A stretch of 64,000 nucleotides of DNA. It comes from Candidatus Omnitrophota bacterium. Its GTDB lineage: Bacteria > Omnitrophota > Gorgyraeia > Zapsychrales > Fredricksoniimonadaceae. The stretch lies in contig CAIOPG010000009.1 of assembly GCA_903860135.1 (NCBI GenBank), positions 175,805 to 239,804 of the forward strand. The letters are read 5' to 3'. How positions within the stretch are numbered: the stretch's first letter is position 1; each line of letters opens with the position of its first letter. Both the position numbers and the translations under genes were made by a program. Below, in pieces: positions 1 through 64,000 of the stretch. Below the pieces are notes generated by a model, which saw only the letters and a program-made list of their open reading frames with translations, was not told where the DNA came from and ran no database searches.

Positions 1-901
1 TGACCTTGACGCCCGCCGCGGCGCCCAATGCCGCCAGTCGCTCTCTTAATGATGTATTAGCGGCAACACCCCCACCCACAAGAAGCGTATTCCTCTTCCT
101 GGACCGGCAAGCCGCCATGCTCTTCTGTGCCAACACAGAAATAACACTTTCCTGAAAGGCCGCCGCCACTTTGGGGACCGAATATCCCGCTGTACCGACA
201 TGTTTACGTATATGATAAAGGACTGCCGTTTTGACACCGCTGAAACTGAAATCATCACTGCCCGCAAGCTCTGCCCGGGGAAATGTAAGGTCATTGGCCG
301 TAACCGTGCGCGCCAGCGAATCGATCACTGGCCCGCCAGGATAACCCAATTCAAGGATGCGTGCCACCTTGTCATAAGCCTCACCTGCCGCATCATCGCG
401 TGTTTTCCCGATCACACGAAAATGCCTGAAATCCTTGATCGAAAAAAGGCTCGAATGGCCGCCGGAAACAACAAGGCCTATGGCCGGCAGAGAAAGCTCC
501 TGGTAGATCTCTGCCAACCGTGACGAACCGCGCTCCACCAGATAATTGGCATAGATATGCGCATGAATATGATTGACATGGATCAGCGGCTTCTTCAAGG
601 CATACGCCAACGCGCCGGCAAACGTGATCCCCACCAAAAGCGACCCGATCAATCCCGGCGTCTGTGTGACGGCAATAGCATCAACATCCTGCATGCGAAG
701 GCCGGCATCTTCTACGGCTTTGGCGGTCACAATATTAATGTATTCCAGCTGACGGCGCGATGCAATTTCGGGGATAATACCGCCGAACTTCTTGTGTTCC
801 CCCAGGCTTGTGGCCACAACATTGGAAAGGACTTCGCGTCCATCACGGACAATGGCCGCCGATGTTTCATCACACGATGTTTCAATGCCAAGGATGTTCA
901 T
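1..901 (-). CDS. tsaD: tRNA N6-adenosine threonylcarbamoyltransferase TsaD/Kae1 (3' part runs off the window start)
   Basis: Manual minus-strand translation from ATG at 899-901 gives MNILGIETSCDETSAAIV...HVNHIHAHIYA...GLVVSGGHS..., the classic TsaD/Gcp signature. The ORF is absent from the track because it is open at the window edge. The plus-strand ORFs 200-523 and 557-907 are its shadows. Confidence 0.9.
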   Translation of the reverse strand, partial: MNILGIETSCDETSAAIVRDGREVLSNVVATSLGEHKKFGGIIPEIASRRQLEYINIVTAKAVEDAGLRMQDVDAIAVTQTPGLIGSLLVGITFAGALAYALKKPLIHVNHIHAHIYANYLVERGSSRLAEIYQELSLPAIGLVVSGGHSSLFSIKDFRHFRVIGKTRDDAAGEAYDKVARILELGYPGGPVIDSLARTVTANDLTFPRAELAGSDDFSFSGVKTAVLYHIRKHVGTAGYSVPKVAAAFQESVISVLAQKSMAACRSRKRNTLLVGGGVAANTSLRERLAALGAAAGVKV

Positions 902-1782
902 GGATGATTGGCCTGAATAAAATCCCTGACACGCATGAACACATAACCCTGGGCCTTTAATTTACGGATCTGCTCCGTAAGGATCTGCATGGTCAACTCC
1001 CGGTCATGCCCGATGATCACCACCGAGCCATTGTCTTTGGCGATCTTCGCCGCAAGGGCAAATTGATGTTCGATGGATGCGCGCTCGTTACGATTATCCA
1101 GGAACACATTCCGCCGCGCGAAAAGAACACCGACCCGCGACGCGACCGGCGCACACACACTCTTGCTGCTGGTCAAGCTGTCCACAAAGAAAAGCCCGCG
1201 TCGCTTCAACTCGGTCAGGACGGTTGTCATCAGGGCAACACTTTCCGTCCCCCGGGAGCCTTCATGGTTATTAACGCCGACGATCCCCTGGAATTCATTT
1301 AAAACCTTCGTGAGCAACCGATGGACTTCTTTTTGCGACATTTCTGTTGTTAACATATACCCGCGGGGATACTTCTCGCGTACAACAGAAGGCTCGACGG
1401 GAAGATGCAGCATGGCATCCTGCCCGGCATCACGGGCACACTGAAGAACATCGCGGGAATACGGAAGATCCGGCATGATCGCCGGCGTGACCGGTGCGTC
1501 AAAATCAGACAGATATTGGCAATGACTACGGTTGTACCCCCAGTCATCGAGAATAACAGTGATCCTTCCCGTTACACCCTCACGGACAACAGGCATCACA
1601 ACAGGTTTTAGCGGTTGAGGGGAAGGTTTAGCCTTGGGCGGACGTGTTTGAACCGGCCGCGAAGAAGGCACCTGGCGACGAAAAAACAAAAAATACCCCT
1701 GGATGCATAACAAAGCCCCCATCACCCATACAAGCACCACAAGCCATGATGCCGGATTCTTGCCCTTGCCTGGTGGTACCAT
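898..1782 (-). CDS. YibQ-like divergent polysaccharide deacetylase family protein with N-terminal TM anchor
   Basis: 294 aa with N-terminal TM helix and Pro-rich linker. Shows the HLPVEP motif typical of the YibQ/DUF610 family. Its stop overlaps the tsaD start (ATGA). Confidence 0.6.
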   Translation of the reverse strand: MVPPGKGKNPASWLVVLVWVMGALLCIQGYFLFFRRQVPSSRPVQTRPPKAKPSPQPLKPVVMPVVREGVTGRITVILDDWGYNRSHCQYLSDFDAPVTPAIMPDLPYSRDVLQCARDAGQDAMLHLPVEPSVVREKYPRGYMLTTEMSQKEVHRLLTKVLNEFQGIVGVNNHEGSRGTESVALMTTVLTELKRRGLFFVDSLTSSKSVCAPVASRVGVLFARRNVFLDNRNERASIEHQFALAAKIAKDNGSVVIIGHDRELTMQILTEQIRKLKAQGYVFMRVRDFIQANHP

Positions 1783-1788
1783 ACATCA

Positions 1789-3243
1789 TCAATTCTCGGT
1801 AGACGTCAATTTCTTGTAAACACGGATCCCCTTGATCACGCTGATCGCGCTCTGGATCTGGTTGTCATTCTTCATCTGCTGATTCATTTCTTTCTCACGC
1901 CTGCGCTTCTCGATGGCGTTGGGATCATTAGCATCATCAGGTGCCAAAGCATCAAATATCTTGTTAACAGAATCTTCTTTTTGCAGTGTTTTGAGTGCTT
2001 TTGACTTAACGCCATCGGCATCATCTGAATTTTCTTCCGGTTGAACGATCCGTTCAACAACAATATCCGGCGTGATGCCAATTTCATGGATACACACACC
2101 TGAAGGTGTAAAATACTTGCTGGTCGTCAACCGTAACCCTGATCCGTCAGGCAAAGGAATCACGGACTGAACAGAACCTTTCCCGAAAGATTTTGATCCG
2201 AGCGTTACCGCGCGCTTGTTATCTTTAAGGGCCCCTGCCAGTATCTCACTGCCCGAAGCACTGCCCTCGTTGATCATGATAACAATAGGCCAGTCGGAAA
2301 ATTCATGGCTGGTATTGTGCGAAACACTGACTGTATTTTGAGTTGCATCACGGCCTCGAACGGAAACGATCGTCTTGCCATCCGGAAGAAATATTTCACT
2401 AATACGGATAGCCACACTCAGGAGACCACCGGGATTATTACGGACATCGAGGACAAGCGCGGTAGCACCCTGCTCCTTCAATTTTCTAAGCTCCTTCAAC
2501 ATTTGCTCGGTAGATTCTTCACGGAACTCAACAAGGCGTAAATAAGCGATGTTATCGCTAATGATGTGAGGATCCCTGATATCTTGGATATGTATAATCT
2601 CGCGTGTAATATCGTATTCATGGATCTTGAACTCAGATTCACGCATGATGGTGATATGAACCTTGGTGCCCGGATTACCGCGCAACTTCTTGACCGCCTG
2701 GCTGATCGTAATGTCCCGGGTCGTATCCTTCTCTATCTTGACAATGCGGTCACCGGCCTTGATACCGGCTTTCCATGCCGGCGTGCCTTCAATGGGCGTA
2801 ATAACCGTCAACAGATTATCCCGGATCGCTATTTCAATACCCAACCCTCCGAATTTCCCTTCGGTGTCAGACTTCAATTCTTCGTATTCTTCGGGCGAAA
2901 GAAACTGGCTATGCGGGTCAAGCGCCCCCAGCATACCTGTCAAGGCCCCGTAAATCACTTCTTTGGGCTTCTTTTCATCCACATACTCACTCATGATCTT
3001 GGTGAGCGCATAACTGAAAAGTTCAACCTGTGAATAAAGATCCTCTGGTGATTTCGGCGCAAACTCTTTCTTAACCGGCGCGACAACCGCATTCACCGAT
3101 ACAGGAGAAAAACTGGAGTCTTCGTCCAGACTATTTACTGCCTGAGAATAAACCGGCACAGAAAAACCGGCGAAGCCCACAGCTACCATGATAATAAAGA
3201 AAATTTTTCTAACCATCCGCAAGCCTCCTGGCAATGATCTCAT
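1789..3243 (-). CDS. ctpA: Carboxyl-terminal processing protease (S41 peptidase) with PDZ domain
   Basis: 484 aa with signal peptide/TM, PDZ-like region and S41 core (NNPGGLLSVAIRIS ... GSASGSEILAGAL). The start may be the internal MVRK, near 3216. Confidence 0.85.
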   Translation of the reverse strand: MRSLPGGLRMVRKIFFIIMVAVGFAGFSVPVYSQAVNSLDEDSSFSPVSVNAVVAPVKKEFAPKSPEDLYSQVELFSYALTKIMSEYVDEKKPKEVIYGALTGMLGALDPHSQFLSPEEYEELKSDTEGKFGGLGIEIAIRDNLLTVITPIEGTPAWKAGIKAGDRIVKIEKDTTRDITISQAVKKLRGNPGTKVHITIMRESEFKIHEYDITREIIHIQDIRDPHIISDNIAYLRLVEFREESTEQMLKELRKLKEQGATALVLDVRNNPGGLLSVAIRISEIFLPDGKTIVSVRGRDATQNTVSVSHNTSHEFSDWPIVIMINEGSASGSEILAGALKDNKRAVTLGSKSFGKGSVQSVIPLPDGSGLRLTTSKYFTPSGVCIHEIGITPDIVVERIVQPEENSDDADGVKSKALKTLQKEDSVNKIFDALAPDDANDPNAIEKRRREKEMNQQMKNDNQIQSAISVIKGIRVYKKLTSTEN

Positions 3244-4645
3244 TGATCTTTTTGGGATTCGCTTTTCCCTGCATTTTCTTCATGGCTTGACCGACCAGAA
3301 AACCTGTAACCCCGGCCTTGCCTGCGCGAATTTCTTCAACGGCCTTGGGATTAGCCGCCAGTATCTCATCCACAGTATTGAAAAGAACGGCGTCATCAGA
3401 AACCTGCGCCAGTCCTTTAGCGTTGATGATGACGTCAGCGTCACCACCTCCCACAACCATTTCAGCCAATACTTCCTTGCCGGCAAGATTGCTGATCGTC
3501 CCGTCTTCAACACGGGCGATCAATTTAACGAGATTCTCCGCCGACAGGCTGATCCCCGAGAGCGAACAGTTACGGTCATTCAATTCCTTCATGACCGGTC
3601 CGTTGAGCCAGTTGGCCGCCTTCTTGGGGTCTGCGCCAGCACGGACACAGGCTTCGAAGAAATCAGCAAAGCCCTGATCCTGGATGAGGATGGCCGCATC
3701 ATAGTCGTTGACCGCATAATCGCGTTTGAAGCGCGCCTGCTTGGCCGCAGGAAGTTCCGGCAGATTGCGGCGGGCTTCATCAATCATGGCAGTTGAAAAA
3801 GTAAAAGGCACAAGGTCGGGATCGGGGAAATAACGGTAATCATGGGCATTCTCTTTGGAACGCATCGAGACGGTCCGTCCCTTGGCCTCATCCCATAAAA
3901 GAGTTTCCTGCGTGATCTTCCCGCCGCCAACAATGACTCCCTCATGCCGCGCCGCTTCAAACTCAACCGCACGCCTGAGCGCACTGAAAGAGTTCAGGTT
4001 CTTCAACTCTGTCTTAACGCCGAGCGTTGTTGCCCCCACGGGACGTATGGAAACATTCGCATCACAACGCAAACTGCCTTTTTCCATGTCGCAATCAGAA
4101 ACACCGAGATAGGAAAGGATCAGCTTGAGGGTCGTCAAATAATCATACGCTTCGAGCGCCGAACGCATATCCGGCTCGGAAACGATCTCGATCAACGGGG
4201 TCCCTGTGCGGTTATAATCTGCCAAGGAGTAATTGTTCGCATGGTCATGGATAAGCTTGCCGGCATCTTCCTCGATATGTGCCCGGGTGATACCCACACG
4301 CTTTTCTTTGCCACCGGAAATAAAAACGACCTCGCCTTTAGTCGCAATGGGAAGATCATACTGCGAGATCTGATACCCTTTGGGCAGATCAGGATAAAAA
4401 TAATTCTTACGGTCAAACTTGATGAACGTATTGATCTGGCAACCCAGCGCCAGGCCAACCTTCATGCCGTCCAGAAGGACCTGACGGTTCAAGACAGGCA
4501 GAGAGCCAGGCAAACCCAGGCAAACCGGGCAAACATGACTATTGGCTGTACCGCCAAAGACATTGGGGCAAGAACAAAATATTTTTGTTTTGGTCTTAAG
4601 CTGGAGATGGACCTCAAGCCCGATCACTGTTTCAAAAGTGCTCAT
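3209..4645 (-). CDS. gatB: Asp/Glu-tRNA(Asn/Gln) amidotransferase subunit B
   Basis: 478 aa. N-terminus [26 protein letters not shown] and GatB/YqeY C-terminal domain. Confidence 0.95.
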
Positions 4646-6069
4646 AGCACAGCCCTCGCCTCATGCCAGGGGGTCGCCTGCTCATAAGCGTAGGCGGCAC
4701 GCAGAAGTTTTTCTTCGGCGAAAGGTCCTGCCATCAACTGCAAGCCGATGGGCAGCTTCGCACGATCAAATCCGCAAGGGATCGAGATCGCCGGGATACC
4801 CGCCATATTGGCCGGTATGGTGAAAATATCAGAAAGGTACATGGAAACCGGATCATTCATTTTCTCGCCGATACCAAATGCCGTCGTCGGTGACGTCGGT
4901 GAAAGGATCACATCACACACACCAAAAGCCCGGTCAAAGTCCTGTTTGATCAATGTCCGGACCTTTTGCGCCCGTAAATAATAAGCGTCATAATATCCCG
5001 AAGAGAGCACATACGTCCCGAGCATGATACGCCGTTTCGCCTCGGGGCCAAAACCTTCCCCGCGCGTCTGCGCGTACATATCAATTAGACGCCCCTGCCG
5101 CGCAACCGCAGGGAATGAACGGCGCCCAAATTGAACCCCGTCGAACCGGGCCAGATTGGAGCTGGCTTCGGCTGTTGCCACAATGTAATACGTCGCCACG
5201 GCATATTCGGTGTGCGGCAAAGAAATATCGACGATTTCGGCTCCCTTGGCCTTAAAAACACGCACCGCCTCCTCAACAGCCGCCAAAACCTCCGGCTGTA
5301 TCCCCGGTATAAAATATTCACGCGGGATCCCGATCCTCAGCCCCTTCACCTCTGAGCCAAGGGCTTTCGTATAATCGGGCACAGAAACATTGATCGATGT
5401 GGAATCTTTAGGATCAAAGCCCGCAATAATATTCAACAGCATGGCGCAATCCCTGACATCCTTGGTCAAAGGGCCGATCTGATCGAGCGATGAACCAAAG
5501 GCGATCAGCCCATAACGTGACACACGCCCATAGGTCGGTTTCAAGCCAACCACACCGCAGAAAGATGCCGGTTGACGGATAGAGCCACCGGTGTCACTGC
5601 CCAAAGCCCATACGGCCTGCCCCGCCGCGACAGCCGCCGCCGAGCCACCCGATGACCCCCCAGGAACGCGCTGAAGATCCCAGGGATTTCTCGAAGGGCC
5701 ATAAGCTGATGTTTCACACGAAGAACCAAACGCAAATTCATCCATATTGGCACTGCCTACAATAACGCCGCCCGTGGCCTTTATTTTGGCCATGACCGTG
5801 GCATCGTAGGGCGGACGAAACCCCTCGAGTATCCTGGAGGCACATGTGACAAGATTCCCGTTAACGCAAATATTGTCTTTAACGGCCATCGGTAACGGGC
5901 ATATACCGCCGGTGGTCTGGATGGTATCGGCAAAACGGATATACGCTTGCGTCGACGGATTAACGGCCTTGGCGCGCGCCAAAACCACTGCGGTGATCCG
6001 GGCAGCTGAAAGACGCCCGTCGTTCAAACGATCCATCAACGCATGGGCTGTAAGCGAGAAAAGATTCAT
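4642..6069 (-). CDS. gatA: Glu-tRNA(Gln) amidotransferase subunit A
   Basis: 475 aa with amidase signature [14 protein letters not shown]. Four-nt overlaps with gatB and gatC. Confidence 0.95.
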
Positions 6070-6350
6070 TCCATGATCCTTGGGACTTTATAAGCATTAT
6101 CCTGATGTTCGATCGCAAAAGAGAAAGCTTCGGCGGCAGAAAGACCTGGCTCGGGCACATCCTCCCGCACCACATTCTCGACATTCAATACATGGCTCGT
6201 CGGCGTTACCGCCGAAACATCCAGCGAATCCAGCTTGGCCGCATAATGCAAGATAGCTTCCAGGTCCCCTGCCAGCTTGAGGGCTTCCACCTCATCGAGA
6301 TGAAGCCGCGCCAGGCCGCTGATATAATTGACTGTTTCAAGTGTGATCAT
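6066..6350 (-). CDS. gatC: Glu-tRNA(Gln) amidotransferase subunit C
   Basis: 94 aa GatC-like, forming a gatCAB operon. Confidence 0.85.
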
Positions 6351-6432
6351 GGCTTATCCCTTTAAAAAAGAAATGATTTTAACACCAGGCAAGATCAGGC
6401 ACAAGGAGAAACTCCAGGAAAGACGTATACGT

Positions 6433-8094
6433 TTAGTCCGCCGTAATCTGTATATCCTTGGGGATCGTAAAATGAAAAGCGGATCCCTTGCCCTCTTGCG
6501 CTACAACCCAGACTTTCCCGGCGTGATCCTCGACAACGCTCTTAACAATGCTCAAGCCGGCACCGGTCCCTTCAAACCTGCCAGAAGTATCCAGTCGTTT
6601 AAAAATATCAAAAACCTCTTCCAAGGAAGCATGCGGTATCCCGATCCCATTGTCTTTAACCACAAATTCATACACATCTTCGCGTTCGATGGCCTCGATA
6701 GCTATCTTCGGTGCAATGCCTTCCCGGCCTGAAGAAAACTTGATAGCATTGGTCATAAGATTCAGAAAAACTTCCTTGAGTTTGATGGGGTCGCACACCA
6801 TGACCGGCATCACTGCCGGCACCGCCAAGTCCACAGCGTTTTGTCTGATCTTGTAATCGAGCGTGGCCGTAACCTCATCGACCAATGACCGGACCGGTAT
6901 TTTTTGATATGGATTACGGATGCGGGAAATGCGCGTCAGTGCCAACAGGTCATTGATCAACACATTGGCCCGCTCAACGCCGCGACAAACACCATCGATG
7001 CTGTCCTGGCCTTTCTTGTCGATCTTATCGTAATGATGCGACTTAAGGAACTCCACATACCAGGCAATGCCCATGAGCGGCGAGCGGATATCGTGGCTGA
7101 CGGTGTGAACAAAGCGATCCAGCTCCAGATTCACTTTCTCAAGATCTCTCTTCTGCCGCGCGGTCAGATCAAGGTTTTCCTGTAAAACCTGGTGCTGTTC
7201 TTCAAGGCTTGTCCTGGCATCAGCAAGCTGAGCGGACATACGGTTAAATTCGCGGCTCAACTGGCCAAGCTCGTCTTGAGACAATTCATCAAGCTTTACG
7301 CATAAATTCCCTCCACCAATCTCATGTGTGGCCTTGAGGAGTTGCGCCAATGGACCCTGGATACCGCGGATAATAGAAATGCTGAGGGCCAGCCCCGCGA
7401 TGAGGCTCACAATGAACATAATCAACAGCACGCGCCCTGTGGTCTGTTCATAGCGGCTGGCTTTGGCCACCGATGCCTTAGTGAAATCCTGGACATCATC
7501 GAGCAGTTTCTTGAGTTCCCGCGCCAACTTGCTTTCATCCGTATGGATCTGATCGACCGCCTCGGCGGATATCTCGTAGGAACCTTCGTCAATGCTCCGA
7601 AAAATACCGACAGATACAGCATCATAATGAATATGCGCCTTTTCAATCTCCTTAAACAAATCACTCACATGGTCAAGGTTGTTGCGGGTGGTAACATCCT
7701 GCACCAGACGCAGGTCATCTTCCACCATGCGCTTGGCATTAACAATATCGATCGCACCTTCTTTGGCAAGACTTTCAAAATCATTCTTCGCCAATTTGAT
7801 ATGAAAAAGAAGATGTTCCTTGCGCGCCGGCGTGACTTGCTGGTAAGCCAATTCTTCAGCGATACGGCGCAATCGTTCAAAAATAACCGCTTTCTGGAGT
7901 TGACGCTTGGTGATGGCGGTCGAGGTCTGCAGGAGAACGACATCCTGATTAACAATAGCCCGCAGTTCACGGCTCACTCCTTTAAGAAAATGAAAACTGA
8001 TAACCCCGTTGACAGCAAAAAGCATCAGCAAGACGGCGATCAGCAGTATGATCTTGAATGATATTTTCATACAAGCTCCTCCGTTCCTTTCCAT
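6433..8094 (-). CDS. Sensor histidine kinase (TM, periplasmic sensor, HAMP, HisKA, HATPase_c) with no adjacent response regulator
   Basis: 553 aa. Two TM segments flank a sensor domain of about 200 aa. HAMP region present. H-box HTVSHDIRSPL, and N/G boxes (NLMTNAIKFS, DNGIGI, GTGAGLSIV). The likely start is MKISFKI, near 8070. Confidence 0.85.
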   Translation of the reverse strand: MERNGGACMKISFKIILLIAVLLMLFAVNGVISFHFLKGVSRELRAIVNQDVVLLQTSTAITKRQLQKAVIFERLRRIAEELAYQQVTPARKEHLLFHIKLAKNDFESLAKEGAIDIVNAKRMVEDDLRLVQDVTTRNNLDHVSDLFKEIEKAHIHYDAVSVGIFRSIDEGSYEISAEAVDQIHTDESKLARELKKLLDDVQDFTKASVAKASRYEQTTGRVLLIMFIVSLIAGLALSISIIRGIQGPLAQLLKATHEIGGGNLCVKLDELSQDELGQLSREFNRMSAQLADARTSLEEQHQVLQENLDLTARQKRDLEKVNLELDRFVHTVSHDIRSPLMGIAWYVEFLKSHHYDKIDKKGQDSIDGVCRGVERANVLINDLLALTRISRIRNPYQKIPVRSLVDEVTATLDYKIRQNAVDLAVPAVMPVMVCDPIKLKEVFLNLMTNAIKFSSGREGIAPKIAIEAIEREDVYEFVVKDNGIGIPHASLEEVFDIFKRLDTSGRFEGTGAGLSIVKSVVEDHAGKVWVVAQEGKGSAFHFTIPKDIQITAD

Positions 8095-8914
8095 TCTCCG
8101 GCAGAGAACACCTCCTGCAACCCATTAGCGATCCTCGCATACTGAGCTACCGTCAGATCCCCGGCCCTCGCCTGGGGATCAACCCCCGCCACTTCAAACA
8201 GCAAACCAAGACGGTCTTTGGACGCAAAAACACCCAGGGAATTAAGAAGATTCTTGCGGCGCTGTTGAAATGCCGTCCGCACCACACGGACAAAATAAGC
8301 TTCGCTCCAGACCTCTTCAGCCGGCTTACCGCGGCGCAAATCCATGCGCATGAAACATGACGTGACCTTCGGTGACGGACGAAACGCGCCAGGACTGATC
8401 CGGAACAACATCTGCGGCTTGGCGAACATCTGCACAAAACAGGACAGCGAGGAATAGTCCTTCGTCCCGGGCACAGCCACAAGCCGCAGACCAAACTCAT
8501 ACTGAACCGTTATAAAAAGCGTCGTAAACATTGTCCTGTTCATGATCGCCCGCACAATGATCGGCGTTGAAATATTATAGGGAATATTGCCGAAAACCTT
8601 GACCGGCTGCGGTAAAAGCGCAAGATCGAATTTAAGGATATCCGCGTGATGCACGGTAATATTCCTTCGCGCGAAATCCGCCTCCATTCTGGCGGCCAGT
8701 ACACGATCAGCCTCAACCGCGATCACCGCTTTTACCCGCGGAAGGATCTCGCGCGTCAAAGCCCCTTGCCCCGGGCCGATCTCAAGTACGGTTTCATCCG
8801 ATGCAAAGTCACAGGCATCGACCACACGTCCAATGATCCTCTGATCGACCAGAAAATTCTGGCCAAGGGATCTTTTGGGAACAAAGATGGCAGGTGGGCG
8901 GCTGATAGGACTCA
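8067..8914 (-). CDS. rsmA: 16S rRNA (adenine1518/1519-N6)-dimethyltransferase RsmA/KsgA
   Basis: KSLGQNFLVD, LEIGPGQGALT and NIPYNISTPI motifs. The ORF-track N-terminal extension overlaps pdxA. A GTG start overlapping the pdxA TGA stop (GTGA) at about 8912-8914 is inferred. Confidence 0.85.
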
Positions 8915-9865
8915 CACCAGTCCTGCGGCGAGCTTGATCGCCGCACGCATAGAGCCAGGATCCGCCAAGCCTTTGCCTGCAATACCAAAAGCCGTGCCAT
9001 GCGCCGGTGACGTGCGGATAAAAGGCAGACCTGCCGTCACATTGACCAGACGATCGAAATAACACGCTTTCAACGCCGGCAACGCCTGGTCGTGATACAT
9101 GGCAACGATCAGATCATACCCGGTGCTCAACCCCGGCTCAAAAAGGGTGTCCGCCGGCAACGGTCCAACCACATCCCACCCGGCTTTGCAGGCCTTCTTT
9201 ACCGCCGGCATGATCTGGGTGATCTCCTCACGCCCCATATGCCCGCCTTCTCCGGCATGCGGATTAAGACCACAAACCGCGATCCGAGGTCGCTGGATAT
9301 GGAAATGATCCCGGATAAAAGCTGACGCTGTCCCTACAACCGAAAGAACCTTTTCTGCCGTGATCAAATCAGGGATTTCTTTCAATGCCACATGCCGTGT
9401 CACAAGCACAACGCGCAACGCATCGGCGACAAAAAGCATCTCCACATCCTTGATGGCAAAAGCATCAGCCAGAAAAGTCGTATGTCCTTTAAACCCCGGA
9501 TAAAAAGGGATAACAGCTTCCTTCGACAAAGGGGCTGTCACAAGACCGTCAACCGCACCGGCCTTCAAAAGTTTCACCGCACATTCAAGATATAAAAGAG
9601 AATCACGACCCGATCCCGGCGTAGGACAACCCGGCTTGTGTGGCACCATACAACGGCTGTCCGCCAGATGAATGACGGACGGCAAAGGGATCTTGGAGGG
9701 CCAGTAGCGCGCCAGCAGCTCTTCATTGCCGATGACGATAAATTCCACCTTCCGGCAAGTGGCATCGCCCTTCAAACTGGCCAGCGCGGCGGCCGTTACT
9801 TCAGGGCCGATACCGCAAGGATCTCCGAGCGTTACCGCGATAACCTTATTTCTTGATTTCGACAT
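8912..9865 (-). CDS. pdxA: 4-hydroxythreonine-4-phosphate dehydrogenase
   Basis: 317 aa. VTLGDPCGIGPEV N-terminus and PdxA core. surA-pdxA-ksgA order matches E. coli. Confidence 0.9.
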   Translation of the reverse strand: MSKSRNKVIAVTLGDPCGIGPEVTAAALASLKGDATCRKVEFIVIGNEELLARYWPSKIPLPSVIHLADSRCMVPHKPGCPTPGSGRDSLLYLECAVKLLKAGAVDGLVTAPLSKEAVIPFYPGFKGHTTFLADAFAIKDVEMLFVADALRVVLVTRHVALKEIPDLITAEKVLSVVGTASAFIRDHFHIQRPRIAVCGLNPHAGEGGHMGREEITQIMPAVKKACKAGWDVVGPLPADTLFEPGLSTGYDLIVAMYHDQALPALKACYFDRLVNVTAGLPFIRTSPAHGTAFGIAGKGLADPGSMRAAIKLAAGLV

Positions 9866-10799
9866 ATGATTTCTTCCTCAAACTCTCCAGCCATAACGGA
9901 AACTTCTGCCTGAATTTTTCATCAAATAATAACTGGTATATCTCCTCCTTCACGATCTCAAACGCCGTTACGGTCCCCTCCGTCCTTCCTGCCAGCTTCA
10001 AGATATACAATCCTTCGGGGATCGCAACGATATCTGAAACATCTCCAGGCTTCATGGTATCAATGACAGACTTGAACTGGTCGTTGAGATTCCCCTCATC
10101 AACTTCACCGATGTCTGGTAATTCGGAATACACCTTGGCGACAGCTTGAAAATCCTCGCCAGACCGGACACGTTCAAGAGCCGCACGCATAACGGCATAT
10201 GGTTGTTCATCAGTCAATCCCCCCTTGACAGCGATAGCATTAAGGTAGACCCGCGCATGCTTACGGTAACGTTCAATATTATCATTATAATAATCAGTTA
10301 CTTCCCTGGGATTGACAGCGATCTTTTCGCGCACAGCGCGTGTCACGATATAACGCGCCTTAAACTGCTCCTCAATCTTTTTACGAATATCAGAAATGGT
10401 CACGCCTTCCTTGTTGATCGCGGACAAAAACTCCTGCGTCGACGTGTATTTTTTCTTGATCTCTGTCAGCCGGTCTTCGATCGCCTGCGGGCGTATCTGC
10501 ATGCCCTGCCTGTTGGCCTCGGCCAGGATAAGCCGGTCATCGACGAGTTGATCGACTCCCTTGGCTTCATACTGCTGCATGATCCCCTTTATTTCAGTAT
10601 CCGTACGCCCCTCAATGCGCAACTGGGCATATATACCACGCAAATAATCCTGTAAATCTTTGGCCGTGATAACATCGTCGTCAACGACCGCAATGATCGC
10701 ATCCTCAACCGCTAATGCAAAAGGCATTGGCCTCACCAGCAATGCCGCGCCCAAGAACAGTGTGATCAACAACAAACGCCAGCAACCATTCATCCGCAT
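9846..10799 (-). CDS. surA: SurA-like periplasmic chaperone / parvulin-type peptidyl-prolyl isomerase
   Basis: 317 aa with signal peptide, SurA N-terminal chaperone-like region and a PpiC parvulin domain. Confidence 0.75.
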   Translation of the reverse strand: MRMNGCWRLLLITLFLGAALLVRPMPFALAVEDAIIAVVDDDVITAKDLQDYLRGIYAQLRIEGRTDTEIKGIMQQYEAKGVDQLVDDRLILAEANRQGMQIRPQAIEDRLTEIKKKYTSTQEFLSAINKEGVTISDIRKKIEEQFKARYIVTRAVREKIAVNPREVTDYYNDNIERYRKHARVYLNAIAVKGGLTDEQPYAVMRAALERVRSGEDFQAVAKVYSELPDIGEVDEGNLNDQFKSVIDTMKPGDVSDIVAIPEGLYILKLAGRTEGTVTAFEIVKEEIYQLLFDEKFRQKFPLWLESLRKKSYVEIKK

Positions 10800-10801
10800 C
10801 C

Positions 10802-12721
10802 TCAGGCTCCTTTTTCTTTTAATTCCCGCCGTAAATGCTCAACCGACTCGCGTAAAAGACGGCAATAAAGGTCAAACCCTATTGACGCAATATAACCATG
10901 CTGCTGTTCGCCCAGCAAATTCCCGGCCCCGCGGATCTGCAGATCCTCAAATGCGATATTGAACCCTGCGCCGAGATCAGTGAACTTGGCCAGTGCATCC
11001 AGCCGTTGGCGCGCCACCCCGGAAATTTGTCCTTGCTCGGGTACAATGAAATAAGCATACGCCTTAACATCCATCCGCCCCACCCTGCCACGCAGTTGAT
11101 GCAGATCCGCAAGCCCGAATCGGTCCGCCCGATTGACAATAAGCGTATTGGCATTGGGTATATCAATCCCAGATTCTATTATAGTAGTGCAAACCAAACA
11201 ATCAACCTCGCGCTTGAGAAATTTAAGCATGACCTCTTCAAGCATACGGCCCGGCATCTGCCCGTGCCCCACCGCCAGCCGCACGCGCGGTACCAGGCGC
11301 TGGATCAACCTTGCGATCGGATCAATATCCTCGACATGATTATGCAGAAAGAAAACCTGCCCTCCGCGCCTGAGTTCCTGATCTATCGCGGCGCCAATAA
11401 CCTCCTCATCAAAATGGATCATGTGGGTGGAGACCGGTATCCGGTTCTGGGGCGGTGTCGCAATCACCGACATGTCGCGCGCTCCTGCCATGGCCATATA
11501 GAGCGTACGCGGAATAGGTGTCGCTGTCAAGGTCAGCACGTCTGCCAGCAATTTCATGTGCTTAAGGCGTTCTTTAGCCGTCACCCCGAAGCGCTGTTCC
11601 TCGTCAATGATAATAAGCCCGAGATCCTTGAAGGCGACATCTCCTGACAAAAGCCTGTGGGTACCGATGAGGATATCCACTTTCCCTTCTCGGGTTTGCG
11701 CAACAATGGCTGCCTGCTCAGCCTTGGTCCGAAAACGTGACAACATCCCCACGCGCACCGGAAAATCCTGCAGTCGCTTCACAAAATTAAAATAATGCTG
11801 TTCGGCAAGCACCGTCGTCGGCACAAGGACCGCCACCTGCTTGCCAGCCATAACGGCCTTGAAAGCGGCACGCATAGCCACCTCGGTCTTGCCATAGCCC
11901 ACGTCACCACACAAAAGGCGGTCCATCGGCTGAAGGGCTTCCATATCCGCCTTGACCTCAGCGGCGGCTTTGTCTTGATCGGGCGTGGCTGTAAAAGGAA
12001 ATTTCTTTTCAAACTCAACCTGCCATGAAGTGTCCGGTGGAAAAGGAAAACCCTTCAGGCTCTCCCGCACCGCCTGAACATGCAAAAGGCCGGCCGCCAG
12101 ATGCTGGAGGCGTTTTTCGATCTGACGCTTGACCTTCTCCCAGGTCCTGCTGCCCAGCGTGAAAAGACGCGGCGGTCTTTTGGTAAAACTGATATATTTC
12201 TGCACCAGATGCAAGTCATGCCGCGGCACATAAAGCTTATCGCCGCCCTCATATTCAATGACAAAATGCGCCAGCTTCCCGGTACCAGACTCAACATCTT
12301 TGATGCCCAGGAAACGGCCGATCCCGTGGACATTGTGAACAACATAATCCCCGCGCTCAATATCAATAAAATGATTGAGGGGCATATCAGCCGTGAACGG
12401 AATAACTTTCTTATGGTCCGCCGGACGCGTGGTACGCACCGGAAGAATAATCAGCGCCTTATGCTCCCATATATTCTTGCCGGTGAGCATATTGTAGGTA
12501 TAAATACGCCGCACACAATCATCGTCCATGTCCATACGGACAGGCGCATCAAAATTAACCGGGAAGATATCAATGATACTGCCGCGCACAGCGCATTGGC
12601 CGGGCTCTGCCACATGCTTGACACGGGCATAACCAAAACGAACGAGATCAACAACAATACTTTCCAGCGGGATGGTCTGGGAAATGAAATACTGCAGGGA
12701 TTTAAACATACTTAAAACCAA
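10802..12721 (-). CDS. mfd: Transcription-repair coupling factor Mfd, minimal 639-aa form (D2 + RNAP-interacting domain + RecG-like translocase; lacks D1a, D1b/D3 and D7)
   Basis: N-terminus aligns with E. coli Mfd D2 (GQCAVRGSIIDIFP vs GEYATRGALLDLFP). Roughly 20 aa later it runs into the RID (GDYVVHNVHGIGRF..KLYVP). The helicase has full motifs I-VI and a TRG motif (GDVGYGKT, DEEQRFGV, LTATPIPRT, QLRGRVGR) and ends about 25 aa after the TRG. The start is TTG at 12721 or ATG at 12709. An in-frame stop sits immediately upstream, adjacent to the secDF stop. Confidence 0.85.
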   Translation of the reverse strand: MVLSMFKSLQYFISQTIPLESIVVDLVRFGYARVKHVAEPGQCAVRGSIIDIFPVNFDAPVRMDMDDDCVRRIYTYNMLTGKNIWEHKALIILPVRTTRPADHKKVIPFTADMPLNHFIDIERGDYVVHNVHGIGRFLGIKDVESGTGKLAHFVIEYEGGDKLYVPRHDLHLVQKYISFTKRPPRLFTLGSRTWEKVKRQIEKRLQHLAAGLLHVQAVRESLKGFPFPPDTSWQVEFEKKFPFTATPDQDKAAAEVKADMEALQPMDRLLCGDVGYGKTEVAMRAAFKAVMAGKQVAVLVPTTVLAEQHYFNFVKRLQDFPVRVGMLSRFRTKAEQAAIVAQTREGKVDILIGTHRLLSGDVAFKDLGLIIIDEEQRFGVTAKERLKHMKLLADVLTLTATPIPRTLYMAMAGARDMSVIATPPQNRIPVSTHMIHFDEEVIGAAIDQELRRGGQVFFLHNHVEDIDPIARLIQRLVPRVRLAVGHGQMPGRMLEEVMLKFLKREVDCLVCTTIIESGIDIPNANTLIVNRADRFGLADLHQLRGRVGRMDVKAYAYFIVPEQGQISGVARQRLDALAKFTDLGAGFNIAFEDLQIRGAGNLLGEQQHGYIASIGFDLYCRLLRESVEHLRRELKEKGA

Positions 12722-12723
12722 TG

Positions 12724-12767
12724 AAAAACCCCGGTCCCGGCAAGCGTTGGCCTGTCGGAACCGGGGG
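12724..12767 (-). terminator. Intrinsic terminator/attenuator-like hairpin between secDF and mfd
   Basis: Minus strand reads CCCCGG-(26 nt loop)-CCGGGG followed by TTTTT. The mfd TTG start lies directly after the U-tract. Confidence 0.45.
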
Positions 12768-12783
12768 AAAGAATTGCCTCACA

Positions 12784-14985
12784 TCACTGCCACTTCTTGT
12801 GCGACAACAGCACCAGCGGCGTGACGATGAACATGGTGGAATAAACACCGCACACAAAGCCGATGATCAAAACCAGTGAAAACGTGTTGAGCACTTCACC
12901 GCCGAAAATAAAAAGAGCAATGACAACAAGGAGCGTGACAAACGTGCTCAGCACCGTACGCCCAAGTGTCTGGTTGATGCTCAGGTTGATGACCTCGGCG
13001 AGCGAAAGCTTGCGGTTCTTGGCCGCGTTCTCGCGCACACGGTCAAACACGACGATCGTATCATTGACGGAATACCCCGCGATGGTTAAGAGTGCCGTCA
13101 CGACCAGAAGGTCGATCTGACGCCCCATCATGACGGAAAGCCCCAACGCCATCAGGATGTCATGGATCAAGGCAGCAACGCCGGCCGCGGCAAATCCAAA
13201 GTTCTTGAAACGGATCCCCACGTAGATCAAGATAGATGCCAGCGCTAAAAGGATCGCCCACAGCGCACGTTCACGCAGGGCTTTCCCGACAACGGGACCG
13301 ACCTTTTCAATGCGCAATGTCTCAAAGCTGTTATCCTTGAATTCCTTCTTGAAGATCGCCACAACCTTCTCGTACGTATCCTCGCTCGAACGAACGATCA
13401 CATCTTCGGGATTCTTGTCGAATTGCTGGATCACCGCGTCCTTGATATCCGCATCCTTCAACGCCTTGCGCAGGCTGTCAGCGGAAACAGCTTGCTTGAA
13501 GCGGTATTCCTGGACCTGACCGCCGGCGAAATCTATACCGTAGGCCATATCTTTCTTGGAAATGATCGCAAAAAGACCGGCCGCTGTGATCACCGCCGAA
13601 ATGATCAGGAAGAAATACATCGGCTTCACAAAGTCGATATTGGTCTGTTTGAACAAACGCATCATCTTGAGCGTCGTGAGTTTGCGCTTTTCAAGCAGGA
13701 AATCAAACATGGCGCGTGTGATATAAACAGCCGTAAACAGACTGGCCGCCAGACCGATGCTGAGCGTGATCGCGAAACCTTTGATTGGGCCGGATCCAAA
13801 CTGAAAAAGCAGGAATGAAGCGATCAGCGACGTGACATGCGAGTCAATGATCGCGCTCAATGCCCGGTCATACCCGCTGGCGACCGCCGCCGCCAGTGTC
13901 CGCCCGTTCTCCAATTCTTCCCGGATACGTTCATTGATAAGAACATTCGCGTCAACCGCCATCCCGAGTGTCAGGACGATACCCGCAATACCCGGCAAGG
14001 TCAGCGTGACCTGCGACCCCGGCATCATGACATTGATGAACCCCATCGCGCCGACGATCATCACAAGGTTCAGGATCAAGGCCACCGAAGCGATCATCCC
14101 GCCGATCCAGTAATAAATGATCATAAAAGCAAGGACAAAGAGCGAGCCGAACACAGTGGCGCGAATACCGGCATCAATGGAATCCTTGCCGAGCAAAGGC
14201 CCGATGGTGCGTTCTTCTTCCACATACATCGGCACAGGCAAAGAACCGGAACGCAACGCCAGCGCCAGCACAAACGATTCGTCATACGTGAACTGCCCGG
14301 ATATCTCCGCCGTCCCCGTCATGATCGCTTCCCTGATATTGGGCGCGGAAAGCACCTCGCCATCCATGACAATGGCCAGTCGTTCCCCCACATGCTTGCT
14401 GGTAAGATCAGCAAAATCCTTGGTGCCTTTCCCGTTGAAAGCCAGGGATATTTTGGGCAACATGGACTGTGAATCAAAATCAACCTTGGCATCCGAAATA
14501 GCATCACCCTGCAAGATCGCCTGCGCCTGAACAAGGATGGCTTCCCTGTTATCACCCTTGGCGTACTTAAGCTCAAGCCCTTCGGGAACTTTCCCGGCCA
14601 GCGCATCTTTTAATTTGGCCGGATCATTGTCCACAAGCCTGAATTCCAGGTGCGCGACGCGCTTGACCATATCCACAGCCCTGTCACGGTCGGTAACCCC
14701 CGGAAGTTGAACAAGGATCTGGTCTTCACCCTGGCGCTGGATCGCCGTCTCACCGACTCCCATGCTGTCGATGCGATTGCGCAGGATTTCCATCGCGCGC
14801 AACACAGCATCCTCTTTCTTGGTCTTGTCAGCGAGCTTGGAAGTATCAACCTTCAGGATAAGATGCATCCCGCCCTTCAGGTCAAGGCCAAGGTTAATAC
14901 GCTTTTGGATCGGCCAGGCAAACGCCACGCAAGCAACAATGACACCAAGGATGATCAGGAACCGGGTGCGAAGATTCTTACTCAT
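12784..14985 (-). CDS. secDF: Protein translocase subunit SecDF (fused)
   Basis: 733 aa. N-terminal SecD periplasmic domain plus two 6-TM SecD/SecF modules. Confidence 0.9.
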   Translation of the reverse strand: MSKNLRTRFLIILGVIVACVAFAWPIQKRINLGLDLKGGMHLILKVDTSKLADKTKKEDAVLRAMEILRNRIDSMGVGETAIQRQGEDQILVQLPGVTDRDRAVDMVKRVAHLEFRLVDNDPAKLKDALAGKVPEGLELKYAKGDNREAILVQAQAILQGDAISDAKVDFDSQSMLPKISLAFNGKGTKDFADLTSKHVGERLAIVMDGEVLSAPNIREAIMTGTAEISGQFTYDESFVLALALRSGSLPVPMYVEEERTIGPLLGKDSIDAGIRATVFGSLFVLAFMIIYYWIGGMIASVALILNLVMIVGAMGFINVMMPGSQVTLTLPGIAGIVLTLGMAVDANVLINERIREELENGRTLAAAVASGYDRALSAIIDSHVTSLIASFLLFQFGSGPIKGFAITLSIGLAASLFTAVYITRAMFDFLLEKRKLTTLKMMRLFKQTNIDFVKPMYFFLIISAVITAAGLFAIISKKDMAYGIDFAGGQVQEYRFKQAVSADSLRKALKDADIKDAVIQQFDKNPEDVIVRSSEDTYEKVVAIFKKEFKDNSFETLRIEKVGPVVGKALRERALWAILLALASILIYVGIRFKNFGFAAAGVAALIHDILMALGLSVMMGRQIDLLVVTALLTIAGYSVNDTIVVFDRVRENAAKNRKLSLAEVINLSINQTLGRTVLSTFVTLLVVIALFIFGGEVLNTFSLVLIIGFVCGVYSTMFIVTPLVLLSHKKWQ

Positions 14986-15048
14986 GACTTCCCTCTTTTT
15001 AGAAAGTTACCCCATTCAAGGGCTTATACGGCATCCCTGCCGGACGCG

Positions 15049-15327
15049 TTACTCTGCTTTTTTCTTGAGGACCAGGATCGCTTCCCGATCAAACTCAACA
15101 CGGACATTTTCATCCAGACGAAGCACGATCGTGGTATCTTTAACATTGACAACCACCCCGTGAATACCGCCGGATGTAACCACTTCATCGTTCTTGGCCA
15201 GAGCTTTGATCATCGCCTGATGTTCTTTCTGTTTCTTTTTCTCAGGACGGATAACCAGAAAATAAAAGATCGCGAAAATAAGCAGCATCGGAACAATCTG
15301 CGTAATGATGGAAGACTGCGCTGGCAT
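15049..15327 (-). CDS. yajC: Preprotein translocase subunit YajC
   Basis: 92 aa. Single TM followed by a YajC-like core (VVTSGGIHGVVVNV). Confidence 0.85.
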   Translation of the reverse strand: MPAQSSIITQIVPMLLIFAIFYFLVIRPEKKKQKEHQAMIKALAKNDEVVTSGGIHGVVVNVKDTTIVLRLDENVRVEFDREAILVLKKKAE

Positions 15328-15344
15328 ACGACAACCTTTCGATG

Positions 15345-15596
15345 TTACTTTTGTTGCTTGGTTTTGTTATACAGCGAGCGGACAGTATCTGACATCTGTG
15401 CCCCTGTCTTGACCCACTTTTCAACCTTGGCCGTATCAAGTTTATAAACAGCCGGCTTCTTCGAAGGGTCGTAATGCCCCACGATCTCAAGCACCCTGCC
15501 GTCACGTGCGGACGACTTGCTGATAACAACGATGCGCCAATTGGTGTTCTTCTGGGCCGGATCGCCCGCTCTCTGCATCCTGATCTTGACTTCCAT
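15345..15596 (-). CDS. rpsP: 30S ribosomal protein S16
   Basis: 83 aa. Aligns along its length to E. coli S16 (IRxxRxG, ARDGR, EIVGxYxP, WVxxGAQMSD). Confidence 0.85.
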   Translation of the reverse strand: MEVKIRMQRAGDPAQKNTNWRIVVISKSSARDGRVLEIVGHYDPSKKPAVYKLDTAKVEKWVKTGAQMSDTVRSLYNKTKQQK

Positions 15597-15628
15597 TGCT
15601 CCTGTTTCCTTTCTTCGTTCGTTTTTGC

Positions 15629-17152
15629 TCAGCGCGCGTGGGCCAACTCGAGGGCCACGATCTGCGCTTTTGCCTTGTTGACTGTTTCCTTATATTCACT
15701 GGCCGGATCCGAATCCGCCACAATGCCGGCACCAGCCTGGACATACGCCTTGGAACCCCCAGGACCTTTCTTGATCACAATGGTGCGTATTGTAATACAA
15801 GTATCGATATCTTGCGAGAAACTTATGTAACCAACACATCCGCCATAGGGTCCGCGCCGCGCAGGCTCAAGCGCCTCAATGATCTCCATGGCCCGGATCT
15901 TAGGGGCTCCCGAGAGGGTTCCCGCCGGGAAAGTGGCCTCAAGGGCCGATAAAGCGTCATGCCCCGGCTGAAGGCGCCCCTGCACATTGGAAACAATATG
16001 CATGACATGCGAATACTTTTCAACGGACATAAAATCAGTAACCTTGACAGTTCCTTCCACGCACACCCGGCCAAGGTCATTGCGGCCAAGATCGACCAGC
16101 ATCACATGTTCCGCGACCTCCTTAGGATCCGCCAGCAGTTCCCTGGCCAAACATTCATCCTCCTCCGGAGACTTTCCCCGCGGGCGCGTACCGGCAATAG
16201 GCCGTGTCTCCACAAGCCCGGCCTCACAGCGCACCAGCAATTCCGGTGATGACCCTACAATGGACAGCCCTTCCATATCCAGAAGATACATGTACGGCGA
16301 AGGGTTGAGTGTGCGCAATGTCCTGTAAATATTGACCGGGCTCGCCGTAACAGCAACATCAAAACGCTGGGAAAGAACGACCTGGATGATCTCCCCGGCC
16401 TTGATCTCTTCCTTGGCGGCAACCACCATGCGCTCATAACCCCCAGCCGTGCAATTAGCGCGCACCTTCAACTTCCTCGCCGGTACGGCCTTGGCAGCAG
16501 GCAATCGCAAAGGCCGTGTGATGACCGCAATCAACGCGTCAATGCGTTGCATGGCCGCCCTATATTTTCCCTGCAAGACTTTTCGGCTTTCACCGGTCCC
16601 TATATCCACACAGGCCACAACCTTGATCGTATGATGCAGGTGATCAAAAATGACCAGGTCTTTGGCCATCATGAGAACAACATCCGGAAGCTCAAGATCA
16701 TCAGGCTTCTGTACGGGAACTTTCTCGAAGAAACGTACCGTATCGTAACTCAAATACCCGACAAACCCGCCGCTAAAACCCGGCAATCCGGGGATATTGA
16801 CAAATTTGTAATGCCCGATCAGCGCACGCACAAGTTCCAGCGGCGTTGTGTCAAAGGTACATGTTTCCCTGACAGGTTTGCCCCGGTTAAAACGGATGAT
16901 CGCCCCCGCATGATCTTTAGTCGTCAGCACAAGTTCCGGGTCGCGCGCCAGAAAAGAATATCGCGCCAGTTTCTCGCCGCCCTCGACGGATTCAAGGAGA
17001 AAAGAATATTGGGCTTTGGCCGAAAGCTTGATATAGGCCGCTACCGGTGTTTCCAGATCACCGTCAATTTCTTTATACACAGGGACAAGATTCCCCTGCC
17101 GGGCATAATCCAAAAATTCTTTTTCGGTCACATGCTTCATGCCCGCACACAT
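15629..17152 (-). CDS. trpE: Anthranilate synthase component I (chorismate-binding enzyme; a PabB-type role cannot be excluded)
   Basis: 507 aa. TrpE-type N-terminus ([22 protein letters not shown]), [16 protein letters not shown], and chorismate-binding C-terminus ([19 protein letters not shown]). No trpG/trpD in the window. Confidence 0.75.
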
Positions 17153-17892
17153 ACGCCTTTCGCGCGCAGATGATCTTTAACCTGTCTAACCGATATTTCA
17201 CCGTAATGAAAGATCGAAGCCGCCAATCCGGCATCGGCCCCGGTGTGCCTGAAGAGAGCTGAAAAATCATCGACACGACCCGCCCCGCCCGACGCGATCA
17301 CAGGAATATTCACCGCCGCCGCCACCGCCTGCGTCAAGGGCAGATCAAAGCCGTCTTTGGTGCCGTCGGCATCCATACTCGTCAGGAGTATCTCACCGGC
17401 ACCCAGGCGCTCGACCTCACGCGCCCAAGCAACCGCCTCTTTATCCGTTGGGCGCCGTCCGCCATGCGTGAAGACCATCCAGCGGCCGTCGATAAGGCGC
17501 GTATCAATGGCCACCACAATGCACTGGCTCCCGAAACGCTCGGCCGCCTCGCGCACAAGATCAGGGTTCGCTACCGCCGCCGTATTGATCGACGCCTTGT
17601 CAGCCCCCGCATTCAACAGCCGGCGGATATCCTCGACGGCATTGATCCCGCCGCCGACCGTCAACGGCATGAAGACCTGCTCCGCTGTCCGGTTCACCAC
17701 ATCAATGAATGTCTTGCGGCCTTCATGGCTGGCGGTAATATCAAGGAACACCAGCTCATCAGCTTGCGCGGTATCATAGATCTTCGCCACCTCAACAGGG
17801 TCTCCCGCGTCACGCAAGTTCAGGAAATTAACACCTTTGACCACGCGCCCGTCTTTCACATCAAGGCAAGGGATGATGCGCTTGGTCAACAT
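17137..17892 (-). CDS. hisF: Imidazole glycerol phosphate synthase cyclase subunit
   Basis: 251 aa. [18 protein letters not shown]-terminus. Confidence 0.95.
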
Positions 17893-18620
17893 GCTTTGCC
17901 TCCGGAAAGCGCCAGTGCCTCCCTGACATCCAGGGTGCCTTCATAAATAGCGCGGCCGGTAATGACCCCGTAAAGGTTTTTCTTCCCGAGGGCTTGCAAG
18001 GCCCGGATATCATCGAGGCTTTTGACCCCGCCCGAAGCAATGATGTTAACCCCGGCGAGCACCAGCATCTCGTTCAATCCATTGATATTCGGTCCTGCCA
18101 GGGTCCCGTCGCGGGCAATATCCGTATAAATAATATATTGCAATCCCATGTCCGCCAATTCCCGGGCAAGATCGATCCCTTTAATAGTCGAAGTCTCGAC
18201 CCAGCCGCGCCGGGCAACAAAACCATCCGCGCAATCAAGGCTGACAGCAATACGCCCGCCCCATGACGCAAGGACATCCTTAAGAAAAGAACGGTCATCC
18301 ACAACCTTGGTGCCAAGGATAACACGATCGATCCCGGCTTCAAGGTAATGGTCAACGACATCACGGCTGCGGATCCCCCCGCCGGTCTCAACCGGGATGT
18401 TGAGTTCCCTGGCTATCTGGCAAATCGTTGCCTGATTCCGCCGCTGGCCCGATTCGGCACCGTCGAGGTCAACCACATGCAGGTAAGGAGCTCCCAACGC
18501 TTCCCATTGCCTGGCCATGGCCACAGGATCAGAACCATATTCTGTTACCTGATCAAAACGCCCCTTGAACAGGCGTACGACCTTGCCGTCTTTGATATCG
18601 ATCGCGGGGATGATCAGCAT
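17886..18620 (-). CDS. hisA: ProFAR isomerase
   Basis: [17 protein letters not shown]. The ORF-track N-terminal extension overlaps hisH, so the internal Met at 18620 is inferred as the start. Confidence 0.9.
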
Positions 18621-19216
18621 GCGACAAAATTCTCCAGTATCTTCAGGCCGACGGTCTGGCTTTTTTCCGGATGGAACTGAACACCCCAAATATTCCCCGC
18701 ACACACCGCCGAGGCATAACTCAGCCCGTAATCCGTCATGGCTGAGCGGATCTTCATATCCACAGGCTTAACAAAATACGAATGACAAAAATAAACAAAA
18801 GCCCCATCGGCAATGCCCCTGAACATCGGGCAACCCTCGTGCACAATAGCGAGACTGTTCCAACCCATTTGCGGCACCTTAACAGAATTCGGAAAACGTT
18901 CAACGGTCCCGGGCAAAAGGCCTAACCCTTGGACTGATCCCCCTTCGGTGCTTGATTCAAAAAGAAGCTGAAACCCCAGGCATATCCCCAGAAACGGTTT
19001 GCCCGAGGCGGTGAATGCTTTTATCGCGTCGATCAACCCAAGCTCTCCAAGCCTCTCCATCGCCGGGCGTATCGCCCCCACCCCCGGCAGGACAAGCTTG
19101 TCCGCCAGCGCCACCTCGGCCGGCGATGTCACGATGCGCGTTTTGCCCCCGGACACCTCAATGGCCTTCTCAACACTGCGCAAGTTCCCCATGCCGTAAT
19201 CAACAATAGCGATCAT
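18614..19216 (-). CDS. hisH: Imidazole glycerol phosphate synthase glutaminase subunit
   Basis: 200 aa. MIAIVDYGMGNLRSV plus a class-I GATase triad region. Confidence 0.95.
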   Translation of the reverse strand: MIAIVDYGMGNLRSVEKAIEVSGGKTRIVTSPAEVALADKLVLPGVGAIRPAMERLGELGLIDAIKAFTASGKPFLGICLGFQLLFESSTEGGSVQGLGLLPGTVERFPNSVKVPQMGWNSLAIVHEGCPMFRGIADGAFVYFCHSYFVKPVDMKIRSAMTDYGLSYASAVCAGNIWGVQFHPEKSQTVGLKILENFVAC

Positions 19217-19827
19217 CAGTCAATGATCCCTTTGGTCGACGGCACGATCCCCTCGCGGCGCGGATCAACCTGTGTCGCCTGGTCAAGGGCCAAGCCCAAA
19301 GCCTTAAAGACAGCCTCGACATTGGTATGCACATCATCCGAAACATTCTGGACTGTCACGCTGATCGTTGCTCCCAACGCGTGCGCAAACGATTCCATGA
19401 AATGCTCAAGATAGGTGAATGAATATTCTTCCTTACCCTTCAACTGAACAACCTTGTCTTCCTCGATGTTCAGCTTGAAATACCCGCGGCCGCTGATATC
19501 CAGCAGTACACGTGCGGTCGTGGCCTCCATCGGCGCGCCTGCCCCGCCGAAACGGCGGATGCCGGCTTTATCGCCAAGGGCTTCACGGAACGCCTTGCCC
19601 AAGACAATGCCGATATCCTCATTCGTATGATGAATATCAATGGCCGTATCCGAACATACCACGTCCAGTTCCAGATCAAAAAGGCCATGGAAAGCAAAAA
19701 GCTCGATCATATGATCAAGGAAAGCGATGCCCGTCTTGATCCGGGCACGATCACCGCGCCCGTCGACATTCAGCTTTGCCTTGATATGCGTTTCCTTGCT
19801 TTTACGTTCGATCATGGATGTTCTCAT
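19216..19827 (-). CDS. hisB: Imidazoleglycerol-phosphate dehydratase (monofunctional)
   Basis: 203 aa. IGPD motifs (HIDHHHTNEDIGI-like DIHHTNEDIGIVLG). Confidence 0.9.
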   Translation of the reverse strand: MRTSMIERKSKETHIKAKLNVDGRGDRARIKTGIAFLDHMIELFAFHGLFDLELDVVCSDTAIDIHHTNEDIGIVLGKAFREALGDKAGIRRFGGAGAPMEATTARVLLDISGRGYFKLNIEEDKVVQLKGKEEYSFTYLEHFMESFAHALGATISVTVQNVSDDVHTNVEAVFKALGLALDQATQVDPRREGIVPSTKGIID

Positions 19828-19876
19828 AAGCCTGCCCTTTCTCCCGCGCGCGTCAAGGCCGCACCTGGATCAACCT

Positions 19877-21100
19877 TTATTTAAACCTGACATTAACCGA
19901 TTCCGCGTGTTTGACAAGACCCTCGATCATGGCAATGCGCTCGAGCGATTCGCGTACTTTCTCCAGCGCCTTCCTGGAATAAGAGACGATGTGGCTTGTC
20001 TTCATAAAACTGGAAAGGCTCAATCCCGACGCAAAACGCGCCGTCCCTAATGTGGGCAGGACATGGCTTGGCCCGGCCACATAATCGCCCAGCGGTGTCG
20101 GGCTGTACGGCCCCAGGAAAATAGCCCCGGCATGACGGATCATTTTGGCCACATTGGCAGGGTCGCTGGTCAGGATCTGCAAATGTTCGGGCGCGAGCCT
20201 GTTGGCGATCTCGCACGCGGCTTCCATGTTCTTGGCATAAATGACATAACCGCCCTGAACACGATTCCTGACCTGACGGATCAACTGCTTGGATGTCGAC
20301 ACAAGGATGGCAAGCCCGCCGGAATGCTCGATCTGCGATTCAAGGTCAGCCACCACATAATCAGGATTGCTCAGGCGATTGGCGATCACCACCAGTTCGG
20401 TAGGACCGGCGAGCATGTCAATATCCACATAACCAAAAAGCTGACGTTTGGCCTCGGTGACATAGGCATTGCCCGGCCCGACGATCTTGTCTACCCGGGG
20501 GATCGTGCGCGTCCCAAAAGCCAGCGCCGCGATCGCCTGTGCCCCGCCGACCTTATAAACTTCATTCACATTCAACAGATTCGCCACCGCCAGGATATGC
20601 GGATTCACATGCCCGTCCTTCCCGGGAGGTGTCAGGATCACGATCCGTTTCACACCCGCGATCTTCGCCGGGACAACGGTCATGTACACCGAAGACACCA
20701 ACGGTGCCGTTCCCGCCGGGATATAGACCCCCACCGTATCGATCGGACGGAATTCTTCTTTCAGAAGAATCCCGTCTTCACTCTTGATACAGCAGGGCTT
20801 CTTGATCTGACTGCGATAAAAAGCCGTCACATTATGGATAACCATCTTGAGCGTCGCGACAAATTCCGGCTTGATATTCTGAAAGGCACCGCTGATCTCG
20901 CTCTCGGCCACGCGCAGATCTCGGGGTGAAAGCTTGACATGATCGAACCGGGCGGTATATTTCAATACGGCTTCATCCCCGTGCAGGCGAATATCCTCGA
21001 CGATCCGCGCCACCTTGCTGACCACACTTTTGCGGCGATAATAAAGATTCCTGTCATAAAGCTGGTAAACAGCCTTGCTGTTTGACTTTAACAATTTCAT
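19877..21100 (-). CDS. hisD: Histidinol dehydrogenase
   Basis: 407 aa. HisD core (GVYIPAG...AGPTELVVIA...GDYVAGPSHVLPT). Confidence 0.9.
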   Translation of the reverse strand: MKLLKSNSKAVYQLYDRNLYYRRKSVVSKVARIVEDIRLHGDEAVLKYTARFDHVKLSPRDLRVAESEISGAFQNIKPEFVATLKMVIHNVTAFYRSQIKKPCCIKSEDGILLKEEFRPIDTVGVYIPAGTAPLVSSVYMTVVPAKIAGVKRIVILTPPGKDGHVNPHILAVANLLNVNEVYKVGGAQAIAALAFGTRTIPRVDKIVGPGNAYVTEAKRQLFGYVDIDMLAGPTELVVIANRLSNPDYVVADLESQIEHSGGLAILVSTSKQLIRQVRNRVQGGYVIYAKNMEAACEIANRLAPEHLQILTSDPANVAKMIRHAGAIFLGPYSPTPLGDYVAGPSHVLPTLGTARFASGLSLSSFMKTSHIVSYSRKALEKVRESLERIAMIEGLVKHAESVNVRFK

Positions 21101-23757
21101 AACGAAAGAACCCCTTTCACGATCTTCGCCGCCTCTGCCATCGCCTCAGGCAACCTCGACGGTTCCTTGCCGCCAGCCTGCGCCATATTCGGCTTGCCGC
21201 CACCCGACCCGCCGATAAGAGGCGCGACTGTACGGATAATATCACCGGCCTTGATGCCCCTGGCCACAAGGTCATCCGTCACCGCGATCAGAAAAGCCGC
21301 CTCTGACGGTCCGGCGTCAGCACCGAGCAAATGAACAGATGATGAACATTTCTGTTTGATCATGTCAGATACACGGCGCAAGGTATCCATATCGACATCC
21401 TTGAATATATGCGCCAGGATCAAACTGCCACCGACCTTTTCAGCACCGGCTAAAACAGCATCAAGCCCGCTCCGGATAATATCAAAATTAAGAGTACTCA
21501 CTTCTTTCTGAAGCCCATTCAGTCGCAGCGACTGCTGTTCAATGCGCGCCGGAAGATCATCTGCGGCAACCTTGAGCGCCTGCGCCGCCTTATCAAGGAT
21601 CAACTCACGCCCGCGCACATAAGCCATGGCACCAGCCCCCGTCACCGCTTCAATGCGGCGAATACCCTGCGCCACCGCCCCTTCGGTCACGATCCTGAAG
21701 AAACCGATCTGCCCGGTAGCCGACACATGTGTGCCACCGCAAAATTCTTTGGAATGATCGCCGACCGTCACCACACGCACGGTATCCCCGTATTTCTCGG
21801 CAAAAAAAGCCAGTGCCCCGCTGGTGGCCGCCTGTTCGCGCGTCATTTCCGTCATCGCCACAGGTTCACAGGAACGGACAAGCCTGTTGACCATATCCTC
21901 GATCTTCTCGATCTCCGCACGGCCGACAGCTTTCGGATGCGTGAAATCAAACCGCAAACGGTCAGCATCAACCAGCGATCCCTGCTGTTTCACATGTTCT
22001 CCAAGGATCATGCGCAATGCCGCCTGCAAAAGATGGGTCGCTGTATGATTGCGCGCCACAGCCATACGCCGTTCGCCGTCGATAGCTGATTTGACAGCCG
22101 CAAGGGCCTTGCATACGCCTTTTTCGACAATCGCCGCATGCACATAAACATCCGCCACCTTGCGCACATGCTGCACCCGCAGTACACAGCCCTGCCCTGA
22201 TATCACACCGATATCCGCGCACTGCCCTCCCTGCTCGGCATAAAATGGCGTCTTGTCGAGCACAACAGTAACTTGACTGCCTTCAAGCGCTTCATCCACG
22301 GCCTGCGCCCCTACAAAGACTTTAAGAACAATACTTTCACACGCCGGCTGATCGTAACCAACAAAAATGGTCTTGGGCAAGCCCTTCACATCCACGTCGC
22401 CCGACAAAAACACATCGCCCTGCATCTTGCTGGCCGCGCGTGAACGCTCCTTCTGCGCGTCCATCTTTTTCTCAACAACGCGCATAACCCCCGCATGGAT
22501 ATCCGCCGCGAAGTTTGCACGTATCCTGGCCTCAATCAGATTCAGCGGCAGGCCGTAAGTGTCGCGGTAACCAAACATTTTCTCGCCGATCTCGGCGACC
22601 AATCCCGCCCCAGACGACTGGCGGGCTTTGATCTCCGCCAGATACGCATCAAGTTCAGGCACTTTTTCACGATTAAGCTTGATCACAGACTCCTCGACAC
22701 GCCTTACCGTTTCAACAATATCTTTTTCCTTGCCCAAAAGTTCAGGATACGGTGCCTGCATCAGCTGGACAACCTCGTGAACAAAGGTATGGATCAAGGG
22801 TTTTGTCACCCCTGCCTGGATCAGGATATTGGCCATGTCCACAACGAGTTTGCGCATCACATAGCCGCGCCCTTCATTGGAAGGAATAACCCCGTCGCAA
22901 ATACCAAAAGTCACGGCCCGGATATGATCCGTGATCAAACGGGTTTCACGCAAAGGCAGGGGGGCTCCCTGTGCGGCAACGGCTTGCTTCACCGCCGCCA
23001 TCACCGGGGCAAAAAGGTCAGACTCAAAATTATTCCGTTTGCCCTGCAGTACCGCGGTCAAACGCTCCAGCCCCATACCGGTATCAATATTCTTCGCCGG
23101 TAACGGTTCTAGGACACCGCCGTCCCTACGGTTATACTGCGTGAAAACAAGATTCCAAACCTCGCAAAAACGACCACAACTGCAATCAGGATCGCACGAA
23201 GGATTGGAACAACCATTAACGCCCCAATCAAAAAATATTTCCGAACAAGGCCCACAGGGGCCGTTGGGACCGTTCAACCGCGCATTCGACGGCCAGAAGT
23301 TGGATTTATCGCCAAGCTTGACGATGCGGCTCGACGGGAGCTGGATCTCATTCAACCATATCCCGTAAGCCTCCGCATCATCCTTATGCACAGAAACCCA
23401 GAGTTTCTCACCGGGGATACCCATTTCCAGAGTCAGGAATTCCCACGCCCAGGTGATCGCCTCACGCTTGAAATAATCCCCAAAAGAGAAATTGCCGAGC
23501 ATCTCGAACATCGTATGATGGAAATCCGTAACACCAACCTCGGTCAAGTCATCGGTGCGCAGGCATTTTTGTGATGTGGCCGCTCGCGCAAAACCCGTCA
23601 AATGCCCCATGAACTGCGGTTTGAACTGCTGCATCCCCGCTGTGGTGAAGAGCACCGTCGGATCATCCTTGGGTACAAGCGAATCACTCGCAATGACCGC
23701 ATGCCCCTTGGACTTGAAAAACTCGAGAAACTTTGTACGAATAGCATGCCCGGTCAT
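21097..23757 (-). CDS. alaS: Alanine--tRNA ligase
   Basis: 886 aa. Class II catalytic core, editing domain (HTATHLL) and C-terminal DHHA1-like region. Confidence 0.95.
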   Translation of the reverse strand: MTGHAIRTKFLEFFKSKGHAVIASDSLVPKDDPTVLFTTAGMQQFKPQFMGHLTGFARAATSQKCLRTDDLTEVGVTDFHHTMFEMLGNFSFGDYFKREAITWAWEFLTLEMGIPGEKLWVSVHKDDAEAYGIWLNEIQLPSSRIVKLGDKSNFWPSNARLNGPNGPCGPCSEIFFDWGVNGCSNPSCDPDCSCGRFCEVWNLVFTQYNRRDGGVLEPLPAKNIDTGMGLERLTAVLQGKRNNFESDLFAPVMAAVKQAVAAQGAPLPLRETRLITDHIRAVTFGICDGVIPSNEGRGYVMRKLVVDMANILIQAGVTKPLIHTFVHEVVQLMQAPYPELLGKEKDIVETVRRVEESVIKLNREKVPELDAYLAEIKARQSSGAGLVAEIGEKMFGYRDTYGLPLNLIEARIRANFAADIHAGVMRVVEKKMDAQKERSRAASKMQGDVFLSGDVDVKGLPKTIFVGYDQPACESIVLKVFVGAQAVDEALEGSQVTVVLDKTPFYAEQGGQCADIGVISGQGCVLRVQHVRKVADVYVHAAIVEKGVCKALAAVKSAIDGERRMAVARNHTATHLLQAALRMILGEHVKQQGSLVDADRLRFDFTHPKAVGRAEIEKIEDMVNRLVRSCEPVAMTEMTREQAATSGALAFFAEKYGDTVRVVTVGDHSKEFCGGTHVSATGQIGFFRIVTEGAVAQGIRRIEAVTGAGAMAYVRGRELILDKAAQALKVAADDLPARIEQQSLRLNGLQKEVSTLNFDIIRSGLDAVLAGAEKVGGSLILAHIFKDVDMDTLRRVSDMIKQKCSSSVHLLGADAGPSEAAFLIAVTDDLVARGIKAGDIIRTVAPLIGGSGGGKPNMAQAGGKEPSRLPEAMAEAAKIVKGVLSL

Positions 23758-24248
23758 GATCCTGTCCTTCCTGCCGATAGAACTTTATGAATAACATCCG
23801 CCGAGAAGCCGCGGCGGAGCAGATAATCCGTCATACGCCTGTTTCTTTGGAATGGCTCGAGATCTTTATAATGCGCCATTTTCTTCTCGACCAGCGCTAC
23901 CACCATCTCGCCTTCATTATAATCCGCACGAAGCTGATCCCATTCCCTGCGGACCAGCTCCGGTGCTATGCCCTTATCTTTAAGTTCAAGCGTTACACGC
24001 TTGATACCCAGCGGCCTTTGCAAACGGCAACGCAACCATGCCCGCGTAAAAGCCGGGTCATCGAGAAGCCCCCTGCGCACCAAAGAGGCAATGGTATCCT
24101 CGACCATCACTGCCGGATATGCCTTGCCCACCATTTTACGCCGCACCTCTTCGATGGCGCGCGGCCTGAATTTCAAAAGGCGTAACGCATAAACCTGCGC
24201 TTTTTTGCGGATGATCTCATCCATTACAGGAACATCCACCACACCCAT
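23754..24248 (-). CDS. recX: Regulatory protein RecX
   Basis: 164 aa helical-repeat protein directly downstream of recA. recA-recX-alaS order matches E. coli. Confidence 0.75.
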   Translation of the reverse strand: MGVVDVPVMDEIIRKKAQVYALRLLKFRPRAIEEVRRKMVGKAYPAVMVEDTIASLVRRGLLDDPAFTRAWLRCRLQRPLGIKRVTLELKDKGIAPELVRREWDQLRADYNEGEMVVALVEKKMAHYKDLEPFQRNRRMTDYLLRRGFSADVIHKVLSAGRTGS

Positions 24249-24250
24249 CC

Positions 24251-25300
24251 CTACTCGGCATGTTTTGAAGGTAACGGCACCACCTTGGACTTCTCCAGGA
24301 TCACCTTCTCGATCTTCTGAGCCACCTTCGGATTCTCCTGAAGATAACGGCGCACATTATCGCGCCCCTGGCCGATGCGCTCACCTTCAAAAGCAAACCA
24401 GGCGCCAGACTTATCGATCACATTGTATTTGGTCCCCATATCCACCAGATCGCTGGCCAAGGAAATGCCCTCGTCAAAATGGATCTCAAATTCAGCCTCT
24501 TTGAACGGGGCCGCGACCTTGTTCTTGACGATCTTGGCACGCACCCGGTTGCCGATCACCTCATCGCCCCTTTTGAGCGTCTCGATACGGCGCAGGTCAA
24601 TGCGCACCGATGAATAGAACTTCAGGGCATTACCGCCGGTCGTTGTTTCGGGATTACCGAACATCACGCCGATCTTCATACGGATCTGATTGATAAAAAT
24701 GAGGCAAGTATTGGACTTGCTCGTAACCGCCGTTAATTTCCGAAGGGCCTGCGACATCAGCCGCGCATGCAACCCCATATGACTATCGCCCATATCACCC
24801 TCGATCTCGGCCTTGGGCGTCAACGCGGCCACAGAATCAATGACAACCAGGTCTACAGCACTCGACCGCACCAGCGTTTCCGCGATCTCCAGGGCCTGTT
24901 CACCGGTATCAGGCTGAGACACCAGCAGGTCTTCCAACTTAACACCCAACCTGGCCGCATACGCCGCGTCAAAAGCATGTTCAGCATCGATGAACGCCGC
25001 CACCCCGCCTTTTTTCTGGATCTGATGGATCAGGCTCAGCGTCAACGTGGTCTTACCCGAAGATTCCGGGCCGTAGATCTCAACCACGCGCCCGCGCGGG
25101 ATACCACCCACGCCAAGGGCAATGTCAAGGGCAATAGAACCGGTCGGGATCGAATCCACATCAACACGGGCCTGCCCGTCGAGTTTCATGATAGACCCCT
25201 TCCCGAACTGCTTTTCGATCTGCGTCAGCGCAAGATCCAGCGCTTTCTTGCGGTTTTCTGTTTCCGCAGGCGACATTTTTTTGACTTCCGACATGTTCAT
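24251..25300 (-). CDS. recA: Recombinase RecA
   Basis: [18 protein letters not shown] and Walker [10 protein letters not shown]. The start is inferred at the MNMSEV ATG at 25300, which has a GGAGGA SD 4 nt upstream. The ORF-track start at 25348 is an extension. Confidence 0.95.
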
Positions 25301-25339
25301 TTCCTCCAATAAGATAATATTAATAAGAAGGGGTGGATG

Positions 25340-25368
25340 ATTATACAAAAGGAGGCTGTGATTGTCAA
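25340..25368 (-). promoter_or_regulatory. Consensus sigma70-type promoter of recA (TTGACA-N17-TATAAT)
   Basis: Minus strand reads gTTGACAatcacagcctccttttgTATAATcatcc. The -35 box (25363-25368) overlaps the stop of the upstream TMTC-like gene. The -10 box is at 25340-25345. No LexA-box-like palindrome between the -10 and the start. Confidence 0.6.
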
Positions 25369-27080
25369 CGCAACTTCAGCCCCCTCTTGCTCAATTGTAT
25401 GATCTTATCCAATCTTGGTCCATCCCCCAGAATGCTACCAATGATCTTAAGCCCCCGTGTCACGCCACCAGTGCCTTCGGCGTGCTCGAGTGCCAACAAA
25501 AAATTGATCGCCAACTCATCCGTATAATGTGAAGGCAATATCCGTTCAAGATACGTCACCGACACAGGATATTGCTTGATCGCGTAATAATAATCTGCCA
25601 TCCCCAACTGCCCATAATAAGATAATGGCACCTTATTGAATATCCGTTCAAAAGCCGCCTTCCCGTCATCCAAACGACCCAACTGTAAATAACAAACGCC
25701 AAGATAGTAATTTGAAAGCGTTGCGTCACACCCTGGATCTTTCAGGGCAAGCAAAAAATTATCTACTGCCTCTTGATATTTCTTCAATCGAAAAAACTCC
25801 GTTCCTTTAAAGAAATAGCCCATGTGGTGCTCTGGATAAGCCTTGACCCAAGCCTCACCCAGAGAGAAATTGCTCCGCCATACCAAATTACTTGTGATGG
25901 CGGGAAGAAGTAACGAAACGATGGCCGCAGAACATAAAAAATACCGCATCCCCGCCGATAAGCGACCACCCCATACCCGCCCCCAATATACAAGGAGCGT
26001 GGCCATCAAGAACGCTATACCCACAAAAGGGATATACATATAACGCAAAGCAACTGGATTGGGATTAACCCAATAAACCAAAGCCGGCAAAAAGAAAACA
26101 CACACCCATAATGCCGCCCATGAAACCTTTGTACGCCTCATTATTAAAATAATCATTGAAGCCATCAGCGTAACAACCAGAAATGCCAGACCTATCATGT
26201 CAACAGAAAGCCATGGGCGCGGCAATGGCCAATATAGAGGCGGCATAACACCAGCAGAAAGAACAAAACAGATCTCTTTTAAATAAAGTGCCACGATCTG
26301 AACAAAAACCGACATATACTCCTGCCAGCCATACCCGACAGCAAAGTTACGTATAAAACCAGTATTCTGGAAAACAAAGAAATATACATACAAATAAAAG
26401 AATGAAATAAAAAAGAACGGCCAATAGGGCCGTTGTTTTATAACCTTTGCCTCCAGCCCAAGAATCGTTCTGTCAAAGAATACAATGACCAATGGAAAGA
26501 AGAGGGCTGTCTCTTTGGAAAACAGTGCCAGAAAATAAGCTGTATACGCAAGAATGGCCCACAGCGCAGTAATCTTCTTTCGAAAATAAAGCCAGGATTG
26601 AAACGCGATCAAGAGAAAAAAACAAGCCAGCAAGTCTGATCTGTAGCCTATCGCAGCAACAGGTTCCGTATTAGCAGGATGAATAGCAAAAATAATGGCG
26701 GCTGACAAAGCTACGAGCGGTGTCGAAAGAAGCGCAACGATCTGATAAAGCAAAAGGACATTGGCCAAATGCAATACAAGACTTGTCAGATGATACCCGA
26801 AAGGGCGATTATCCCAACCCAAACAATCAAAGAAGAAACTCATCGTCGTCATAGGCCGGTAAGCTACTGACCCCGTTCCCTTGTCAGGAGAATGGCCATA
26901 CAGCACTTCATCGGGAATAACATTATACCCGGAACGGAAAATTCTAACGATATTGGACGAGTTTTTATAAAAAGAATTGTTGCCAAAGAGAGCATGATCA
27001 TCACCGGCAAAACCATTCCATAAAACACATGAAAAACACAATAGAATCAAAACAACAAGGCTGATCTTATGCTTGAACAT
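25365..27080 (-). CDS. Polytopic membrane protein of the TMTC/PMT-like GT-C glycosyltransferase type (DUF1736-like HPxNTEPV motif) with C-terminal TPR repeats
   Basis: 571 aa. About 11 TM helices, the [10 protein letters not shown] motif, and roughly 4 TPRs in the C-terminal 180 aa. Confidence 0.5.
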
Positions 27081-27092
27081 TATAGCGTCACT

Positions 27093-27839
27093 TCAACTCA
27101 AGGAATTGTTTAGGATCGCAAAAGATACAACCGCTATCGCGGCTGTATCCACTTTTAAAACATTCTCACCGAGAGTCACAGGCACCGCACCAGCTAGCAC
27201 GGCTTCGACTGCTTCCTCAGGCGTGAAATCTCCTTCAGGTCCAATAAAAAAAACAAAATCCCCTGCATTTCGGCGCGCCGCCAGCGCCATACCCAAAGAA
27301 ATCCGTTCTCCTTCAAGCCATGGGAAAAAAAGAAATTTTCCGGGAACAGCTGTCATGGCCAGCGTTTGGAAGAAAGAAACCGGTAATGTGATCTCGGGAA
27401 ACCATGGACGCTTGCACTGTTTGGCCGCGTTGAGCGCCACCCTCTGGTAACGGGCAAGTTTATGATCAGCTTTCTCGCCGTGCACGTCGTTCTCGGTCCT
27501 TGCCGTAACCATAGGGATAATACGGTCCACCCCTAGCTCGGTGCACTTTTCAATGATCGTTTCAAATTTGGTTCTTTTGGGGATGGCGCAGGCCAGCGTG
27601 ATGTGCGGCCCATGATGCCTCGGAACAACGACAAGAGATCTGATATCAACCCAGGCCGCTGTGCGTGAAACCTCCCGAAGCACCCCTTGCGCCACGCCCC
27701 CTTGCCCGTTCACGATCTCGACGCTATCGCCTGCCTTCAAGCGCAGGACACGGGTCACATGGGCAAATTCATCAGGGTCATCGAGCAAAATACGCGTATC
27801 ATGGCCGGAAAATGGATGGAAAAATCTTCCCGCAGACAC
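27093..27839 (-). CDS. rsmE: 16S rRNA (uracil1498-N3)-methyltransferase
   Basis: 248 aa. PUA-like N-terminus and SPOUT C-terminus (GPEGDFTPEE). Confidence 0.8.
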   Translation of the reverse strand: MSAGRFFHPFSGHDTRILLDDPDEFAHVTRVLRLKAGDSVEIVNGQGGVAQGVLREVSRTAAWVDIRSLVVVPRHHGPHITLACAIPKRTKFETIIEKCTELGVDRIIPMVTARTENDVHGEKADHKLARYQRVALNAAKQCKRPWFPEITLPVSFFQTLAMTAVPGKFLFFPWLEGERISLGMALAARRNAGDFVFFIGPEGDFTPEEAVEAVLAGAVPVTLGENVLKVDTAAIAVVSFAILNNSLS

Positions 27840-27841
27840 GC

Positions 27842-28474
27842 CTAATAACCCCCGGCATTTTCTCGGAAAGTGATGCTGACTTGAGGATTGTCCGTTGTGC
27901 CAGCTGTAAGTGCCCCGGCACTCACAGCCGCGCCAGCAGACGGTGTTTTTCGTCCAACGACGGTCATCTGAAAATAATATTCTCCGGTAGCCCCATCAGC
28001 CACCAGCACAGGATCAGCAATATTGGCATGTGTAAACATATCTTTGACAACATACCCCTCAAAGGTATCTCCCGTAGTACAAGTACCCACTGCCGTCAAT
28101 TCACAACTATATACCGCTGTCTGATCAAGATCACCCGGCTTACTGAAGCAAGTCCAGTTGTCATCTGTGTAAATCTCGGGTGTGAATGCTCCCGATACCT
28201 GGACATCATGCCGAAAACAAAGTGACGAATTGGTGTTATTCAAGTAAATATTTACGCCTGTATCCGAAGGCGATCCATGAAGGCTCCGCACACTCATCCG
28301 TATCTTGTTCACTAAGTATTGAGCTTGGATGTTAATCAAGGCTTCCGAAGAAACATTACTGCCACTCTTGCGCAGTCCATAATCCACACTAAAAATGGCT
28401 GCCATCATGAAGGTGACAATAATGCTCGCCACAATAAGTTCAGCCATTGTAACGGCAGAAGAAGATACTTTCAT
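27842..28474 (-). CDS. Minor (pseudo)pilin-like protein with non-canonical class III leader
   Basis: Inferred start MKVSSSAVTMAELIVASIIV at 28474, giving a 4-nt overlap with the upstream gene. Glu at +5 and a hydrophobic helix, then a Thr/Gly-rich C-terminus. Confidence 0.5.
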   Translation of the reverse strand: MKVSSSAVTMAELIVASIIVTFMMAAIFSVDYGLRKSGSNVSSEALINIQAQYLVNKIRMSVRSLHGSPSDTGVNIYLNNTNSSLCFRHDVQVSGAFTPEIYTDDNWTCFSKPGDLDQTAVYSCELTAVGTCTTGDTFEGYVVKDMFTHANIADPVLVADGATGEYYFQMTVVGRKTPSAGAAVSAGALTAGTTDNPQVSITFRENAGGY

Positions 28475-28476
28475 AA

Positions 28477-28830
28477 TCACCAATTTACCGTCACAGTAAC
28501 CTGGCGCGTTGTCCCGAAGCCAGCTACAACCGTGTAACTGGCTGATGTCATCGAGGTGCAATTGGGATAGGATGCCACAGTAACAGCATGCGCACCGAGC
28601 GTAAGCACGCCCGTACTCCATGTAGAACCCGCCACCGACTTATTCAAGCTATCCAGTATCTCTTTACCGCATAACCCCGCAACCATCCTCGCTTCCGATC
28701 CACGCCCCGAGACCCGCGTTTGGACAATGGTAGCCAAAACCCCCGCAGATGCCACCACAAAAATAACAGACGCGACAATAACCTCGGTCATAGAAAAACC
28801 TGCCTGATCCGTATAAAATTTCATGGACAA
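28477..28830 (-). CDS. Minor pilin / pseudopilin (prepilin-type N-terminal cleavage/methylation domain)
   Basis: Leader ...DQAG|FSMTEVIVASVIFV with Glu+5. Confidence 0.6.
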   Translation of the reverse strand: MSMKFYTDQAGFSMTEVIVASVIFVVASAGVLATIVQTRVSGRGSEARMVAGLCGKEILDSLNKSVAGSTWSTGVLTLGAHAVTVASYPNCTSMTSASYTVVAGFGTTRQVTVTVNW

Positions 28831-29210
28831 TTAGCCCCCGCGCATGAAGGATTAGTTCCGGCCACAACTGGACTTGCTAATGTGACCGTGACCGTCAGAC
28901 CAGATCCAATACTGCCCACACATGTCCCGCTACCACAGGAATACGACACCCCGTCAGCAATAATATGTGTAGCCAACGCCGTATTGATAGCATTGATATC
29001 AGCAGCTACCAGATTAGTGCCGTTGTTATACAAACGATACTGGGCATTGGCGGCATGAATGATACTCAAATTATCCACAACAGAACGCCCGCGCGTGCGA
29101 TCAATCGTCTTAATAAACTGCGGGATAGCCATACCAACCAATATTCCGGAAATGACAAAAATAACCATTAACTCAATCATGGTAAAAGCTTCATTATAAA
29201 GTTTAGTCAT
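28821..29210 (-). CDS. Type IV pilin, family A paralog 1 (C-terminal Cys loop)
   Basis: Inferred start MTKLYNEA|FTMIELMVIFV. The ATG overlaps the stop of paralog A2 (ATGA). Motifs IIHAANA, AINTAL and a C-terminal C..G.NCP. Confidence 0.7.
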   Translation of the reverse strand: MTKLYNEAFTMIELMVIFVISGILVGMAIPQFIKTIDRTRGRSVVDNLSIIHAANAQYRLYNNGTNLVAADINAINTALATHIIADGVSYSCGSGTCVGSIGSGLTVTVTLASPVVAGTNPSCAGANCP

Positions 29211-29581
29211 GGACAACTTGTTCCTGTACATGTCGCAACGCCCGAACTTGTGTTCGGAGTTGTTACAACAAATCCCGTACCCGTAGCCGTGCATTCCGTA
29301 CCTGAAGAACAAGAATATGTGGCACCATCAGCCTTAATATTTAACCCGAGAGCCGTATTTATGGCAGCCACATCTCCAGCCGTAGTATTAGCTCCAGAAC
29401 GTGAAAGAAAGAGGGCATTAGCCGCATGAATAATCGAAATGTTCGTCATGGCCGAACGCGCCTTTGACCGTAAAATAGTTTTTGAAAACTGCGGAACAGC
29501 AAATGCGGCAATGATTGAAATGATGCTCAAAACAACAATAAGTTCAATCAGCGTAAACCCGCTACGCATAAAATACCTCAT
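29207..29581 (-). CDS. Type IV pilin, family A paralog 2
   Basis: MRYFMRSG|FTLIELIVVL leader. Same IIHAANA/AINTAL motifs and a C-terminal CTGTSCP. Confidence 0.7.
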   Translation of the reverse strand: MRYFMRSGFTLIELIVVLSIISIIAAFAVPQFSKTILRSKARSAMTNISIIHAANALFLSRSGANTTAGDVAAINTALGLNIKADGATYSCSSGTECTATGTGFVVTTPNTSSGVATCTGTSCP

Positions 29582-29979
29582 GGGCAACTTGAACCAGAAC
29601 AAGATGGATTTGAGTCACTTAACGCAGTAGCCAACGTGAGCGTCTCTGTAAACCCTGAACCTGTCGCAAGGCATGTCCCTGAATCAGTACAGGAATAAGT
29701 CACTCCATTCGACGTGATCTTTAACTCCAGAGCCGTATTAATGGCCACTAAATTTCCGGCTGTAGATGCATTAACATTTGAATTATTATTACGTAAACGA
29801 TAATACCCATTAGCCGCGTGGATCAGATTAAGATTGGCGATCCCTGCACGTGCATAGGCACGCTTGGTACTTTTTGAAAGAAGCGTGGTCGCAAAAATTG
29901 CTAAAATACCAACAAGCGCCAACACAATTATCATTTCAATGAGCGTAAAAGCCTGACGCATAGTTGGTCTCATGCGCAC
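29578..29979 (-). CDS. Type IV pilin, family A paralog 3
   Basis: MRMRPTMRQA|FTLIEMIIVL. LIHAANG, AINTAL and a C-terminal CSGSSCP. Confidence 0.7.
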   Translation of the reverse strand: MRMRPTMRQAFTLIEMIIVLALVGILAIFATTLLSKSTKRAYARAGIANLNLIHAANGYYRLRNNNSNVNASTAGNLVAINTALELKITSNGVTYSCTDSGTCLATGSGFTETLTLATALSDSNPSCSGSSCP

Positions 29980-30389
29980 GGCGTATTAGGACAAATTTTC
30001 TTAAGTGTGTCCGGACATGAACCACACGAAAAAGCACCCGCTGCAGACACACTAACAGTATATGAACCTGTCGCTGGCTGAACAGCGGATTTTATCGTCA
30101 ATGAAACAGCACCCGTTGATGTATTGCACACAGGTGCCGCAAAATTCGTCGGCGTAACCGTTACATCCAGATTGGCACAAGCGGCACTGGTATCATAGGT
30201 GCTTTTTTCAAGATTATACCTTATCTGAGCCGCGTTGAGCGTGTTAAGGACATTAATCCCTTCAGTAAAGATCGTTTGATCCTTCGCTCCTACCATACGC
30301 GGTACAGCCAACGACGCCAATACACCAATGATAACAATCACGACGATAATTTCAATTAATGTAAAAGCAGACGATCGTATTATATTCAT
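29970..30389 (-). CDS. Type IV pilin (distinct, 5 Cys)
   Basis: MNIIRSSA|FTLIEIIVVIVIIGVLA. C-terminal CGSCP...CPNTPCA. Confidence 0.7.
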   Translation of the reverse strand: MNIIRSSAFTLIEIIVVIVIIGVLASLAVPRMVGAKDQTIFTEGINVLNTLNAAQIRYNLEKSTYDTSAACANLDVTVTPTNFAAPVCNTSTGAVSLTIKSAVQPATGSYTVSVSAAGAFSCGSCPDTLKKICPNTPCA

Positions 30390-30401
30390 ACCATTCCAAA
30401 A

Positions 30402-30818
30402 CTAATTCTTCAATGTTGAAAAAATCCCACCCTTTATCTTTGTAACAGTTCCCGCAGGGGCATTCAGCCTAAGCGTGATCGTATCAGCAACTCCTGCACC
30501 ACCTTTTAAAGTAGCTGTCGCACCGCAAGCAGATGCATTCGCACATTCAGTAGCGGTAAATGAATACGTAAAATTAGTTGATGCCGTTGGAAATGAATAG
30601 CCCGATATTGCTGTTATATTATTACATGCCGTATAATCTTCACTGTTCTGAATATAACATTCCTGGACTTTGCGCATCAAAACGCCAAGCTGCATATAAG
30701 CCTCTGCCGCTTTGGCAATATTCACCTGAGCGCTAAGACGCGGCAAAGCTACTGCGGCCAAAACACCAATGATGATAACAACAATGATGATCTCGATTAG
30801 TGTAAAGCCTTTTTTCAT
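30402..30818 (-). CDS. Type IV major pilin, family B paralog 1
   Basis: MKKG|FTLIEIIIVVIIIGVLAAVALP. Near-identical to the next two genes. Ends KGGIFSTLKN. Confidence 0.8.
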   Translation of the reverse strand: MKKGFTLIEIIIVVIIIGVLAAVALPRLSAQVNIAKAAEAYMQLGVLMRKVQECYIQNSEDYTACNNITAISGYSFPTASTNFTYSFTATECANASACGATATLKGGAGVADTITLRLNAPAGTVTKIKGGIFSTLKN

Positions 30819-30836
30819 TACTTACCCCATTTCCAA

Positions 30837-31256
30837 TTAATTCTTTAATGTAGAGAAAATACCGCCCTTGGTTTTTGTAACAGTTCCCGCAGGGGCATTC
30901 AGGGTAAGCGTGATCGTATCAGCAACTCCTGCACCACCTTTTAAAGTAGCTGTCGCACCGCAAGCAGATGCATTCGCACATTCAGTAGCGGTAAATGAAT
31001 AGGTAAAATTACTTGATGCCGTTGGAAATGAATAGCCCGATATTGCTGTTACATTATTACATGCCGTATAATCTTCACTGTTCTGAATATAACATTCCTG
31101 GACTTTGCGCATCAAAACACCAAGCTGCATATAAGCCTCTGCCGCTTTGGCAATATTCACCTGAGCGCTAAGACGCGGCAGTGCTACTGCGGCCAAAACA
31201 CCAATGATGATAACAACAATGATGATCTCGATTAGTGTAAAACCCTTTTTTTTCAT
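30837..31256 (-). CDS. Type IV major pilin, family B paralog 2
   Basis: MKKKG|FTLIE... Differs from paralog 1 at only a few residues. Confidence 0.8.
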   Translation of the reverse strand: MKKKGFTLIEIIIVVIIIGVLAAVALPRLSAQVNIAKAAEAYMQLGVLMRKVQECYIQNSEDYTACNNVTAISGYSFPTASSNFTYSFTATECANASACGATATLKGGAGVADTITLTLNAPAGTVTKTKGGIFSTLKN

Positions 31257-31313
31257 ACATTTCCTTTTTTAGTGTTTTATTAGTATGTTCCTGCATTAAT
31301 AATATTTTTGGAA

Positions 31314-31730
31314 TTAATTCTTCAAAGTTGAAAAAATACCACCCTTTGTTTTTGTAACGGTTCCCGCAGGGGCATTCAGCGTAAGCGTGATAACATCCGC
31401 CGCCGCACCACCTTTTAAAGTAGCTGTCGCACCGCAAGCAGATGCATTCGCACATTCAGTAGCGGTAAATGCATATGTAAAATTACTCGATCCAGTTGGA
31501 AAGGAATAACCAGATATCGCTGTTACATTATTGCATGCCGCATAATCTTCACTATTCTGAACATAACATTCTTGGACTTTGCGCATCAAAACACCAAGCT
31601 GCATATAAGCCTCTGCCGCTTTGGCAATATTCACCTGAGCGCTAAGACGCGGCAACGCTACTGCGGCCAAAACACCGATAATGATAACAACAATGATGAT
31701 CTCGATTAGTGTAAAACCTTTTTTTTTCAT
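31314..31730 (-). CDS. Type IV major pilin, family B paralog 3
   Basis: MKKKG|FTLIE... Near-identical again. Preceded by a conserved 57-nt upstream region. Confidence 0.8.
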   Translation of the reverse strand: MKKKGFTLIEIIIVVIIIGVLAAVALPRLSAQVNIAKAAEAYMQLGVLMRKVQECYVQNSEDYAACNNVTAISGYSFPTGSSNFTYAFTATECANASACGATATLKGGAAADVITLTLNAPAGTVTKTKGGIFSTLKN

Positions 31731-31787
31731 ACATTTCCTTTTTTAGTGTTTTATTAATATCTTCCTGAATTAAAAATATTTTTAAAA

Positions 31788-32207
31788 TTAATTCTTCAAA
31801 GTTGAGAAAATACCCCCCTTTGTTTTTGTAATCGAACCAGCTGAAATATCCAGCTTAAGAGTGATAACATCCGCAGCGTTCGCATTGGTTCCACTGAATG
31901 AAGCTTGACCTACACAATTATTAGCATCTGGACACAGAGAAGAATTAAAATTATATGTAAAATTAGGAGTTACTGGAAATGTATAACCTGATAGAGCTGT
32001 CACCTCGTTGCATCCCGCCATGATGTCACCATTTTGAATATAACATTCCTGGACTTTGCGCATCAGAACACCCAGTTGCCTATAGGCCTCAACGGCTTTT
32101 GTAGTATTAACCTGATTCGTAACACGAGGCATAGCTATCGCTGCTAAGACTCCAATAATTATAACAACAATTATTACTTCAATCAATGTAAACCCATTTT
32201 TATACAC
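31788..32207 (-). CDS. Type IV major pilin, family B paralog 4 (diverged; GTG start)
   Basis: The ORF-track M is a GTG. The more likely start is the second GTG, giving leader (M)YKNG|FTLIEVIIVVIIIGVLAA. Same C-terminus KTKGGIFSTLKN. Confidence 0.65.
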   Translation of the reverse strand: MYKNGFTLIEVIIVVIIIGVLAAIAMPRVTNQVNTTKAVEAYRQLGVLMRKVQECYIQNGDIMAGCNEVTALSGYTFPVTPNFTYNFNSSLCPDANNCVGQASFSGTNANAADVITLKLDISAGSITKTKGGIFSTLKN

Positions 32208-32281
32208 GTATATCCTACCCACATGTTATCTGTATACAAATATGACATATTTAAATAAATAAAGCGAATATAAATAATTAA

Positions 32282-33508
32282 TTATCCTCCGGTAGATAAA
32301 GAAAGTATAGGTAGAAACATCGCGATAACAATTAGACCTATTACACCACCCATGATAACAAGCATAACGGGTTCAATAAGAATGCTGAATCGCTTCAAAA
32401 ATTCTTCAACATTAGCTTTATAATATATGGCGACATTATTCAACATCTTGCCAAGCTCACCGGTTTCCTCGCCAACACGGATCATCTGCACCGTCATCGA
32501 AGGGAAAAATCCACTTCTTTCCATTGGATCTGCCAAAAGCTGCCCCTCACGTACGGCTTCACGCACATTTCTTATAACTTCCGCACAAACCACATTATCC
32601 ACCAGTCTCTCCGATATCTCCAAAGAATAAAGAATGGGGACACCGCTTTCCATAAGGGTGGACATTTGAGATGTAAACTTCTCAATTACAATTAATTTTA
32701 TCATACCACCGAAAATAGGAACTTTAAAAAGAAAAGTCTCAAATTGCTTTCTTCCAAGAGGTGTTTTAATGTAATTCATGAAAAGAAAAATGCTTCCGGC
32801 CCCTCCAGCAATAAGTATAAAAAATCTCTCTTTCAATAATTTGAAAATTGACATCATTATGACCGTGATAGTCGGGAGCTTGATATCCATATCAGAAAAA
32901 ATACGTTCAAATGTAGGCCCGACAAAAAGAGCGAAAAACAAAACAGCTCCGATACAAATAAAACAAAGAACCATCGGATAAACAAGGGCTCCTATAATAG
33001 TAGACTTGAACTTGGCTGTATCCTCCATATATTGTGTCAACTTGTTGAGAACTTTCGGTAATGTACCAGATGCTTCACCAACCTCAATAAGACTGACCCA
33101 AAAAGCAGTAAACACCTTGGGATATTTTGAAATAGCGCTACTGAAAGTACGACCCTGTTCAACATCTGTGACTACCGCCTCAATGATGACGGTTAACCCA
33201 CGACTTTCCAGCTGAGAGCTGATGATCTTGAGCGATCGCATTAACAAAACACCTGCTCCCATCATCGCAGAAAGTTGACGCGCAAAAGAAACAACATCAT
33301 TTAATGAAATATTATTGTGCGAAAACACCCGCTTCTTTGCAACTGACGTCACAGGCTGTTGATTCTCAACAAACTGTTTTACAGCGGTTACAAAAAGCCC
33401 TTTTTGCTGTGCAAACTTAACAGCCTGCTGATCATTAATGGACTCTACAACCTCATTAAATACATGCCCTGAATTATCTTTAGCAGTAACAAGAAATTTG
33501 GCCATCAA
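32282..33508 (-). CDS. pilC: Type IV pilus / T2SS platform protein (PilC/GspF family, two T2SSF domains)
   Basis: 408 aa. Duplicated GspF-like halves, each followed by TM helices. Confidence 0.85.
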   Translation of the reverse strand: MMAKFLVTAKDNSGHVFNEVVESINDQQAVKFAQQKGLFVTAVKQFVENQQPVTSVAKKRVFSHNNISLNDVVSFARQLSAMMGAGVLLMRSLKIISSQLESRGLTVIIEAVVTDVEQGRTFSSAISKYPKVFTAFWVSLIEVGEASGTLPKVLNKLTQYMEDTAKFKSTIIGALVYPMVLCFICIGAVLFFALFVGPTFERIFSDMDIKLPTITVIMMSIFKLLKERFFILIAGGAGSIFLFMNYIKTPLGRKQFETFLFKVPIFGGMIKLIVIEKFTSQMSTLMESGVPILYSLEISERLVDNVVCAEVIRNVREAVREGQLLADPMERSGFFPSMTVQMIRVGEETGELGKMLNNVAIYYKANVEEFLKRFSILIEPVMLVIMGGVIGLIVIAMFLPILSLSTGG

Positions 33509-33523
33509 TTTCCCCAGATCAAT

Positions 33524-35233
33524 TTATATAACAATAGATAAAATTTCCTCAAGGCTCGTGACACCTTCTTCAACCTTCTTCATCCCAACTTCAAAAAGTG
33601 TCGCCATTCCAGCTTTAGATGCTGCGTCCTTCAATTCGTCATAGGAAACATTGTTACCGATCATACGCCGTATAACATCATTAATGGCAAGAACCTCTGA
33701 TACGACCATGCGTCCCCTGTATCCGGTGTGCCCGCATTTATCGCACCCTTTAGCGCGATAAATCAAATCGGTAGACAACTTGATAGACCCCAGATCTTCC
33801 GGCCTCGGTTCATAGGGCTCTTTGCAATCGGCGCATAACTTACGCGCTAAGCGCTGGCTCACAATCATCGTTAATGACGGTGTTAATAAATATGAGGGGA
33901 CACCTATATCCATCAAGCGGCTTATCGCTGACGGTGCGTCATTGGTATGCAGTGTTGAAAGGACAAAGTGACCTGTTAATGCCGCACGCACACATATCTC
34001 TGCTGTCTCAAGATCACGTATTTCACCAACCATAATGATATCCGGATCCTGTCGAAGAAACGATCGTAACGCCTGTGCAAATCCAAAGCCAATATCAGGA
34101 CGCACATGAACCTGGTTAATTCCATCAATGCGGAACTCAACAGGATCTTCTGCTGTCATAATATTCTTGGTGCGATCAAAAACTTCAGAAAGAGAAGAAT
34201 AAAGGGTCGTCGACTTACCACTACCCGTAGGTCCTGTTATAAGAAAAAGACCATACGGAACTTTAAGTGCTTTACGGATGAGTTCTAACTGGGACGCATT
34301 AAATCCAAGCGTAGCCAAATCAAGTTTTACTGCATTCTTATCCAGGATACGCATAACCACTTTCTCTCCCCAAACGGTAGGAACGGTGGACACACGCAGA
34401 TCAACAACACGGTTTTGATCAAACTTTACAGAAATACGCCCATCCTGCGGCAATCGCCTCTCGGCAATGTCAAGCCTAGAAATGATCTTAATGCGCGATA
34501 CGATCGAAGCATGAAGATGTTTTGCCGGCGGAGGGATTTGATAAAGATCACCGTCGATACGATAACGAAGTTCGATCTTGTCCTTAAAAGGTTCGATATG
34601 AATATCACTTGCCCGGTCATCAATAGCCTGCCTGATAATAAGATCCACAAGCTTGATGATCGGCGCTTCTTCGGCTGTTGCGATCAACCTGTCAAGACTT
34701 AACTCCGACTCAGATTTATCATCACCGGATGTTGAGAAATTACTCGAGTCATTCTGCGCTCTTTCAACCGCCTTTCCCCAAGCACCACCCTCATCGGCCA
34801 GATAAAACCGCTCCAATGATTTTAGAATATCGGTACGTGTCGCAATGACAAAGTTTATTTCACAACCAGTCATCTTTTTCAAATTATCGATCATAATAAG
34901 ATCAAATGGATTAAAGATCGCGCATGTCAGTGAATTACCATTCCGATTAAGTAACAATACAAGATTATCTACAGCATACTGATACGAAATAAGCTTTTCA
35001 AGGCCCTGCCCTTTTTGAGGATTCAATAGGCCTGAAGCTTCGGAGGCATATGGAATAAGAAGCTGTGTCCCAAGAGCCACAGCCAAGTCGCTTTCATTAA
35101 TAAATCCCATTTTGACCAAAATTTCTCCGACATGACTCTTGTCGGTCTTTTGGGCATCTATAGCAGACTGGAACTGGGCTTCGGTAATTAAGCCCTTTTT
35201 AATAAGTATTTCACCAAGCTTTAACCGTGCCAT
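33524..35233 (-). CDS. pilB: Type IV pilus assembly / T2SS ATPase (PilB/MshE/GspE family) with N-terminal MshEN c-di-GMP-binding domain
   Basis: 569 aa. N-terminal tandem 24-aa MshEN motifs (KLGEILIKKGLITEAQFQSAIDAQ, a 5-aa spacer, HVGEILVKMGFINESDLAVALGTQ). Walker A GPTGSGKST. C-terminal tetracysteine CADC...CDKC. Confidence 0.9.
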   Translation of the reverse strand: MARLKLGEILIKKGLITEAQFQSAIDAQKTDKSHVGEILVKMGFINESDLAVALGTQLLIPYASEASGLLNPQKGQGLEKLISYQYAVDNLVLLLNRNGNSLTCAIFNPFDLIMIDNLKKMTGCEINFVIATRTDILKSLERFYLADEGGAWGKAVERAQNDSSNFSTSGDDKSESELSLDRLIATAEEAPIIKLVDLIIRQAIDDRASDIHIEPFKDKIELRYRIDGDLYQIPPPAKHLHASIVSRIKIISRLDIAERRLPQDGRISVKFDQNRVVDLRVSTVPTVWGEKVVMRILDKNAVKLDLATLGFNASQLELIRKALKVPYGLFLITGPTGSGKSTTLYSSLSEVFDRTKNIMTAEDPVEFRIDGINQVHVRPDIGFGFAQALRSFLRQDPDIIMVGEIRDLETAEICVRAALTGHFVLSTLHTNDAPSAISRLMDIGVPSYLLTPSLTMIVSQRLARKLCADCKEPYEPRPEDLGSIKLSTDLIYRAKGCDKCGHTGYRGRMVVSEVLAINDVIRRMIGNNVSYDELKDAASKAGMATLFEVGMKKVEEGVTSLEEILSIVI

Positions 35234-35242
35234 AATTTAATC

Positions 35243-36745
35243 CTATTTCTTTTGTACACTCATAGAGTCCATGGCAGAACGAATAATGCTCTGTCTTATC
35301 ACACCGCTACTTTCGCGAATTCCAAGATCAGCAGGAACAGTGTCAACAACGAAATCACTGCCAGGATCCATGACACGGGGGGTAATAAAAATAAGGAGCT
35401 CCCTGTCTTTGGTAGTCGTAGTATCGTGACGGAACACACGCCCGAGAAAAGGAATGTCTCCTAAGACCGGAAGTTTTGTCTGAACTTTTTGTTTCTCAGA
35501 ACGTAACAATCCTCCGAGAACAACAGTTTCACCCGAATGTATCCTCATTTTAACCTTAGCACTACGGATCTCTGTGTCCTTAAAAGTCACCCCGCTATAA
35601 GTTCCACCCAAACGCGCAACAACCACGCGTGGTGAAACAGCCAGTAAAATATCACCTGTCATCAAATTTAACTGAGGCGTGACCGTCAACGTAATCCCCG
35701 TCTCAACTCGTTCAGGTTCAACAGTGGATCCTTGCGTTATTGTCGCCGCTGCCGTCACTTTAACACCAATAGCTTCCGACGCAGTAATCTTAATCTGTGC
35801 CGTTTCATTATTCATGGTCCAAATTCTTGGGCGCGCTAAATTCCTAGCATCTGTTGACGTCTTTAAAAACTGTAACATAGCCGAAAAAGCATTTCCGCCC
35901 ATCGCGCCCTGTGAATACGTAACCTCTGTGCCCCCCTTACTAAGTGCATTCTTTTGGTCAAGAGGGAAATAAAAACTCCTCCCTCCCAGTCCTTTGAAAT
36001 CATATAAGGTGTTGCCAAACTTAACACCTATCTCATCAGCTACTTCCTTAGAAACATCTATCATCTGGACTTCAATCAATATCTGGGCAACCGGCACATC
36101 CAGTTTAGCCAATGTTCGTTCGATCAAAGGAAAATTTGTATCTTCATCAGAAATGATCAGGCTGTTGGTCCGTGAATCTTCAGCGATCTTGGCCGAAGCT
36201 GTTAATACTGTTTTCAAAATATCCACGAGAGCAACGCTCGTCGTTACTGTATTGCTCCCAGCACTCGACGATCCATTACCCCCCCCTTCTTCTGCGGTAA
36301 TTCCGAATGTTGATTGCAACTTTGAAGATGCAACAGTAGCATATTTTAAAGGATAAACACGCGTTATGATATTCTTTTCAGCCTTGATATTATCGATCAT
36401 CAAAATATTGTCATTATTATCATATGAATAAGAAAGTCCATTTGCCGTCAAAATTTTTTTCAAAGCATCCTCAACAGGAACAGCATCAAGAAAAAGTGTT
36501 ATAGGGTCGGTTTTAACAGCGTCTGAAACAATAAAATTGGCACCTATCTGACGAGAGAAGGCCTTCAAAACATCCCTGATATCTGCATTCTTGAAATCAA
36601 GGGAAACAAGTTGAGAATATTGTGGAAGTATAAAACTGTTCTGACTACCAGCTGAAGTAGTGGCAGAAAAAACTTGAGTAAATAAAGAAATTTGAATAAT
36701 ATTGGTAAGTAAAAATATAAATAAATATTTATTTTTTAAACCCAT
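35243..36745 (-). CDS. pilQ: Secretin (PilQ/GspD family)
   Basis: 500 aa. Signal peptide and N-domains. C-terminal secretin core VVLGGLLRSEKQKVQTKLPVLGDIPFLGRVF. Confidence 0.85.
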   Translation of the reverse strand: MGLKNKYLFIFLLTNIIQISLFTQVFSATTSAGSQNSFILPQYSQLVSLDFKNADIRDVLKAFSRQIGANFIVSDAVKTDPITLFLDAVPVEDALKKILTANGLSYSYDNNDNILMIDNIKAEKNIITRVYPLKYATVASSKLQSTFGITAEEGGGNGSSSAGSNTVTTSVALVDILKTVLTASAKIAEDSRTNSLIISDEDTNFPLIERTLAKLDVPVAQILIEVQMIDVSKEVADEIGVKFGNTLYDFKGLGGRSFYFPLDQKNALSKGGTEVTYSQGAMGGNAFSAMLQFLKTSTDARNLARPRIWTMNNETAQIKITASEAIGVKVTAAATITQGSTVEPERVETGITLTVTPQLNLMTGDILLAVSPRVVVARLGGTYSGVTFKDTEIRSAKVKMRIHSGETVVLGGLLRSEKQKVQTKLPVLGDIPFLGRVFRHDTTTTKDRELLIFITPRVMDPGSDFVVDTVPADLGIRESSGVIRQSIIRSAMDSMSVQKK

Positions 36746-36749
36746 ACTA

Positions 36750-37220
36750 TCAATCTTTCAATAATAACTTGTAAAGAAATTCGTTGTAATCTATTTCCAC
36801 ACGGCCTTTGCGGATAGCCAAAATCCTTACCCCCTCTGATCTATCCCCCAAACCCAATATATTTCCATTTAAAATAACCATTGGATTCCTTGTTTTATAA
36901 AATATTCCTGTCACTTTCAGCACAGGCAACGAGGCTATTGATAATTTCCTTACAGGTTGCGCTGAGGGTATCGCAACAAAGTGCTTTATTTCAGGAATAA
37001 CAGCAACTATCGGTCTATCTACTACTGGCTTAACTAAATTATCAGCTTCCTTGCGAAAATCTTTACTAACAAGATCTGGTCTGGCTTTAAACGGATGGAA
37101 AGGCTCCCCAAGAGACTCTATCATCATTTCAAACGGAAGCTTATTAGTCTCATTGGCGTAAGAAAGAGTTGAATTAAAATGAAATAATTGAAAACTATAG
37201 ATAAAAAGAATATTATACAT
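36750..37220 (-). CDS. PilP/GspC-like inner-membrane lipoprotein-like component (weak)
   Basis: Short TM/signal region then a beta-rich C-terminus (LKVTGIFYKTRNPMVILNG..LGDRSEGVRILAI). Sits between PilO-like and the secretin. The start is inferred after the pilO stop. Confidence 0.35.
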   Translation of the reverse strand: MYNILFIYSFQLFHFNSTLSYANETNKLPFEMMIESLGEPFHPFKARPDLVSKDFRKEADNLVKPVVDRPIVAVIPEIKHFVAIPSAQPVRKLSIASLPVLKVTGIFYKTRNPMVILNGNILGLGDRSEGVRILAIRKGRVEIDYNEFLYKLLLKD

Positions 37221-37236
37221 TAAAAAAAGATGATGC

Positions 37237-37866
37237 CTACTTCTTTTTAAAATTTTTATGTTCATTATCTTCCACCAGTTGAAGCAACGAAATGGTAACA
37301 TCCAGCGTCATCGCATCCGTCTGGACTCCTGAATTAACCGGATTGTACTTAATCAACAGGCTATCCAATTTGATCATGTACCCGGAAGATTCCATATCAT
37401 GAACAAATAATAGCATATCCTTGACATTAAGGGAAGAAGCACTAAAACTCATACAAATAGAACGAAAAAAACCATCATTGCTAGTCTGCAATGGATTAAA
37501 AGCATCAATTGTAATTCGTCGCCGCGTGGCACGCCCTGTAACATAAGATATAAAATCAGCCTTGACCAATCCCAAAGGCATCTTGCACATATAATCAGTC
37601 AGATATTTGTTGCTTTGCTCAAGATCCTGGATAGGCTGTCTTTTTGATTGCAAAATCTTTTTTCTCGACGCAAGAGACTGATATTGATTAAAATTTTTAG
37701 TTGTAAGAAAAACTATTACACAAAATCCCAATAAAACAATCAAAGAATTAGTCGCTAAAACTAAATTCTGATTTACATAATGGTTACAATCCTTAATAAA
37801 TTTTGAAGGATTATTTAGATATATTTCGAAATTCTTTAAATCATCAAGATTCATTTCGCCTCGCAC
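37237..37866 (-). CDS. PilO-like inner-membrane pilus alignment protein (weak)
   Basis: 209 aa with a single TM near residue 45 and a coiled-coil-like region. Position is between pilMN and the pilP-like gene. Confidence 0.4.
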   Translation of the reverse strand: MRGEMNLDDLKNFEIYLNNPSKFIKDCNHYVNQNLVLATNSLIVLLGFCVIVFLTTKNFNQYQSLASRKKILQSKRQPIQDLEQSNKYLTDYMCKMPLGLVKADFISYVTGRATRRRITIDAFNPLQTSNDGFFRSICMSFSASSLNVKDMLLFVHDMESSGYMIKLDSLLIKYNPVNSGVQTDAMTLDVTISLLQLVEDNEHKNFKKK

Positions 37867-39455
37867 GTAATCGAAAACGCTGTGACTTTTCTATTATCAT
37901 ATTCTCGAACCTGTAAAGAAACAATCTTAATTTGTGTGAAATTAGTGGCGAACAAATTATCGCTATTTAAAGCATTAAAGAAATGATTAACCCTTTCAAA
38001 TTCTATATTGTTGTCCTTCAAAGACACATACCCCGAAAAGGTCATTGCCGTCTTGGTCTGAAGTGAATAATAATCAACCTCTTTGTTCCCGGGCTCAGGG
38101 ACCTTGCGCGCCGAAACAGGCTCATCTTTAAAAGACAAACTAACAGACTCAAGCCAAAATCCGGATGGCAGTCGTTTGACCAGCCGCACCAACATCTTTG
38201 TCGCCCGTGCATCGAAAGGCAATGATTTCAATGAAAATAACTTCTTGACATTCTTCATTTTCTTCTGAACGGCGTCTGACTCATCTATATCAACGTATTC
38301 CCCGATCTCCTGCTCAAGATTAACAACTTCCTGTCTAAACTTAGACAGAAGCTGATCAGCAAAGAATGCAACAGAAAAGATCAGTGTAAAAACACCGGCC
38401 CCCACCGCCAAGGGCAAAACCAATGCTTGCCTCCTCTGGTCAATTTCAACTTGCTTGAGAGAAACCTGCTGTTTGGAACCTTCAAACAAATTAAAGTCAA
38501 TAACAGTAACCACTTTACTCATCATGGCCACGCCGTAGGCATACACAGCCGCCATTGTATTGCAATCATTGTGATCTACAAGTCTAAAAATATCAACAAT
38601 CTCAACATTGACCCCGAGTTCCTCTCCCATCTTGTCCCACAAAGCATTATTTCCGCCAATGGATATGGCCACCATTCTCTGGACTTCCTCCCCGCCATAC
38701 TGACGCAAGAAGAATTCGGAAGAAATACGGATCTCATTGAAAACTTTGGAACGTAGCTCATCATCGATCTGAAGAGTGCCAACACCCTGATGCACACCTC
38801 CCTGAAGATTAAACTCACGGATAAACTTGACATACCCTTTTTCACAAATAAGGAGTTCTCCGATATAACCATCGACATAAACAATCGCCGTTAATTCATC
38901 GGGATCAACGATCTTTCTAAAAACCAATGCACGGTAAAGACTAGCCGACGCCGGTTCACTGTAAACAACATTTATACCTGCTTGCATTAAAGCATCCGCA
39001 TGTTTTTCAAAAACATCTTTACGGATAGCAACAAATATAATGCCAATCTGCCGCGGATTACTTCCTAGAATATTCGAAGGAAAATATGTGTACGACAACT
39101 CATCAATTGGGAAAGGAATATACTTCTTGGCTTCGAAGATAACAACATCCTGTATCTCGCTTGACTTCATCCACGGAATACTGAACCAGCGAATAATAAT
39201 ATCTTTTGAAGGGATAGAAAGAAATGTTTCCTGCGTTGAAAAACCTTTATTTCGAACAGATTTTTGCAGTGCATCTAGAATCTGCATATCATGCGGTAAA
39301 GACTTCTTGTCAGCAGTGGAAGCCACGTCTTCCGGCGATACAAAAGGAACAAATGTCCCTATGGCGGGTGCGTTGCTCTCCAGTTGAACCAGCGTGAATC
39401 CGCTTGATCCCGAGTAAACCCCTAATCGCTTCTCACTGGCCATACCCAACCTCAT
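37851..39455 (-). CDS. pilM: PilM-PilN fusion (actin-like ATPase domain + C-terminal TM/PilN-like periplasmic region)
   Basis: 534 aa. A PilM-like actin fold in the first ~350 aa, then the TM helix ALVLPLAVGAGVFTLIFSVAFF and a ~150-aa C-terminal region. The likely start is the SD-preceded ATG at 39443. Confidence 0.65.
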   Translation of the reverse strand: MRLGMASEKRLGVYSGSSGFTLVQLESNAPAIGTFVPFVSPEDVASTADKKSLPHDMQILDALQKSVRNKGFSTQETFLSIPSKDIIIRWFSIPWMKSSEIQDVVIFEAKKYIPFPIDELSYTYFPSNILGSNPRQIGIIFVAIRKDVFEKHADALMQAGINVVYSEPASASLYRALVFRKIVDPDELTAIVYVDGYIGELLICEKGYVKFIREFNLQGGVHQGVGTLQIDDELRSKVFNEIRISSEFFLRQYGGEEVQRMVAISIGGNNALWDKMGEELGVNVEIVDIFRLVDHNDCNTMAAVYAYGVAMMSKVVTVIDFNLFEGSKQQVSLKQVEIDQRRQALVLPLAVGAGVFTLIFSVAFFADQLLSKFRQEVVNLEQEIGEYVDIDESDAVQKKMKNVKKLFSLKSLPFDARATKMLVRLVKRLPSGFWLESVSLSFKDEPVSARKVPEPGNKEVDYYSLQTKTAMTFSGYVSLKDNNIEFERVNHFFNALNSDNLFATNFTQIKIVSLQVREYDNRKVTAFSITCEAK

Positions 39456-39511
39456 TGCTTTTATAAAAATGAATACTTTTAGCTAATAATCAATCGCAAG
39501 AAACGTATGCA

Positions 39512-39841
39512 TCAGTAACTAACATCCATCGTGAATGCCCTTGTTGCCCCTGGTCCTCCGCCGGCTACTTGGGTATAATGAACCGAATATGTTGTTCCGT
39601 CAACATATTCAGAGAAATCCGTAAGTGTTGTCGAACCACCGGCGTAAATCTCGCGTGCCCACCATAAAGCTTTTTTGGCAATAAGTTCCGCCTGAAGATG
39701 CTTTCTTTCACGTTCGGAAATAAGTGCCTGTGAATAATTTCGCGATAACACACCTAAAACCAAGATTGACATAAGCATAACAGCCGCAATAACTGTCAGT
39801 AAAATTACCCCCCGCTCACTACCGTATTCTCTTCTAATCAT
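39512..39841 (-). CDS. PilX/GspK-like minor pilin
   Basis: Inferred start MIRREYGSERG|VILLTVIAAVMLM. The ORF-track start is a 37-aa upstream extension overlapping the next gene. Confidence 0.45.
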   Translation of the reverse strand: MIRREYGSERGVILLTVIAAVMLMSILVLGVLSRNYSQALISERERKHLQAELIAKKALWWAREIYAGGSTTLTDFSEYVDGTTYSVHYTQVAGGGPGATRAFTMDVSY

Positions 39842-40073
39842 GAATTCCCTCCTCAAGATAACTCTGACAAAGTGGACAACGCACAACCTCAGTCTTTCCG
39901 TTACTGATAATGATATGGCTGCAATAGGGGCATTGCCTAACAATACCCGCACTTGATGCCTCCCTGTTTACGCCATCATCCACAACGGCATATTTAAACC
40001 ACATAAACCCAAAAAAAATAATCATGACAGAAAGACAAAGACTTACGCCCAAGGCAATATCTATCGTGATCAT
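39834..40073 (-). CDS. Small membrane protein with C-terminal CPxC...CPLC zinc-ribbon
   Basis: 79 aa. N-terminal TM (LGVSLCLSVMIIFFGFMWF), then CPYCSHII-(12 aa)-CPLCQSY. Overlaps both neighbours by 4-8 nt. Confidence 0.5.
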   Translation of the reverse strand: MITIDIALGVSLCLSVMIIFFGFMWFKYAVVDDGVNREASSAGIVRQCPYCSHIIISNGKTEVVRCPLCQSYLEEGIHD

Positions 40074-40498
40074 GGCAACCTCAAACGAAGATCTAATGGT
40101 GCTACAGGAACATCCTCAACAACTGCCACAGAAGGTTCATCGCGATCCTCAGGAACAACCCTTACACCGGAAAAATGAAATATATCCTTATCCTCCGGTG
40201 GCATACTTCTATAAAAAGATTCAGGTTTCTCTGCCTGCAAGGAGCGCAACCACCCTCCTGATAAGTATAATGGTACGGTACTATCATTAATCTTTTCTTC
40301 AACTTGCAGGACTGAAACTTCATGACGCGAAGGAATAACTTCCTGCGGGCTTAAAATATTGCCCAAGAAGACAACATCGAGTTTGTACGTGTTGTTAACA
40401 GCTCCTTTAAATGAAAAGATCACAAAAGTTAAAGCGATGGCGTGCATGATGCCCGCCGTTAATACCCCTATCATCGGAGAATGCCACTTCACTAGCAT
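40070..40498 (-). CDS. TonB/TolA-like N-terminal anchor protein lacking a recognisable C-terminal domain
   Basis: 142 aa. TM (IGVLTAGIMHAIALTFVIF) with a conserved His. Acidic/Pro-rich C-terminus (PEDRDEPSVAVVEDVPVAPLDL). Start coincides with the exbD stop. Confidence 0.35.
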   Translation of the reverse strand: MLVKWHSPMIGVLTAGIMHAIALTFVIFSFKGAVNNTYKLDVVFLGNILSPQEVIPSRHEVSVLQVEEKINDSTVPLYLSGGWLRSLQAEKPESFYRSMPPEDKDIFHFSGVRVVPEDRDEPSVAVVEDVPVAPLDLRLRLP

Positions 40499-40896
40499 TA
40501 CTTCTCACGATCCGTAGCAATATTAATATGCTCGATCCCCATGCTGCGGGCAAGATTCAGGATGTCCACAACACGACCAACCGATGCCCGGTGATCCGCC
40601 TTGATCAAGATGGCTCTGGCATTGCCGCCAGGAAATGCTAAAAACTCTTTAAGTTCACCCAGCGTGATCAAATGATTATTCACATACACAACATTCTCGC
40701 CCGTCACAATGATCGTCAAACTTGACGGAGAGGCTATGTCGCTTGTCACTCCTTTGGGCAAGGCGATCTTTAAGAACGATGATTTTGAAATAAATAAAAT
40801 AAACGCTATAAAACCCAATAGAATAAATAATACATTCAAAAAAGGAAAGAAATTAAATTTTGGCACACATAATTTCAAATGCCTACGGAAATCCAT
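40498..40896 (-). CDS. exbD: ExbD/TolR-family biopolymer transport protein
   Basis: 132 aa. N-terminal TM and periplasmic ExbD fold (LTIIVTGENVVYVNNHLITLGEL, ILIKADHRASVGRVVDIL). Confidence 0.75.
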   Translation of the reverse strand: MDFRRHLKLCVPKFNFFPFLNVLFILLGFIAFILFISKSSFLKIALPKGVTSDIASPSSLTIIVTGENVVYVNNHLITLGELKEFLAFPGGNARAILIKADHRASVGRVVDILNLARSMGIEHINIATDREK

Positions 40897-40899
40897 GCC

Positions 40900-41568
40900 C
40901 TAAGCCCCTCCGGCTAAAGGAACATTAATAATCTGCGTCATTTCACGCACAAGCGTCGAAGCAACCTGCTCCATCTGCAGAACAGTACCCTCGATCACCT
41001 TAAGAAAATACCGGTGCGCGATCATGGCAAAGATCCCGACAAGGGAAGCCGCCGCTGTTGTAATAAGCGCTTGCCCAAGACCAGCCGTAACATCCATCAA
41101 ACTGGCAGGATTTACAGCTACCGCACGAAGCTGTATTGTATGCAATAACCCACACAAACCAACCACCGTCCCCAGAAGGCCGATCAAAGGCACTAATTGA
41201 GCCATAAATACTAAAAGATCCAACCCTTTTTCCATCGCGCGTACCTCATACCTGGCCGCATCTTCCATCGCCACTTGTATCTCTGGTGCCGATTGACCAA
41301 AACTCAACAATCCTGCTTTTAAAATTCGTGCCATCGAAGAATCTGCGGCATCACACGCTGAAAGGGCACCCATGGTATTATTGTTTTGAATAAAACCGAT
41401 CACTTGAATAGAAAGGACAGCAATACCTTCGCGCACTTCTCCTAGAAACAAGAATCTTTCAATGACCAAAGCCGTAACACTGACGGAACATATCAAAACA
41501 GGAACCATGACAGGACCACCTGTCAATAATAATCGCCATGCGCCAATCCCGGTTACAGCATCGATCAT
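40900..41568 (-). CDS. exbB: MotA/TolQ/ExbB-family proton channel
   Basis: 222 aa with 3 TM. Conserved C-terminal LVGIFAMIAHRYF. Confidence 0.8.
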   Translation of the reverse strand: MIDAVTGIGAWRLLLTGGPVMVPVLICSVSVTALVIERFLFLGEVREGIAVLSIQVIGFIQNNNTMGALSACDAADSSMARILKAGLLSFGQSAPEIQVAMEDAARYEVRAMEKGLDLLVFMAQLVPLIGLLGTVVGLCGLLHTIQLRAVAVNPASLMDVTAGLGQALITTAAASLVGIFAMIAHRYFLKVIEGTVLQMEQVASTLVREMTQIINVPLAGGA

Positions 41569-41586
41569 TTAGGCATCCTTCGGCTA

Positions 41587-44070
41587 TTATTTCTTCCCGC
41601 TGCGTTCTTGGATCAACTCAATCCGTTCATTGGCAAACTTACTCTCGTCAACCTTCAAGTCAACAACCTTCCTGTACGCAGTAATCGCCTTTTCTAATTC
41701 ATTATTGTTTTCAAAAATTCTAGCGATACGCAAATATGCTTTTATAACCCATGGGATTTCTTTCGAATAAATATACGGTATCTTGAAATAAGCCTCTAGT
41801 GCCTTGTCAGATTCATTCAACACCTCGTAAACATCTCCCACAGAAAATTGAATCCCGGCACTGGTTACCTGGCTTTCACCTTTATCCGCTTCGATAGCCT
41901 CCGCGTATACAAACAACTCTTCGTTAAATTTCTTCTCCCGACGGTATATCTGCGCTATCTTCATTAAAGCATCACGTTTATACTGCGGACTTGTCGCTAT
42001 AATACCATGGTATGTTTCAACCGCCTTGTCAGTATCCAGTTCCTTAACAAATATACCAGCAATAGCAATCTTTGCCTTGGGGTAAAGTAATGGATCAATT
42101 TGGGGATCAACCTGCCTAAAATACGCGAGAGCTTTTTCAAAGTTCTCCAAAGACAAATACGCACGACCCAATTCAAAACAAAGAAGACCTTGCTTGACCG
42201 TCTCGGGCAAATCAAACAAGCCCTTCGTATAGAGTTCTACGGCCACCTGATAGAGACCTTCTGTCATATTGTACTGCCCCAGCCACAGAACACACTCGAT
42301 CTCCGCTTCGGTGTGAGGGTAACGATGCACGATATCTTTAAAACGTGCAAGTGCTTCCTTCGTGTCACCCATAGCATCATATGTCTTGGCAAGCCCTACA
42401 TACGCATTCTGGAGTATCTGCTGTTCATCAGGATAAAGCCTAAGCACATCATTAAAGATAACTATCGCCCTGTCAAACTGCTTCAAATTAAAATGCGTCA
42501 TCGCCAACACATAACGGGCTTCCGCCACAAACTGAACCGGAACAACAGGGTCAGAAATAAAAGAGGTCAGTATTTCAACAGCCGTCGCCCATTCCTTTCT
42601 ACGGAAATACGCCAAACCAAGATAATAACGGGATTCAGAAATATACTTACTGCCGGGATAATTAGCTTTTAATGCCTGAAGTGCCAAAACAGCAGCATCA
42701 ATCTTGCCGGATTTAAGAAGCGCAATCCCTAAATAATATTGGACATGATCTTCATAAGGCGTGTCCGGCATTTCATGAAGGATCTTGTCATAGACATCGA
42801 TCGCCTTGTCCATAACGCCAGCCTCCTGATAGGCATCCGCAATCTGGCTATACGCACTCACTTTTATTATCTTGTTATCCGACTTGTCAGCTACCAGCTG
42901 AAACATAGCGACAGCCTTGTCAATATCACCGCTCTTGGAATAAGTCCAAGCTAAACCGAACCTAGCTTTCTCGATCATTTTATCCCGTCCTGCCGCACCG
43001 CTAGAAATAGCAATGATCATCTCATAATCTTTGATAGCGGCCACATAATCATTAACAAGATACCAGGCATTGGCACGCCCCAAATAAGTATCGGCTATTT
43101 TAAGACTCGCCGGAAACCGCGCGATAACTTCCGAATAAATTGAGGCCGCTTCAACATATTTCTCCTGGGCTATAAAAAGACTCGCCTTGGCCAAAAGAAC
43201 ATCTTCTTCGGATACCTTTGCCGCTTTAACCGCAAATTGCGCTTCATCGAACGTCTTTAACGCCTCCACATATTTCTTAAGTTTGATCTGACACCAGCCC
43301 GTCCCGATCAGCGATGCGGCCATCGAAGATGGCGCCGTTGTCAATGATCTGGCTTTCTGATAAGCATCCGAGGCCTTGTCATATTGTTCCAGATTATACA
43401 AAGCCTCGGCCACATTGAATTGGGCTTCATAAAGACGGGTCGAACCGGGATGCCCTGAGATATAATTATTGAAAGCCACAATAGCCGCTTCATACTGAAC
43501 AGCATTGTAGTCACACTCTCCCAGCTTGAACGCGGCATCATCGGACAAGTTGTTAGCAGGAAACTTATCGATCAAGGCCTGGAATATCTTTTTGGCCGAC
43601 ACATAATCTTCCTTCTGAAAATAAGACCAGGCGAGCGAATAATATGCCTGGGGCGCATACAGGGATGCCGGAAAAGCATCAATAACTTGACGGTATTTCT
43701 CTTGGGCTTTGGGAATATCGCCACCCTTGAAATATGTTTCTCCCAACCAGAAAAGAGAGGCATCCTTGTATTCAGGCAACGCTACCAGATCCTTAAAAAC
43801 ATTAAAGGCCTGCACATACTGTTGCTTAAAGAAATAACTTTGCCCTTCGAGCAATCTCGCTTCAACAACTTTTGTGGTTTGCGGGAATTCAGTTAGAAGT
43901 TGATTGACGTAACGCAGAGAAACATCATAAAAACCATCTTCAAATGCGCGCTGGGCTACAATGAAAAGATCTTTCTCATTAGAATCAACAGCAAAAGATG
44001 GTGTCGCAACGATGAGCAACGAAATGCCCATGATGTACAGGATACATTGTAGATTTTTTCTTATTTTCAT
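41587..44070 (-). CDS. Large secreted/periplasmic TPR-repeat protein (about 18 TPRs)
   Basis: 827 aa. Signal peptide MKIRKNLQCILYIMGISLLIVATPSFA. TPR consensus (W..LG..Y...G.Y..A) repeats throughout. Confidence 0.8.
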   Translation of the reverse strand: MKIRKNLQCILYIMGISLLIVATPSFAVDSNEKDLFIVAQRAFEDGFYDVSLRYVNQLLTEFPQTTKVVEARLLEGQSYFFKQQYVQAFNVFKDLVALPEYKDASLFWLGETYFKGGDIPKAQEKYRQVIDAFPASLYAPQAYYSLAWSYFQKEDYVSAKKIFQALIDKFPANNLSDDAAFKLGECDYNAVQYEAAIVAFNNYISGHPGSTRLYEAQFNVAEALYNLEQYDKASDAYQKARSLTTAPSSMAASLIGTGWCQIKLKKYVEALKTFDEAQFAVKAAKVSEEDVLLAKASLFIAQEKYVEAASIYSEVIARFPASLKIADTYLGRANAWYLVNDYVAAIKDYEMIIAISSGAAGRDKMIEKARFGLAWTYSKSGDIDKAVAMFQLVADKSDNKIIKVSAYSQIADAYQEAGVMDKAIDVYDKILHEMPDTPYEDHVQYYLGIALLKSGKIDAAVLALQALKANYPGSKYISESRYYLGLAYFRRKEWATAVEILTSFISDPVVPVQFVAEARYVLAMTHFNLKQFDRAIVIFNDVLRLYPDEQQILQNAYVGLAKTYDAMGDTKEALARFKDIVHRYPHTEAEIECVLWLGQYNMTEGLYQVAVELYTKGLFDLPETVKQGLLCFELGRAYLSLENFEKALAYFRQVDPQIDPLLYPKAKIAIAGIFVKELDTDKAVETYHGIIATSPQYKRDALMKIAQIYRREKKFNEELFVYAEAIEADKGESQVTSAGIQFSVGDVYEVLNESDKALEAYFKIPYIYSKEIPWVIKAYLRIARIFENNNELEKAITAYRKVVDLKVDESKFANERIELIQERSGKK

Positions 44071-44127
44071 AATTATTAATTATATCAAGAAATTATCAGG
44101 AAACGAAAGATAAAATCGGAAGAAATT

Positions 44128-46920
44128 TTAAAGCTGGCGTTGCAGGAATGGACGCAAATACTGACCGGTGTATGATTCCGGGTGTGCCATCAGCCCTTCG
44201 GGAGTACCCGAGAATACCACACGGCCGCCGCGATCCCCACCATCTGGTCCAAGGTCTATGACATGGTCCGCTGATTTGATCACCTCGAGGTTATGCTCAA
44301 TGACAAGGACCGTGTTCCCCTTATCTACCAGCTGCTGAAGGACGCCGAGCAGTTTCTCGACATCAGCAAAATGCAGGCCTGTTGTTGGTTCATCCAGGAT
44401 ATACAGCGTCCTTCCTGTTGAAGGTTTGCAAAGCTCTGCCGCAAGTTTCACGCGCTGAGCTTCCCCGCCCGACAGCGTCGTGGCCGCCTGGCCGATCTTC
44501 ACATAACCAAGGCCAACCTCATTGATCACGCGCAATACCCGGGCAATACGGGGAATGTTGCCGAAGACCTCCAGTGCTTCGCTGATCGACATATCGAGCG
44601 TCTGACTGATATTCCTGCCTTTATATTCAACCTGCAAGGTCTGCTCGTTGAATCGCTGCCCATGACAAACAGCGCATTCCACATGAACATCCGGCAAGAA
44701 ATGCATTTCAATTTCTTTAACCCCGTCCCCCTGGCACGCTTCACAACGTCCGCCTTTAACATTAAAACTGAAACGCCCTGGACCATATCCCCTCAACCTG
44801 GATTCAGGAAGTCCGGAAAAAATAGAACGGATATCCGTAAAGACACCTGTATATGTTGCCGGATTTGACCGGGGTGTACGTCCTATCGGCGACTGATCAA
44901 CGACGATGACCTTGTCAATGGCGTCAAGTCCCTCAAGTTTCCTGTAAGCACCGGATTTCTCGCGGGATCCATAAAGATGACGCGCAAGCGCTTTATAAAG
45001 AACATCATAAACAAGCGTTGATTTCCCTGAACCGGAAACACCCGTTACGCATACAAAAACCCCCAGCGGGATATCAACATCAATATTCTTTAGATTATGT
45101 TCACTGACACCCTTTAAACGGATACAAGCTCCGCGCACAGCGGGCCGCCGTTGTGCCGGGATAGGAATACGGATAGATCCCTTAAGGTATTGCCCCGTCA
45201 ACGAATCTGAAATGGAAAGAATACCGTCAACAGGCCCCGCGTACATGATCTCCCCGCCGAACCGCCCCGCGCCCGGACCGAGATCCACCAGCCAGTCCGC
45301 ACTGCGGATCGTATCCTCATCATGTTCCACGACCACAAGGGTATTCCCCAGATCTCTGAGATCCCGTAAACTTGACAACAACCTTTCATTATCTTTTTGA
45401 TGGAGCCCGATAGACGGCTCATCCATCACATACACCACGCCGACGAGTCCGGAACCCACCTGCGTTGCCAGGCGGATGCGTTCAGCTTCCCCGCCGGATA
45501 GCGTTGAACTTTTACGGTCAAGCGTCAAATAATCCAGCCCCACATTGATACAAAAATCAAGCCGGCGAATGATCTCTTTAAGAACAGGTGCCGCAATGGT
45601 GCGTTCACCCCCCTCCAGTTGAAGCCCCAGAAAAAACTCCCGCGACTCCTGAATGGACATGCGCACGATCTCGGCAATGTTCTTGCCCTCAACAAGCACC
45701 ATCAGGGCTTCTTTCCTCAAACGCCGCCCTTCACACGCAGGGCATGGCGCTTCGGACATGAATTTTGAGATCTCCTCCTTGAGCCAGTCGCTCGGCGTCT
45801 CCCTGAACAAACGCTGGAGATAACCCGCGACCCCTTCAAACTTCTTGCCCCAGATAATGTCTTCGCCGCCAAAAAGAACCCTTTGTTTAAAATCCCGGGG
45901 AAGTTTATTGAACGGCATGGCCGGATCCATATCATAAAGCTTGGCTATTTCACGCAACACCGCCCGATAATACATCATGTATCCCCGCTGGCCCTTGCGC
46001 CAGGGAACAATGGCCGATACCCATGCTTTCTCCGGTGACGTGACCAATGTTTCAACATCGATCTCCATCCTTGTCCCGATACCATTGCAATCAGGGCATG
46101 CCCCATACGGAGAGTTGAAAGAAAATGTCCGCGGCTCAAGCTCCGGAAGATCGATCCCCTCATCGGGAACAGCAAAACTCTCGCTCATGACAAGATCTTC
46201 TGTCCCGTCTGTAAAACCGACAACAATAAAACCCTTGCCGACCCTGAGTGCCGTCTCGACCGAATCTGTCAAACGGGTTTTCACGTCTGGTCTGACTGAT
46301 AGGCGATCTACCACTATTTCGACAGAATGGATCTTATAACGATCAAATTTGATCTTGTCTTGAACATCATAAATATGCCCATCGACCCGTAGCCGCGCAA
46401 AACCCGCCTTGGCCACATCCCTACCGATGTGTGGATAGGTGCCCTTCTTCCCGCGGATATACGGCGCAAGGATATTGATCTTACTGCCCGCAGACAGTCG
46501 TAATATCCGTTCGACCATTTCCTGGGCAGACTGCTTCTCGAGCTTTTGCCCCATATAATAAGGAACACCGATCCTCGCGAACAACAGCCTCAAATAATCA
46601 TAAATTTCCGTCTGCGTGGCCACCGTTGACCTGGGATTACGGCTGATCGTTTTCTGTTCAATGGAGATCGTCGGGCTCAAGCCTTCGATCGACTCGACAT
46701 CCGGTTTCTGCACCTGATCGAGAAATTGGCGGGCATACGCTGAAAGGCTTTCCACATAACGCCGCTGCCCTTCAGCATAGATCGTATCAAAAGCCAGCGA
46801 AGACTTCCCAGAACCACTCAACCCCGTCACAACAATCAACTTGTTGCGGGGAAGCTCAAGGGAAATGTTCTTGAGATTATGTTCCCTGGCATTCTTGATA
46901 ACGATATTATTAAGTTGCAT
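44128..46920 (-). CDS. uvrA: Excinuclease ABC subunit A
   Basis: 930 aa. Two ABC ATPase modules ([18 protein letters not shown]), Zn-finger Cys clusters and ABC signature LSGGEAQR. Confidence 0.95.
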
Positions 46921-46964
46921 ATAATTATTATAATCCTTAAAGACCGAAGAAGCACGTAATAGAT

Positions 46965-46998
46965 ATAACCCCTGCCATCATCACTGACGACAGGGGTT
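46965..46998 (-). terminator. Possible hairpin terminator downstream of the Lys-rich gene / upstream of uvrA (weak)
   Basis: ACCCCTG-(16 nt)-CAGGGGT inverted repeat. The trailing region on the minus strand is only moderately U-rich. Confidence 0.3.
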
Positions 46999-47063
46999 AT
47001 ACGTTGATGACTAGCACATGTCGAATTCAAGCAAATTCAAGCCACAGATTTGATCTGTAAACC

Positions 47064-47348
47064 TTACTTCTTGCCCTTCTTCGCCACGACCTTCTTCACA
47101 GCCTTTTTCACAGCCTTCTTCTTCTTTCCGCCCTTCACCATGGCAGCAGAAGAAATATCGCCCTGCTTATCGATAAAATAGAGGAAACCAGATTCCTTCT
47201 TAATACCGACCTTGGCAACCTTCTTGGGCTTGCCGCCCTTCTTGTCGCCGCGCGCCATCGCCGCAGAAGAAACATCGCCATCCTTATCAATAAAATAAAG
47301 GAAACCCTTTTCTTTCTTGACGCCAACTTTAGCAACTTTCTTAGCCAT
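47064..47348 (-). CDS. Small lysine-rich basic protein with internal tandem ~40-aa repeat (putative nucleic-acid-binding)
   Basis: 94 aa. Repeat 1 KKVAKVGVKKEKGFLYFIDKDGDVSSAAMARGDKKGGKP and repeat 2 KKVAKVGIKKESGFLYFIDKQGDISSAAMVKGGKKKK, then a KAVKKAVKKVVAKKGKK tail. Strong SD AAGGGGGTGA upstream. Confidence 0.7.
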   Translation of the reverse strand: MAKKVAKVGVKKEKGFLYFIDKDGDVSSAAMARGDKKGGKPKKVAKVGIKKESGFLYFIDKQGDISSAAMVKGGKKKKAVKKAVKKVVAKKGKK

Positions 47349-47435
47349 TATTATTCACCCCCTTTCATCGTGTAACTTTTTTCCATTTGAATCGGCGATA
47401 TCCCATTAACTCCGCCGATGATATTCATCTTGAAA

Positions 47436-48293
47436 CTATGTACCTACCCGGATATTCCCTGCGAATCCTTTCAATGTCTGAATACCAGACAGCACGGCCA
47501 AATAACTTGTTTTAGGATTATCAGGGCAAACGGTATTGTCCGTACGTGTTGTGATCGACCCAAACGGCCCCTCGGCAAATATCTCATGACTATTGCATCG
47601 GGCTGATGGTGATACCATAATACGCACACGCAAAACAGCATAAGGGCCAGCGGCCAAGGCGACTGCCGCCGCAACATTAATATTTTGTGGAAAATAACGC
47701 ACCGCATCCTCAACGCTACCTTCAAAAAGGATCGTATCCTTCTTCAAAGCATCAAGATCGATCCCCTTCTCTATAATGTAGGCATTACCAGAGAATCCGG
47801 CAGGCGGTTTGCTTGATGTCAACGTTAACTTGGTGATCCCGGCTGAAGAAGCCGCCTTGAGCGCATCAAGGCCTGCCACAGCACCCGACGGTAAAAGAAG
47901 TTTTCCCGAAGATTTGCGCGCCAAAGGGAAAAGGGTGGCGTGTTCCAGAAGCCTGCCGACACTCATGGCCAGGACGGTTTTCCCAGCGAGCAATGATTTC
48001 TTAACGATGGTGCCAGCAGCGGTAGAATTGACTGCTTCAACAATAACATCAGCATGGTCTATCAAATCATCAATAGAAGAAACAACACTGGCGGGATGCC
48101 TGATCGTTGCAGCCAGCCCCTTGGCCCTGACCAGATCAATGTCATAAAGAGCTGACAGGGTAAAGATACCCTTGAGTTCCTTGCTGACACTGCGTGCGAT
48201 CCTTGACCCGATCGCGCCACAACCAATAACACCCAGCCTGAGCCGGAGGTTACGCGCTAGTGCTTTGGGATTTTTCAGATGCTTTTTCATCAA
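47436..48293 (-). CDS. nadX: L-aspartate dehydrogenase
   Basis: 285 aa. Matches Thermotoga NadX along its length (LGVIGCGAIG, LPSGAVAGLDAL, KPPAGF, ILFEGSVEDAVRYFPQNINVAAA, DNPKTSYLAV). Confidence 0.8.
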   Translation of the reverse strand: MMKKHLKNPKALARNLRLRLGVIGCGAIGSRIARSVSKELKGIFTLSALYDIDLVRAKGLAATIRHPASVVSSIDDLIDHADVIVEAVNSTAAGTIVKKSLLAGKTVLAMSVGRLLEHATLFPLARKSSGKLLLPSGAVAGLDALKAASSAGITKLTLTSSKPPAGFSGNAYIIEKGIDLDALKKDTILFEGSVEDAVRYFPQNINVAAAVALAAGPYAVLRVRIMVSPSARCNSHEIFAEGPFGSITTRTDNTVCPDNPKTSYLAVLSGIQTLKGFAGNIRVGT

Positions 48294-49135
48294 ACCCTGA
48301 CAACAATGTTATCTATCAGCCGCGTAGTGCCGATCCGGACCGCAACCGCGATCAGGATATCACCCTCTATCCGACGGGCTATTTGAAATCCGTCGAGCCT
48401 GATGCACTCGATATATTCAATGCTAGCACCCGTCCCGTCGCAAATCAACTTTTTTATTGAAGAATTTATTTTGCCCACAGCGCGCTCCCCGTCGGCGATC
48501 ATGACCGAGGCATGACGCAGTGCCGCAAATATCGCAGCAGCACTGTCTTTCTCCGTCGAAGAAAGATAACTGTTCCTCGAGCTCATGGCCAGACCGCTCT
48601 TTTCGCGCCGCGTAGGGCATACGTTGACGCGCACAGGAAAGTCGAGATCTGCCACCATCCTTTTAAGTATCTCGGCCTGTTGGGCATCTTTCTGGCCAAG
48701 ATACATTACGTCGGGACAAACGATATTCAACAGTTTCGCCACCACCGTCGCCACCCCTCGAAAATGCCCCGGACGTGATGCTCCGCAAAGGATATCCCCC
48801 GCGCCTTCAATATCAACCCATGCCTTCGTCGGTTGAGGATACATCTCGGCAACCGAAGGGACAAAAAGAATGTCCACTCCCGCCGCCAATGCCATGGCCT
48901 TGTCCCGGGTAAAGTCACGCGGATAACGCGACAAGTCTTCATTCAGACCAAACTGGGCTGGGTTCACAAAAAGACTAACAACCGTAATATCATTCCCTTT
49001 GACGCTGGCCTTCATCAGAGAAACATGCCCGTCGTGAAAATACCCCATGGTCGGCACAAACCCAACCGAAAAACCTTCCTGCCGGTGCAAACGAAGCGCC
49101 TTGCGCATCGCCCTGATCGTTGTGATAACCTTCAT
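48290..49135 (-). CDS. panC: Pantoate--beta-alanine ligase
   Basis: 281 aa. FVPTMGYFHDGH HIGH-type motif. Confidence 0.95.
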   Translation of the reverse strand: MKVITTIRAMRKALRLHRQEGFSVGFVPTMGYFHDGHVSLMKASVKGNDITVVSLFVNPAQFGLNEDLSRYPRDFTRDKAMALAAGVDILFVPSVAEMYPQPTKAWVDIEGAGDILCGASRPGHFRGVATVVAKLLNIVCPDVMYLGQKDAQQAEILKRMVADLDFPVRVNVCPTRREKSGLAMSSRNSYLSSTEKDSAAAIFAALRHASVMIADGERAVGKINSSIKKLICDGTGASIEYIECIRLDGFQIARRIEGDILIAVAVRIGTTRLIDNIVVRV

Positions 49136-49157
49136 CTGCTCCTCCCCGATAACCTGC

Positions 49158-49556
49158 TCATCCCCTTACCTCATTCAAAGGCCGCATGACAAAATCCCTT
49201 GTGTGCATCCTCGGATGCGGGATGATCAACGCTGGCGTGTTCATCTGGGCATTATCATACAACAGGATATCAATATCAATGGTGCGCGGCCCATTCTTTA
49301 TCAAACGCACACGGCCCAGTGCCGCCTCGACACGTTGCCCCGCCATCAGGACATCCAAAGGAAGCAGGTTCGTTTCAGCCCTGAGGACAGCATTAAAAAA
49401 AAGACCCTGCGGGGGGCCTCCCACAGGGGTTGTTTCCATGAGCGTAGATAATTTTACAGTTTTAATGCCTGCCGCATCGAGGAACTTGACCGCGTCATGG
49501 ATATTCCTGGCGCGATCCCCCACATTAGATCCAAGGCCCAGATAGACAGTTGCCAA
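49158..49556 (-). CDS. folK: 6-hydroxymethyl-7,8-dihydropterin pyrophosphokinase (HPPK)
   Basis: 132 aa. YLGLGSNVGDR, GPRTIDIDILLY, HPRMHTRDFV. Confidence 0.85.
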   Translation of the reverse strand: MATVYLGLGSNVGDRARNIHDAVKFLDAAGIKTVKLSTLMETTPVGGPPQGLFFNAVLRAETNLLPLDVLMAGQRVEAALGRVRLIKNGPRTIDIDILLYDNAQMNTPALIIPHPRMHTRDFVMRPLNEVRG

Positions 49557-49583
49557 CCCAAGACTCCTTACACATATAAGCCC

Positions 49584-50747
49584 TTACGCGAGGACTTTGG
49601 CCATCCGCCTTACCGCCTCGTGGATCCGCTCGACGGGCAACGTGAGCGACATGCGCACATAGCCCTCGCCGTGCTTGCCGAAACCGACACCCGGGGTGAG
49701 CACAATATCAGCCTGTTCAAGGAACGCCTTGCTGCACGCCATGGAATCCGGGAACTTTGATGGCACTTTGGCCCAGACATAAAAAGCCGCCTTGGGCGGA
49801 TCGATCTTCCAGCCAATGGCGCGGCAACCATTGATCAGCGCATCGCGCCGTTCCTGATACACCAGACGCATGTCCTCGATCTCCGCCGGATCCATCTTGA
49901 GCGCGGCGATCCCCGCATACTGGATGGCATTGAAAACACCTGAATCCACGTTGGACTTGACCCTCGCCAGCGCAGCGACGAGCTGGGCATTGCCACAAGC
50001 CCAGCCAAGACGCCAACCGGTCATGAAATACGTCTTTGAGAAAGAATGAAATTCAATGGCGATATCCCTGGCTCCCGGGATTTCAAGGATGCTCGGCGGC
50101 TTAAGGCCGTCATAATAAACTTCCGAATACGCCAGGTCCGACACGATAATAATATTCTTCGCCGTACACACACGCACAAGCTCGGTGTAAAACTCTTTAT
50201 TGGCCACGGCCGACGTCGGATTATTCGGATAACAAACAATGATGGCTTTCACATTCTTGGCTTCTTCAATATCAGCGATCTTCGGCAGAAAATCGTTGGA
50301 GGCTTTCAGTGGCAGGTACTGGATCTTCCCGCCGGCAAAAGCAACCGCCGCCTGGTACGCCGGATACGCCGGATCCGTCAAAAGAACTTTATCGCCGGGA
50401 TTTATGACCGCCAATGGAAAATGCGCTAACCCTTCTTTGGAACCGATGAGCGGATAGATCTCGCTGGCAGGATCAAGATCGACTCCAAAACGCCCCTTGA
50501 ACCACCGCGCAATATCGATCCTTAATTGCGGGACACCGGCGTCAAAAGGGTAATGATGGTTCTTCCCGTCGGCGATCGCCTTCTGCATGGCGTCAATGAT
50601 AGGTTGATGGGTCGTCTGATCCGGATCACCCACCCCCAGATTGATCACGTCACGCCCCTGGGCCAATGCTTCACGCTTGGCTTTGTCTATTTCAAGAAAA
50701 AGATACGGCGGCAACTGTTTTAAACGTTCAGCTATTTCAATATTCAT
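49584..50747 (-). CDS. dapL: LL-diaminopimelate aminotransferase (DapL-type class I/II aminotransferase)
   Basis: 387 aa. LPPYLFLEIDKAK N-terminus, PLP lysine SFSKTY, and dap gene context. Confidence 0.75.
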   Translation of the reverse strand: MNIEIAERLKQLPPYLFLEIDKAKREALAQGRDVINLGVGDPDQTTHQPIIDAMQKAIADGKNHHYPFDAGVPQLRIDIARWFKGRFGVDLDPASEIYPLIGSKEGLAHFPLAVINPGDKVLLTDPAYPAYQAAVAFAGGKIQYLPLKASNDFLPKIADIEEAKNVKAIIVCYPNNPTSAVANKEFYTELVRVCTAKNIIIVSDLAYSEVYYDGLKPPSILEIPGARDIAIEFHSFSKTYFMTGWRLGWACGNAQLVAALARVKSNVDSGVFNAIQYAGIAALKMDPAEIEDMRLVYQERRDALINGCRAIGWKIDPPKAAFYVWAKVPSKFPDSMACSKAFLEQADIVLTPGVGFGKHGEGYVRMSLTLPVERIHEAVRRMAKVLA

Positions 50748-51463
50748 TGACCCATCCCCAAAACTTCGCCCATATTAAAGAAACCTTTATCCTTCTTGGC
50801 AATGAACTTTGCGGCGAGCAAAGCCCCTTCGGCGAACATGCCGCGCGTCTTGGCATTGTGGCTGATCTCAATGGTATCGACCCCGCTGTCGAACGTGACC
50901 TTGTGATAGCCGACAACTTCCCCCTCGCGAACAGACGCGATATCCGCCACTTTCTTGTGTGCCGCATTCTCAATGACCTCAGCCATGGTCTTGGCCGTTC
51001 CCGAAGGCGCATCCTTCTTGTGAATGTGGTGCGTCTCGGTGATAGAAATATTATACGCCTTTAATGCTTCTCCCATTTTCTTCAAGAGACCAAAAACAAG
51101 ATTCACCCCCACCGACATATTCGTGGACTGAACGATCGCTACCTTCTCTGACGCCACGGCGATCTCGGCACGCTGGGCATCGGAAAGCCCCGTCGTCCCG
51201 ATCACGATGCCCACATCATATTTCAAACACGCCGCCAAATTATTCATCGTCGGTTCCGGCAAGGTGAAATCAATCAAAACATCCGCCCCCTTGATGGCAC
51301 TGATATCCCGTGCAATGGTGATGCCGTGCATCGATAAGGGGACATCCGTCCTGCTCGGACTTTCGATGAGTGCAACGATCTGAAAATCTTTATCCTTAAG
51401 GGCAAGTTCCGTAATAAATTGCCCCATCCTGCCCCAGCACCCTGTAATAGCCAGTTTGATCAT
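50744..51463 (-). CDS. dapB: 4-hydroxy-tetrahydrodipicolinate reductase
   Basis: MIKLAITGCWGRMG N-terminus. The internal Met is inferred as the start because the ORF-track extension overlaps dapA spacing. Confidence 0.9.
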   Translation of the reverse strand: MIKLAITGCWGRMGQFITELALKDKDFQIVALIESPSRTDVPLSMHGITIARDISAIKGADVLIDFTLPEPTMNNLAACLKYDVGIVIGTTGLSDAQRAEIAVASEKVAIVQSTNMSVGVNLVFGLLKKMGEALKAYNISITETHHIHKKDAPSGTAKTMAEVIENAAHKKVADIASVREGEVVGYHKVTFDSGVDTIEISHNAKTRGMFAEGALLAAKFIAKKDKGFFNMGEVLGMGQ

Positions 51464-51498
51464 ACATTCCTTTTCACGCACAACAAAAGTCTGCGCGG

Positions 51499-52374
51499 TT
51501 AAATTAATTGATACTCTTTGAGCGACTTCTTGAGCTTGGCAAGATTCTCAGGTAACATCTCGCACAGAGGGAGACGCAATTTCGGAGAACACACCCCCAT
51601 CAACCCACAAGCTGTCTTGACCGGGATCGGATTGGTCTCGATGAACATCGCCTTGATGATCGCCTGAAGCTTTGCCTGCTTGGCCTCTGCCTCTTTGACT
51701 TTACCTTTAAGCATCAATTCAACAACCTCTGAAACTTCCTTTGGCATAATATTGGCCAGCACAGAAATAACGCCGGCCCCCCCGAGCTTCATCATCGGGA
51801 TCGTGAGGGCATCATCACCCGAAAGCAGGTCAAACTTCTTGCCGCAGGCCTCTTTGACCGCACGCGCCTGATCCAGATTGCCCGAAGCTTCCTTCACACC
51901 AACGATATTCTTACAGTCTTTCGCCAAGCGGCAAACTGTCTCTGTTTCGATATTGCGCGCGCAACGGCCTTCAATATTGTACAGGATGATCGGGATCTTG
52001 ACGCTGTCGGCTACCGCTTTGAAATGCAAGTAAAGCCCCTGCTGGGTCGGCTTATTGTAATAAGGCGTCACCACCAGCGCGGCGTCGGCACCGGATTCCT
52101 CGGCATGACGGGTCAGACGCACCGCTTCTGCCGTCGAGTTCGACCCTGTCCCAGCGATGACCGGGATCCGGCGGCGCACCACATCGACCGTGATCTCGAT
52201 CACCTTGTCATGTTCTTCATGCGATAAAGTTGGCGACTCTCCCGTCGTTCCGCAAGGAACAATCCCCTTTGTGCCATTAACGATCTGCCGCTCAATCAAC
52301 TCCGCGAGTTTCCACTCGTCAACGCCATGATCTGTAAACGGTGTGACGAGCGCCACAATAGACCCCTTGAACAT
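51499..52374 (-). CDS. dapA: 4-hydroxy-tetrahydrodipicolinate synthase
   Basis: 291 aa. DapA fold (GTTGESPTLS, active-site Lys region). Confidence 0.95.
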   Translation of the reverse strand: MFKGSIVALVTPFTDHGVDEWKLAELIERQIVNGTKGIVPCGTTGESPTLSHEEHDKVIEITVDVVRRRIPVIAGTGSNSTAEAVRLTRHAEESGADAALVVTPYYNKPTQQGLYLHFKAVADSVKIPIILYNIEGRCARNIETETVCRLAKDCKNIVGVKEASGNLDQARAVKEACGKKFDLLSGDDALTIPMMKLGGAGVISVLANIMPKEVSEVVELMLKGKVKEAEAKQAKLQAIIKAMFIETNPIPVKTACGLMGVCSPKLRLPLCEMLPENLAKLKKSLKEYQLI

Positions 52375-52401
52375 AACCCCTCCTCAGAATAAAGCCCTAC
52401 G

Positions 52402-53262
52402 TTATTTCGCCAAACTGCCTGGATAATAATATTCACCCTTACAAATAAAGCGCGCATTGCCCTTTAACCAGACATTACTGACTAAGGGCTTGGCATCAAC
52501 CATATCAAGATCAAAACTCACATCAAGCATTTCACCGCTCTTGGTCAACACCCGAACCAACGCGCCCTGACAGGCGAGCAGTTTCGTCGTGCCTTGAAGA
52601 TACCCGATCAACGCCGCCGCCACGCTCCCGGTGCCGCAGGCCAGTGTTTCCGCTTCAACACCACGTTCATAAGTACGCACCGCGAGGTACCCCTCCTTGA
52701 CGCGCTCAACGAAATTGACATTCGTCCCTTTGGGCGCAAAAGCCTGATGATGACGGATAAGGCGTCCCAGGGCTTCGATCTCCATTTCCTGGATCCCCTG
52801 AACAAAGATAACTGTATGGGGAACGCCGGTATTAATGAAATGGACGCTCATTTTCTTGTCGGCCACCTTGATCTCGATATCCGCACGATAATCCTTGGGC
52901 GCACTCAACTGAACCGAGGCCATCTCGCCACTGGCACTGGCATGGATCTTGCCCGCCAGCGTCTCCATCGTAAAGACCTCGGGCACCAGCGCAAACTTGT
53001 GCGCAATGTAAACCGCCATGCAACGCGCGCCATTACCACACATCTCGGCTTCAGAGCCGTCGGCATTGATGATGCGCATCTTGTGATCAGCGGATTCCGA
53101 GCGGGAAAGGACCATGACACCATCAGCACCGATCCCCAGATGCCGGTCACAAACCTTCACGGCCAAAGACGCATAATCCATAGAAGGATCATGGTCAATG
53201 ATAACGAAATCATTGCCAGCCCCCTGCATCTTGACAAAAGGCACCCTCACAGCATTGATCAT
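52402..53262 (-). CDS. dapF: Diaminopimelate epimerase
   Basis: 286 aa. FVKMQGAGNDF and both catalytic Cys (GNGARC, CGTGS). Confidence 0.9.
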   Translation of the reverse strand: MINAVRVPFVKMQGAGNDFVIIDHDPSMDYASLAVKVCDRHLGIGADGVMVLSRSESADHKMRIINADGSEAEMCGNGARCMAVYIAHKFALVPEVFTMETLAGKIHASASGEMASVQLSAPKDYRADIEIKVADKKMSVHFINTGVPHTVIFVQGIQEMEIEALGRLIRHHQAFAPKGTNVNFVERVKEGYLAVRTYERGVEAETLACGTGSVAAALIGYLQGTTKLLACQGALVRVLTKSGEMLDVSFDLDMVDAKPLVSNVWLKGNARFICKGEYYYPGSLAK

Positions 53263-54536
53263 TTCAAATACTCCGGGATAATGGATCCACGCACCAGATC
53301 CTTGAATGTTTCACGTTCCTTGACGACATCCCAAGCCCCGCCGCTCACCATCACTTCCACGGGGCGCGGCCGCGCATTGTAATTACTCGCCATCGCATAA
53401 CCATAAGCCCCGGCAGAAAGAAGCGCTAAATATTGGCCATCCCTGATATCAGGCACCTTGCGGTCATGGGCAAAGACATCCGCACTCTCACAAACAGGGC
53501 CGACCACATCGCAAACGATCGAACGTGCCCCTGACTTCTCCAGAGGAATGATCTCGTGATGGGCGTCGTACATCGACGGGCGCACCAGGTCGTTCATCCC
53601 GGCATCGACGATCATGAATTTCTTAAGACCATTATCCTTGGTGTAAAGCTTGCGGGTCACAAAAATACCCGCATTCCCAACAATGAAACGCCCCGGCTCC
53701 ATGATCAGGCGTAAGCGACGATCCTTCAAGAGAGGCACAACTTTACGGGCATAATCGAGGGCATTCTGCGGCTCTTCATCTTTATAAATAATACCCAAGC
53801 CGCCGCCAATATCAAAATATTCAATGACAACACCCTGAGCTGCCAGATCATCAATGAACGCCAGCGCCTTCTTGATCGCCGTGATGAACGGAGCACCTTC
53901 CGTGATCTGTGACCCGATATGAATATGCACCCCGTTCATGCGTACCGACGGGTATTTCTCACGGTCAAGGAACAGCTGCCTTGCCGTTGACAGGTCAATG
54001 CCGAATTTCTTTTTCAAGCTTCCGGTATTGATCTTGTCATGGGTAGGGGCATCGATATCAGGATTGATGCGCAACGCCAGCATAACCTTCTTGCGCAAAC
54101 CGGCAGCAATGCGATTGATATTTTCGAGCTCCGGCAGAGACTCAACATTGAACAAAAGTATACCAGCGCTGATCGCCAACCGGATATCGTCATCCGTCTT
54201 GCCGACAGAAGCGAACACCACTTTCCGCATGTCCGCACCGATCAATTTGGCCTTGCGGAGCTCCCCTCCTGAAACAATATCAAAACCAGACCCTTCACGG
54301 GCAAGTGCCTTGAGCACCGCAAGGTTGGCATTGGCTTTCATCGCAAAGCATATCACCGGATCGAGCGGCTCGAAGGCCTTGGCGAGCTTGCGGTAATGCT
54401 CGACGAGCGTGGTGTAACTGTAAATATACGCCGGCGTACCCGTCTTCTCAACAATAGCACTCACCCTCACGCCTTCGCAATGCAGCGCGCCGTCTATATA
54501 TTTGAAATCATGGATGGGATGTGAAAAACTTTTCAT
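53259..54536 (-). CDS. lysA: Diaminopimelate decarboxylase
   Basis: 425 aa. PLP-binding AMKANANLAVL and GG..IVSGGEL. Confidence 0.95.
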   Translation of the reverse strand: MKSFSHPIHDFKYIDGALHCEGVRVSAIVEKTGTPAYIYSYTTLVEHYRKLAKAFEPLDPVICFAMKANANLAVLKALAREGSGFDIVSGGELRKAKLIGADMRKVVFASVGKTDDDIRLAISAGILLFNVESLPELENINRIAAGLRKKVMLALRINPDIDAPTHDKINTGSLKKKFGIDLSTARQLFLDREKYPSVRMNGVHIHIGSQITEGAPFITAIKKALAFIDDLAAQGVVIEYFDIGGGLGIIYKDEEPQNALDYARKVVPLLKDRRLRLIMEPGRFIVGNAGIFVTRKLYTKDNGLKKFMIVDAGMNDLVRPSMYDAHHEIIPLEKSGARSIVCDVVGPVCESADVFAHDRKVPDIRDGQYLALLSAGAYGYAMASNYNARPRPVEVMVSGGAWDVVKERETFKDLVRGSIIPEYLK

Positions 54537-55909
54537 TTAAGTCGCTTTTTCCAAAGACTGATCTGTGCCCGTACCATGTCCGGGTTCGTCGAACCCAGCG
54601 ATTTCTTGATCTTCACAGAAACATCCGGCCGGAGAAGGTTGGTCATGTCATCTTCAAACTGCATCGAATATTTCTTGAGCTGGCCCACATTCATGTCCGA
54701 GATCTTGCGCCCGTGATCGAGGCATTCCTTGACCATAGCCCCAACGGTGTCATGTGCGTCGCGGTAAGATACCCCCTTCTTGACAAGATAATCCAGGATG
54801 TCGACGGAAAAGAAATACTCGCTGGTGATGCGATCCTTAAGGACATCTTTCTTCACCTGGATACCGCCAAAAACATGCGCCATGATCTCGAGCATATCCT
54901 CAATGGTCTCGACCGTCTCAAATAAGCCAGGCTTATCCATCTGCATATCGCGGTTATACGTCAAGGGCAACGCTTTCATCAAGACCAGTGCCTCGACCAG
55001 CCGCCCAGGGAATTTCGATGCCGTACCGCGGACCAATTCAAGGACATCCGGATTCTTCTTGTGCGGCATGATCGATGAGCCCGTGCAAAACTCGTCGCTA
55101 ATGGAAATAAAATTAAACTCACTGGTCACCCAGAGGATGAGATCCTCACAGATGCGCGTGAGGTGCATCCCGGTGATGGCCGCTGCGGACATGATCTCGA
55201 TGATAAAGTCACGGTCAGACACAGAGTCAATGCTGTTGGCGGATGTCTTGGCAAACCCCAGTTTTTGCGTGACAAAATCACGGTCCGTCGGCAACGATGT
55301 GCCCGCCAGCGCGCAGGCCCCCAAGCTATTGATACTCGTGCGCTTGAGGGCATCCTCAAAACGCGCTTTATCACGCTCGATCATCTCGACATACGCCAGC
55401 ATATGATGCGCCAACAGAACAACCTGGGCCGACTGAAGATGTGTGTACGCCGGGATAATAACATCCTTGTTCTTGTCGGCAAAAGTAACAACAGCGACCT
55501 GCATTTTCCTGATCAGGGTCATGATATGCGCGATATGCTCCATGCAGTAAAGACGGACATCCGTCACCACCTGATCATTGCGCGAACGTGCCGTATGCAA
55601 CTTGTCCGCCGGCTGACCAATGAGTTTCCGCAACTGGATCTGGATATCGGTGTGAATATCTTCAGAGGAAGGGTCGCAGATATATTCCCCGTCCTTGATC
55701 GTTTTTAGAAGCGTTTTAAGGCCTCCGGTGATGGCACTGGCGTCCTTCTTGGGAATAATGCCCTGTTCGCCGAGCATCTGGGCATGGGCAATGCTTGCCT
55801 CGCAGTCGTACTTGGCCAATTTGGCATCATACGCTGTGCTGTAAGTGAACTTTTCGGAAAGCTTGCTCAGACTTCCGGTGAAACGCGAACCCCATAGACG
55901 TGCTGCCAT
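54533..55909 (-). CDS. argH: Argininosuccinate lyase
   Basis: 458 aa. Fumarate-lyase signature GSSIMPHKKN. 4-nt overlap with lysA. Confidence 0.95.
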   Translation of the reverse strand: MAARLWGSRFTGSLSKLSEKFTYSTAYDAKLAKYDCEASIAHAQMLGEQGIIPKKDASAITGGLKTLLKTIKDGEYICDPSSEDIHTDIQIQLRKLIGQPADKLHTARSRNDQVVTDVRLYCMEHIAHIMTLIRKMQVAVVTFADKNKDVIIPAYTHLQSAQVVLLAHHMLAYVEMIERDKARFEDALKRTSINSLGACALAGTSLPTDRDFVTQKLGFAKTSANSIDSVSDRDFIIEIMSAAAITGMHLTRICEDLILWVTSEFNFISISDEFCTGSSIMPHKKNPDVLELVRGTASKFPGRLVEALVLMKALPLTYNRDMQMDKPGLFETVETIEDMLEIMAHVFGGIQVKKDVLKDRITSEYFFSVDILDYLVKKGVSYRDAHDTVGAMVKECLDHGRKISDMNVGQLKKYSMQFEDDMTNLLRPDVSVKIKKSLGSTNPDMVRAQISLWKKRLK

Positions 55910-55941
55910 AAGAATCTCCCTGCCACAGCAAAACTAAAAAC

Positions 55942-57117
55942 TTACTGGTGACGCTGAAACGGAACAGTCCAAAGTTTAATGAAACCTTCCGCGAGTGATT
56001 GATCAAACGTGTCGCCCTTGCCGTAGGTGGCCATCTTTTCGCTGTAACGCGAATGCGGCGATCGGCGACCGACCACCATGGCATGCCCCTTGTAAAGCTT
56101 GATGCGCACCGTGCCTGTGGTGTTAACATGATAGGCATTGAAAAACGCATCCATTTGAGCTTTAAGCGGTGTCCACCACAAACCATTATACGTCAACTCG
56201 GCGTATTTTTGGGAAAGGATCTCCTTGAAGCGCAGGCTGTCGCGGTCAAGCACAAGGCTTTCGATCTCGCGAATACCCAAATGCAACACAGCACCGGCGG
56301 GATTCTCATAAAGCTCGCGGGACTTGATCCCCACGAGGCGGTTCTCGATCATATCCACACGGCCAACGCCATGACGCCCGGCGATGGCATTCAGCTCAAG
56401 GACAAGCTCCAAAGGTTTCAACTGACGGCCATCGACCGACACAGGAACGCCTTTAACAAAACCGATCTCGACATAACCCGGTTTAGCCGGTGCTTTCTCC
56501 GGATTTACCGTCATGGAAAATACATCCTCGGGCGGCTCTACCATCGGGTCTTCGAGGAGGCCGCTTTCAATGGCCTTACCGTAAACATTGGTGTCAATGC
56601 TGTACGGGCTCTTCTTGGTGGCAGACACCGGCACCCCCTTGGACTTGGCGTAATCGATCTCTTCGTCGCGCGACTTGAATTCCCATACACGCACCGGCGC
56701 GATCACTTCCATCGACGGCTCCATGAGGCGGTAGGTCACTTCAAACCTGACCTGGTCATTGCCTTTCCCGGTACAGCCATGCACCAATCCGGCCGCCTTT
56801 TCCTTGCGGGCGATCTGGACCTGATGATGCGCAATGAGCGGACGGGAAAGCGCGCACGCTAAATTGTATTTGCCCTCATAAAGCGCTCCGGCCTTAAGGG
56901 CGGGGATCGCATAATCTTCGATCAATTCCTGACGAAGATCCAGGCAATACGCCTTCGAAGCCCCGGACTTTATCGCCTTCTCCTTGACCTTGGTAAAATC
57001 ATCACCCTGCCCCACATTACCGATCACCGCGATAATTTCATAACCCCGATCCTTAAGCCACGGAATAATGCAGGAAGTATCAAGCCCACCCGAATACGCC
57101 AAAACAACTTTCTTCAT
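55942..57117 (-). CDS. argG: Argininosuccinate synthase
   Basis: MKKVVLAYSGGLDTS inferred start. The ORF-track 59-aa N-terminal extension runs over the argF end. Confidence 0.95.
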   Translation of the reverse strand: MKKVVLAYSGGLDTSCIIPWLKDRGYEIIAVIGNVGQGDDFTKVKEKAIKSGASKAYCLDLRQELIEDYAIPALKAGALYEGKYNLACALSRPLIAHHQVQIARKEKAAGLVHGCTGKGNDQVRFEVTYRLMEPSMEVIAPVRVWEFKSRDEEIDYAKSKGVPVSATKKSPYSIDTNVYGKAIESGLLEDPMVEPPEDVFSMTVNPEKAPAKPGYVEIGFVKGVPVSVDGRQLKPLELVLELNAIAGRHGVGRVDMIENRLVGIKSRELYENPAGAVLHLGIREIESLVLDRDSLRFKEILSQKYAELTYNGLWWTPLKAQMDAFFNAYHVNTTGTVRIKLYKGHAMVVGRRSPHSRYSEKMATYGKGDTFDQSLAEGFIKLWTVPFQRHQ

Positions 57118-57136
57118 CGCACAACCCCTTTCCTGA

Positions 57137-58054
57137 TCAAGTATATAAGAAAACCATGACCGCCTTCTGCACATGCAGGCGGTTTTCTGCCTCGTCGAAA
57201 ATAACCGAATGAGGACCGTCAATAACATCCTCGGAAACTTCCTGCCCGCGATGCGCCGGCAAGCAATGCATAAAGATATAATCCTTGTCGGCAACAGCCG
57301 TCAAGGTCTGGTCAATGCAATACCCCTTAAAATCCTTCAAACGCTTCAGGGTCTCGCTTTCCTGCCCCATACTCACCCACGTGTCGGTATAAAGAATATG
57401 AGCATCTGCCGCCGCTGCAGCGGGGTCGCGCATCAACTCGATCCTGGCTCCTGTTGCCGCTGCCAAAGCACGCGCCCGGGTCACAAATACGGCATCTGGC
57501 GCATAACCCGCCGGTGTCGCCACACTCATGTGCATCCCGGTCATGGCACAAGCCAACATCAGGGAATTGGTCATATTATTCCCGTCGCCGATATACGCCA
57601 GTTTAAGCCCCGCCAGATTGCCGAACTTTTCCCTGATCGTCAGGATATCTGCCAAAGCCTGGCAGGGGTGTGAATGATCCGACAACGCATTGATCACCGG
57701 CACATCCGCATAGCGTGCCAGATCAACGAGATCCCGATGAAAGAAAACACGCGCAATGATCCCGCCGACATACCGCGACAGCGTCCTGGCGATATCTGCC
57801 GTTGGTTCACGTTTTCCGAGGCTGATATCATCGGGCGCAAGATAGATCGCATTGCCGCCAAGTTGAAAAATACCCGTCTCAAAAGAAACGCGGGTGCGAT
57901 TCGACGGCTTTTGAAAGATCATGGCCATGGATTTCCCCGCCAGAAGTCCGGCATGCAGCCCCGGATTTTTCTTTAACTGCGCGGCAAGGTCCAGGATGGC
58001 CAACAGATCCGCTGGTGAACTATCCCCGATCGAAATGAAATCTCTTTTTTTCAT
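57137..58054 (-). CDS. argF: Ornithine carbamoyltransferase
   Basis: 305 aa. STRTR and HCLP motifs. Confidence 0.95.
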   Translation of the reverse strand: MKKRDFISIGDSSPADLLAILDLAAQLKKNPGLHAGLLAGKSMAMIFQKPSNRTRVSFETGIFQLGGNAIYLAPDDISLGKREPTADIARTLSRYVGGIIARVFFHRDLVDLARYADVPVINALSDHSHPCQALADILTIREKFGNLAGLKLAYIGDGNNMTNSLMLACAMTGMHMSVATPAGYAPDAVFVTRARALAAATGARIELMRDPAAAAADAHILYTDTWVSMGQESETLKRLKDFKGYCIDQTLTAVADKDYIFMHCLPAHRGQEVSEDVIDGPHSVIFDEAENRLHVQKAVMVFLYT

Positions 58055-59253
58055 ATTGTCCTCTGCTGGGCCGTCACCGTAAAAACTTTTTCAAGGATAT
58101 CCAACGCCTTGACTGCCTGCTTGAGCGTCACATTCAGCGCCGGCATGATGCGCAACACACGGCCCTGGGTGCAATTGATGATCAGGCCCCTGGCAAGGCA
58201 TTCATCAAAAACAGGTTTCCCCTCAACAGACAACTCAACCCCGATCATGAGGCCAAGCCCGCGCACATCGACCATAAAAGGAAACCGTGCCTGCATCGCC
58301 TTCAACCGTTCCGTCATATAAAGTCCGATCCGCCTGGCATTGGCGATCATCTTGTCCCTGCGGATCGCTTCAAAAACACCCAATGCCGCCTTGGTCACCA
58401 GCGGGCTTCCCCCGAAAGTCGTTCCGTGCATGCCAGGCTGAAGAAGGTGCGCCACTGACCGGCGCGCCAGCATGGCACCGATCGGCAACCCGCCGCCCAG
58501 CCCTTTGGCCAAGGTCATCACATCCGGCTCAATGCCATAATGCTCGAAAGCGAACATTTTCCCGGTGCGCCCCAACCCTGTCTGAACTTCATCGGCAATA
58601 AAAAGCAAATTCCTGTCATCGCACAACCGGCGGATGGCGCTGACATACTCCGGTGTGGCCACATTGATCCCGCCCTCCCCCTGGACAAGCTCGATCATCA
58701 CCGCGACCGTCCTTGGTGTCACCGCGGCAAGGAGTGCCTTGATATCATTGAAAGGAACCGCGACAAACCCCTGCGGTAACGGCGCGAACCCTTCCTGATA
58801 CTTCTTCTGCGGCGTTGCGGCAAGGGCACCTAAGGTACGCCCATGAAAAGCATTCAATGTCGTGATGATCTCAAAACGCTCACCACCGCCAAAAAGACGC
58901 GCGAACTTGATCGCCGCCTCATTGGCTTCAGCCCCGCTGTTGCAAAAGAACAGTTTCCCGTCAAAGGACTGGCGTACGATCTCGCGGGCCAGTTTGGCCT
59001 GATTGATCCCGAAGAAATTATTCGGTAAATGAATGAGTTTTGAAACCTGGTCGCGCACAGCCGCCATGACTTTGGGATGGCAATGCCCCACATTGGACAC
59101 ACCCCAACCCGGGAAAAAATCGAGGTATTTCTTGCCGTCAATGTCTGTCAGCACACTCCCTTTGCCCTTCACAAAAACAACAGGCAACCGGGTGTACGTC
59201 GGAAAAACGTACTGGTCATACGCTTCAAAAACATCTTGCTTGGTCATAAGCAT
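58051..59253 (-). CDS. argD: Acetylornithine aminotransferase
   Basis: 400 aa. Class III aminotransferase with PLP lysine region DVMTLAKGLGGG. Confidence 0.9.
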   Translation of the reverse strand: MLMTKQDVFEAYDQYVFPTYTRLPVVFVKGKGSVLTDIDGKKYLDFFPGWGVSNVGHCHPKVMAAVRDQVSKLIHLPNNFFGINQAKLAREIVRQSFDGKLFFCNSGAEANEAAIKFARLFGGGERFEIITTLNAFHGRTLGALAATPQKKYQEGFAPLPQGFVAVPFNDIKALLAAVTPRTVAVMIELVQGEGGINVATPEYVSAIRRLCDDRNLLFIADEVQTGLGRTGKMFAFEHYGIEPDVMTLAKGLGGGLPIGAMLARRSVAHLLQPGMHGTTFGGSPLVTKAALGVFEAIRRDKMIANARRIGLYMTERLKAMQARFPFMVDVRGLGLMIGVELSVEGKPVFDECLARGLIINCTQGRVLRIMPALNVTLKQAVKALDILEKVFTVTAQQRTI

Positions 59254-59293
59254 AACACCAAAATTTAGGAGGTAAAAGACCGCAGACGATCAC

Positions 59294-60148
59294 TCACCCC
59301 TGAATGATCTGCGTCCCGACACCCGTGTCGGTAAATATTTCCAGCAGAAGGGCGCGGTCAAGGCGCGCGTCGATGATATGCGCTTTAGGAATACCGCCCA
59401 GAAGCGCCTCAACACACGAATCAACCTTGGGGATCATCCCGCCGGAAATAACCCCCTCTTTCTTCAAGCGGTCCACATCAGACCTGGTCAGCGTTGAACA
59501 CAAGGTGGCTGGATCCTTTGGGTCGAGCATGACCCCCGGCACATTCGTCAAAAGGACAAATTTCTCGGCACACAGGGATGCCGCGATCGCGCTGGCAACT
59601 TCGTCAGCATTCACATTATGTGTCTGCTGTGCCGCACCGACCCCCAGCGGCGAGATCACCGTGATATACCCCTGATGCAGATGTGTCTCGATGATCCGGC
59701 GTTCGATATTGGTGATCGTCCCGACAAAACCCAGGTCACGTTCAGCGTTCTTCTTTTCAACATAAACAATATTCTCCTGCCCGCGCAGCCCGGTCACATC
59801 CCCTTTGAGCGAACGGATCTCGTCGACGATCTGACGGTTGATGTCATCCAGCTCTTCAATGACGATCTGGAGCGTCTGTTCATCTGTCACACGGATACCC
59901 TTGTGGAACTGCGGCTCAACGCCAATGGCTTTCAGGCGGCTTGAAATGTGCGGCCCGCCGCCATGGATCAAAATAATGCGGATACCGACATAGCTCAAAA
60001 AAACAATATCTTCGAGCACCCGCCGGCGGATCACATCATCATGCAGGATACTGCCGCCGTATTTGATGACAAAAACTTTCTTACGGAACTGCTGGATATA
60101 CGGGATGGCCTCGACGAGAACGCCGGCTTTTTTAATTATAGTTTCCAT
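59294..60148 (-). CDS. argB: Acetylglutamate kinase
   Basis: 284 aa. AAK family (KYGGS, HGGGP). Confidence 0.95.
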   Translation of the reverse strand: METIIKKAGVLVEAIPYIQQFRKKVFVIKYGGSILHDDVIRRRVLEDIVFLSYVGIRIILIHGGGPHISSRLKAIGVEPQFHKGIRVTDEQTLQIVIEELDDINRQIVDEIRSLKGDVTGLRGQENIVYVEKKNAERDLGFVGTITNIERRIIETHLHQGYITVISPLGVGAAQQTHNVNADEVASAIAASLCAEKFVLLTNVPGVMLDPKDPATLCSTLTRSDVDRLKKEGVISGGMIPKVDSCVEALLGGIPKAHIIDARLDRALLLEIFTDTGVGTQIIQG

Positions 60149-61274
60149 TGATATCTATGTATTGATGCGTGAGGTCACATGTATAGACCGTGGCCGAAGC
60201 TTCACCGATCCCCAGGTCTGCGTGGATATAGATCGTATTCTTCTTCACTGAAAATTCTATTTTGAGTGTTTGCTCGGTCACACGATTGAAGCCGCAAGCC
60301 CCGATAGCTGCCGCCACACGGCCCCAGTTGGGATTGTCCGTATAGTCGGCGGTCTTGACCAGGCTGGAATTGGCAACCTTCATCGCCGCCGCACGCGCCT
60401 GCTTGACGCTCACTGCCCCGGTCACCCTGACCTCAAAGAATTTCGAAGCCCCTTCGCCGTCGATAATAATATCACGCGCCAGCTTGACGCAAACAGCCTT
60501 CAACGCTTCGACAAAAAGATCATAATCCGCCCCCCGGGCAGATATCATTTTATTATCCGCCATGCCGTTGGCCATCAGAGAAACCATATCATTGGTGCTC
60601 ATACAACCGTCGACGGTGATGGCATTGAAAGAAACATCGGTGGCCTCTCGCAAGGCCGTCGTCAGCAAACCGGGCGTGATCGCGGCATCCGTCGTCACAC
60701 ACGCCAGCATGGTGGCCATATTCGGCTCGATCATCCCCGACCCTTTGGCGCAAGCCCCGATCGTTACCGTCTTGCCCCCGACTTCCAATGACACGGCGAT
60801 CTGTTTGTCCATCGTATCGGTGGTCATGATCGCTTTGGCAAAGCTCGCGCCCCTTTTGGCACTCAACCCCTTAAACAGCGACGGCAGTGCTTCCCTGATC
60901 TTCTCGTAAGGGAAGGGACGACCAATGATCCCCGTCGACATCACCAGCACATTGGCAGGCACAATGGCAAAATGCCCCGCCACCAGCTCGGTCAACTTCT
61001 TGGCGTACATCATGCCGTACTCACCGGTAAAACAATTGGCATTGCCGCTGTTGGCCACCAGCGCCTGAACCTTGCCGCCCTTGATATGCTTCTGGCACAA
61101 CACGATCGGTGCAGCTTTCACGGAATTGCGCGTGAATACCGCCGCCGCCGTGCACATGACATCAGAATAAATAATACCCAGATCCGGCTTCCCGGATTTT
61201 TTGATCCCGGCCCAAAAACCATTGGCCTTAAAGCCGTGCGGAGAAGTAACGCCCCCCCCTTTAAGCTGTTTCAT
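60132..61274 (-). CDS. argJ: Bifunctional glutamate N-acetyltransferase / ornithine acetyltransferase
   Basis: 380 aa. ArgJ self-cleavage site context ATMLACVTTDA. Confidence 0.9.
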   Translation of the reverse strand: MKQLKGGGVTSPHGFKANGFWAGIKKSGKPDLGIIYSDVMCTAAAVFTRNSVKAAPIVLCQKHIKGGKVQALVANSGNANCFTGEYGMMYAKKLTELVAGHFAIVPANVLVMSTGIIGRPFPYEKIREALPSLFKGLSAKRGASFAKAIMTTDTMDKQIAVSLEVGGKTVTIGACAKGSGMIEPNMATMLACVTTDAAITPGLLTTALREATDVSFNAITVDGCMSTNDMVSLMANGMADNKMISARGADYDLFVEALKAVCVKLARDIIIDGEGASKFFEVRVTGAVSVKQARAAAMKVANSSLVKTADYTDNPNWGRVAAAIGACGFNRVTEQTLKIEFSVKKNTIYIHADLGIGEASATVYTCDLTHQYIDINGNYN

Positions 61275-62290
61275 AATAATCCTTCCGTCTCGTTAAACCC
61301 GCACATGATATTCATGTTTTGTACCGCCTGGCCACTGGCCCCCTTGACAAGATTATCAATGACCGATGTAATAACCAGTGATTTGCCGTCCGGACTAACA
61401 ACAAGGGCTATGTCACAAAAGTTCGTCCGCACCACATGCCGCAATTCAGGCTGAGCCCCTGGCTGTAAAAACCGGACGAATGTTTCCGTGCTGTAAAAAC
61501 GCCGGTAACACTCCGTCAGCGCCTTTGACGCTATCTTGGCATTCAAATGCACGTAGATCGTTTCGAGTATCCCCGAATCAACGGGCAAAAGATGCGGGAC
61601 AAACATGATGTCAACCGGCTTCTCTGCCATGCGCGATAAATACTGCGCAATTTCAGGCGCATGCTGATGCTCCAGCACCCGGTAGGCCTTGAAATTCTCG
61701 TTGACAAACGTGTACATCAACGCCTCAGAAGCCTTGCGCCCGGCCCCGGAAACGCCTGACTTCGCATCAATGGCAATCGACGCTATCTTGTCGGGATACA
61801 TCGACACCAGCGGTGCCAACCCCAGCAACGCGGCCGTCGGGTAACATCCCGGATTGGCAATGAATTTAGCCTTTTTGATCTGCGTCCGATAAATTTCTGA
61901 AAGCCCGTAAACAGCTTTGGCCAGATTACGCGGATCTTTATGCTCGGCGTGATACCATTTTTTATAAACAGCACGGTTCTTGAGACGGTAATCAGCACTG
62001 AGATCGATCACGCGTTTACCGGCGGCGAGTAATTCGCCGGCCACATTCATCGATTCTGTATGCGGCAACGCTAGGAAAACAAGATCACACGCCGCGATCG
62101 CCGCTTCAGCGCTGTATTTTTCACAAACAAGATCCGTACGGTTGGTGAACACAGGCCAGATAGCATCGACCCTGCCCGTCGTCGAATACGCTGCGGCATA
62201 GGTCACACGGACATCCTTGTGCCTTAAAAGGATATCGAGCAAGACCCTGCCAGAAAAACCACTGATACCGACAATACCCACCCTGACCAT
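61271..62290 (-). CDS. argC: N-acetyl-gamma-glutamyl-phosphate reductase
   Basis: 339 aa. VGIVGISGFSG N-terminus and catalytic Cys region NPGCYPT. Confidence 0.95.
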   Translation of the reverse strand: MVRVGIVGISGFSGRVLLDILLRHKDVRVTYAAAYSTTGRVDAIWPVFTNRTDLVCEKYSAEAAIAACDLVFLALPHTESMNVAGELLAAGKRVIDLSADYRLKNRAVYKKWYHAEHKDPRNLAKAVYGLSEIYRTQIKKAKFIANPGCYPTAALLGLAPLVSMYPDKIASIAIDAKSGVSGAGRKASEALMYTFVNENFKAYRVLEHQHAPEIAQYLSRMAEKPVDIMFVPHLLPVDSGILETIYVHLNAKIASKALTECYRRFYSTETFVRFLQPGAQPELRHVVRTNFCDIALVVSPDGKSLVITSVIDNLVKGASGQAVQNMNIMCGFNETEGLL

Positions 62291-62342
62291 AAGACCTTTC
62301 TTGTGGAATTTCCCGTCAGAAAAATAGAAATCAATAATAAAT

Positions 62343-62388
62343 TAAAAAGCCTGTCCCGTCAATAAAACTTTTTGAAGGAACAGGCTTT
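62343..62388 (-). terminator. Rho-independent terminator downstream of rpsI
   Basis: Minus strand reads AAAGCCTGTTCC-(loop)-GGACAGGCTTTTTAATTTATT, giving a stem of about 9 bp with one bulge followed by a U-tract. Confidence 0.6.
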
Positions 62389-62430
62389 GTAAATTCTTGA
62401 GAATTTAGTTTTGAACGGTACGCACCAGCG

Positions 62431-62826
62431 TTAACGCTTGACCCACTGGAACTTCCGGCGAGCACCCTTCTGTCCAGGCTTCTTGCGTTCCTTCATGCGT
62501 GAATCACGGCGAAGGCAAAGATTCTTCTTGAGGATCGCGCGCGAGGTCTGATCAAACAAAGTCAAGGCACGGGAAATAGCCATCCGCAGTGCGCCAGCCT
62601 GACCAGTCAAACCGCCGCCACACACATTGACATCAATATCAAAGCGATTGAGGAAGTTGGCCAACTTGAGCGGAGAAAGAATAAGGATGCGATCCGTCTC
62701 ACGCGGGAAATACACTTCAAACGCACGGCGATTGACTGTTAATCTGCCAGCGCCTGGAGTGATGATAACACGGGCTACTGCTGTTTTACGACGACCGGTT
62801 GCTGCATACTTGACGACTTCAACCAT
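62431..62826 (-). CDS. rpsI: 30S ribosomal protein S9
   Basis: 131 aa. C-terminal ...KKPGQKGARRKFQWVKR. Confidence 0.95.
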   Translation of the reverse strand: MVEVVKYAATGRRKTAVARVIITPGAGRLTVNRRAFEVYFPRETDRILILSPLKLANFLNRFDIDVNVCGGGLTGQAGALRMAISRALTLFDQTSRAILKKNLCLRRDSRMKERKKPGQKGARRKFQWVKR

Positions 62827-62852
62827 TGATACGACTCCTCTGATCTTAAATA

Positions 62853-63290
62853 TTAAATATCAAGTGGAACGGGTTTTTGCGCCTTGTGCGGATGATCCGC
62901 GCCGGCGTACACATAAAGATGCGTCTTCACACGGCTTCCGAGCTTGCCTTTGGGGATCATGCGGTGAATGGCCAGCTCCAGGATCTTGTGCGGGTTCTTT
63001 TCGAGCATATCCGAAAACCGGATGCTCTTTAAACCGGAATGAAAACCGGAATAACGATCATAGAATTTATCGCTGGTCTTCTTGCCGGTAACACGGATCT
63101 TCTCGGCATTGATGATGATCACATGATCGCCCGTATCCATAAAAGGCGTAAAAGCCGGCTTGTTCTTGCCGCGCAAGATCGAAGCGACCTTGGTGGCCAG
63201 ACGACCGAGAATCTTGCCTTCAGCGTCGACAATATGGAATTTCTTTGCGATTTGTTCAGGTGTTGGAAGTGATGTTTTTTGGAGTACCAT
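62853..63290 (-). CDS. rplM: 50S ribosomal protein L13
   Basis: 145 aa. L13 family (HIVDAEGKILGRLAT, GDHVIIINAEKI). Confidence 0.95.
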   Translation of the reverse strand: MVLQKTSLPTPEQIAKKFHIVDAEGKILGRLATKVASILRGKNKPAFTPFMDTGDHVIIINAEKIRVTGKKTSDKFYDRYSGFHSGLKSIRFSDMLEKNPHKILELAIHRMIPKGKLGSRVKTHLYVYAGADHPHKAQKPVPLDI

Positions 63291-63371
63291 GTTCTTCTCT
63301 TTTAGATTTTTCCCGAAGCCCTAGAAATAGTAAGCCTACATTCCAGCCATTCGATTAAATAATGAGCCTCA

Positions 63372-63399
63372 ACTATAACACACAAATGATGGATGTCAA
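63372..63399 (-). promoter_or_regulatory. Near-consensus sigma70-type promoter for rplM-rpsI, followed by a ~75-nt 5' UTR
   Basis: Minus strand reads cTGTTGACAtccatcatttgtgtgtTATAGTtgagg. TTGACA at 63394-63399 with a 16-17-nt spacer, then TATAGT/ATAGTT. Confidence 0.55.
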
Positions 63400-63449
63400 C
63401 AGAAAATCAATTTTGAGTTATCGTTTTTCTCGTTTTCTCTTAGCGATTG

Positions 63450-63833
63450 CTAAAACGGTCTTTCGACAATAATCCCCGGCATTGGGTAGTGTTTGCTATT
63501 CAGACAATAAAGTTTGCCGCCTGTTTGCATCACCGTAGCCGCCAGGAGCGCGTCATTGATGTCCAACCCGTGAGAAGGATGCCACTGACGATACAAGATG
63601 CCACCCAGATCAACGATCTTCTGGTCGATCACCGCCGTTTTAAATTGCGACAGGAACAACAGCGTATCCTTTTCCTCTTCTTTACGCATAAAGAAAACAA
63701 CTTCCGCACGCTGAATAGCACCGACCCACAATTCAAACTCCATCTTGCCATGTAATTCATTGAAGAAAGCAAGCGCCCTGGTGTCTCCACGCAAATGCCA
63801 AATCAAGATATCTGAATCAATATAAACCCTCAT
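63450..63833 (-). CDS. vapC: PIN-domain toxin (VapC-like) of a type II toxin-antitoxin pair
   Basis: 127 aa. MRVYIDSDILIWHLRG N-terminal acidic residue. DINDALLAATV and C-terminal LNSKHY. Confidence 0.75.
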   Translation of the reverse strand: MRVYIDSDILIWHLRGDTRALAFFNELHGKMEFELWVGAIQRAEVVFFMRKEEEKDTLLFLSQFKTAVIDQKIVDLGGILYRQWHPSHGLDINDALLAATVMQTGGKLYCLNSKHYPMPGIIVERPF

Positions 63834-64000
63834 GCGTGATGCCGCTCCATGGACATTCTAAAAGAATTCTTGGCGTGATGCACCGTTTCTTCCACTGTTT
63901 CAGATCGCTTCCACGCACCACTGGTTTGCGTGAAAACATTCATGTCTGCCGTCGACTCCATTTCACGCGCATACATCCGCACCGCGCCTTCAATGATCTT
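63830..64000 (-). CDS. Putative antitoxin (VapB-like), 5' end outside the window
   Basis: An open frame on the minus strand to the window edge translates ...KIIEGAVRMYAREMESTADMNVFTQTSGAWKRSETVEETVHHAKNSFRMSMERHHA*. Its TGA overlaps the vapC ATG (ATGA). Confidence 0.45.
   Translation of the reverse strand, partial: KIIEGAVRMYAREMESTADMNVFTQTSGAWKRSETVEETVHHAKNSFRMSMERHHA

What the first reader, a model, noticed from the sequence alone, without database searches (positions are those of the whole stretch)
10802..12721. Minimal 639-aa Mfd: UvrA-binding D2 joined almost directly to the RNAP-interacting domain, no D1a, D1b/D3 or autoinhibitory D7
Canonical Mfd is about 1150 aa. Here the reading frame is bounded upstream by an in-frame TGA right next to the secDF stop and by a hairpin-T5 element, so no N-terminal extension is possible. 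The protein ends about 25 aa after the TRG motif. Loss of D7, which masks D2 in E. coli Mfd, would predict a constitutively UvrA-accessible translocase that lacks the usual autoinhibition. All helicase motifs are intact, so it is not a pseudogene.
Basis: partly seen in the sequence, partly recalled or inferred. Interest (0 to 1): 0.7.

Follow-up and report, generated by a model that had tools for sequence, protein, structure and literature searches.

The report
Natural minimal Mfd of Omnitrophota
This is a real, intact and lineage-wide half-size version of the bacterial transcription-repair coupling factor Mfd that keeps only the UvrA-binding domain, the RNA-polymerase-binding domain and the DNA motor, so nature has already done the deletion experiment that shows which Mfd domains are dispensable.

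Summary
Window 10802..12709 (-) encodes a 635-aa protein (639 aa from an upstream TTG). It aligns to E. coli Mfd only at residues 129-215 (D2) and 467-990 (D4 RID, relay helix, D5, D6 with TRG). D1a, D1b, D3 and D7 are absent. All helicase and TRG motifs are invariant.

It is not an artefact.
- The 120 closest database proteins are all 614-655 aa.
- 71 complete genes from different Omnitrophota-type genomes are 625-668 aa (one is 433 aa). At most 74 open codons lie upstream in any of them.
- The gene order yajC-secDF-mfd-surA-pdxA-ksgA is conserved.
- The core clade is monophyletic (100/100 NJ bootstraps) and sits among full-length Mfds of other candidate phyla, so this is domain loss.
- No D1, D3 or D7 fragment was found in the 64-kb window or in 785 kb of related loci.

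UvrA, with its UvrB/Mfd-binding domain, lies in the same window. The D2 residues equivalent to R165 and R181 are invariant, but F185 is replaced by Asp or Glu.

The best reading is a functional transcription-repair coupling factor that lacks the D2:D7 clamp, comparable to engineered E. coli Mfd deltaD7. This is inferred, not tested. I found no paper describing it. Verdict: a new variant of a known kind, of moderate to high interest.

The parts
10802..12709 (-). Short mfd gene: 635 codons from the conserved ATG plus the TGA stop. An alternative TTG start at 12721 would give 639 aa.
   Evidence: P0001 is 100% identical and 635 aa; conserved MFxSLK N-terminus; TIGR00580 mfd scores 858 bits against a cutoff of 800
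12434..12697 (-). D2, the UvrB-domain-2-like UvrA-interaction domain (residues 5-92 in 635-aa numbering). It starts essentially at the N-terminus.
   Evidence: Pfam UvrB_inter, E = 4e-16. It aligns to E. coli Mfd 129-215. AF2 pLDDT is 85-92. The model's D2 matches UvrB domain 2 from the UvrA-UvrB complex 3fpn_B with TMt 0.90 and rmsd 1.3 A. The R165 equivalent is R in 121/122 short forms and the R181 equivalent in 122/122; F185 is Asp/Glu in 114/122.
12371..12433 (-). Variable, basic linker between D2 and the RID (residues 93-113). It replaces D1b and D3, which span about 250 aa in E. coli.
   Evidence: pLDDT below 50 for residues 93-115. Length and sequence vary across the clade. Mean pairwise identity is 0.40.
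12170..12370 (-). D4, the RNA polymerase interacting domain (residues 114-180).
   Evidence: Pfam CarD_TRCF_RID, E = 7e-16. It aligns to E. coli 467-547. The core GDYVVH..HGIG motif is invariant.
11990..12169 (-). Relay-helix region and the linker to the motor (residues 181-240).
   Evidence: Aligned to E. coli 548-600. AF2 predicts a long helix at 188-217.
11435..11989 (-). D5, translocase domain 1, with Walker A (GYGKT) and DEEQ (residues 241-425).
   Evidence: Pfam DEAD. 62% identical to E. coli D5 by tblastn. Motifs are invariant.
10835..11434 (-). D6, translocase domain 2, with motif VI, the TRG motif and the hook helix (residues 426-625).
   Evidence: Pfam Helicase_C. 52% identical to E. 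coli D6. The TRG residues R569, R593 and Q603 are conserved: R569 in 120/122 short forms (K in 2), R593 and Q603 in 122/122.
10805..10834 (-). Short, unconserved C-terminal tail (residues 626-635). D7 would follow here in canonical Mfd, but the stop comes instead.
   Evidence: Mean pairwise identity 0.26. No TRCF domain is found. The SurA-like ATG lies 2 nt after the stop.
12724..12766 (-). Hairpin followed by T5 in the 74-nt secDF-mfd spacer. It is a probable terminator or attenuator of secDF.
   Evidence: RNAfold gives -33.5 kcal/mol. Sequence shown. Not called by the simple scan.
12779..12781 (-). In-frame TGA that closes the mfd reading frame upstream.
44128..46920 (-). uvrA (930 aa), the presumed partner of D2. 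Its UvrB/Mfd-binding domain is present.
   Evidence: Pfam UvrA_inter 130-235, E = 4e-35. 53% identical to E. coli UvrA over the full length. R206, R216 and E222 (E. coli numbering) are conserved.
12784..14985 (-). Fused secDF gene, the conserved upstream neighbour.
9846..10799 (-). SurA-like PPIase gene, the conserved downstream neighbour. It is followed by pdxA and ksgA.

Best explanation
The gene encodes a genuine, selectively maintained minimal Mfd that is typical of a large Omnitrophota clade. It arose from a full-length Mfd by loss of D1a, of D1b plus D3, and of D7. What remains is a stand-alone D2, a flexible linker of about 20 residues, the RID, the relay helix, and the RecG-like motor with TRG and hook.

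Proposed mechanism:
1. The RID binds the beta protrusion of a stalled RNA polymerase.
2. The motor binds upstream duplex DNA, translocates with ATP and pushes the polymerase forward or off the DNA.
3. D2 has no D7 to mask it and no D1-D3 module to be repositioned. It is therefore exposed at all times on its tether and recruits UvrA2B through the conserved Arg pair.

The protein should consequently behave like engineered E. coli Mfd deltaD7. That means raised, DNA-stimulated ATPase activity, RNAP-independent translocation, and UvrA binding without prior loading.

Shown here: the architecture, motif integrity, conservation, monophyly of the core clade, synteny, and the presence of UvrA. Inferred: RNAP binding, UvrA binding and the loss of autoinhibition.
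For: - Architecture.
- Catalytic, TRG and RID motifs are invariant in 122 short forms.
- The R165 and R181 equivalents are invariant, and D2 folds confidently with the UvrB domain 2 fold.
- The form is lineage-wide. The 120 closest proteins are 614-655 aa. The 80 best genome loci are all of Omnitrophota type. 71 complete ORFs are 625-668 aa (one is 433 aa), with at most 74 open codons upstream. Synteny is conserved.
- The form is derived. Only 2 of the 150 best 50%-cluster representatives are short. The core clade has 100/100 NJ bootstrap support. Its tree neighbours are full-length Mfds that carry D7.
- No fragments of the missing domains occur in the window or in 785 kb of related loci.
- UvrA with an intact UvrB-binding domain lies 31 kb away.
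- Literature: Mfd 1-997 is derepressed for ATPase and translocation (PMC1874598). Mfd deltaD7 supports TCR and mutation frequency decline in vivo, whereas the D2 surface is essential (PMC3025350). The DNA wrap is made by the relay helix with the RID anchored, and both elements are retained here (PMC7864632). Thermus Mfd is already not autoinhibited (PMC13453472).
Against: - F185, one of three D2 residues proposed to contact UvrA, is Asp or Glu in 114 of 122 short forms. Neighbouring acidic residues (E. coli E188, E190) are Lys or Arg.
- The Pfam UvrB_inter score is lower than in the sister long forms: 59 bits against 76-93 bits.
- D2 carries clade-specific invariant residues (F53, H83, also N52, W81). 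The TRG region carries charge changes (R to E at E. coli 948, E to Q at 951). These could mark a new intramolecular contact, and hence a different form of regulation rather than none.
- The AF2 model is poor overall (pLDDT 66, pTM 0.48) and says nothing reliable about interdomain packing.
- No biochemical data exist. The genome outside the 64-kb window was not searched.
- UvrB of this lineage was not examined.
Confidence: 0.65

Rival explanations
1. The protein is a minimal Mfd that is still regulated. The remodelled D2 surface docks on the motor, TRG or hook (or on the RID) in the free protein. This would replace the D2:D7 clamp with a new intramolecular latch that RNAP or DNA binding releases.
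For: D2 has clade-specific, near-invariant residues (N52, F53, D54, W81, H83, G77). There are charge reversals at E. coli positions 185, 188 and 190. Signature changes are concentrated in the RID (6 of 13) and in the TRG region: R to E at position 948 and E to Q at position 951. The engineered deltaD7 protein slows TCR, possibly by sequestering UvrA (PMC3025350), so selection for some form of masking is plausible.
Against: There is no structural evidence. The AF2 interdomain confidence is low and the linker is predicted to be disordered. The signature changes could equally reflect relaxed constraint after loss of contacts with D1, D3 and D7, or co-evolution with the lineage's RNAP and UvrA.
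Confidence: 0.2
2. The protein is an RNAP-displacing or anti-backtracking translocase that no longer couples to nucleotide excision repair. D2 would be retained for folding or for a different partner.
For: F185 is lost and the hairpin that is EFFGDEIE in long forms reads DLDDDKIR here. D2 is the least conserved folded domain, with mean pairwise identity 0.51 against 0.72-0.78 for the motor. Natural Mfd variants without any detectable D2 exist, such as P0219 from Verrucomicrobia, so repair coupling is not obligatory.
Against: The R165 and R181 equivalents, described as critical for UvrA binding (PMC7385628, PMC3025350), are invariant. The complete D2 fold has been kept across hundreds of species while every neighbouring domain was deleted. 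UvrA with a conserved UvrB/Mfd-binding domain is present.
Confidence: 0.12
3. The short gene is an artefact or a pseudogene (frameshift, misassembly or truncated ORF), or one piece of a split gene whose other domains are encoded elsewhere.
For: Only that the rest of the genome could not be searched. One orthologue, L062, is closed after 433 aa.
Against: Independent assemblies from many studies give the same 625-668 aa gene, the same start and the same neighbours. Stop codons bound the frame on both sides. The motifs are intact. No D1, D3 or D7 similarity occurs in the window or in 785 kb of flanks, even when sister-clade sequences are used as queries.
Confidence: 0.03

Closest known systems
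Canonical Mfd / TRCF (E. coli Mfd, 1148 aa; PDB 2EYQ, 6X26 series)
   Same: The RID, relay helix, RecG-like SF2 motor, TRG motif and hook are shared, with about 52-62% identity in D5 and D6. The D2 fold and the Arg pair equivalent to R165/R181 are shared. The protein scores above the TIGR00580 cutoff.
   Different: D1a, D1b, D3 and D7 are missing. D2 is N-terminal and tethered directly to the RID. There can be no D2:D7 clamp and no D1-D3 gate. F185 is replaced by Asp or Glu.
Engineered E. coli Mfd deltaD7 (Mfd 1-997)
   Same: It ends at almost the same position, since the natural protein aligns to E. coli residue about 990. D2 is unmasked. The engineered protein is active in RNAP displacement and TCR and is derepressed (PMC1874598, PMC3025350).
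   Different: The engineered protein keeps D1a, D1b and D3. The natural one has lost these as well and has evolved with this architecture across a whole clade.
Thermus thermophilus Mfd (978 aa; PDB 6M6A, 13JQ)
   Same: It is a natural Mfd reported to be constitutively derepressed, with a mobile UvrB homology module (PMC13453472). It aligns to the query from the RID to the end of D6.
   Different: Thermus keeps all domains, including D7. Its derepression comes from dynamics, not from domain loss.
RecG
   Same: The same motor subfamily and the same TRG motif.
   Different: RecG has an N-terminal wedge domain and no RID or D2. All RecG models score far below their cutoffs, for example 400 against 718 bits.
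UvrB domain 2 (PDB 3FPN chain B, in complex with the UvrA interaction domain)
   Same: The predicted D2 superposes with TMt 0.90 and rmsd 1.3 A at 25% identity. Both match the same Pfam family.
   Different: In UvrB, and in canonical Mfd, the domain is an insertion in domain 1. Here it stands alone at the N-terminus.

Membership tests
Mfd / transcription-repair coupling factor | RecG-like SF2 translocase with motifs I-VI | tested here: met
   Pfam DEAD and Helicase_C. Walker A, DEEQ and motif VI are invariant in 122 clade members.
Mfd / transcription-repair coupling factor | TRG (translocation in RecG) motif and hook helix | tested here: met
   The equivalents of R929, R953 and Q963 are conserved: R929 in 120/122 short forms (K in 2), R953 and Q963 in 122/122. 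The alignment runs to E. coli residue 990.
Mfd / transcription-repair coupling factor | RNAP-interacting domain (CarD_TRCF_RID) N-terminal to the motor | tested here: met
   PF02559, E = 7e-16, residues 123-177.
Mfd / transcription-repair coupling factor | Complete UvrB homology module (D1a-D2-D1b) | tested here: not met
   Only D2 is present. E. coli residues 1-128 and 216-466 have no counterpart. There is no room upstream for them.
Mfd / transcription-repair coupling factor | C-terminal TRCF domain (D7, PF03461) | tested here: not met
   There is no PF03461 hit, whereas the sister long forms have it. The stop comes about 30 residues after TRG.
Mfd / transcription-repair coupling factor | Score above the curated cutoffs of the NCBIfam equivalog models | tested here: inconclusive
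   TIGR00580 scores 858 bits against a cutoff of 800, so it is met. NF007966 (PRK10689) scores 655 bits against a cutoff of 1329, so it is not met.
Mfd / transcription-repair coupling factor | D2 residues that bind UvrA (E. coli R165, R181, F185) | tested here: inconclusive
   R165 and R181 are conserved in 121-122 of 122 short forms. F185 is Asp or Glu in 114 of 122.
Mfd / transcription-repair coupling factor | Displaces stalled RNAP and stimulates repair of the template strand | not testable with these tools
   This needs biochemistry or genetics.
RecG | N-terminal wedge domain, and a score above the RecG equivalog cutoffs | tested here: not met
   The best RecG model scores 400 bits against a cutoff of 718. 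The N-terminus consists of D2 and the RID.

The most novel reading that the evidence does not exclude
A whole bacterial clade runs transcription-coupled repair with a three-module Mfd (D2, RID, motor). This Mfd would either be constitutively active, or be controlled by a new latch between the remodelled D2 and the TRG/RID region. Either way, the D2:D7 clamp and the ATP-driven repositioning of D1-D3, seen as central checkpoints in E. coli, would not be required for coupling.
Probability: 0.5. Interest if true: 0.7.

Novelty: new variant of a known kind. Interest (0 to 1): 0.58.

Why it matters
Current models of Mfd rest on the eight-domain E. coli protein. They give the D2:D7 clamp and the D1-D3 module key roles in autoinhibition, in kinetic proofreading of loading, and in timing of UvrA recruitment (PMC7864632, PMC3025350). 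A 2026 study argues that autoinhibition is not universal (PMC13453472).

A natural 635-aa Mfd, conserved across many Omnitrophota genomes, is an evolutionary deletion experiment. It defines the minimal domain set that selection keeps. It predicts that D2 on a flexible tether is sufficient for the hand-off to UvrA. It also offers a smaller and simpler protein for structural and single-molecule work. Finally, it raises the question of how these cells avoid the UvrA sequestration that is seen with unmasked D2 in E. coli.

Tried and rejected
- **Literature.** Seven full-text searches (an eighth failed on a term that was too short) found no paper on a natural short Mfd or on Mfd in Omnitrophota. 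The paper on the UvrA-Mfd D2 structure (PNAS 2012) and the paper on the UvrA-UvrB interaction domains are not held. The atomic UvrA contacts of positions 185-190 could therefore not be checked.
- **Missing domains.** tblastn with E. coli D1a, D1b, D3 and D7, and with the same regions of three sister long forms, found nothing in the window or in the 80 loci. The best D7 hit (E = 0.068) falls in recX and was dismissed as chance.
- **UvrB.** UvrB is neither in the window nor in the loci, so D2 could not be compared with the lineage's own UvrB domain 2.
- **Structure.** The AF2 model of the full protein has low overall confidence (pLDDT 66, pTM 0.48). It was used only for the D2 fold and the linker disorder, not for domain packing.
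- **Terminator.** The simple terminator scan missed the secDF-mfd hairpin. RNAfold was used instead.
- **Phylogeny.** Strict monophyly of all short forms, including the two divergent representatives P0121 and P0124, has only 63-66% NJ bootstrap support. Only the core clade is claimed as robust.
- **Genome scan.** The complete chromosome OY759724.1 could therefore not be searched for separately encoded fragments.
Full report
**The observation**

The window carries an ORF at 10802..12721 on the minus strand, 639 aa from a TTG. Four codons further in is an ATG (12709). That start opens the peptide MFKSLQYF, which is conserved at the very N-terminus of every relative. It also gives the 635-aa protein P0001, which is 100% identical in public data. 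I therefore take 635 aa as the real product.

The frame is closed 24 codons upstream of that ATG by a TGA at 12779-12781, two bases after the secDF stop. The 74-nt spacer folds into a hairpin of -33.5 kcal/mol followed by T5. The stop codon (10802-10804) is followed after two bases by the ATG of a SurA-like gene. So there is no room for extra domains at either end.

**What the protein is**

- Pfam finds UvrB_inter (14-95), CarD_TRCF_RID (123-177), DEAD (246-407) and Helicase_C (446-550). It finds no TRCF domain.
- The NCBIfam mfd equivalog TIGR00580 is passed (858 bits, cutoff 800). The full-length enterobacterial model is not passed, and the RecG models are far below their cutoffs.
- Against solved structures, the protein aligns to E. 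coli Mfd in two blocks only: 139-221 and 466-987.
- A MAFFT alignment of 122 short forms, 30 long forms and E. coli Mfd places the short forms on E. coli 129-215 and 467-990. These correspond to D2 and to D4 through D6 with the TRG motif and hook.
- D1a, D1b, D3 and D7 are missing.
- Walker A, DEEQ, motif VI, the TRG arginines and glutamine, and the RID core are invariant or nearly so in the 122 short forms; the only exception among these is K in 2 of 122 at the R929 equivalent.

**Is it real and lineage-wide?**

- The 120 best hits among 5.8 billion proteins are all 614-655 aa with the same domain list. They are 64-100% identical, and where named they come from Omnitrophota/Omnitrophica.
- I scanned one genome per GTDB species with an alignment of the D2-linker-RID region. 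The best 80 loci were all MAGs of Omnitrophota type. A few carry Planctomycetales, Elusimicrobia or other labels. In every one, D2 and the RID are contiguous within about 600 nt.
- In 71 loci where the gene is complete, the length from the conserved Met is 625-668 aa, with one case closed at 433 aa. The open frame upstream is 0-74 codons.
- The order yajC-secDF-mfd-surA-pdxA-ksgA, all on one strand, is kept in most loci.
- A frameshift, a misassembly or a pseudogene is therefore excluded.

**Origin**

Among the 150 best representatives of 50%-identity clusters, only two (P0121 at 642 aa and P0124 at 640 aa) are short. All the others are 975-1283 aa.

In a neighbour-joining tree of the D4-D6 region, the short forms group together with no long form inside. 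Bootstrap support is 100/100 for the core clade, 76 with P0121 added, and 63-66 with P0124 as well.

The neighbours in the tree are full-length Mfds that carry D2, the RID and D7. They come from Aerophobetes, Firestonebacteria, Calescamantes and NPL-UPA2, plus one protein labelled Omnitrophota. The short form is thus derived by loss. Because D2 is inserted within D1 in canonical Mfd, at least three deletions are needed: D1a, D1b plus D3, and D7.

**Are the missing domains elsewhere?**

tblastn with the E. coli domains, and with the D1a, D1b-D3 and D7 regions of three sister long forms, found nothing in the 64-kb window or in 785 kb around 80 orthologues. I could not search the rest of the genome.

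**The partner and the D2 surface**

UvrA is encoded in the same window (44128-46920, minus strand). It is 53% identical to E. coli UvrA, has the UvrB/Mfd-binding domain, and conserves R206, R216 and E222 in E. coli numbering.

In D2, the equivalents of E. coli R165 and R181 are invariant. These residues are buried against D7 in E. coli and are described as critical for UvrA binding (PMC3025350, PMC7385628). F185 is Asp or Glu in 114 of 122 short forms. The hairpin that reads EFFGDEIE in long forms reads DLDDDKIR here.

D2 also has its own near-invariant residues (N52, F53, D54, G77, W81, H83). The clade carries signature changes in the RID and in the TRG region, namely R to E at E. coli position 948 and E to Q at position 951.

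D2 is less conserved than the motor (0.51 against 0.72-0.78 mean pairwise identity) but is clearly under selection. AlphaFold2 folds D2 confidently (pLDDT 85-92) and leaves residues 93-115 disordered. The whole model is weak (pLDDT 66, pTM 0.48). The modelled D2 superposes on UvrB domain 2 from the UvrA-UvrB interaction-domain crystal (3fpn_B, TMt 0.90, rmsd 1.3 A). All Mfd structures are the top hits for the full chain.

**How it most likely works**

1. The RID anchors the protein to a stalled RNA polymerase.
2. The motor translocates on upstream DNA and drives the polymerase forward or off.
3. D2, always exposed on a flexible tether, brings in UvrA2B.

Published work on E. coli supports each part.
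- Mfd 1-997 (deltaD7) has more than 5-fold higher ATPase activity and translocates without RNAP (PMC1874598).
- Mfd deltaD7 supports TCR and mutation frequency decline in vivo, whereas deleting the UvrB homology module or mutating the D2 surface abolishes them. TCR by deltaD7 is slower, possibly because unmasked D2 sequesters UvrA (PMC3025350).
- The topological wrap around DNA is made by the unfolding relay helix while the RID stays anchored. D1-D3 act as a gate that must be displaced (PMC7864632). The short form keeps the RID, the relay helix and the motor.
- Thermus Mfd shows that autoinhibition is not universal (PMC13453472).

These steps are inferred for the Omnitrophota protein. None is tested here.

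**Rivals**

- The remodelled D2 and TRG surfaces may form a new latch, so the protein would be regulated differently rather than unregulated.
- D2 may have lost UvrA binding, which would leave an RNAP-clearing translocase. A Verrucomicrobia Mfd with no detectable D2 (P0219) shows that such variants exist.
- The artefact and pseudogene reading is refuted. The split-gene reading is unlikely but has not been excluded genome-wide.

**Novelty**

Databases name these proteins transcription-repair coupling factor automatically. Seven full-text searches found no paper that describes a natural short Mfd or Mfd in Omnitrophota. I rate it a new variant of a known kind. It should interest Mfd specialists as a natural minimal system, but it is not a new kind of machine.

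Noticed in passing
window 29578-36745 (-): A cluster resembling a type IV pilus or type II secretion system. It holds a secretin (35243-36745), a T2SSE ATPase (33524-35233), a T2SSF platform protein (32282-33508) and six tandem prepilin-like genes with N-methylation motifs (29578-32222). Three of the six share an identical first ~40 residues.
   Followed up: partly
window 23754-25348 (-): recA followed by recX, immediately upstream of alaS (21097-23757). Together with uvrA at 44128-46920, this shows that the window carries a normal DNA-repair gene set.
   Followed up: partly
window 47064-47348 (-): A 94-aa lysine-rich ORF just upstream of uvrA with no Pfam match.
   Followed up: no
window 63450-63833 (-): A PIN-domain ORF, probably a VapC-like toxin, near the end of the window.
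   Followed up: no
L062 (MHGM01000026.1) 2482-3780: This is the only orthologue whose mfd frame closes early, after 433 aa. It may be a frameshift, a pseudogene or an assembly error in that MAG.
   Followed up: no
P0219 (Verrucomicrobia, 975 aa): An Mfd variant with the opposite pattern. The RID, motor and D7 are present, but no D2 (UvrB_inter) is detectable in its 250-aa N-terminal region. Mfd domain content seems to vary more in the PVC group than the textbook picture suggests.
   Followed up: partly
short-Mfd clade, E. coli positions 948 and 951 (query E588, Q591): There are charge changes in the TRG hairpin. The position that is Arg in 110 of 148 long forms is Glu in all short forms examined. 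The position that is Glu in 141 of 148 long forms is Gln in 20 of the 22 short forms compared there. Six of the 13 clade signature positions lie in the RID.
   Followed up: partly

Follow-up and report, generated by a model that had tools for sequence, protein, structure and literature searches.

A GT-C glycosyltransferase with a periplasmic TPR domain as a candidate O-glycosylation enzyme for type IV pilins in an Omnitrophota bacterium

The gene at positions 25365-27080 of the minus strand of the window analysed here (a 64 kb stretch of DNA from an uncultured Omnitrophota bacterium, taken as a whole) very probably encodes a GT-C membrane enzyme with a periplasmic TPR domain. Its fold, topology, motif conservation and gene-neighbourhood statistics identify the product as an enzyme of the PMT_2/TMTC-like GT-C type, resembling TfpW and the TMTCs, and not as a new kind of system. 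Among possible acceptors, the type IV pilins whose genes lie just upstream are, on circumstantial grounds, the best candidates, which makes the enzyme a credible candidate for pilin glycosylation. We consider O-glycosylation of protein to be its probable activity. That the pilins are the acceptor is quite possible, with our judgement leaning slightly the other way, and the complete proposal, in which a periplasmic GT-C/TPR enzyme uses a lipid-linked donor to O-glycosylate the type IV pilins of the locus, is held tentatively. The case for pilin glycosylation is nonetheless stronger than the argument made for it in the initial annotation, where TfpW was not named.

Results

The gene is a 571-residue open reading frame with an ATG start, its coordinates, which include the stop codon, being exactly those of the initial annotation, and the roughly 11 transmembrane helices and C-terminal TPRs described there were borne out by structure prediction. 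The AlphaFold2 model contains 11 membrane helices within a catalytic membrane domain with a cytoplasmic N-terminus (residues 1-405; 25866..27080, minus strand), and ten further helices at residues 404-570, which pair into about five helical hairpins and make up the C-terminal TPR domain (residues 406-571; 25365..25865, minus strand). Pfam detects two to three of the repeats, with 28.2 bits for TPR_2 (cut-off 27). The N-terminus is placed inside and the C-terminus and TPR domain in the periplasm because lysine and arginine account for 11 of the 34 residues in the short cytoplasmic loops and for 2 of the 30 in the short periplasmic loops. The protein has the features of the GT-C superfamily: a domain that crosses the membrane many times around the conserved helical core of the GT-C fold, and an acidic motif, D27-D28, directly after TM1 in the first extracytoplasmic loop.

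Conservation of the active-site motifs was counted in 49 homologs, with the 12 closest as a subset, and motif patterns were counted in 122 family ORFs. The eukaryotic TMTC1-4 proteins (CAZy GT105) likewise have 11 TM helices followed by lumenal TPRs (PMC7801869), and their seven motifs, M1-M7, are DD, SHKSYRP, RxD, KE(T/Q)xxT, DW, PxxP and ERxxY (PMC7801869 Table 4). Full-length prokaryotic homologs of the TMTCs, as yet uncharacterised, are mentioned in the same paper. The key residues of five of the seven motifs are kept here: DD (M1), the YRP core of M2, RxD (M3), KET (M4) and RxxY (M7), all encoded on the minus strand. The D27-D28 pair in periplasmic loop 1 (26997..27002), equivalent to M1 and to the DDX of TfpW, is at least 90% conserved in the 49 homologs, and a DD lies near the N-terminus in 111 of the 122 family ORFs; its catalytic role is described in PMC7801869 and in the TfpW preprint (bioRxiv 10.1101/2020.04.19.049825). 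In the same loop, Y74-R75-P76 (26853..26861) has a P76 that is invariant in the 49 homologs, and all three residues are invariant in the 12 closest. R147-S-D149 (26634..26642) follows the same pattern, R147 being invariant in the full set and D149 in the subset. K189-E190-T191 (26508..26516), with K189 invariant in the 49 homologs, may bind phosphate and metal by analogy with the TMTCs (PMC7801869). In periplasmic loop 5, R346-Y-M-Y349 (26034..26045), which matches the motif assigned to donor phosphate contact in M7, has an invariant Y349, with R346 and P351 at least 90% conserved in the 49 homologs. The invariance or near-invariance of DD, KE and RxxY across the family indicates purifying selection on catalysis.

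Unlike the TMTCs, the enzyme lacks M5 (DW, in the DUF1736 loop) and keeps half of M6, as P332 only. In the TM7-TM8 loop, glycine takes the place of the acidic residue of DW/DY, to which models of TMTCs give the part of a metal ligand: in a BLASTP alignment, 'LSADY' of the relative P0074 falls on 'LSAG'. This loop is about 55 residues long in the model, and alignment to P0074 places in it a degenerate copy of the family motif Y-x6-P-F-x5-8-P (Y266..P281; 26238..26285, minus strand), which reads Y266-x6-V273-L-x5-P280-P281, with valine in place of the first proline. The family consensus resembles YX6PFX7P of TfpW periplasmic loop 4, a motif from which the enzyme departs at V273; a looser pattern of this type occurs in 29 of the 122 family ORFs and the strict one in 1.

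Assignment to PMT_2 is by transitive homology only, because homologs match the profile and the protein itself does not. At E<=0.1, a Pfam scan returned TPRs only, with no match to PF08409, PMT (PF02366), PMT_2 (PF13231) or MIR, and TPRs were also the only matches in NCBIfam, whose models for ArnT and other lipid A families were not hit. PADLOC gave no match, nor did a plasmid tblastn search with the TM domain. Against PDB sequences, a profile of the TM domain had zero matches, and phmmer and a full-length profile gave nothing useful, the latter being flooded by TPR proteins. Among the 49 homologs, PMT_2 is matched by 14 (best 6e-14) and PMT by 2; P0002, 61% identical to the enzyme, scores 29.5 bits for PMT_2 over an aligned region of 98-242 (gathering cut-off 26.1). 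The motif HPANTEPV noted initially is present in periplasmic loop 2, within the PMT_2-like region (residues 134-141; 26658..26681, minus strand), with H134 and P135 invariant and E139 and V141 at least 90% conserved in the 49 homologs. Its description as 'DUF1736-like' was mistaken, as TMTC_DUF1736 (PF08409), carried by more distant members of the family (P0070 and P0074), maps about 100 residues downstream to the TM7-TM8 loop, which is also its published position (PMC7801869). Of the architecture proposed initially, the 11 TM helices and the periplasmic C-terminal TPRs of the TMTC type are present; the traits of ArnT, namely a match to its family HMM, 13 TM helices and a non-TPR periplasmic domain, are not. 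Searching cluster representatives by phmmer with the membrane domain alone gave a family of 39,022 clusters at 50% identity, spread over many phyla, in which tandem arrays are common and reach 7 copies. Several homologs are named 'protein O-mannosyl-transferase' by JGI.

The closest characterised precedent, and the one known pilin-glycosylating enzyme of this kind, is TfpW of Pseudomonas aeruginosa Pa5196/PA7. It is a GT-C pilin D-arabinofuranosyltransferase of 646 aa with 11 predicted TM helices, in which periplasmic loop 1 carries a DDX motif that is essential and the C-terminus forms a TPR domain in the periplasm. ArnT is its best template, its gene adjoins pilA, and O-glycosylation of pilin Ser/Thr is proven (all from bioRxiv 10.1101/2020.04.19.049825). 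Compared by that description, our 571-aa enzyme shares the 11 TM helices, the DDx in periplasmic loop 1, the periplasmic C-terminal TPRs, an ArnT-like fold and an encoding together with pilin genes. Unlike tfpW, its gene is not immediately 3' of the major pilin gene, from which it is separated by rsmE and six minor pilin-like genes, and D-Araf genes (DprE1/DprE2/UbiA-type) are absent nearby. A possible TfpW-like D-Araf pathway at the homolog locus L024 was rejected: UbiA and GT2 genes are present there, followed by an ABC-2 transporter, and we did not infer D-Araf because DprE1/DprE2 are missing from it.

Upstream of the gene, which stands last in the pilus gene cluster, and all on the minus strand, lie rsmE (16S rRNA m3U1498 methyltransferase; 27093..27839; Pfam Methyltrans_RNA 1.5e-41 and NCBIfam RsmE), ten prepilin-type ORFs as candidate acceptors (27842..32222; N_methyl or GFxxxE matches and regex detection) and a block of type IV pilus machinery (32282..39455; Pfam and homology to the syntenic relative L001). 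The ten prepilin ORFs comprise four tandem major-pilin paralogs (30402-32222) and six pilin-like ORFs. The machinery block holds PilC-like (32282-33508) and PilB-like (33524-35233) genes, assigned by homology to the T2SSF and T2SSE proteins of L001, respectively (the pair of tblastn identities is 78% and 66%), a secretin gene (35243-36745; Pfam Secretin) and a PilM-like gene (37851-39455; Pfam PilM_2). Two ORFs without assigned function lie between the last two.

The initial description of the gene as two genes from the pilin arrays on the same strand holds as to the ten prepilin ORFs and their strand, and needs qualifying on three points: rsmE intervenes, the major-pilin paralogs are about 3.3 kb away, and shared strand is uninformative because every identified gene of the window is on the minus strand. 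The intergenic gaps are short (2 nt between the pilin-like ORF and rsmE, 12 nt between rsmE and the enzyme gene), and no terminator-like site was found within the pilin-rsmE-GT segment. A perfect sigma-70 consensus, TTGACA-17-TATAAT, spans the stop codon (25340..25368, minus strand; 12/12 matches in a promoter scan) and is likely to be a separate promoter for recA, so that recA need not share the transcription unit of the enzyme. GC3 is 0.45 in the gene, compared with 0.30-0.50 in the pilus block and 0.60-0.68 in recA, alaS and the control secDF; the low value as a composition artefact of membrane proteins is ruled out by secDF, itself a membrane protein with a GC3 of 0.68. The pilins were correctly described as Ser/Thr-rich, with Ser+Thr making up 19-30% of the last 80 residues of the prepilin ORFs and about 10% in neighbouring proteins. 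The suggested search for polyprenyl-phosphate sugar synthase genes came back empty for the 64 kb window, which holds no such GT2 gene and no flippase or sugar-nucleotide gene, nor any LPS or polysaccharide gene near the enzyme.

The order pilins-rsmE-GT-recA is preserved in relatives down to 44% identity of the enzyme. Locus L026 keeps pilins-rsmE-GT with a different gene downstream, and in L099 four genes for membrane proteins, of which three are GT-C-like, come after the pilins and before rsmE-recA. Among close relatives, synteny spans the whole block including recA, recX, alaS and his genes, and since housekeeping genes are included, the conserved order could be inherited and not functional. 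More distant loci also show linkage: L034 reads pilC-pilSR-pilA-pilA-GTx3, in L046 a pilin gene and a GT gene stand alone as a pair, L074 and L080 are pilin-linked too, and in L034, L046 and L074 the glycosyltransferase gene is directly downstream of a major pilin gene. The 'pilins' of L014 belong to a cluster of T2SS pseudopilins encoded on the opposite strand, which we counted as weak evidence of linkage. The 80 genome loci contain 9 prepilin clusters, 7 of them no further than 1.5 kb from a family gene (binomial P = 5.8e-4), and in 72 of the 80 prepilin genes are absent up to a distance of 10 kb; among inspected homologs at 30-41% identity (P0007, P0009, P0012, P0015, P0016), none has pilin neighbours. 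Pilin-linked members are scattered over the family and form no clade. Pilin linkage is thus a property of a minority of members, and it is recurrent, found in several phyla and statistically non-random.

Discussion

The architecture described above suggests how this enzyme might work. The protein would act in the inner membrane, with D27-D28 as the catalytic pair in the first periplasmic loop and the putative donor-binding residues Y74-R75-P76, R147/D149, K189-E190 and R346/Y349 gathered at the periplasmic face. If it works like every GT-C enzyme characterised, it would take the sugar from a polyprenyl-phosphate donor flipped to the periplasmic side, a bacterial polyprenyl-phosphate sugar being expected here as against the Dol-P-Man of TMTCs, and would pass it to whichever acceptor the TPR domain holds. 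We infer the lipid-linked donor, the O-linkage to protein and the pilins as target. The likeliest acceptors would be Ser/Thr residues of the pilins encoded just upstream, as for TfpW, and the pilins would then be modified in the inner membrane, prior to their assembly.

As first put forward, pilin glycosylation drew on the architecture, on proximity and on the frequent O-glycosylation of type IV pilins; it is now supported by the non-random, recurrent linkage and the TfpW precedent, and weakened by the many members without pilin neighbours, the scatter of the linked ones, the intervening rsmE, the mistaken DUF1736 attribution, the missing acidic DW/DY residue and the lack of donor-sugar genes in the window. 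A somewhat unlikely alternative keeps the same mechanism of protein O-glycosylation and directs it to other periplasmic, outer-membrane or surface proteins, the enzyme being a bacterial counterpart of the protein-specific TMTC/PMT enzymes and its adjacency to pilus genes a matter of inherited order. The huge, multi-paralogous family, with its 39,022 representatives and arrays of up to 7 copies, fits such a role, as do the roughly 90% of loci that lack pilin neighbours, the lack of monophyly among pilin-linked members and the synteny of the entire recA, recX, alaS and his block in close relatives. Yet prepilin clusters concentrate next to family genes, independent pilA-GT arrangements exist in other phyla, and the GC3 of the gene is low like that of the pilus block and unlike that of its housekeeping flank, all of which argues against this alternative.

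An ArnT/RgtA-like or polymerase-like GT-C enzyme acting on a non-protein periplasmic acceptor (lipid A or LPS core, another glycolipid, peptidoglycan or exopolysaccharide), with the TPRs serving complex assembly, is improbable. The acceptor of ArnT (GT83) is lipid A, and that enzyme has its own periplasmic C-terminal domain where ours has TPRs. The NCBIfam scan matched no ArnT or lipid A model, LPS and polysaccharide genes are absent near the gene within the window, and the TPRs fused to glycosyltransferases in TMTC, TfpW and OGT recognise protein acceptors (PMC7801869; TfpW preprint). It is more improbable still that the protein is a non-catalytic pilus assembly factor, either a membrane-anchored TPR protein of the PilF/PilW type or a degenerate GT-C scaffold like PIG-U/GAB1: the PilF/PilW pilotin model TIGR02521 scores 23.3 bits, far under its 154-bit cut-off, the TPR matches are generic, an 11-TM enzyme domain is present, and the catalytic residues are conserved throughout the family. 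Nor is the protein an O-antigen ligase, the identity that the initial annotation named as fatal to its proposal, as it has neither a Wzy_C domain nor the WaaL-like fold of PglL, TfpO and WaaL.

If glycosylation of the pilins is indeed its function, the range of TfpW-type GT-C pilin glycosylation, now a few Proteobacteria, would come to include Omnitrophota and further uncultured phyla, and there would be a first functional handle on a family of unannotated 'TPR repeat proteins' that number in the tens of thousands; if it is not, the gene encodes just another routine GT-C enzyme. Glycans on pilins change how cells adhere, how they assemble pili and how susceptible they are to phages, effects that bear on the predatory or epibiotic lifestyle proposed for Omnitrophota, in which type IV pili are believed to attach the cell to its host or prey. 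The family also has its architecture and its active-site motifs in common with the products of the human disease genes TMTC1-4, whose recognition of substrates is poorly understood.

A broader scenario, unlikely as a whole and offered as speculation, would make this bacterial GT-C/TPR family the equivalent of the TMTCs in prokaryotes and perhaps their origin, its members O-glycosylating specific proteins of the periplasm under the guidance of their TPRs. Recruitment of sub-lineages to pilins would have happened repeatedly, the DW-less Omnitrophota variant would glycosylate a battery of pilin paralogs, and the arrays would reflect a diversified specificity for acceptor or sugar, for example under phage pressure.

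Other glycosylation systems stand further from the enzyme. The fungal and mycobacterial PMTs (GT39) have the PF02366 domain and, in a large lumenal loop, the MIR domain; it matches neither, and its TM7-TM8 loop has only about 55 residues. The classical pilin O-glycosylation enzymes, often encoded beside pilA, are the O-oligosaccharyltransferases PglL, TfpO (PilO) and PglS. The cyanobacterial pilin 'Ogt' was rejected as a relative, being a cytoplasmic GT41 enzyme and not a GT-C. The mechanism proposed here equals that of the streptococcal GtrB/PgtC2 and PgfS/PgfM1 pairs, in which a GT-A enzyme makes an Und-P-sugar and a GT-C enzyme transfers the sugar to extracytoplasmic Ser/Thr-rich regions, whereas the streptococcal GT-Cs differ in belonging to the YfhO family, lacking TPRs, occurring in Gram-positive hosts and modifying many substrates (PMC12041528).

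Fold, topology and conserved motifs

The 571-aa membrane protein encoded at 25365-27080 on the minus strand (an ATG-initiated ORF in the ORF list) belongs to the known TfpW/TMTC-like GT-C-TPR glycosyltransferases, TfpW being the Pseudomonas aeruginosa GT-C pilin glycosyltransferase and TMTC1-4 the eukaryotic O-mannosyltransferases. Searched alone, the query returned only TPR models from Pfam and NCBIfam and only TPR proteins among PDB sequences. A homolog search recovered 170 relatives, the closest from Candidatus Omnitrophota MAGs at 61% identity; many carry precomputed PMT_2 matches, some PMT or TMTC_DUF1736, and several the JGI label "protein O-mannosyl-transferase". Individual scans of 49 homologs found PMT_2 in 14 (best 6e-14) and PMT in 2, and in homolog P0002 (61% identical) the match lies above the PMT_2 gathering score in a region that aligns with query residues ~90-235. 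A confident AlphaFold2 model (pLDDT 93, pTM 0.92) built from the homolog alignment contains 11 membrane helices followed by ten helices that form about five TPR-like hairpins (residues 404-570), in agreement with the approximately 11 transmembrane helices and C-terminal TPRs of the initial annotation. K/R account for 11 of 34 residues in the short cytoplasmic loops and for 2 of 30 in the short periplasmic ones. By the positive-inside rule this distribution makes the N-terminus cytoplasmic and the TPR domain periplasmic, the same topology as that of TMTCs and TfpW.

Alignments of 49, 25 and 12 homologs revealed invariant or nearly invariant residues at D27-D28, Y74-R75-P76, H97, H104, H134-P135, E139, V141, R147 (with D149), K189 (with E190), R346, Y349 and P351. 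Compared with the seven TMTC motifs, M1-M7, of Eisenhaber et al. (Table 4, PMC7801869), the query retains M1 DD in EL1 (D27-D28), the YRP core of M2 SHKSYRP in EL1, M3 RxD in EL2 (R147-S-D149), K-E-T of M4 KE(T/Q)xxT in EL3, and R and Y of M7 ERxxY in EL5; only P332 remains of M6 PxxP in TM9, and M5 DW, in the DUF1736 loop EL4, is absent. At the M5 position the DUF1736-positive homolog P0074 reads LSADY and the query and its close relatives LSAG, and on these motifs the query appears to be a variant without DW within the group. The HPANTEPV motif, earlier called DUF1736-like, is real and conserved but sits in the second periplasmic loop, in the PMT_2-like region; DUF1736 is the TM7-TM8 loop, ~100 residues further on (homolog alignments; PMC7801869). 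Apart from this attribution and an argument from strand, the initial annotation was largely correct, and its interpretation of the fold is upheld.

Comparison with characterized systems

By analogy, TfpW of P. aeruginosa is probably the best functional precedent. Its gene follows pilA, and O-linked attachment of D-arabinofuranose (D-Araf) to pilin Ser/Thr depends on it; the enzyme has an essential DDX motif in periplasmic loop 1, a YX6PFX7P motif in loop 4 and a periplasmic C-terminal TPR domain, with ArnT as the best modelling template (bioRxiv 10.1101/2020.04.19.049825). Judged by that published description the query has the same architecture, and in the equivalent loop the family consensus, Y-x6-P-F-x5-8-P, is similar to YX6PFX7P, with the first proline lost in the query. 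TMTC1-4 likewise share the architecture and most motifs, whereas ArnT and the PMTs share only the fold. PglL/TfpO form a different family, to which the query has no match, and the streptococcal GtrB/PgtC2 and Pgf systems use the same mechanism with another GT-C family (PMC12041528).

Gene neighbourhood and the possible pilin link

The GT gene is closely packed, starting 12 nt past the stop of rsmE, a 16S rRNA methyltransferase gene (27093-27839; Pfam 1.5e-41; NCBIfam), upstream of which lie ten prepilin-type ORFs (27842-32222; Pfam/NCBIfam and a signal-peptide regex) and then, in order, PilC-like, PilB-like, secretin, two unknown and PilM-like ORFs. Downstream, its stop lies 16 nt from the longest recA ORF and ~70 nt from the likely recA start (MSEVKK). 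The longest recA ORF (TTG at 25348) is probably over-extended, the likely start being the ATG at 25294.

Several observations favour a link to the pilins. A promoter scan found a 12/12 sigma-70 consensus (TTGACA-17-TATAAT) at 25340-25368 on the minus strand, overlapping the GT stop codon directly upstream of recA and predicted to give recA its own promoter, and detected no terminator-like site between pilins, rsmE and the GT gene; this predicted arrangement would favour the link. So does GC3, which is 0.45 in the GT gene and 0.30-0.50 in the pilus block, against 0.60-0.68 in recA, alaS and the membrane control secDF. A class-III signal-peptide regex that recovers 10/10 window pilins identified nine prepilin clusters over 80 genome loci; the distance to a family gene is at most 1.5 kb for seven of them and 5-10 kb for none (binomial P = 5.8e-4 vs uniform spread). 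Locus L034 (2753-13608) is the clearest TfpW-like arrangement among those found, with PilC, a PilS-TM/sigma-54 activator fusion (PilS/PilR-like regulator), two pilins, three tandem GT-C/TPR genes and a radical-SAM/SPASM gene. Elsewhere, a single pilin lies 90 nt upstream of GT among unrelated metabolic genes (L046), an N_methyl protein gene 130 nt upstream in a planctomycetotal locus (L074), and L080 combines a pilin, an HD protein, GT and a sugar-nucleotide dehydratase-like gene. The distant Omnitrophota locus L026 repeats pilins-rsmE-GT with another gene downstream; in L099 four membrane-protein genes directly follow the pilins, before rsmE-recA, three of them GT-C-like (one PMT_2 protein and two family members).

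Against the link, the whole block is syntenic among close relatives, including recA, recX, alaS and his genes, and thus looks like inherited gene order. Relatives at 30-41% identity (P0007, P0012, P0009, P0015, P0016) occupy unrelated gene contexts, 72 of the 80 loci lack a prepilin ORF within 10 kb, and a pairwise identity matrix showed no clustering of pilin-linked members. The argument that GT gene and pilins share a strand is uninformative, since the minus strand carries all the genes identified in the window. Taken together, the pilins are a plausible, unproven target.

Beyond the fold, topology, motif conservation and neighbourhood statistics, which the analysis itself shows, we infer donor, O-linkage and acceptor as follows. 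Attaching a sugar to polyprenyl phosphate would fall to a cytoplasmic GT2 enzyme encoded at another locus, and bringing it to the periplasmic side to a flippase. There, K189/E190 and R346/Y349 of the GT-C domain would bind the donor phosphate, D27/D28 would activate the Ser/Thr hydroxyl of an acceptor protein, and the TPR domain would present that protein. The 64-kb window contains no GT2, flippase or sugar gene; the D-Araf genes of P. aeruginosa are likewise unlinked to tfpW. The upstream pilins are the best candidate acceptors, being membrane-anchored with Ser/Thr-rich globular domains in the periplasm. That they are Ser/Thr-rich, as initially noted, holds: Ser+Thr make up 19-30% of their last 80 residues vs ~10% in neighbouring proteins.

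The pilins comprise four tandem major-pilin paralogs of 138-144 aa, three nearly identical (30402-32222, minus strand), followed by six more divergent pilin-like ORFs (27842-30389, minus strand); several pilin-like ORFs end in a Cys-rich "C..G..CP" tail. The listed coordinates of two pilin-like ORFs, of 259 and 117 aa (27842-28830, minus strand), overlap by ~145 nt; because the 259-aa ORF reaches its prepilin motif after 55 residues, translation probably starts at the internal Met just before MKVSSSAVTMAEL.

A low-GC block spans ~25400-44100 (GC 0.34-0.48, GC3 0.30-0.50; background GC 0.52-0.55) and contains the GT gene, pilins, pilus machinery, ExbB/ExbD and an 827-aa TPR protein, with rsmE intermediate (GC3 0.52). 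It could represent a surface-structure island that was acquired horizontally or is under different selection. The interval from the PilM-like gene to uvrA, immediately next to the pilus cluster, contains the ExbD-like and ExbB-like genes and the gene for the 827-aa all-TPR protein (40498-44070, minus strand).

Family size and distribution

At E<=1e-3, phmmer with the membrane domain only matched 39,022 cluster representatives, of which 7,293 also reach E<=1e-10, and a genome scan confirmed at least 549 relatives among the 600 pattern matches listed, from Omnitrophota, Planctomycetota (including anammox genera), Nitrospirota, Desulfobacterota, Elusimicrobiota, Acidobacteriota and others. Full-length GT-plus-TPR homologs have already been remarked in "not yet well characterized prokaryotes" (PMC7801869). 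Of most value is the pilin-linked subset of this very large unannotated family, through which bacterial pilin glycosylation and the TMTC enzymes can be connected in a testable way.

Tandem arrays are frequent, with up to seven copies on one Omnitrophota chromosome. Four to seven paralogs stand in tandem on one strand in L083 (CP070807.1, Omnitrophota chromosome, 1272-19950), L042, L040 and L049, suggesting that acceptor or donor specificity has diversified rapidly. Where the window has a single copy, close relative L001 (JGI Ga0114951_10005067; RecA 93% identical) has two in tandem (7523-10988), whose TM domains are 72% identical to each other. On two Omnitrophota-like contigs, a homolog overlaps the stop of a gene for a 625-aa PilZ-domain protein (L004, 8127-11776) or lies downstream of a Peptidase_M1/Omp85 fusion protein gene (L087, 5170-9767), contexts suggesting that some paralogs have partners other than pilins.

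Follow-up and report, generated by a model that had tools for sequence, protein, structure and literature searches.

Within what appears to be the main type IV pilus operon of the Omnitrophota there are, phylum-wide, genes of a Ton/Tol-type motor, and the copy found in one Candidatus Omnitrophota bacterium lacks the residues for proton use. This copy lies in a stretch of 64,000 nucleotides (the window). On balance we regard it as probable, judging from sequence comparisons, that these genes form a dedicated pilus-associated Ton-like module that was ancestrally motor-competent and is non-canonical or structural in this genome. In most Omnitrophota the module is probably active.

The block occupies positions 27842-44070, and every gene in it is on the minus strand. 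Read on that strand, it encodes a TPR protein, ExbB, ExbD, a TonB-like protein, a zinc-ribbon protein, and GspK/PilX-like, PilM-N, PilO-like and PilP-like proteins; further, it contains genes for a secretin, a PilB-type ATPase and PilC, and ten pilin-like genes. The families were assigned from Pfam, NCBIfam and structure. This confirms the list of co-directional genes given in the preliminary description, and the presence of Ton/Tol-type genes inside a pilus gene block is supported as well. Read directly from the sequence, the ExbB and ExbD genes are separated by 3 nt, and the ExbD/TonB-like, TonB-like/zinc-ribbon and zinc-ribbon/PilX-like junctions overlap by 1 nt (TAATG), 4 nt (ATGA) and 8 nt, respectively, in agreement with the 1-8 nt claimed earlier. 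The junctions are short in relatives too, with lengths estimated by a start-codon heuristic, by which 27 of 53 loci have a 4-nt overlap between the TonB-like and zinc-ribbon genes. In the region 39.8-40.1 kb no terminator-like or promoter-like signal exceeded the shuffled expectation.

The GspK/PilX-like gene (39512..39841) encodes a minor pilin of 109 aa without Glu5, matched by the NCBIfam models of the GspK N-terminus (E 8.5e-7) and ComGG (1.9e-4). The PilM-N fusion (37851..39443, 530 aa) matches Pfam PilM_2. Its AlphaFold2 model (pLDDT 81) is similar to P. aeruginosa PilM (Foldseek E 7e-19) and also to the cytoplasmic domains of GspL/EpsL; the actin-like PilM domain, the TM/coiled-coil helix and the periplasmic ferredoxin-like domain form a GspL-like architecture. 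The PilO-like protein (37237..37854, 205 aa) was recognized by a profile of 27 orthologues matching M. xanthus PilO (3jc8, E 1.4e-5). The product of 36750..37265 (about 171 aa) is tentatively PilP/GspB-like, given its position and weak T2SSB/GspB matches (Pfam E 0.0096, PDB profile E 0.19); its (L)RDPF motif is conserved, as is the C-terminal domain.

The secretin (35243..36745, 500 aa) has the Pfam domains STN/N0, Secretin_N and Secretin, and the NCBIfam models of GspD and PilQ score it about equally, each under its cut-off. The STN-Secretin_N-Secretin architecture is the same with or without the Ton-like module, and no partner-side coupling signature was found in it. The assembly ATPase of the PilB/GspE type (33524..35233, 569 aa; T2SSE 455 bits, MshEN match) carries an MshE-type c-di-GMP-binding motif at the N-terminus. 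It scores 622 bits with TIGR02538 (PilB; cut-off 676) and 57 bits with NF053729 (cut-off 38). The PilC/GspF platform protein (32282..33508, 408 aa) has two T2SSF matches, with GspF at 317 bits and PilC at 291 bits, each under its cut-off. The ORFs of the window that were scanned or named include neither a further T2SSE ATPase of the PilT type nor a prepilin peptidase, and likewise no TolB, Pal or additional ExbB, so the reported absence of PilT and prepilin peptidase from the locus stands; just one T2SSE ATPase per locus was seen in 80 related genome loci.

The N_methyl prepilin motif is present in nine ORFs. The first (31788..32222, 144 aa) has a GspG-like N-terminus. It is followed by three near-identical tandem genes (31314-31730, 30837-31256, 30402-30818), in which 300-nt copies are 94-98% identical and spaced by 435 and 474 nt, and by five more pilin-like ORFs (29970-30389, 29578-29979, 29207-29602, 28821-29312, 28477-28830). 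The true starts of the ORFs at 29207-29602 and 28821-29312 are likely 29581 and 29210, respectively. The tenth pilin-like gene (27842..28474) starts at an internal Met right after the upstream stop codon and encodes a large minor-pilin-like protein, about 210 aa, with the class-III-signal-like N-terminus MKVSSSA/VTMAELIVA. Its HMM cross-matches pilins in relatives.

The TPR gene (41587..44070), the first in the block, encodes a periplasmic protein of 827 aa with an N-terminal signal peptide. Many TPR families match it. TIGR02795 (YbgF) does so in six stretches, and the total of 216 bits against the cut-off of 90 comes from six repeat matches of the 827-aa protein to a model of 119 positions. 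The ExbB/TolQ-family protein (40900..41568, 222 aa) scores 79 bits with PF01618 (MotA_ExbB; cut-off 22.9), and its top NCBIfam match is TolQ, 62 bits, under the cut-off of that model. The ExbD/TolR-family protein (40498..40896, 132 aa) scores 57.6 bits with PF02472 (cut-off 25.4).

The next gene (40070..40498) encodes a short TonB-family protein of 142 aa with a T-x3-H motif in the N-terminal TM helix. It has no Pfam match and lacks a TonB C-terminal domain, and its periplasmic tail is of low complexity. However, the TM His is invariant in the family, with the consensus S-x3-H, and the longer orthologues do have the TonB C-terminal domain. Hence the label of a TonB-like stub was correct. In a profile search of PDB, the top match of the family is TolA. 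In the zinc-ribbon membrane protein (39834..40073, 79 aa), a TM helix at the N-terminus is combined with a CxxC...CPxCxSY motif at the C-terminus; comparison of 55 orthologues shows the Cys pairs to be conserved.

The gene order is conserved phylum-wide in the Omnitrophota. With PilM-N as the anchor, ExbB-ExbD were found directly upstream in 56 of 80 genome loci, and the zinc-ribbon gene is present in 55 of these 56. The ExbD anchor yielded 531 metagenomic relatives; among the best 80, 22 loci extend 3 kb or more downstream, and each of them has PilM-N. Thus adjacency is common both ways, and the rare adjacency that had been named as the mark of chance juxtaposition was not seen. As the arrangement recurs in dozens of divergent genomes, it is far beyond chance. 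At the loci without ExbBD, the TonB-like and zinc-ribbon genes are missing too, while the TPR gene, still adjoining the pilus genes, and all pilus genes are kept; the four genes were gained or lost largely as one unit. In a rough NJ tree built from three proteins, on which the grouping into clades also rests, most loci without ExbBD nest within a module-bearing clade. The module was lost at least two times, with the pilus genes undisturbed.

The flanks of the block are often syntenic as well, with uvrA upstream in 55 and rsmE downstream in 25 of the 80 loci; therefore conserved neighbourhood alone is no proof of shared function in the Omnitrophota. This agrees with the best surviving alternative, which we hold to be unlikely: a housekeeping Tol/Ton envelope system (TolQ-TolR-TolA-like with a CpoB/YbgF-like TPR protein), adjacent to the pilus genes by frozen gene order and having no link to the pilus. 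The TolQ, YbgF and TolA matches described above point the same way, the YbgF one being discounted by its six repeats. However, the module is situated between two pilus-associated genes, the TPR gene and the PilX-like gene, and its overlapping stop and start codons extend into the latter, a minor pilin gene. Moreover, neither TolB nor Pal was found in the window or the scanned flanks, and at least two losses of the module, together with repeated loss of acidic residues, are unexpected for a core envelope system.

The acidic residues in question are those of the motor. The essential TM Asp of ExbD (D25 of E. coli) is replaced by Asn in the window, where PFLNVL aligns with E. coli PFIDVM. In the alignment of E. 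coli ExbB/TolQ with 56 orthologues, the TM3 Glu of ExbB (E. coli E176) is Gln in the window, whereas the conserved TM2 Thr (GLLGTV) is kept. No acidic residue is left in the window in the ExbD TM or in the core of ExbB TM3. Among the genome loci, 36 have D in the ExbD column and 19 have N, as does the window; in the metagenome set, the counts are D 69, N 8, T 1 and G 1. ExbB Glu and ExbD Asp occur together in 33 aligned sequences, two of them being the E. coli references. In the same rough tree, the D-to-N changes are limited to the short-TonB clade and occurred several times. Asn and Gln at motor positions might be tolerated under another coupling mechanism.

ExbB and ExbD evolve much faster in the window's clade than elsewhere. 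Their pairwise identities are 0.70/0.62 and 0.66/0.65 in two groups retaining Asp and Glu but 0.40/0.46 in the window's clade, whereas the ATPase, with 0.70 and 0.69 in the same two groups, is more conserved in the window's clade (0.78). Given the loss of the TonB C-terminal domain, the Asn, the Gln and the fast ExbB and ExbD, the window most likely encodes no canonical proton-driven motor, and the working proton-motive motor proposed in the preliminary description is unlikely here.

It is therefore improbable in our estimate that, in spite of Asn and Gln, the module is an active ion-driven stator in this genome, with the ions taking a non-canonical path. Such a stator might power a step at the outer membrane or the filament, such as PilT-independent retraction, gating of the secretin or secretin-mediated uptake. 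It would account for the intact, tightly coupled genes retained throughout the Asn clade at 40-46% identity, for the preserved TM2 Thr and TonB-like TM His, and for the lack of PilT, which was found neither in the window nor in the flanking DNA available for the 80 related loci. Yet the acidic residues of the ExbD TM and the ExbB TM3 core are missing, there is no TonB C-terminal domain for reaching an outer-membrane partner, and ExbB and ExbD evolve faster. Substitutions of ExbD D25 (D25N), TolR D23 and MotB D32 abolish function, and the equivalent D-to-N change inactivates all three proteins. That the module is a decaying remnant with no function left in the window's clade fits the lost catalytic residues and TonB domain and the faster ExbB and ExbD, but is very improbable, as the four ORFs are intact in all members of a deep clade (PilM-N about 40% identical on average), the junctions still overlap, and in this clade ExbD (46%) surpasses PilM-N (about 40%) and PilO (28%) in conservation.

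Thus we favour a pilus accessory. In this bacterium the block would be the principal locus for a type IV filament (T4aP/T2SS-like), and the four genes for ExbB, ExbD, the TonB-family protein and the zinc-ribbon protein may form a dedicated, co-transcribed module. The ancestral version, still present in most of the phylum, has the ExbD Asp and the ExbB Glu required for a 5:2 ExbB-ExbD ion-driven stator and, in one major clade, a full TonB-type C-terminal domain. We infer that the module is physically associated with the pilus machine and that it conveys energy from the inner membrane, or provides at least a mechanical connection, to the periplasmic or outer-membrane part of that machine. Candidate partners are the N0/STN domain of the secretin, the PilP-like protein and the TPR protein, while the cytoplasmic zinc ribbon may connect the module with the side of PilM and the ATPase. 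The copy in this genome may be kept as a structural or scaffolding part, or work by a non-canonical mechanism.

Among known systems, the T4aP and T2SS machines (PilMNOPQ-PilBC; GspC-M) share with the block the secretin, PilB/GspE, PilC/GspF, PilM, PilO, prepilin-type pilins and the GspK/PilX-like minor pilin. The Omnitrophota loci were classed as T4aP by Seymour et al. 2023 (PMC10066038). Here the locus scores between both models and reaches no equivalog cut-off. It differs in the GspL-like fusion of PilM and PilN, the absence of PilT and PilD from the locus, the MshE-type c-di-GMP motif of the ATPase, and the embedded Ton-like module, which belongs to no standard layout, as had been suggested. 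The canonical Ton and Tol-Pal systems share the MotA_ExbB and ExbD families, the S/T-x3-H TM helix, the TonB-type C-terminal domain of distant orthologues, and a TPR neighbour like CpoB. Unlike them, the window has no TonB-dependent receptor, TolB or Pal nearby, the key Asp and Glu are missing, the setting is a pilus operon, and all scores with the NCBIfam equivalogs are far under the cut-offs.

The closest precedents are Myxococcus Agl-Glt and Pseudomonas PocAB-TonB3. TPR-rich proteins are also part of the Agl-Glt machine. In M. xanthus, the TolQR-type motor AglRQS acts with TonB-like GltG and GltJ, single-pass inner-membrane proteins whose periplasmic region is disordered and which carry a TonB-C domain, and the cytosolic zinc-ribbon domain of GltJ is a regulatory link (PMC11135422). 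However, GltJ combines an N-terminal ribbon, the TM helix and TonB-C in one protein, whereas in the window the ribbon is C-terminal in a separate protein of 79 aa. Further, the window block has no Glt outer-membrane components, and its partner machine belongs to the type IV filament systems, whereas that of Agl-Glt is a focal-adhesion complex.

The likeness to PocAB-TonB3, compared by description, is that an ExbB-ExbD-TonB set serves pili and not nutrient import. The Pseudomonas poc/tonB3 genes are not known to lie within the pilMNOPQ or pilBCD operons, while in the Omnitrophota the pilus operon itself contains the module. In Pseudomonas no zinc-ribbon partner has been described. The module of the window differs further in that Asp of ExbD, Glu of ExbB and the C-terminal domain of TonB are all missing. 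In P. aeruginosa, PocA-PocB-TonB3 ("polar organelle coordinator"), described simply as ExbBD-TonB homologues, serve type IVa pili and the flagellum, and pocB and tonB3 mutants make no pili (PMC5285504). TonB3 has been suggested to interact with the N0 domain of PilQ, as this domain is similar to the one that serves signalling in TonB-dependent receptors (PMC5285504). Hence the concept of an ExbB-ExbD-TonB paralogue that type IV pili require is already known from P. aeruginosa (PMC5285504).

All genes of the block at 27842-44070 lie on the minus strand. Directly upstream and outside the block is uvrA (44128-46920), and the first gene of the block encodes a TPR protein of 827 aa that bears a signal peptide. 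Four genes, here called the module, encode ExbB (40900-41568; Pfam MotA_ExbB, PF01618, 79.0 bits, gathering score 22.9), ExbD (40498-40896; PF02472, 57.6 bits, gathering score 25.4), a 142-aa TonB-like protein with no Pfam match (40070-40498) and a 79-aa zinc-ribbon protein with one transmembrane (TM) helix and a CxxC...CxxC motif (39834-40073). The zinc-ribbon gene is followed by that of a 109-aa GspK/PilX-like minor pilin, then by the genes for a PilM-N fusion, a PilO-like protein, a weakly assignable PilP/GspB-like protein, the secretin, a PilB/GspE-type ATPase and a PilC/GspF platform protein, and finally by nine ORFs with the prepilin N-methylation motif and a tenth pilin-like gene. On the downstream side are rsmE, a second TPR gene and recA. 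The second TPR protein (25365-27080, 571 aa, between rsmE and recA) has matches in 19 related loci.

The ExbB and ExbD genes are separated by 3 nt, whereas the next three junctions are overlaps: 1 nt between the ExbD and TonB-like genes, 4 nt between the TonB-like and zinc-ribbon genes, and 8 nt between the latter and the PilX-like gene. The sequence, the HMM annotation and the reading of junctions thus bear out the co-directional block with overlaps of 1-8 nt given in the preliminary description. A scan of the 27-47 kb region yielded promoter and terminator counts not above those in shuffled sequence, and nothing convincing at 39.8-40.1 kb, where a terminator and an independent promoter would separate the module from the pilus genes; as the patterns covered were those of sigma-70 promoters and intrinsic terminators only, this is weak evidence. 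Among the ORFs scanned or named in the 64-kb window there is neither a PilT-type ATPase nor a PilD prepilin peptidase, so that their absence, noted before for the locus, extends to its surroundings. The same ORFs include no second ExbB, TolB or Pal, and Rfam and tRNA scans gave no matches. The remainder of the window is housekeeping (arginine, lysine and histidine biosynthesis, GatCAB, SecDF, Mfd, AlaRS). At its edge, 63450-63833 encodes a PIN-domain protein, likely the toxin of a toxin-antitoxin pair; next to it lie two small plus-strand ORFs (62627-63272), and the window's non-overlapping set contains hardly any others on this strand.

The linkage of the module and the pilus genes was analysed in two directions. 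The forward scan, with one genome per species, was anchored on the alignment of the PilM-N fusion and produced 80 loci, annotated by HMMs built from the window's proteins; identity with the window's PilM-N goes down to 21%. The recurrent order is uvrA-TPR-ExbB-ExbD-TonB-like-zinc ribbon-PilX-like-PilMN-PilO-PilP-secretin-ATPase-PilC-pilins-rsmE. ExbB and ExbD are found in 56 of these loci, accompanied by the zinc-ribbon gene in 55 and by the TonB-like gene in 53. Nine loci with ample upstream sequence (L057, L059, L060, L065, L066, L068, L079, L084, L085) lack all four genes and feature the TPR gene, a small winged-helix-like gene and then the PilX-like gene. Since the module genes are absent together while the TPR gene stays, the four genes are largely one unit, and the TPR protein is to be grouped with the pilus genes and not with the module. 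The module is also absent from L064 and L067, and the TPR gene was not detected upstream in either of them.

The reverse scan, in metagenomes, was anchored on the ExbD alignment and gave 531 relatives, the best 80 of which were inspected. Among these 80, PilM-N is present downstream in all 22 loci that extend at least 3 kb past ExbD, the shorter contigs ending before its position. Hence the adjacency of the module and the pilus genes in relatives is clearly not rare, and their linkage is real and ancient. The junctions are tight in the relatives too: 27 of 53 loci have the 4-nt overlap of the TonB-like and zinc-ribbon genes, and 14 of 53 the 1-nt overlap of the ExbD and TonB-like genes, although these figures are indicative only, as the start-codon heuristic favours short distances. 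The named relatives are all Candidatus Omnitrophota; other records are labelled "uncultured Planctomycetales", "Patescibacteria group" and "Candidatus Elulimicrobium"; they have the block's synteny, and the labels are probably naming differences. The window's proteins are also encoded on metagenome contigs of 258-273 kb.

Many relatives have two further small genes that are absent from the window. One encodes a winged-helix-like protein of about 70 aa (MIIEIGI(T/V)AGEIWHFLDQ...) and precedes the PilX-like gene; the other, directly before PilM-N, encodes an HTH protein, excisionase/MerR-like and about 66 aa long (MSRLIDIDELADYLKLKKQTIYNWL...). Extra small genes upstream of PilM-N were seen in L057, L060, L066, L079, L084, L085, L113, L148 and L161. 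These two proteins may be dedicated regulators.

The TonB-like protein of the window has T15-x3-H19 in its N-terminal TM anchor. This histidine does not vary in alignments of 30 and of 69 relatives, the consensus being S-x3-H, and S-x3-H in a TM helix is the anchor signature of TonB and TolA. The best PDB profile match of the family is weak (E 0.12), and it is the TM segment of TolA carrying this motif. In one major clade the ortholog at the same position is longer, 205-235 aa, and two such long orthologs, those of L078 and L089, exceed the gathering score of Pfam TonB_C. The model of a 209-aa representative, made with an alignment of 69 sequences, consists of a TM helix, a disordered linker of about 90 residues and a confident C-terminal domain of helix-strand-strand-helix-strand. 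Given the anchor, the TonB_C matches and the modelled domain, the family is TonB-type. The 142-aa copy has no C-terminal TonB_C domain (PF03544), its sequence ending before it, and so it is the short form, in agreement with the original label of a TonB-like stub.

In the window's ExbB, the TM2 threonine (E. coli T148) is kept (GLLGTV), and the TM3 glutamate (E. coli E176), present in 35 of 56 related genome loci, is replaced by glutamine. In the alignment of ExbD orthologs with E. coli ExbD and TolR, the essential TM aspartate (D25 of ExbD, D23 of TolR) corresponds to asparagine in the window (PFLNVL). This column contains aspartate in 36 genome loci, asparagine in 19, not counting the window, and threonine in one; in the metagenome set it is D in 69, N in eight, and T and G in one each. 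The two changes tend to coincide: the ExbB glutamate is also absent in 16 of 20 Asn-bearing sequences, and both acidic residues are found together in 33 sequences of the alignment, including two E. coli references. No acidic residue is left in the TM helix of the window's ExbD or in the TM3 core of its ExbB. Function is abolished by the D25N substitution in ExbD and by the corresponding ones in TolR and MotB.

The evolutionary rates differ accordingly between the groups. The mean pairwise identities of ExbB, ExbD and the pilus ATPase are 0.70, 0.62 and 0.70 in the group with the long TonB-like protein and retained Asp/Glu, and 0.66, 0.65 and 0.69 in the group with the short protein and retained Asp/Glu. 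In the window's Asn-bearing clade they are 0.40, 0.46 and 0.78, that is, ExbB and ExbD diverge faster. In a rough neighbor-joining tree from PilM-N, the ATPase and the secretin, the long-TonB clade is uniformly Asp/Glu, and most module-less loci are nested within it, which indicates two or more secondary losses of the module. The Asn-bearing sequences of the window's clade form a monophyletic group that includes one member with Asp, and at least five further scattered changes of Asp to Asn or Thr are all situated inside the short-TonB clade. The simplest reading is that truncation of the TonB arm weakened the constraint on the proton relay, which was then lost repeatedly with the genes retained intact. 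The window genome carries a derivative without the canonical proton-relay residues and without the TonB C-terminal domain, and the module is unlikely to be the working proton-motive motor ascribed to this locus. In this lineage it most likely serves as a structural component, non-rotating or non-canonical.

The pilus machine has the type IVa set (PilB-type ATPase, PilC, PilM, PilN/O, secretin and prepilin-type pilins), with Pfam domain matches. The AlphaFold2 model of PilM-N (pLDDT 81) comprises an actin-like domain, a long helix of TM/coiled-coil type and, at the C-terminus, a ferredoxin-like domain; Foldseek retrieves P. aeruginosa PilM at E 7e-19, as well as the cytoplasmic domain of GspL/EpsL, and the fusion architecture resembles GspL of the type II secretion system. 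The profile of the PilO-like protein matches M. xanthus PilO at E 1.4e-5, and Pfam and PDB profile searches could not firm up the assignment of the PilP-like protein. The equivalog scores are all below the cut-offs: 622 against 676 for PilB, 195 against 284 for PilQ, 196 against 351 for GspD, 587 against 630 for GspE, 317 against 424 for GspF and 43-47 against 89 for GspG, and no GspC was recognised. As to the MSHA-type pilus, the ATPase matches the N-terminal motif NF053729 (57 bits, cut-off 38), whereas the secretin falls short of the MshL model (125 against 250). Thus the machine scores between the T4aP and T2SS models, reaching no equivalog cut-off.

The assembly ATPase (33524-35233) carries the MshE-type c-di-GMP-binding N-terminal motif, and hence pilus assembly may be controlled by c-di-GMP. 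Each relative locus has one T2SSE ATPase within a flank of about 10 kb. Of four pilin genes at 30402-32222, three in tandem are 94-98% identical over 300 nt and one has diverged further; the repeat period is 435-477 nt. In L001, a locus from a near-identical population, the pilin arrangement differs from that in L002 and the window; together with the tandem repeats, this points to variation of the major pilin by copy number or by cassette. A separate family for the 259-aa ORF, the tenth pilin-like gene, was rejected: as its iterative HMM drifted onto pilins, it is treated as pilin-like.

A conserved, operon-embedded Ton-like module of four genes is part of the Omnitrophota type IV filament locus. 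The main alternative is that it is a housekeeping Tol-like system frozen in synteny. The TPR protein scores 216 bits with the CpoB/YbgF model TIGR02795 (cut-off 90), a score made by six repeat matches in a protein of 827 aa to a model of 119 positions, and its gene persists where the ExbBD module is absent. The synteny, at 24251-46920 in the window, is deep: 55 of 80 genome loci have uvrA as the next gene upstream, at PilM-N identities as low as 21%, and rsmE was detected downstream in 25 of 80. This is unusual for unrelated genes and warns against inferring function in this phylum from the neighbourhood only. Five observations weaken the alternative: the module has pilus-associated genes on either side, it overlaps into the gene of the minor pilin, neither TolB nor Pal is encoded nearby, the module was lost repeatedly, and its key residues have been lost.

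A recent horizontal island, suggested by a dip in GC content, is rejected, as many loci throughout the phylum have the same synteny from uvrA to rsmE. The GC content is 0.35-0.46 at 26000-44000 and about 0.52 in the flanks. Averaged over 49 related loci, PilO, PilM-N and the TPR gene have mean GC of 0.40-0.43, compared to 0.48 for uvrA; hence the dip is a property of these fast-evolving genes and no sign of recent transfer.

In the preferred reading, the module would be physically and functionally a part of the filament machine. In the Asp/Glu lineages it is probably an ion-driven stator of the ExbB5-ExbD2 type, whose TonB-type protein would extend to a partner in the periplasm or the outer membrane; the zinc ribbon, which relies on four cysteines and hence is presumably cytoplasmic, may link it to PilM or to the ATPase. 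Taken as a whole, it is possible, if doubtful, that a 5:2 ExbB-ExbD stator with a TonB-type arm and a zinc-ribbon adaptor is built into the Omnitrophota filament machine, driving a PMF-dependent step in the Asp/Glu lineages (with the TonB C-terminal domain in one clade), the window's lineage having a natural "motor-dead" scaffold derivative. Such a step would be one driven by ATP, or not at all, in other bacteria; candidates are PilT-free retraction, secretin opening and import of prey-derived material through the secretin. An STN/N0 domain present only together with the module was considered as a marker of coupling and rejected, since five module-less and five module-bearing secretins have the same domains, STN-Secretin_N-Secretin.

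Type IV filament machines are thought to run on cytoplasmic ATPases, and to our knowledge the sole hint of Ton-type input is the requirement for PocAB-TonB3 in Pseudomonas, which is poorly understood. A phylum with Ton-like genes in the pilus operon is a natural comparative system for the role of the motor in the pilus, as it offers the full TonB arm, the truncated arm, neutralised proton-relay residues and no module at all. The pili of Omnitrophota, which are putative predators or parasites of ultra-small size, are assumed to attach them to hosts, and hence the module may bear on attachment or feeding. Further, two conserved "hypothetical proteins" of the phylum may now be named, as the TonB-family protein and the zinc-ribbon membrane protein of a pilus-linked Ton-like module.

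The closest precedent is PocA-PocB-TonB3 of P. aeruginosa, a paralogous ExbB-ExbD-TonB set required for production and placement of type IVa pili, for which a contact of TonB3 with PilQ's N0 domain was suggested (PMC5285504); the likeness here is that of genomic association only. The Agl-Glt machinery of Myxococcus, where a TolQR-type motor works with GltJ, a protein with a zinc ribbon in the cytosol, a TM helix, a disordered region in the periplasm and a TonB-C domain (PMC11135422), is similar in parts only, namely the motor, the TonB-like protein, the zinc ribbon and the TPR protein. T4aP loci were catalogued across the Omnitrophota by Seymour et al. 2023, with no mention of TonB or ExbB (PMC10066038); the published Omnitrophota work examined does not report ExbB, ExbD or TolQ near pili, and we found no description of an operon-embedded Ton-like/pilus arrangement in the literature. 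Thus the preliminary description is supported in part: the motor genes are embedded among those of the pilus machine, and the linkage is conserved, but PMF activity in the window is not supported. The idea of a type IV pilus served by a Ton-type module is already known; its operon-embedded, phylum-wide form with a zinc-ribbon partner appears to be new to the literature.

Follow-up and report, generated by a model that had tools for sequence, protein, structure and literature searches.

Four tandem type IVa-like major-pilin genes in a pilus-like locus of an uncultivated freshwater Omnitrophota

Does a pilus locus that carries several nearly identical major-pilin genes serve to vary the pilus surface, or does it hold an ordinary gene family that supplies subunits? 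The question is raised by a 64-kb window, the whole stretch of DNA analysed here, from an uncultivated freshwater Omnitrophota, in which a first-pass annotation had described four tandem pilin genes and suggested that they are substrates for recombination and for antigenic or phase variation. In Streptococcus sanguinis, pilE1 and pilE2 are placed in tandem in the pilus locus. According to excerpts of two reports (PMC10628169, PMC6497953), their products PilE1 and PilE2 are near-identical major pilins that form a stochastic heteropolymeric type IV pilus, and the single mutants stay piliated. The pilE/pilS system of Neisseria has a single gene that is expressed, together with silent cassettes that are 5'-truncated and lack a promoter, with G4-dependent initiation and strong diversification (PMC4023411). 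Stigmatella aurantiaca has two tandem pilA genes in its T4aP cluster, about 70% similar and called unusual, and in Pseudomonas stutzeri the pilAI and pilAII genes, 55% identical, affect transformation in opposite ways (both cases from PMC6060248). Within the Omnitrophota, excerpts of one survey (PMC10066038) report T4aP genes in most genomes of all classes and propose that type IV pili are central to attachment to other cells.

The four-gene array is real. Four complete prepilin ORFs, here called A to D, follow one another head to tail on the minus strand and occupy exactly the span first annotated, 30402-32222; in this type IV pilus-like operon they are flanked by the platform gene pilC and by six genes for minor pilins (Table 1). 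The direct repeat units of ~440-475 bp in the first annotation correspond to the periods of 435 and 474 nt found by Tandem Repeats Finder (scores 1742 and 1698); the repeat families of the array have 3-4 copies at a spacing of 435/474/477 nt. For pilin A, the GTG at 32207, which is the start called in other assemblies, is the more likely one; at the alternative in-frame GTG, at 32222, a relative designated L008 has an ATG.

Table 1. Features of the pilin array and the adjoining genes, with positions in the window (a slash marks the prepilin cleavage site)
Feature	Position	Strand	Remarks
PilM-like protein	37851-39455	-	weak C-terminal PilN match (fusion)
Secretin, PilQ/GspD-like	35243-36745	-	
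Assembly ATPase PilB/GspE	33524-35233	-	N-terminal MshE-type c-di-GMP-binding motif
Platform protein PilC/GspF	32282-33508	-	
pilC-pilin A spacer	32223-32281	-	AT-rich; 74 nt counted from 32208; 73/74 identical in the 92% relative
Pilin A, diverged paralog	31788-32207 or 31788-32222	-	MYKNG/FTLIE from the start at 32207; ~64% aa and 68-72% nt identity vs B/C/D
A-B spacer	31731-31787	-	57 nt; SD-like AAGGAAA and 16-nt A/T palindrome TTAAAAATATTTTTAA
Pilin B	31314-31730	-	138 aa; MKKKG/FTLIE; identical to P0002, present on 4 contigs
B-C spacer	31257-31313	-	57 nt; 51/57 identical to A-B spacer
Pilin C	30837-31256	-	139 aa; ORF in array
C-D spacer	30819-30836	-	18 nt; not related to either 57-nt spacer; separate duplication junction (435-nt unit)
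Pilin D	30402-30818	-	138 aa; 95% nt identity to C
Minor pilin m1	29970-30389	-	begins 12 nt after D
Minor pilins m2, m3, m4	28821-29979	-	tandem paralogs; 44-47% aa identity
Minor pilins m5, m6	27842-28830	-	~117 aa and ~212 aa; one-to-one orthologs in all relatives examined

The proteins have the features of major pilins. The prepilin motif PF07963 (Pfam N_methyl) is present in 4/4 genes at 28.8-32.2 bits, against a cut-off of 21.2, and pilins C and A match TIGR02532 at 33.5-34.6 bits (cut-off 16.3). Leaders of MKKKG, MKKG and MYKNG (or MGRIYVYKNG), short as in T4a pilins (less than ~10 aa), precede the cleavage site G/FTLIE. This site has the typical Gly at -1, Phe at +1 and Glu at +5 and is followed by a hydrophobic helix, and the mature protein of 134 aa is within the T4a size range of ~130-160 aa. 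The predicted fold combines a long alpha1 helix at the N-terminus with an antiparallel beta-sheet of four strands on which it packs, and a profile search of solved structures matched type IVa pilins across the globular domain (E=5.5e-16 to 1e-13). PDB 6xxd and 6xxe were among the structures matched. Sequence profile and predicted fold together place these putative subunits with the type IVa pilins, and the designation of the four as major-pilin paralogs is borne out by motif, profile, fold and operon position. Other details of the first description need revision. Each pilin has four Cys rather than five, at positions 55, 66, 92 and 98, of which Cys55 and Cys66 hardly vary across the family alignment; the pairing is probably 55-66 and 92-98. 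A C-terminal disulfide-bonded D-region is common in T4a pilins, though not universal; A-D lack this feature and have no Cys near the C-terminus. With Ser+Thr at 15-18%, the pilins are only moderately rich in these residues. An electrically conductive e-pilin was considered and rejected: mature pilin C has 10/134 aromatics (7.5%) with a 46-residue gap, while the thresholds that Walker et al. are said to have proposed in 2018 are aromatics of ~9.8% or more and gaps of ~40 or fewer residues.

The neighbouring genes speak less clearly for a surface pilus. NCBIfam scores are nearly tied for the ATPase (GspE 587 vs PilB 622 bits), the platform protein (GspF 317 vs PilC 291 bits) and the secretin (GspD 196 vs PilQ 195 bits); all are below both equivalog cut-offs, and they do not separate pilus from pseudopilus. 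These ties leave room for a reading in which the array encodes GspG-like major pseudopilins for a type II secretion-like apparatus and not surface-pilus subunits, which we consider unlikely. The best NCBIfam match of the pilins is indeed GspG, on the N-terminal helix, but the GspG model TIGR01710 scores only 41-43 bits, where the cut-off is 88.85, and its match is confined to residues 4-63; likewise the GspG structure is matched in the profile search at E=1e-8 over the helix alone, whereas type IVa structures match the whole head domain. The PilM-PilN fusion has an architecture that in our view resembles GspL, but neither a GspC-like gene nor a large GspK-like one was found at the locus. PilT, whose absence from the window would also suit pseudopilins, is one of two genes that we did not find within the 64 kb, the other being PilD (prepilin peptidase); no F-type ATPase genes adjoin the pilus cluster within the window. 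The minor pilins m2, m3 and m4 each finish in C-x-G-x-x-C-P. Published surveys, as excerpted from PMC10066038, class the Omnitrophota clusters as type-4a pili; these are clusters of the same kind in the same phylum, and the excerpts describe no tandem major-pilin arrays among them.

The array is also found outside the window. In L008, which has ~92% DNA identity and comes from another study's assembly, the same four genes occur with spacers of 57/58/18/12 nt, the ortholog of pilin A has 96.2% nt identity, and four-gene order and spacers are kept across about 8% DNA divergence. An independent assembly has the same four-gene layout, giving two contigs with four copies, and in a third sample a 1.7-kb fragment of matching spacing breaks inside the array. 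Other assemblies depart from this layout. One has three copies, of which one is a C/D chimera with its crossover between codons 69 and 82, and is exactly 435 bp shorter, as judged from protein sequences and gene coordinates; one scaffold contains a 100-N gap that starts in the 5' part of B and ends in the 3' part of C. The three-copy contig represents either real unit loss or assembly collapse, and the copy number of the array may therefore not be fully fixed. Since short-read assemblies of the population disagree, pilin copy number in such MAGs is not to be taken at face value.

Could the copy number as a whole then be an artefact, in which short-read assemblers expanded, collapsed or chimerised the units? 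Assemblies of the same population do yield four copies, three copies with a chimera, an N-gap and a broken fragment, and the near-identical middle of C and D (dS 0-0.04) is where collapse would occur. We nevertheless regard this as decidedly improbable. With DNA differences of 5-9% between copies and junctions of two kinds (57-nt vs 18-nt), the units are resolvable at k=141, and the four genes, their spacers and an orthologous 3' end per copy were found independently in the 92% lineage of another study, which an artefact would not reproduce.

The spacers bear on how the array was built and how it may be transcribed. The ~90% identity of the two 57-nt segments and their SD, as first noted, are confirmed, with AAGGAAATGT immediately before the ATG, but the claim that every unit has a conserved upstream region is not: the 57-nt segment stands only ahead of B and C, whereas D and A are preceded by unrelated spacers, the 74-nt spacer of A being AT-rich. 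At the C-D junction, which is unique in the array, TTGGAAATGGGGTAAGTA lies between the 3' end of C and the 5' end of D. A sigma-70 and terminator scan of 27500-33600 returned sites no commoner than in shuffled sequence and none within the 57-nt spacers, so that the idea of a separate promoter for each unit is without support. RNA folding of the spacers gave weak A/U hairpins only (-1 to -4 kcal/mol), the 12-nt gap between D and m1 contains no hairpin, and Rfam and tRNA scans of the whole 64-kb window gave no matches. The main promoter and 5' UTR are likely to lie in the pilC-A spacer.

The four genes comprise three near-identical copies and one diverged copy, as had been proposed. B, C and D are 92-97% identical in protein sequence (B vs C, 7 residue differences; C vs D, 5; B vs D, 12), and A has 50-54 residue differences from the other three. 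A does share the C-terminus, where it ends in KTKGGIFSTLKN; of the substitutions first given as examples, L/T is absent, the actual one being T/R at TLT/TLR. The variable mature positions among B, C and D fall without exception (11/11) in residues 57-130, and 0 in the 51 N-terminal residues (Fisher p=0.007), which upholds their reported clustering in the C-terminal half, that is, in the globular head. Such a concentration of variable sites in the head is the generic pattern for any pilin.

Comparison of synonymous and non-synonymous changes points to conservation rather than diversification. Across the units, dN/dS is 0.04-0.28 overall (about 0.07-0.27 for paralogs and about 0.04-0.25 for orthologs), which indicates purifying selection and no overall diversification. 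In codons 116-end, dS between paralogs is 0.23-1.0 (0.5-1.0 for pairs involving C) and dN is 0-0.05, and because dS at the 3' end is high with almost no amino-acid change, the duplications are old and under purifying selection. In codons 85-115, round the Cys92-Cys98 loop, only two pairwise values come near or up to 1, w=0.64 (B-B8) and w=1.1 (B8-C8), each from 6-9 non-synonymous changes; this local enrichment in some pairs may reflect some diversifying pressure on the loop. A PHI test on B, C and D of the window and the ~92% relative gave p=0.004, with 223/496 informative-site pairs incompatible, and the mosaic site patterns show gene conversion among B, C and D. P0124 and P0127, variants in other assemblies, are C/D mosaics. 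As orthologs are at hand in two lineages, the conversion tracts are directly readable. Thus the part of the first-pass annotation that saw the units as substrates for recombination stands, as inter-paralog gene conversion and as the C/D chimera with one 435-bp unit missing in one assembly; the part that invoked antigenic or phase variation does not.

A programmed variation system in the style of Neisseria pilE/pilS, in which recombination alters or switches the expressed pilin, is highly unlikely. The locus is like that of Neisseria in having several pilin-related sequences with gene conversion between copies (non-reciprocal in Neisseria), and the C/D mosaics, the confinement of amino-acid differences to the head with a local excess at the Cys92-Cys98 loop, and a proposed host dependence of Omnitrophota that could favour surface variation (excerpts of PMC10066038) would fit such a system; but here 4/4 copies are full-length with start codon, SD-like sequence and signal peptide, no truncated silent cassette was seen, the G-quadruplex motif G3+N1-7 x4 is absent from both strands of 29001-33600, no recombinase or invertase is among the Pfam-annotated locus genes, dN/dS falls well short of 1, lineages 8% apart have kept the number and order of the genes as well as the spacers, and with only 5-12 residue differences among B, C and D there would be very little antigenic novelty to gain from shuffling them.

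We consider it probable that A-D are functional major-subunit paralogs (PilA-type, type IVa-like) of a pilus-like apparatus encoded on the chromosome, a stable family that gives dosage or a mixed-subunit pilus and not programmed variation. The array arose by old tandem duplications, which first separated A from the ancestor of B, C and D, then B, and then C and D with a different junction. Exactly four genes have been retained across at least 8% genomic divergence, with each copy under purifying selection. Occasional gene conversion homogenises B, C and D over short stretches, while the 3' ends retain their positional identity; there, synonymous differences at alignment positions 353-420 tell the copies apart. 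Transcription may start from a promoter within the conserved pilC-A spacer, or a little way upstream of it, and continue as one transcript into the minor pilins. The near-identical copies could increase production of the most abundant structural subunit, assemble together into a mixed filament, or both, and A, 36% different in protein sequence, may be an alternative or additional subunit.

This stable-family reading has partial counterparts in known systems. As in S. sanguinis, so far as the excerpted reports describe it, more than one complete, highly similar major-pilin gene is found in the pilus locus, with differences in head loops; unlike S. sanguinis, the uncultivated Omnitrophota has four copies, of which three share 92-97% protein identity, and its locus is of the diderm type and includes a secretin. 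S. aurantiaca and P. stutzeri share with it a lineage-specific duplication of the major pilin with paralogs that cluster by genome, inside the pilus cluster in S. aurantiaca (PMC6060248; also PMC3776727). Those are, however, two far more diverged copies with no concerted evolution documented, whereas here four copies show measurable gene conversion and orthologs are kept across lineages. Thermus thermophilus, in which one machinery handles more than one major pilin (PilA4 and PilA5; 6xxd, 6xxe; wide and narrow pili), is a possible model for A vs B/C/D. PilA4 and PilA5 are very different from each other. To our knowledge, their genes do not form a tandem array.

A variant of the mixed filament is that all three of B, C and D, perhaps joined by A, are expressed and form a stochastic three- or four-subunit mosaic pilus whose few surface-loop differences are continually reshuffled by conversion and unequal crossing-over, of which the C/D chimera of the three-copy contig would be an instance. 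We think this improbable. If true, it would give a host-dependent nanobacterium population-level diversity of the pilus surface, for example for phage evasion or host matching, and would be a low-amplitude alternative to the silent-cassette strategy in which all copies are expressed. On the stable-family reading, that four expressed-looking major-pilin genes are kept in one lineage suggests a high subunit demand or a mixed filament; the array is an ordinary gene family that leaves known pilus biology unchanged, and its locus neatly illustrates how, in nature, a tandem gene family of a bacterium undergoes concerted evolution.

That the low-GC pilus cluster was recently acquired by horizontal transfer was rejected as the simple explanation, given the pilC ... 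rsmE-TPR-recA-recX-alaS synteny common to all relatives. A scan of GTDB genomes, with a query pattern that matched the generic pilin helix, included at least one close relative among the matches listed, the Omnitrophota MAG ELA167. Major-pilin copies at the relatives' syntenic loci number 1, 2, 2 and 4, with 1-2 in the more distant relatives, and copies within a genome are 77-97% identical in amino-acid sequence, always above pairs between genomes (60% or less).

Four major-pilin genes, A to D, lie head to tail on the minus strand of the window, as the first-pass annotation had proposed, and the arrangement is evident both in the ORFs and in the repeats beneath them: Tandem Repeats Finder returned periods of 435 and 474 nt (scores 1742 and 1698), and a repeat finder returned families of three to four copies, spaced 435/474/477 nt, far above chance. 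Pairwise comparison gives 7 differing positions for B against C, 5 for C against D, 12 for B against D, and 50-54 for A against any of the three. The 57-nt spacers ahead of B and C, previously described as alike, are identical at 51 of 57 bases, and both carry AAGGAAA five bases ahead of the ATG. A conserved upstream region for every copy, as also claimed, was not found: the segment is common to B and C only, and the spacers ahead of D (18 nt) and A (74 nt, AT-rich) are unrelated to it. Each protein has four cysteines rather than the five first counted, and the description as Ser/Thr-rich is corrected to a Ser+Thr content of 15-18%. The variable mature positions among B, C and D do cluster, with all 11 in residues 57-130 and the first 51 residues invariant (Fisher p=0.007), but the same pattern is seen in any pilin family.

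Coordinates of the array and of associated features in the window and in related loci
Feature	Locus	Position	Strand	Remark
Four-pilin array	window	30402-32222	minus	four ORFs
Pilin A	window	31788-32222	minus	144 aa from upstream GTG; 139 aa from GTG at 32207
Pilin B	window	31314-31730	minus	138 aa
Pilin C	window	30837-31256	minus	139 aa
Pilin D	window	30402-30818	minus	138 aa
Promoter-like motif	window	32304-32331		overlaps pilC coding sequence
D-m1 gap	window	30390-30401		12 nt
Minor pilins m2, m3, m4	window	28821-29979	minus	tandem paralogs
Pilus ATPase	window	33524-35233	minus	
TPR-ExbB-ExbD module and two small ORFs	window	39512-44070	minus	TPR protein of 827 aa
Hairpin spacer	L002	8412-8472		immediately 3' of major pilin
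Hairpin spacer	L007	2172-2260		immediately 3' of major pilin
Hairpin spacer	L005	6025-6109		immediately 3' of major pilin
Gap of 100 Ns, scaffold_5	L090	4761-4859		5' part of B to 3' part of C

The array sits in a gene cluster that reads, along the minus strand, TPR protein, ExbB and ExbD, two ORFs of unknown function, a PilM-like protein that also matches PilN weakly, two small uncharacterised proteins, secretin, ATPase, PilC/GspF, the four pilins, six prepilin-like genes (the minor pilins m1-m6), and then rsmE, a TPR gene, recA, recX and alaS. The best-scoring model for the ATPase is PilB, although over its full length it falls between PilB and GspE in score and under both equivalog cut-offs. 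Its N-terminal MshE-related c-di-GMP-binding motif (56.9 bits against an NCBIfam cut-off of 38) suggests that pilus assembly may be under c-di-GMP control. Because type IV pilus models and type II secretion models give nearly the same scores for ATPase, platform and secretin, all under the equivalog cut-offs, we call the machine type IV pilus-like. This near-tie would allow the array pilins to be type II secretion pseudopilins, which we regard as unlikely since the subunits themselves are T4a-like, not GspG-like. A profile built from 44 family members matched solved type IVa pilins across most of the globular domain (E=5.5e-16 to about 1e-13; Shewanella PilA 9laa, Neisseria PilE and Pseudomonas PilA are among them), whereas GspG was matched in the helix only (1e-8). 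All four proteins pass the Pfam threshold for the prepilin N-methylation motif, C and A also pass TIGR02532, and the cleavage site is G|FTLIE. The AlphaFold2 model of pilin C (mean pLDDT 85) places four strands after a helix that spans residues 8-58; a Foldseek structure search gave nothing useful. Cys55 and Cys66 are nearly invariant across the family, and a short loop lies between Cys92 and Cys98; the classical C-terminal disulfide is absent from the array pilins. The C-terminal motif K-x-K-G-G-I-F-S-x-L-K-N is kept even in A and occurs in variant forms in more distant relatives. A conductive pilin was ruled out by an aromatic content that is too low.

Independent assemblies bear on whether the copy number is real. 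Contig k141_37917 (ERZ27313599) is 100% identical to the window over 12.4 kb, a 258,189-bp contig of ERZ1426836 has four genes spaced as in the window, and the spacing in a 1.7-kb fragment of ERZ1426828 agrees. L008, a contig from an unrelated study (ERZ4223863) that is 92.0% identical over 8.6 kb, likewise has four genes (A8 to D8), with spacers of 57, 58, 18 and 12 nt. Assemblies of one population nevertheless disagree. ERZ1426842, judged from protein sequences and gene coordinates, has only three copies (A, B and P0124), and its locus is shorter by exactly 435 bp; P0124 is a C/D chimera, resembling C as far as codon 69 and D from codon 82 onward, with its crossover in a nearly identical C/D stretch (dS 0-0.04 over codons 57-115). 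In scaffold_5 of SAMEA6872998, Ns replace part of the array and the D gene (P0127) has a C-like middle. These variants are either real products of unequal crossover and conversion in the population or the result of assembler collapse. That the array's copy number is purely an artefact of assembly is nonetheless quite improbable, since the array is reproduced in the diverged L008 lineage with orthologous copy-specific 3' ends.

Every array copy is under purifying selection, with dN/dS (Nei-Gojobori) of 0.07-0.27 among window paralogs and 0.04-0.25 for window-L008 ortholog pairs. In the final 24 codons, dS is 0.23-1.0 among paralogs (0.5-1.0 in pairs containing C) with dN of 0-0.05, as against an ortholog dS of 0-0.30; thus the duplications long predate the split between the window and L008, and the protein sequence has been tightly held. 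Ortholog DNA identity is 96.2% for A, 92.6% for B, 95.5% for C and 94.5% for D, and C and D within the window are 95.0% identical. Informative sites are mosaic, grouping orthologs at the 3' end (positions 353-411) and the extreme 5' end and often grouping same-genome copies mid-gene: C with D at 54, 213 and 332-333, B8 with C8 at 106 and 108, B8 with D8 at 252, 284 and 293, and all three L008 copies at 300. Incompatible pairs number 223 of 496 (permutation PHI test, p=0.004), and B8 and C8 show no difference at any site of their first 56 codons. Together these data show gene conversion among B, C and D after the lineages split, with copy number and order unchanged, and so bear out the recombination between units that had been anticipated. 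The antigenic or phase variation suggested alongside it is very improbable as a programmed, Neisseria-type system, as gene conversion is the only one of four defining features retained, and truncated silent cassettes, a G4 element (a search for the motif found none) and diversifying selection are all lacking.

We consider it probable that the array genes are functional paralogs of the major pilin and form a stable family, maintained under purifying selection and homogenised in part through gene conversion, that would supply subunit dosage and/or a mixed filament. A may serve as a diverged alternative subunit. Among more distant relatives sharing the pilC ... rsmE-TPR-recA synteny, L005 has one major-pilin gene (within-genome identity not applicable), and L002 and L007 have two each (77% and 83% amino acid identity), against four in the window and L008 (92-97% for B/C/D); L009 stands outside this comparison, its contig ending shortly upstream of the pilin gene. 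Relatives have one-to-one orthologs of the minor pilins m1, m5 and m6, and the minor pilins of L002 and L007 are 64-73% identical, whereas in every genome the major pilins are closer to each other than to those of any other genome (<=60%). This likeness by genome would fit repeated lineage-specific duplication or concerted evolution. A second tandem set in the operon, m2, m3 and m4, shows 44-47% mutual identity, each C-terminus reading C-x-G-x-x-C-P; relatives have two genes of this type, one of them upstream of the major pilins in L002 and L007.

The 74-nt pilC-A spacer is identical at 73 of 74 positions between the window and L008, compared with 92% for the whole locus. A promoter-like motif, TTGTTA-N16/17-TATAYT, occurs at the end of pilC or shortly after it in all five lineages (window, L008, L005, L002 and L007), a recurrence that could be coincidence, and L002 and L007 have a similar motif within a 170-nt spacer ahead of the second major pilin. 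A generic sigma-70 scan gave no more sites than in shuffled sequence and none in the 57-nt spacers, which fold weakly; no terminator was found between pilin genes in the promoter/terminator scan. We infer a single putative promoter upstream of A, from which the whole array would be transcribed by read-through into the minor pilins. In L002, L005 and L007, a strong GC-rich hairpin, terminator- or attenuator-like, follows the last major pilin (-27 to -34 kcal/mol, whole spacer); the D-m1 gap has no hairpin in the window or in L008, where it is also 12 nt.

Tandem or multiple pilA genes are already known in several systems. Two very similar major pilins of S. sanguinis are described as polymerising stochastically, single mutants remaining piliated, in a mixed filament that the authors term unusual (PMC10628169); this is the precedent for a mixed filament. 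The two pilA genes in the S. aurantiaca cluster are likewise termed unusual, other myxobacteria are reported to have one to seven pilA homologs, and pilAI/pilAII of P. stutzeri is another such case (PMC6060248, PMC3776727); multiple pilin genes are also described in archaea (PMC4858521). The locus differs from these in degree, not kind: it has four copies, three at 92-97% protein identity, kept across lineages with directly readable conversion tracts, in the phylum Omnitrophota. Type-4a pilus clusters are reported as common throughout that phylum (PMC10066038), and among the matches listed the closest named homologs and the closest syntenic genome are from Candidatus Omnitrophota; the GTDB genome scan was dominated by generic pilin-helix matches.

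Neither pilT nor pilD was found within the 64-kb window, and a scan of it gave no Rfam families or tRNA genes. Housekeeping genes make up the remainder of the window (arg, dap and his genes, gatAB, secDF, uvrA, ribosomal proteins). GC content is 0.35-0.47 over the pilus cluster (about 26000-44000) and 0.50-0.55 in the flanking housekeeping genes; the cluster is not a simple recent island, because rsmE-recA-recX-alaS synteny is kept in all relatives. Standard T4aP machinery does not include a Ton/Tol-like motor module such as the one lying immediately upstream of the PilM-like gene. From 1 to 64000, the minus strand carries all substantial annotated genes and the GC skew stays below zero.
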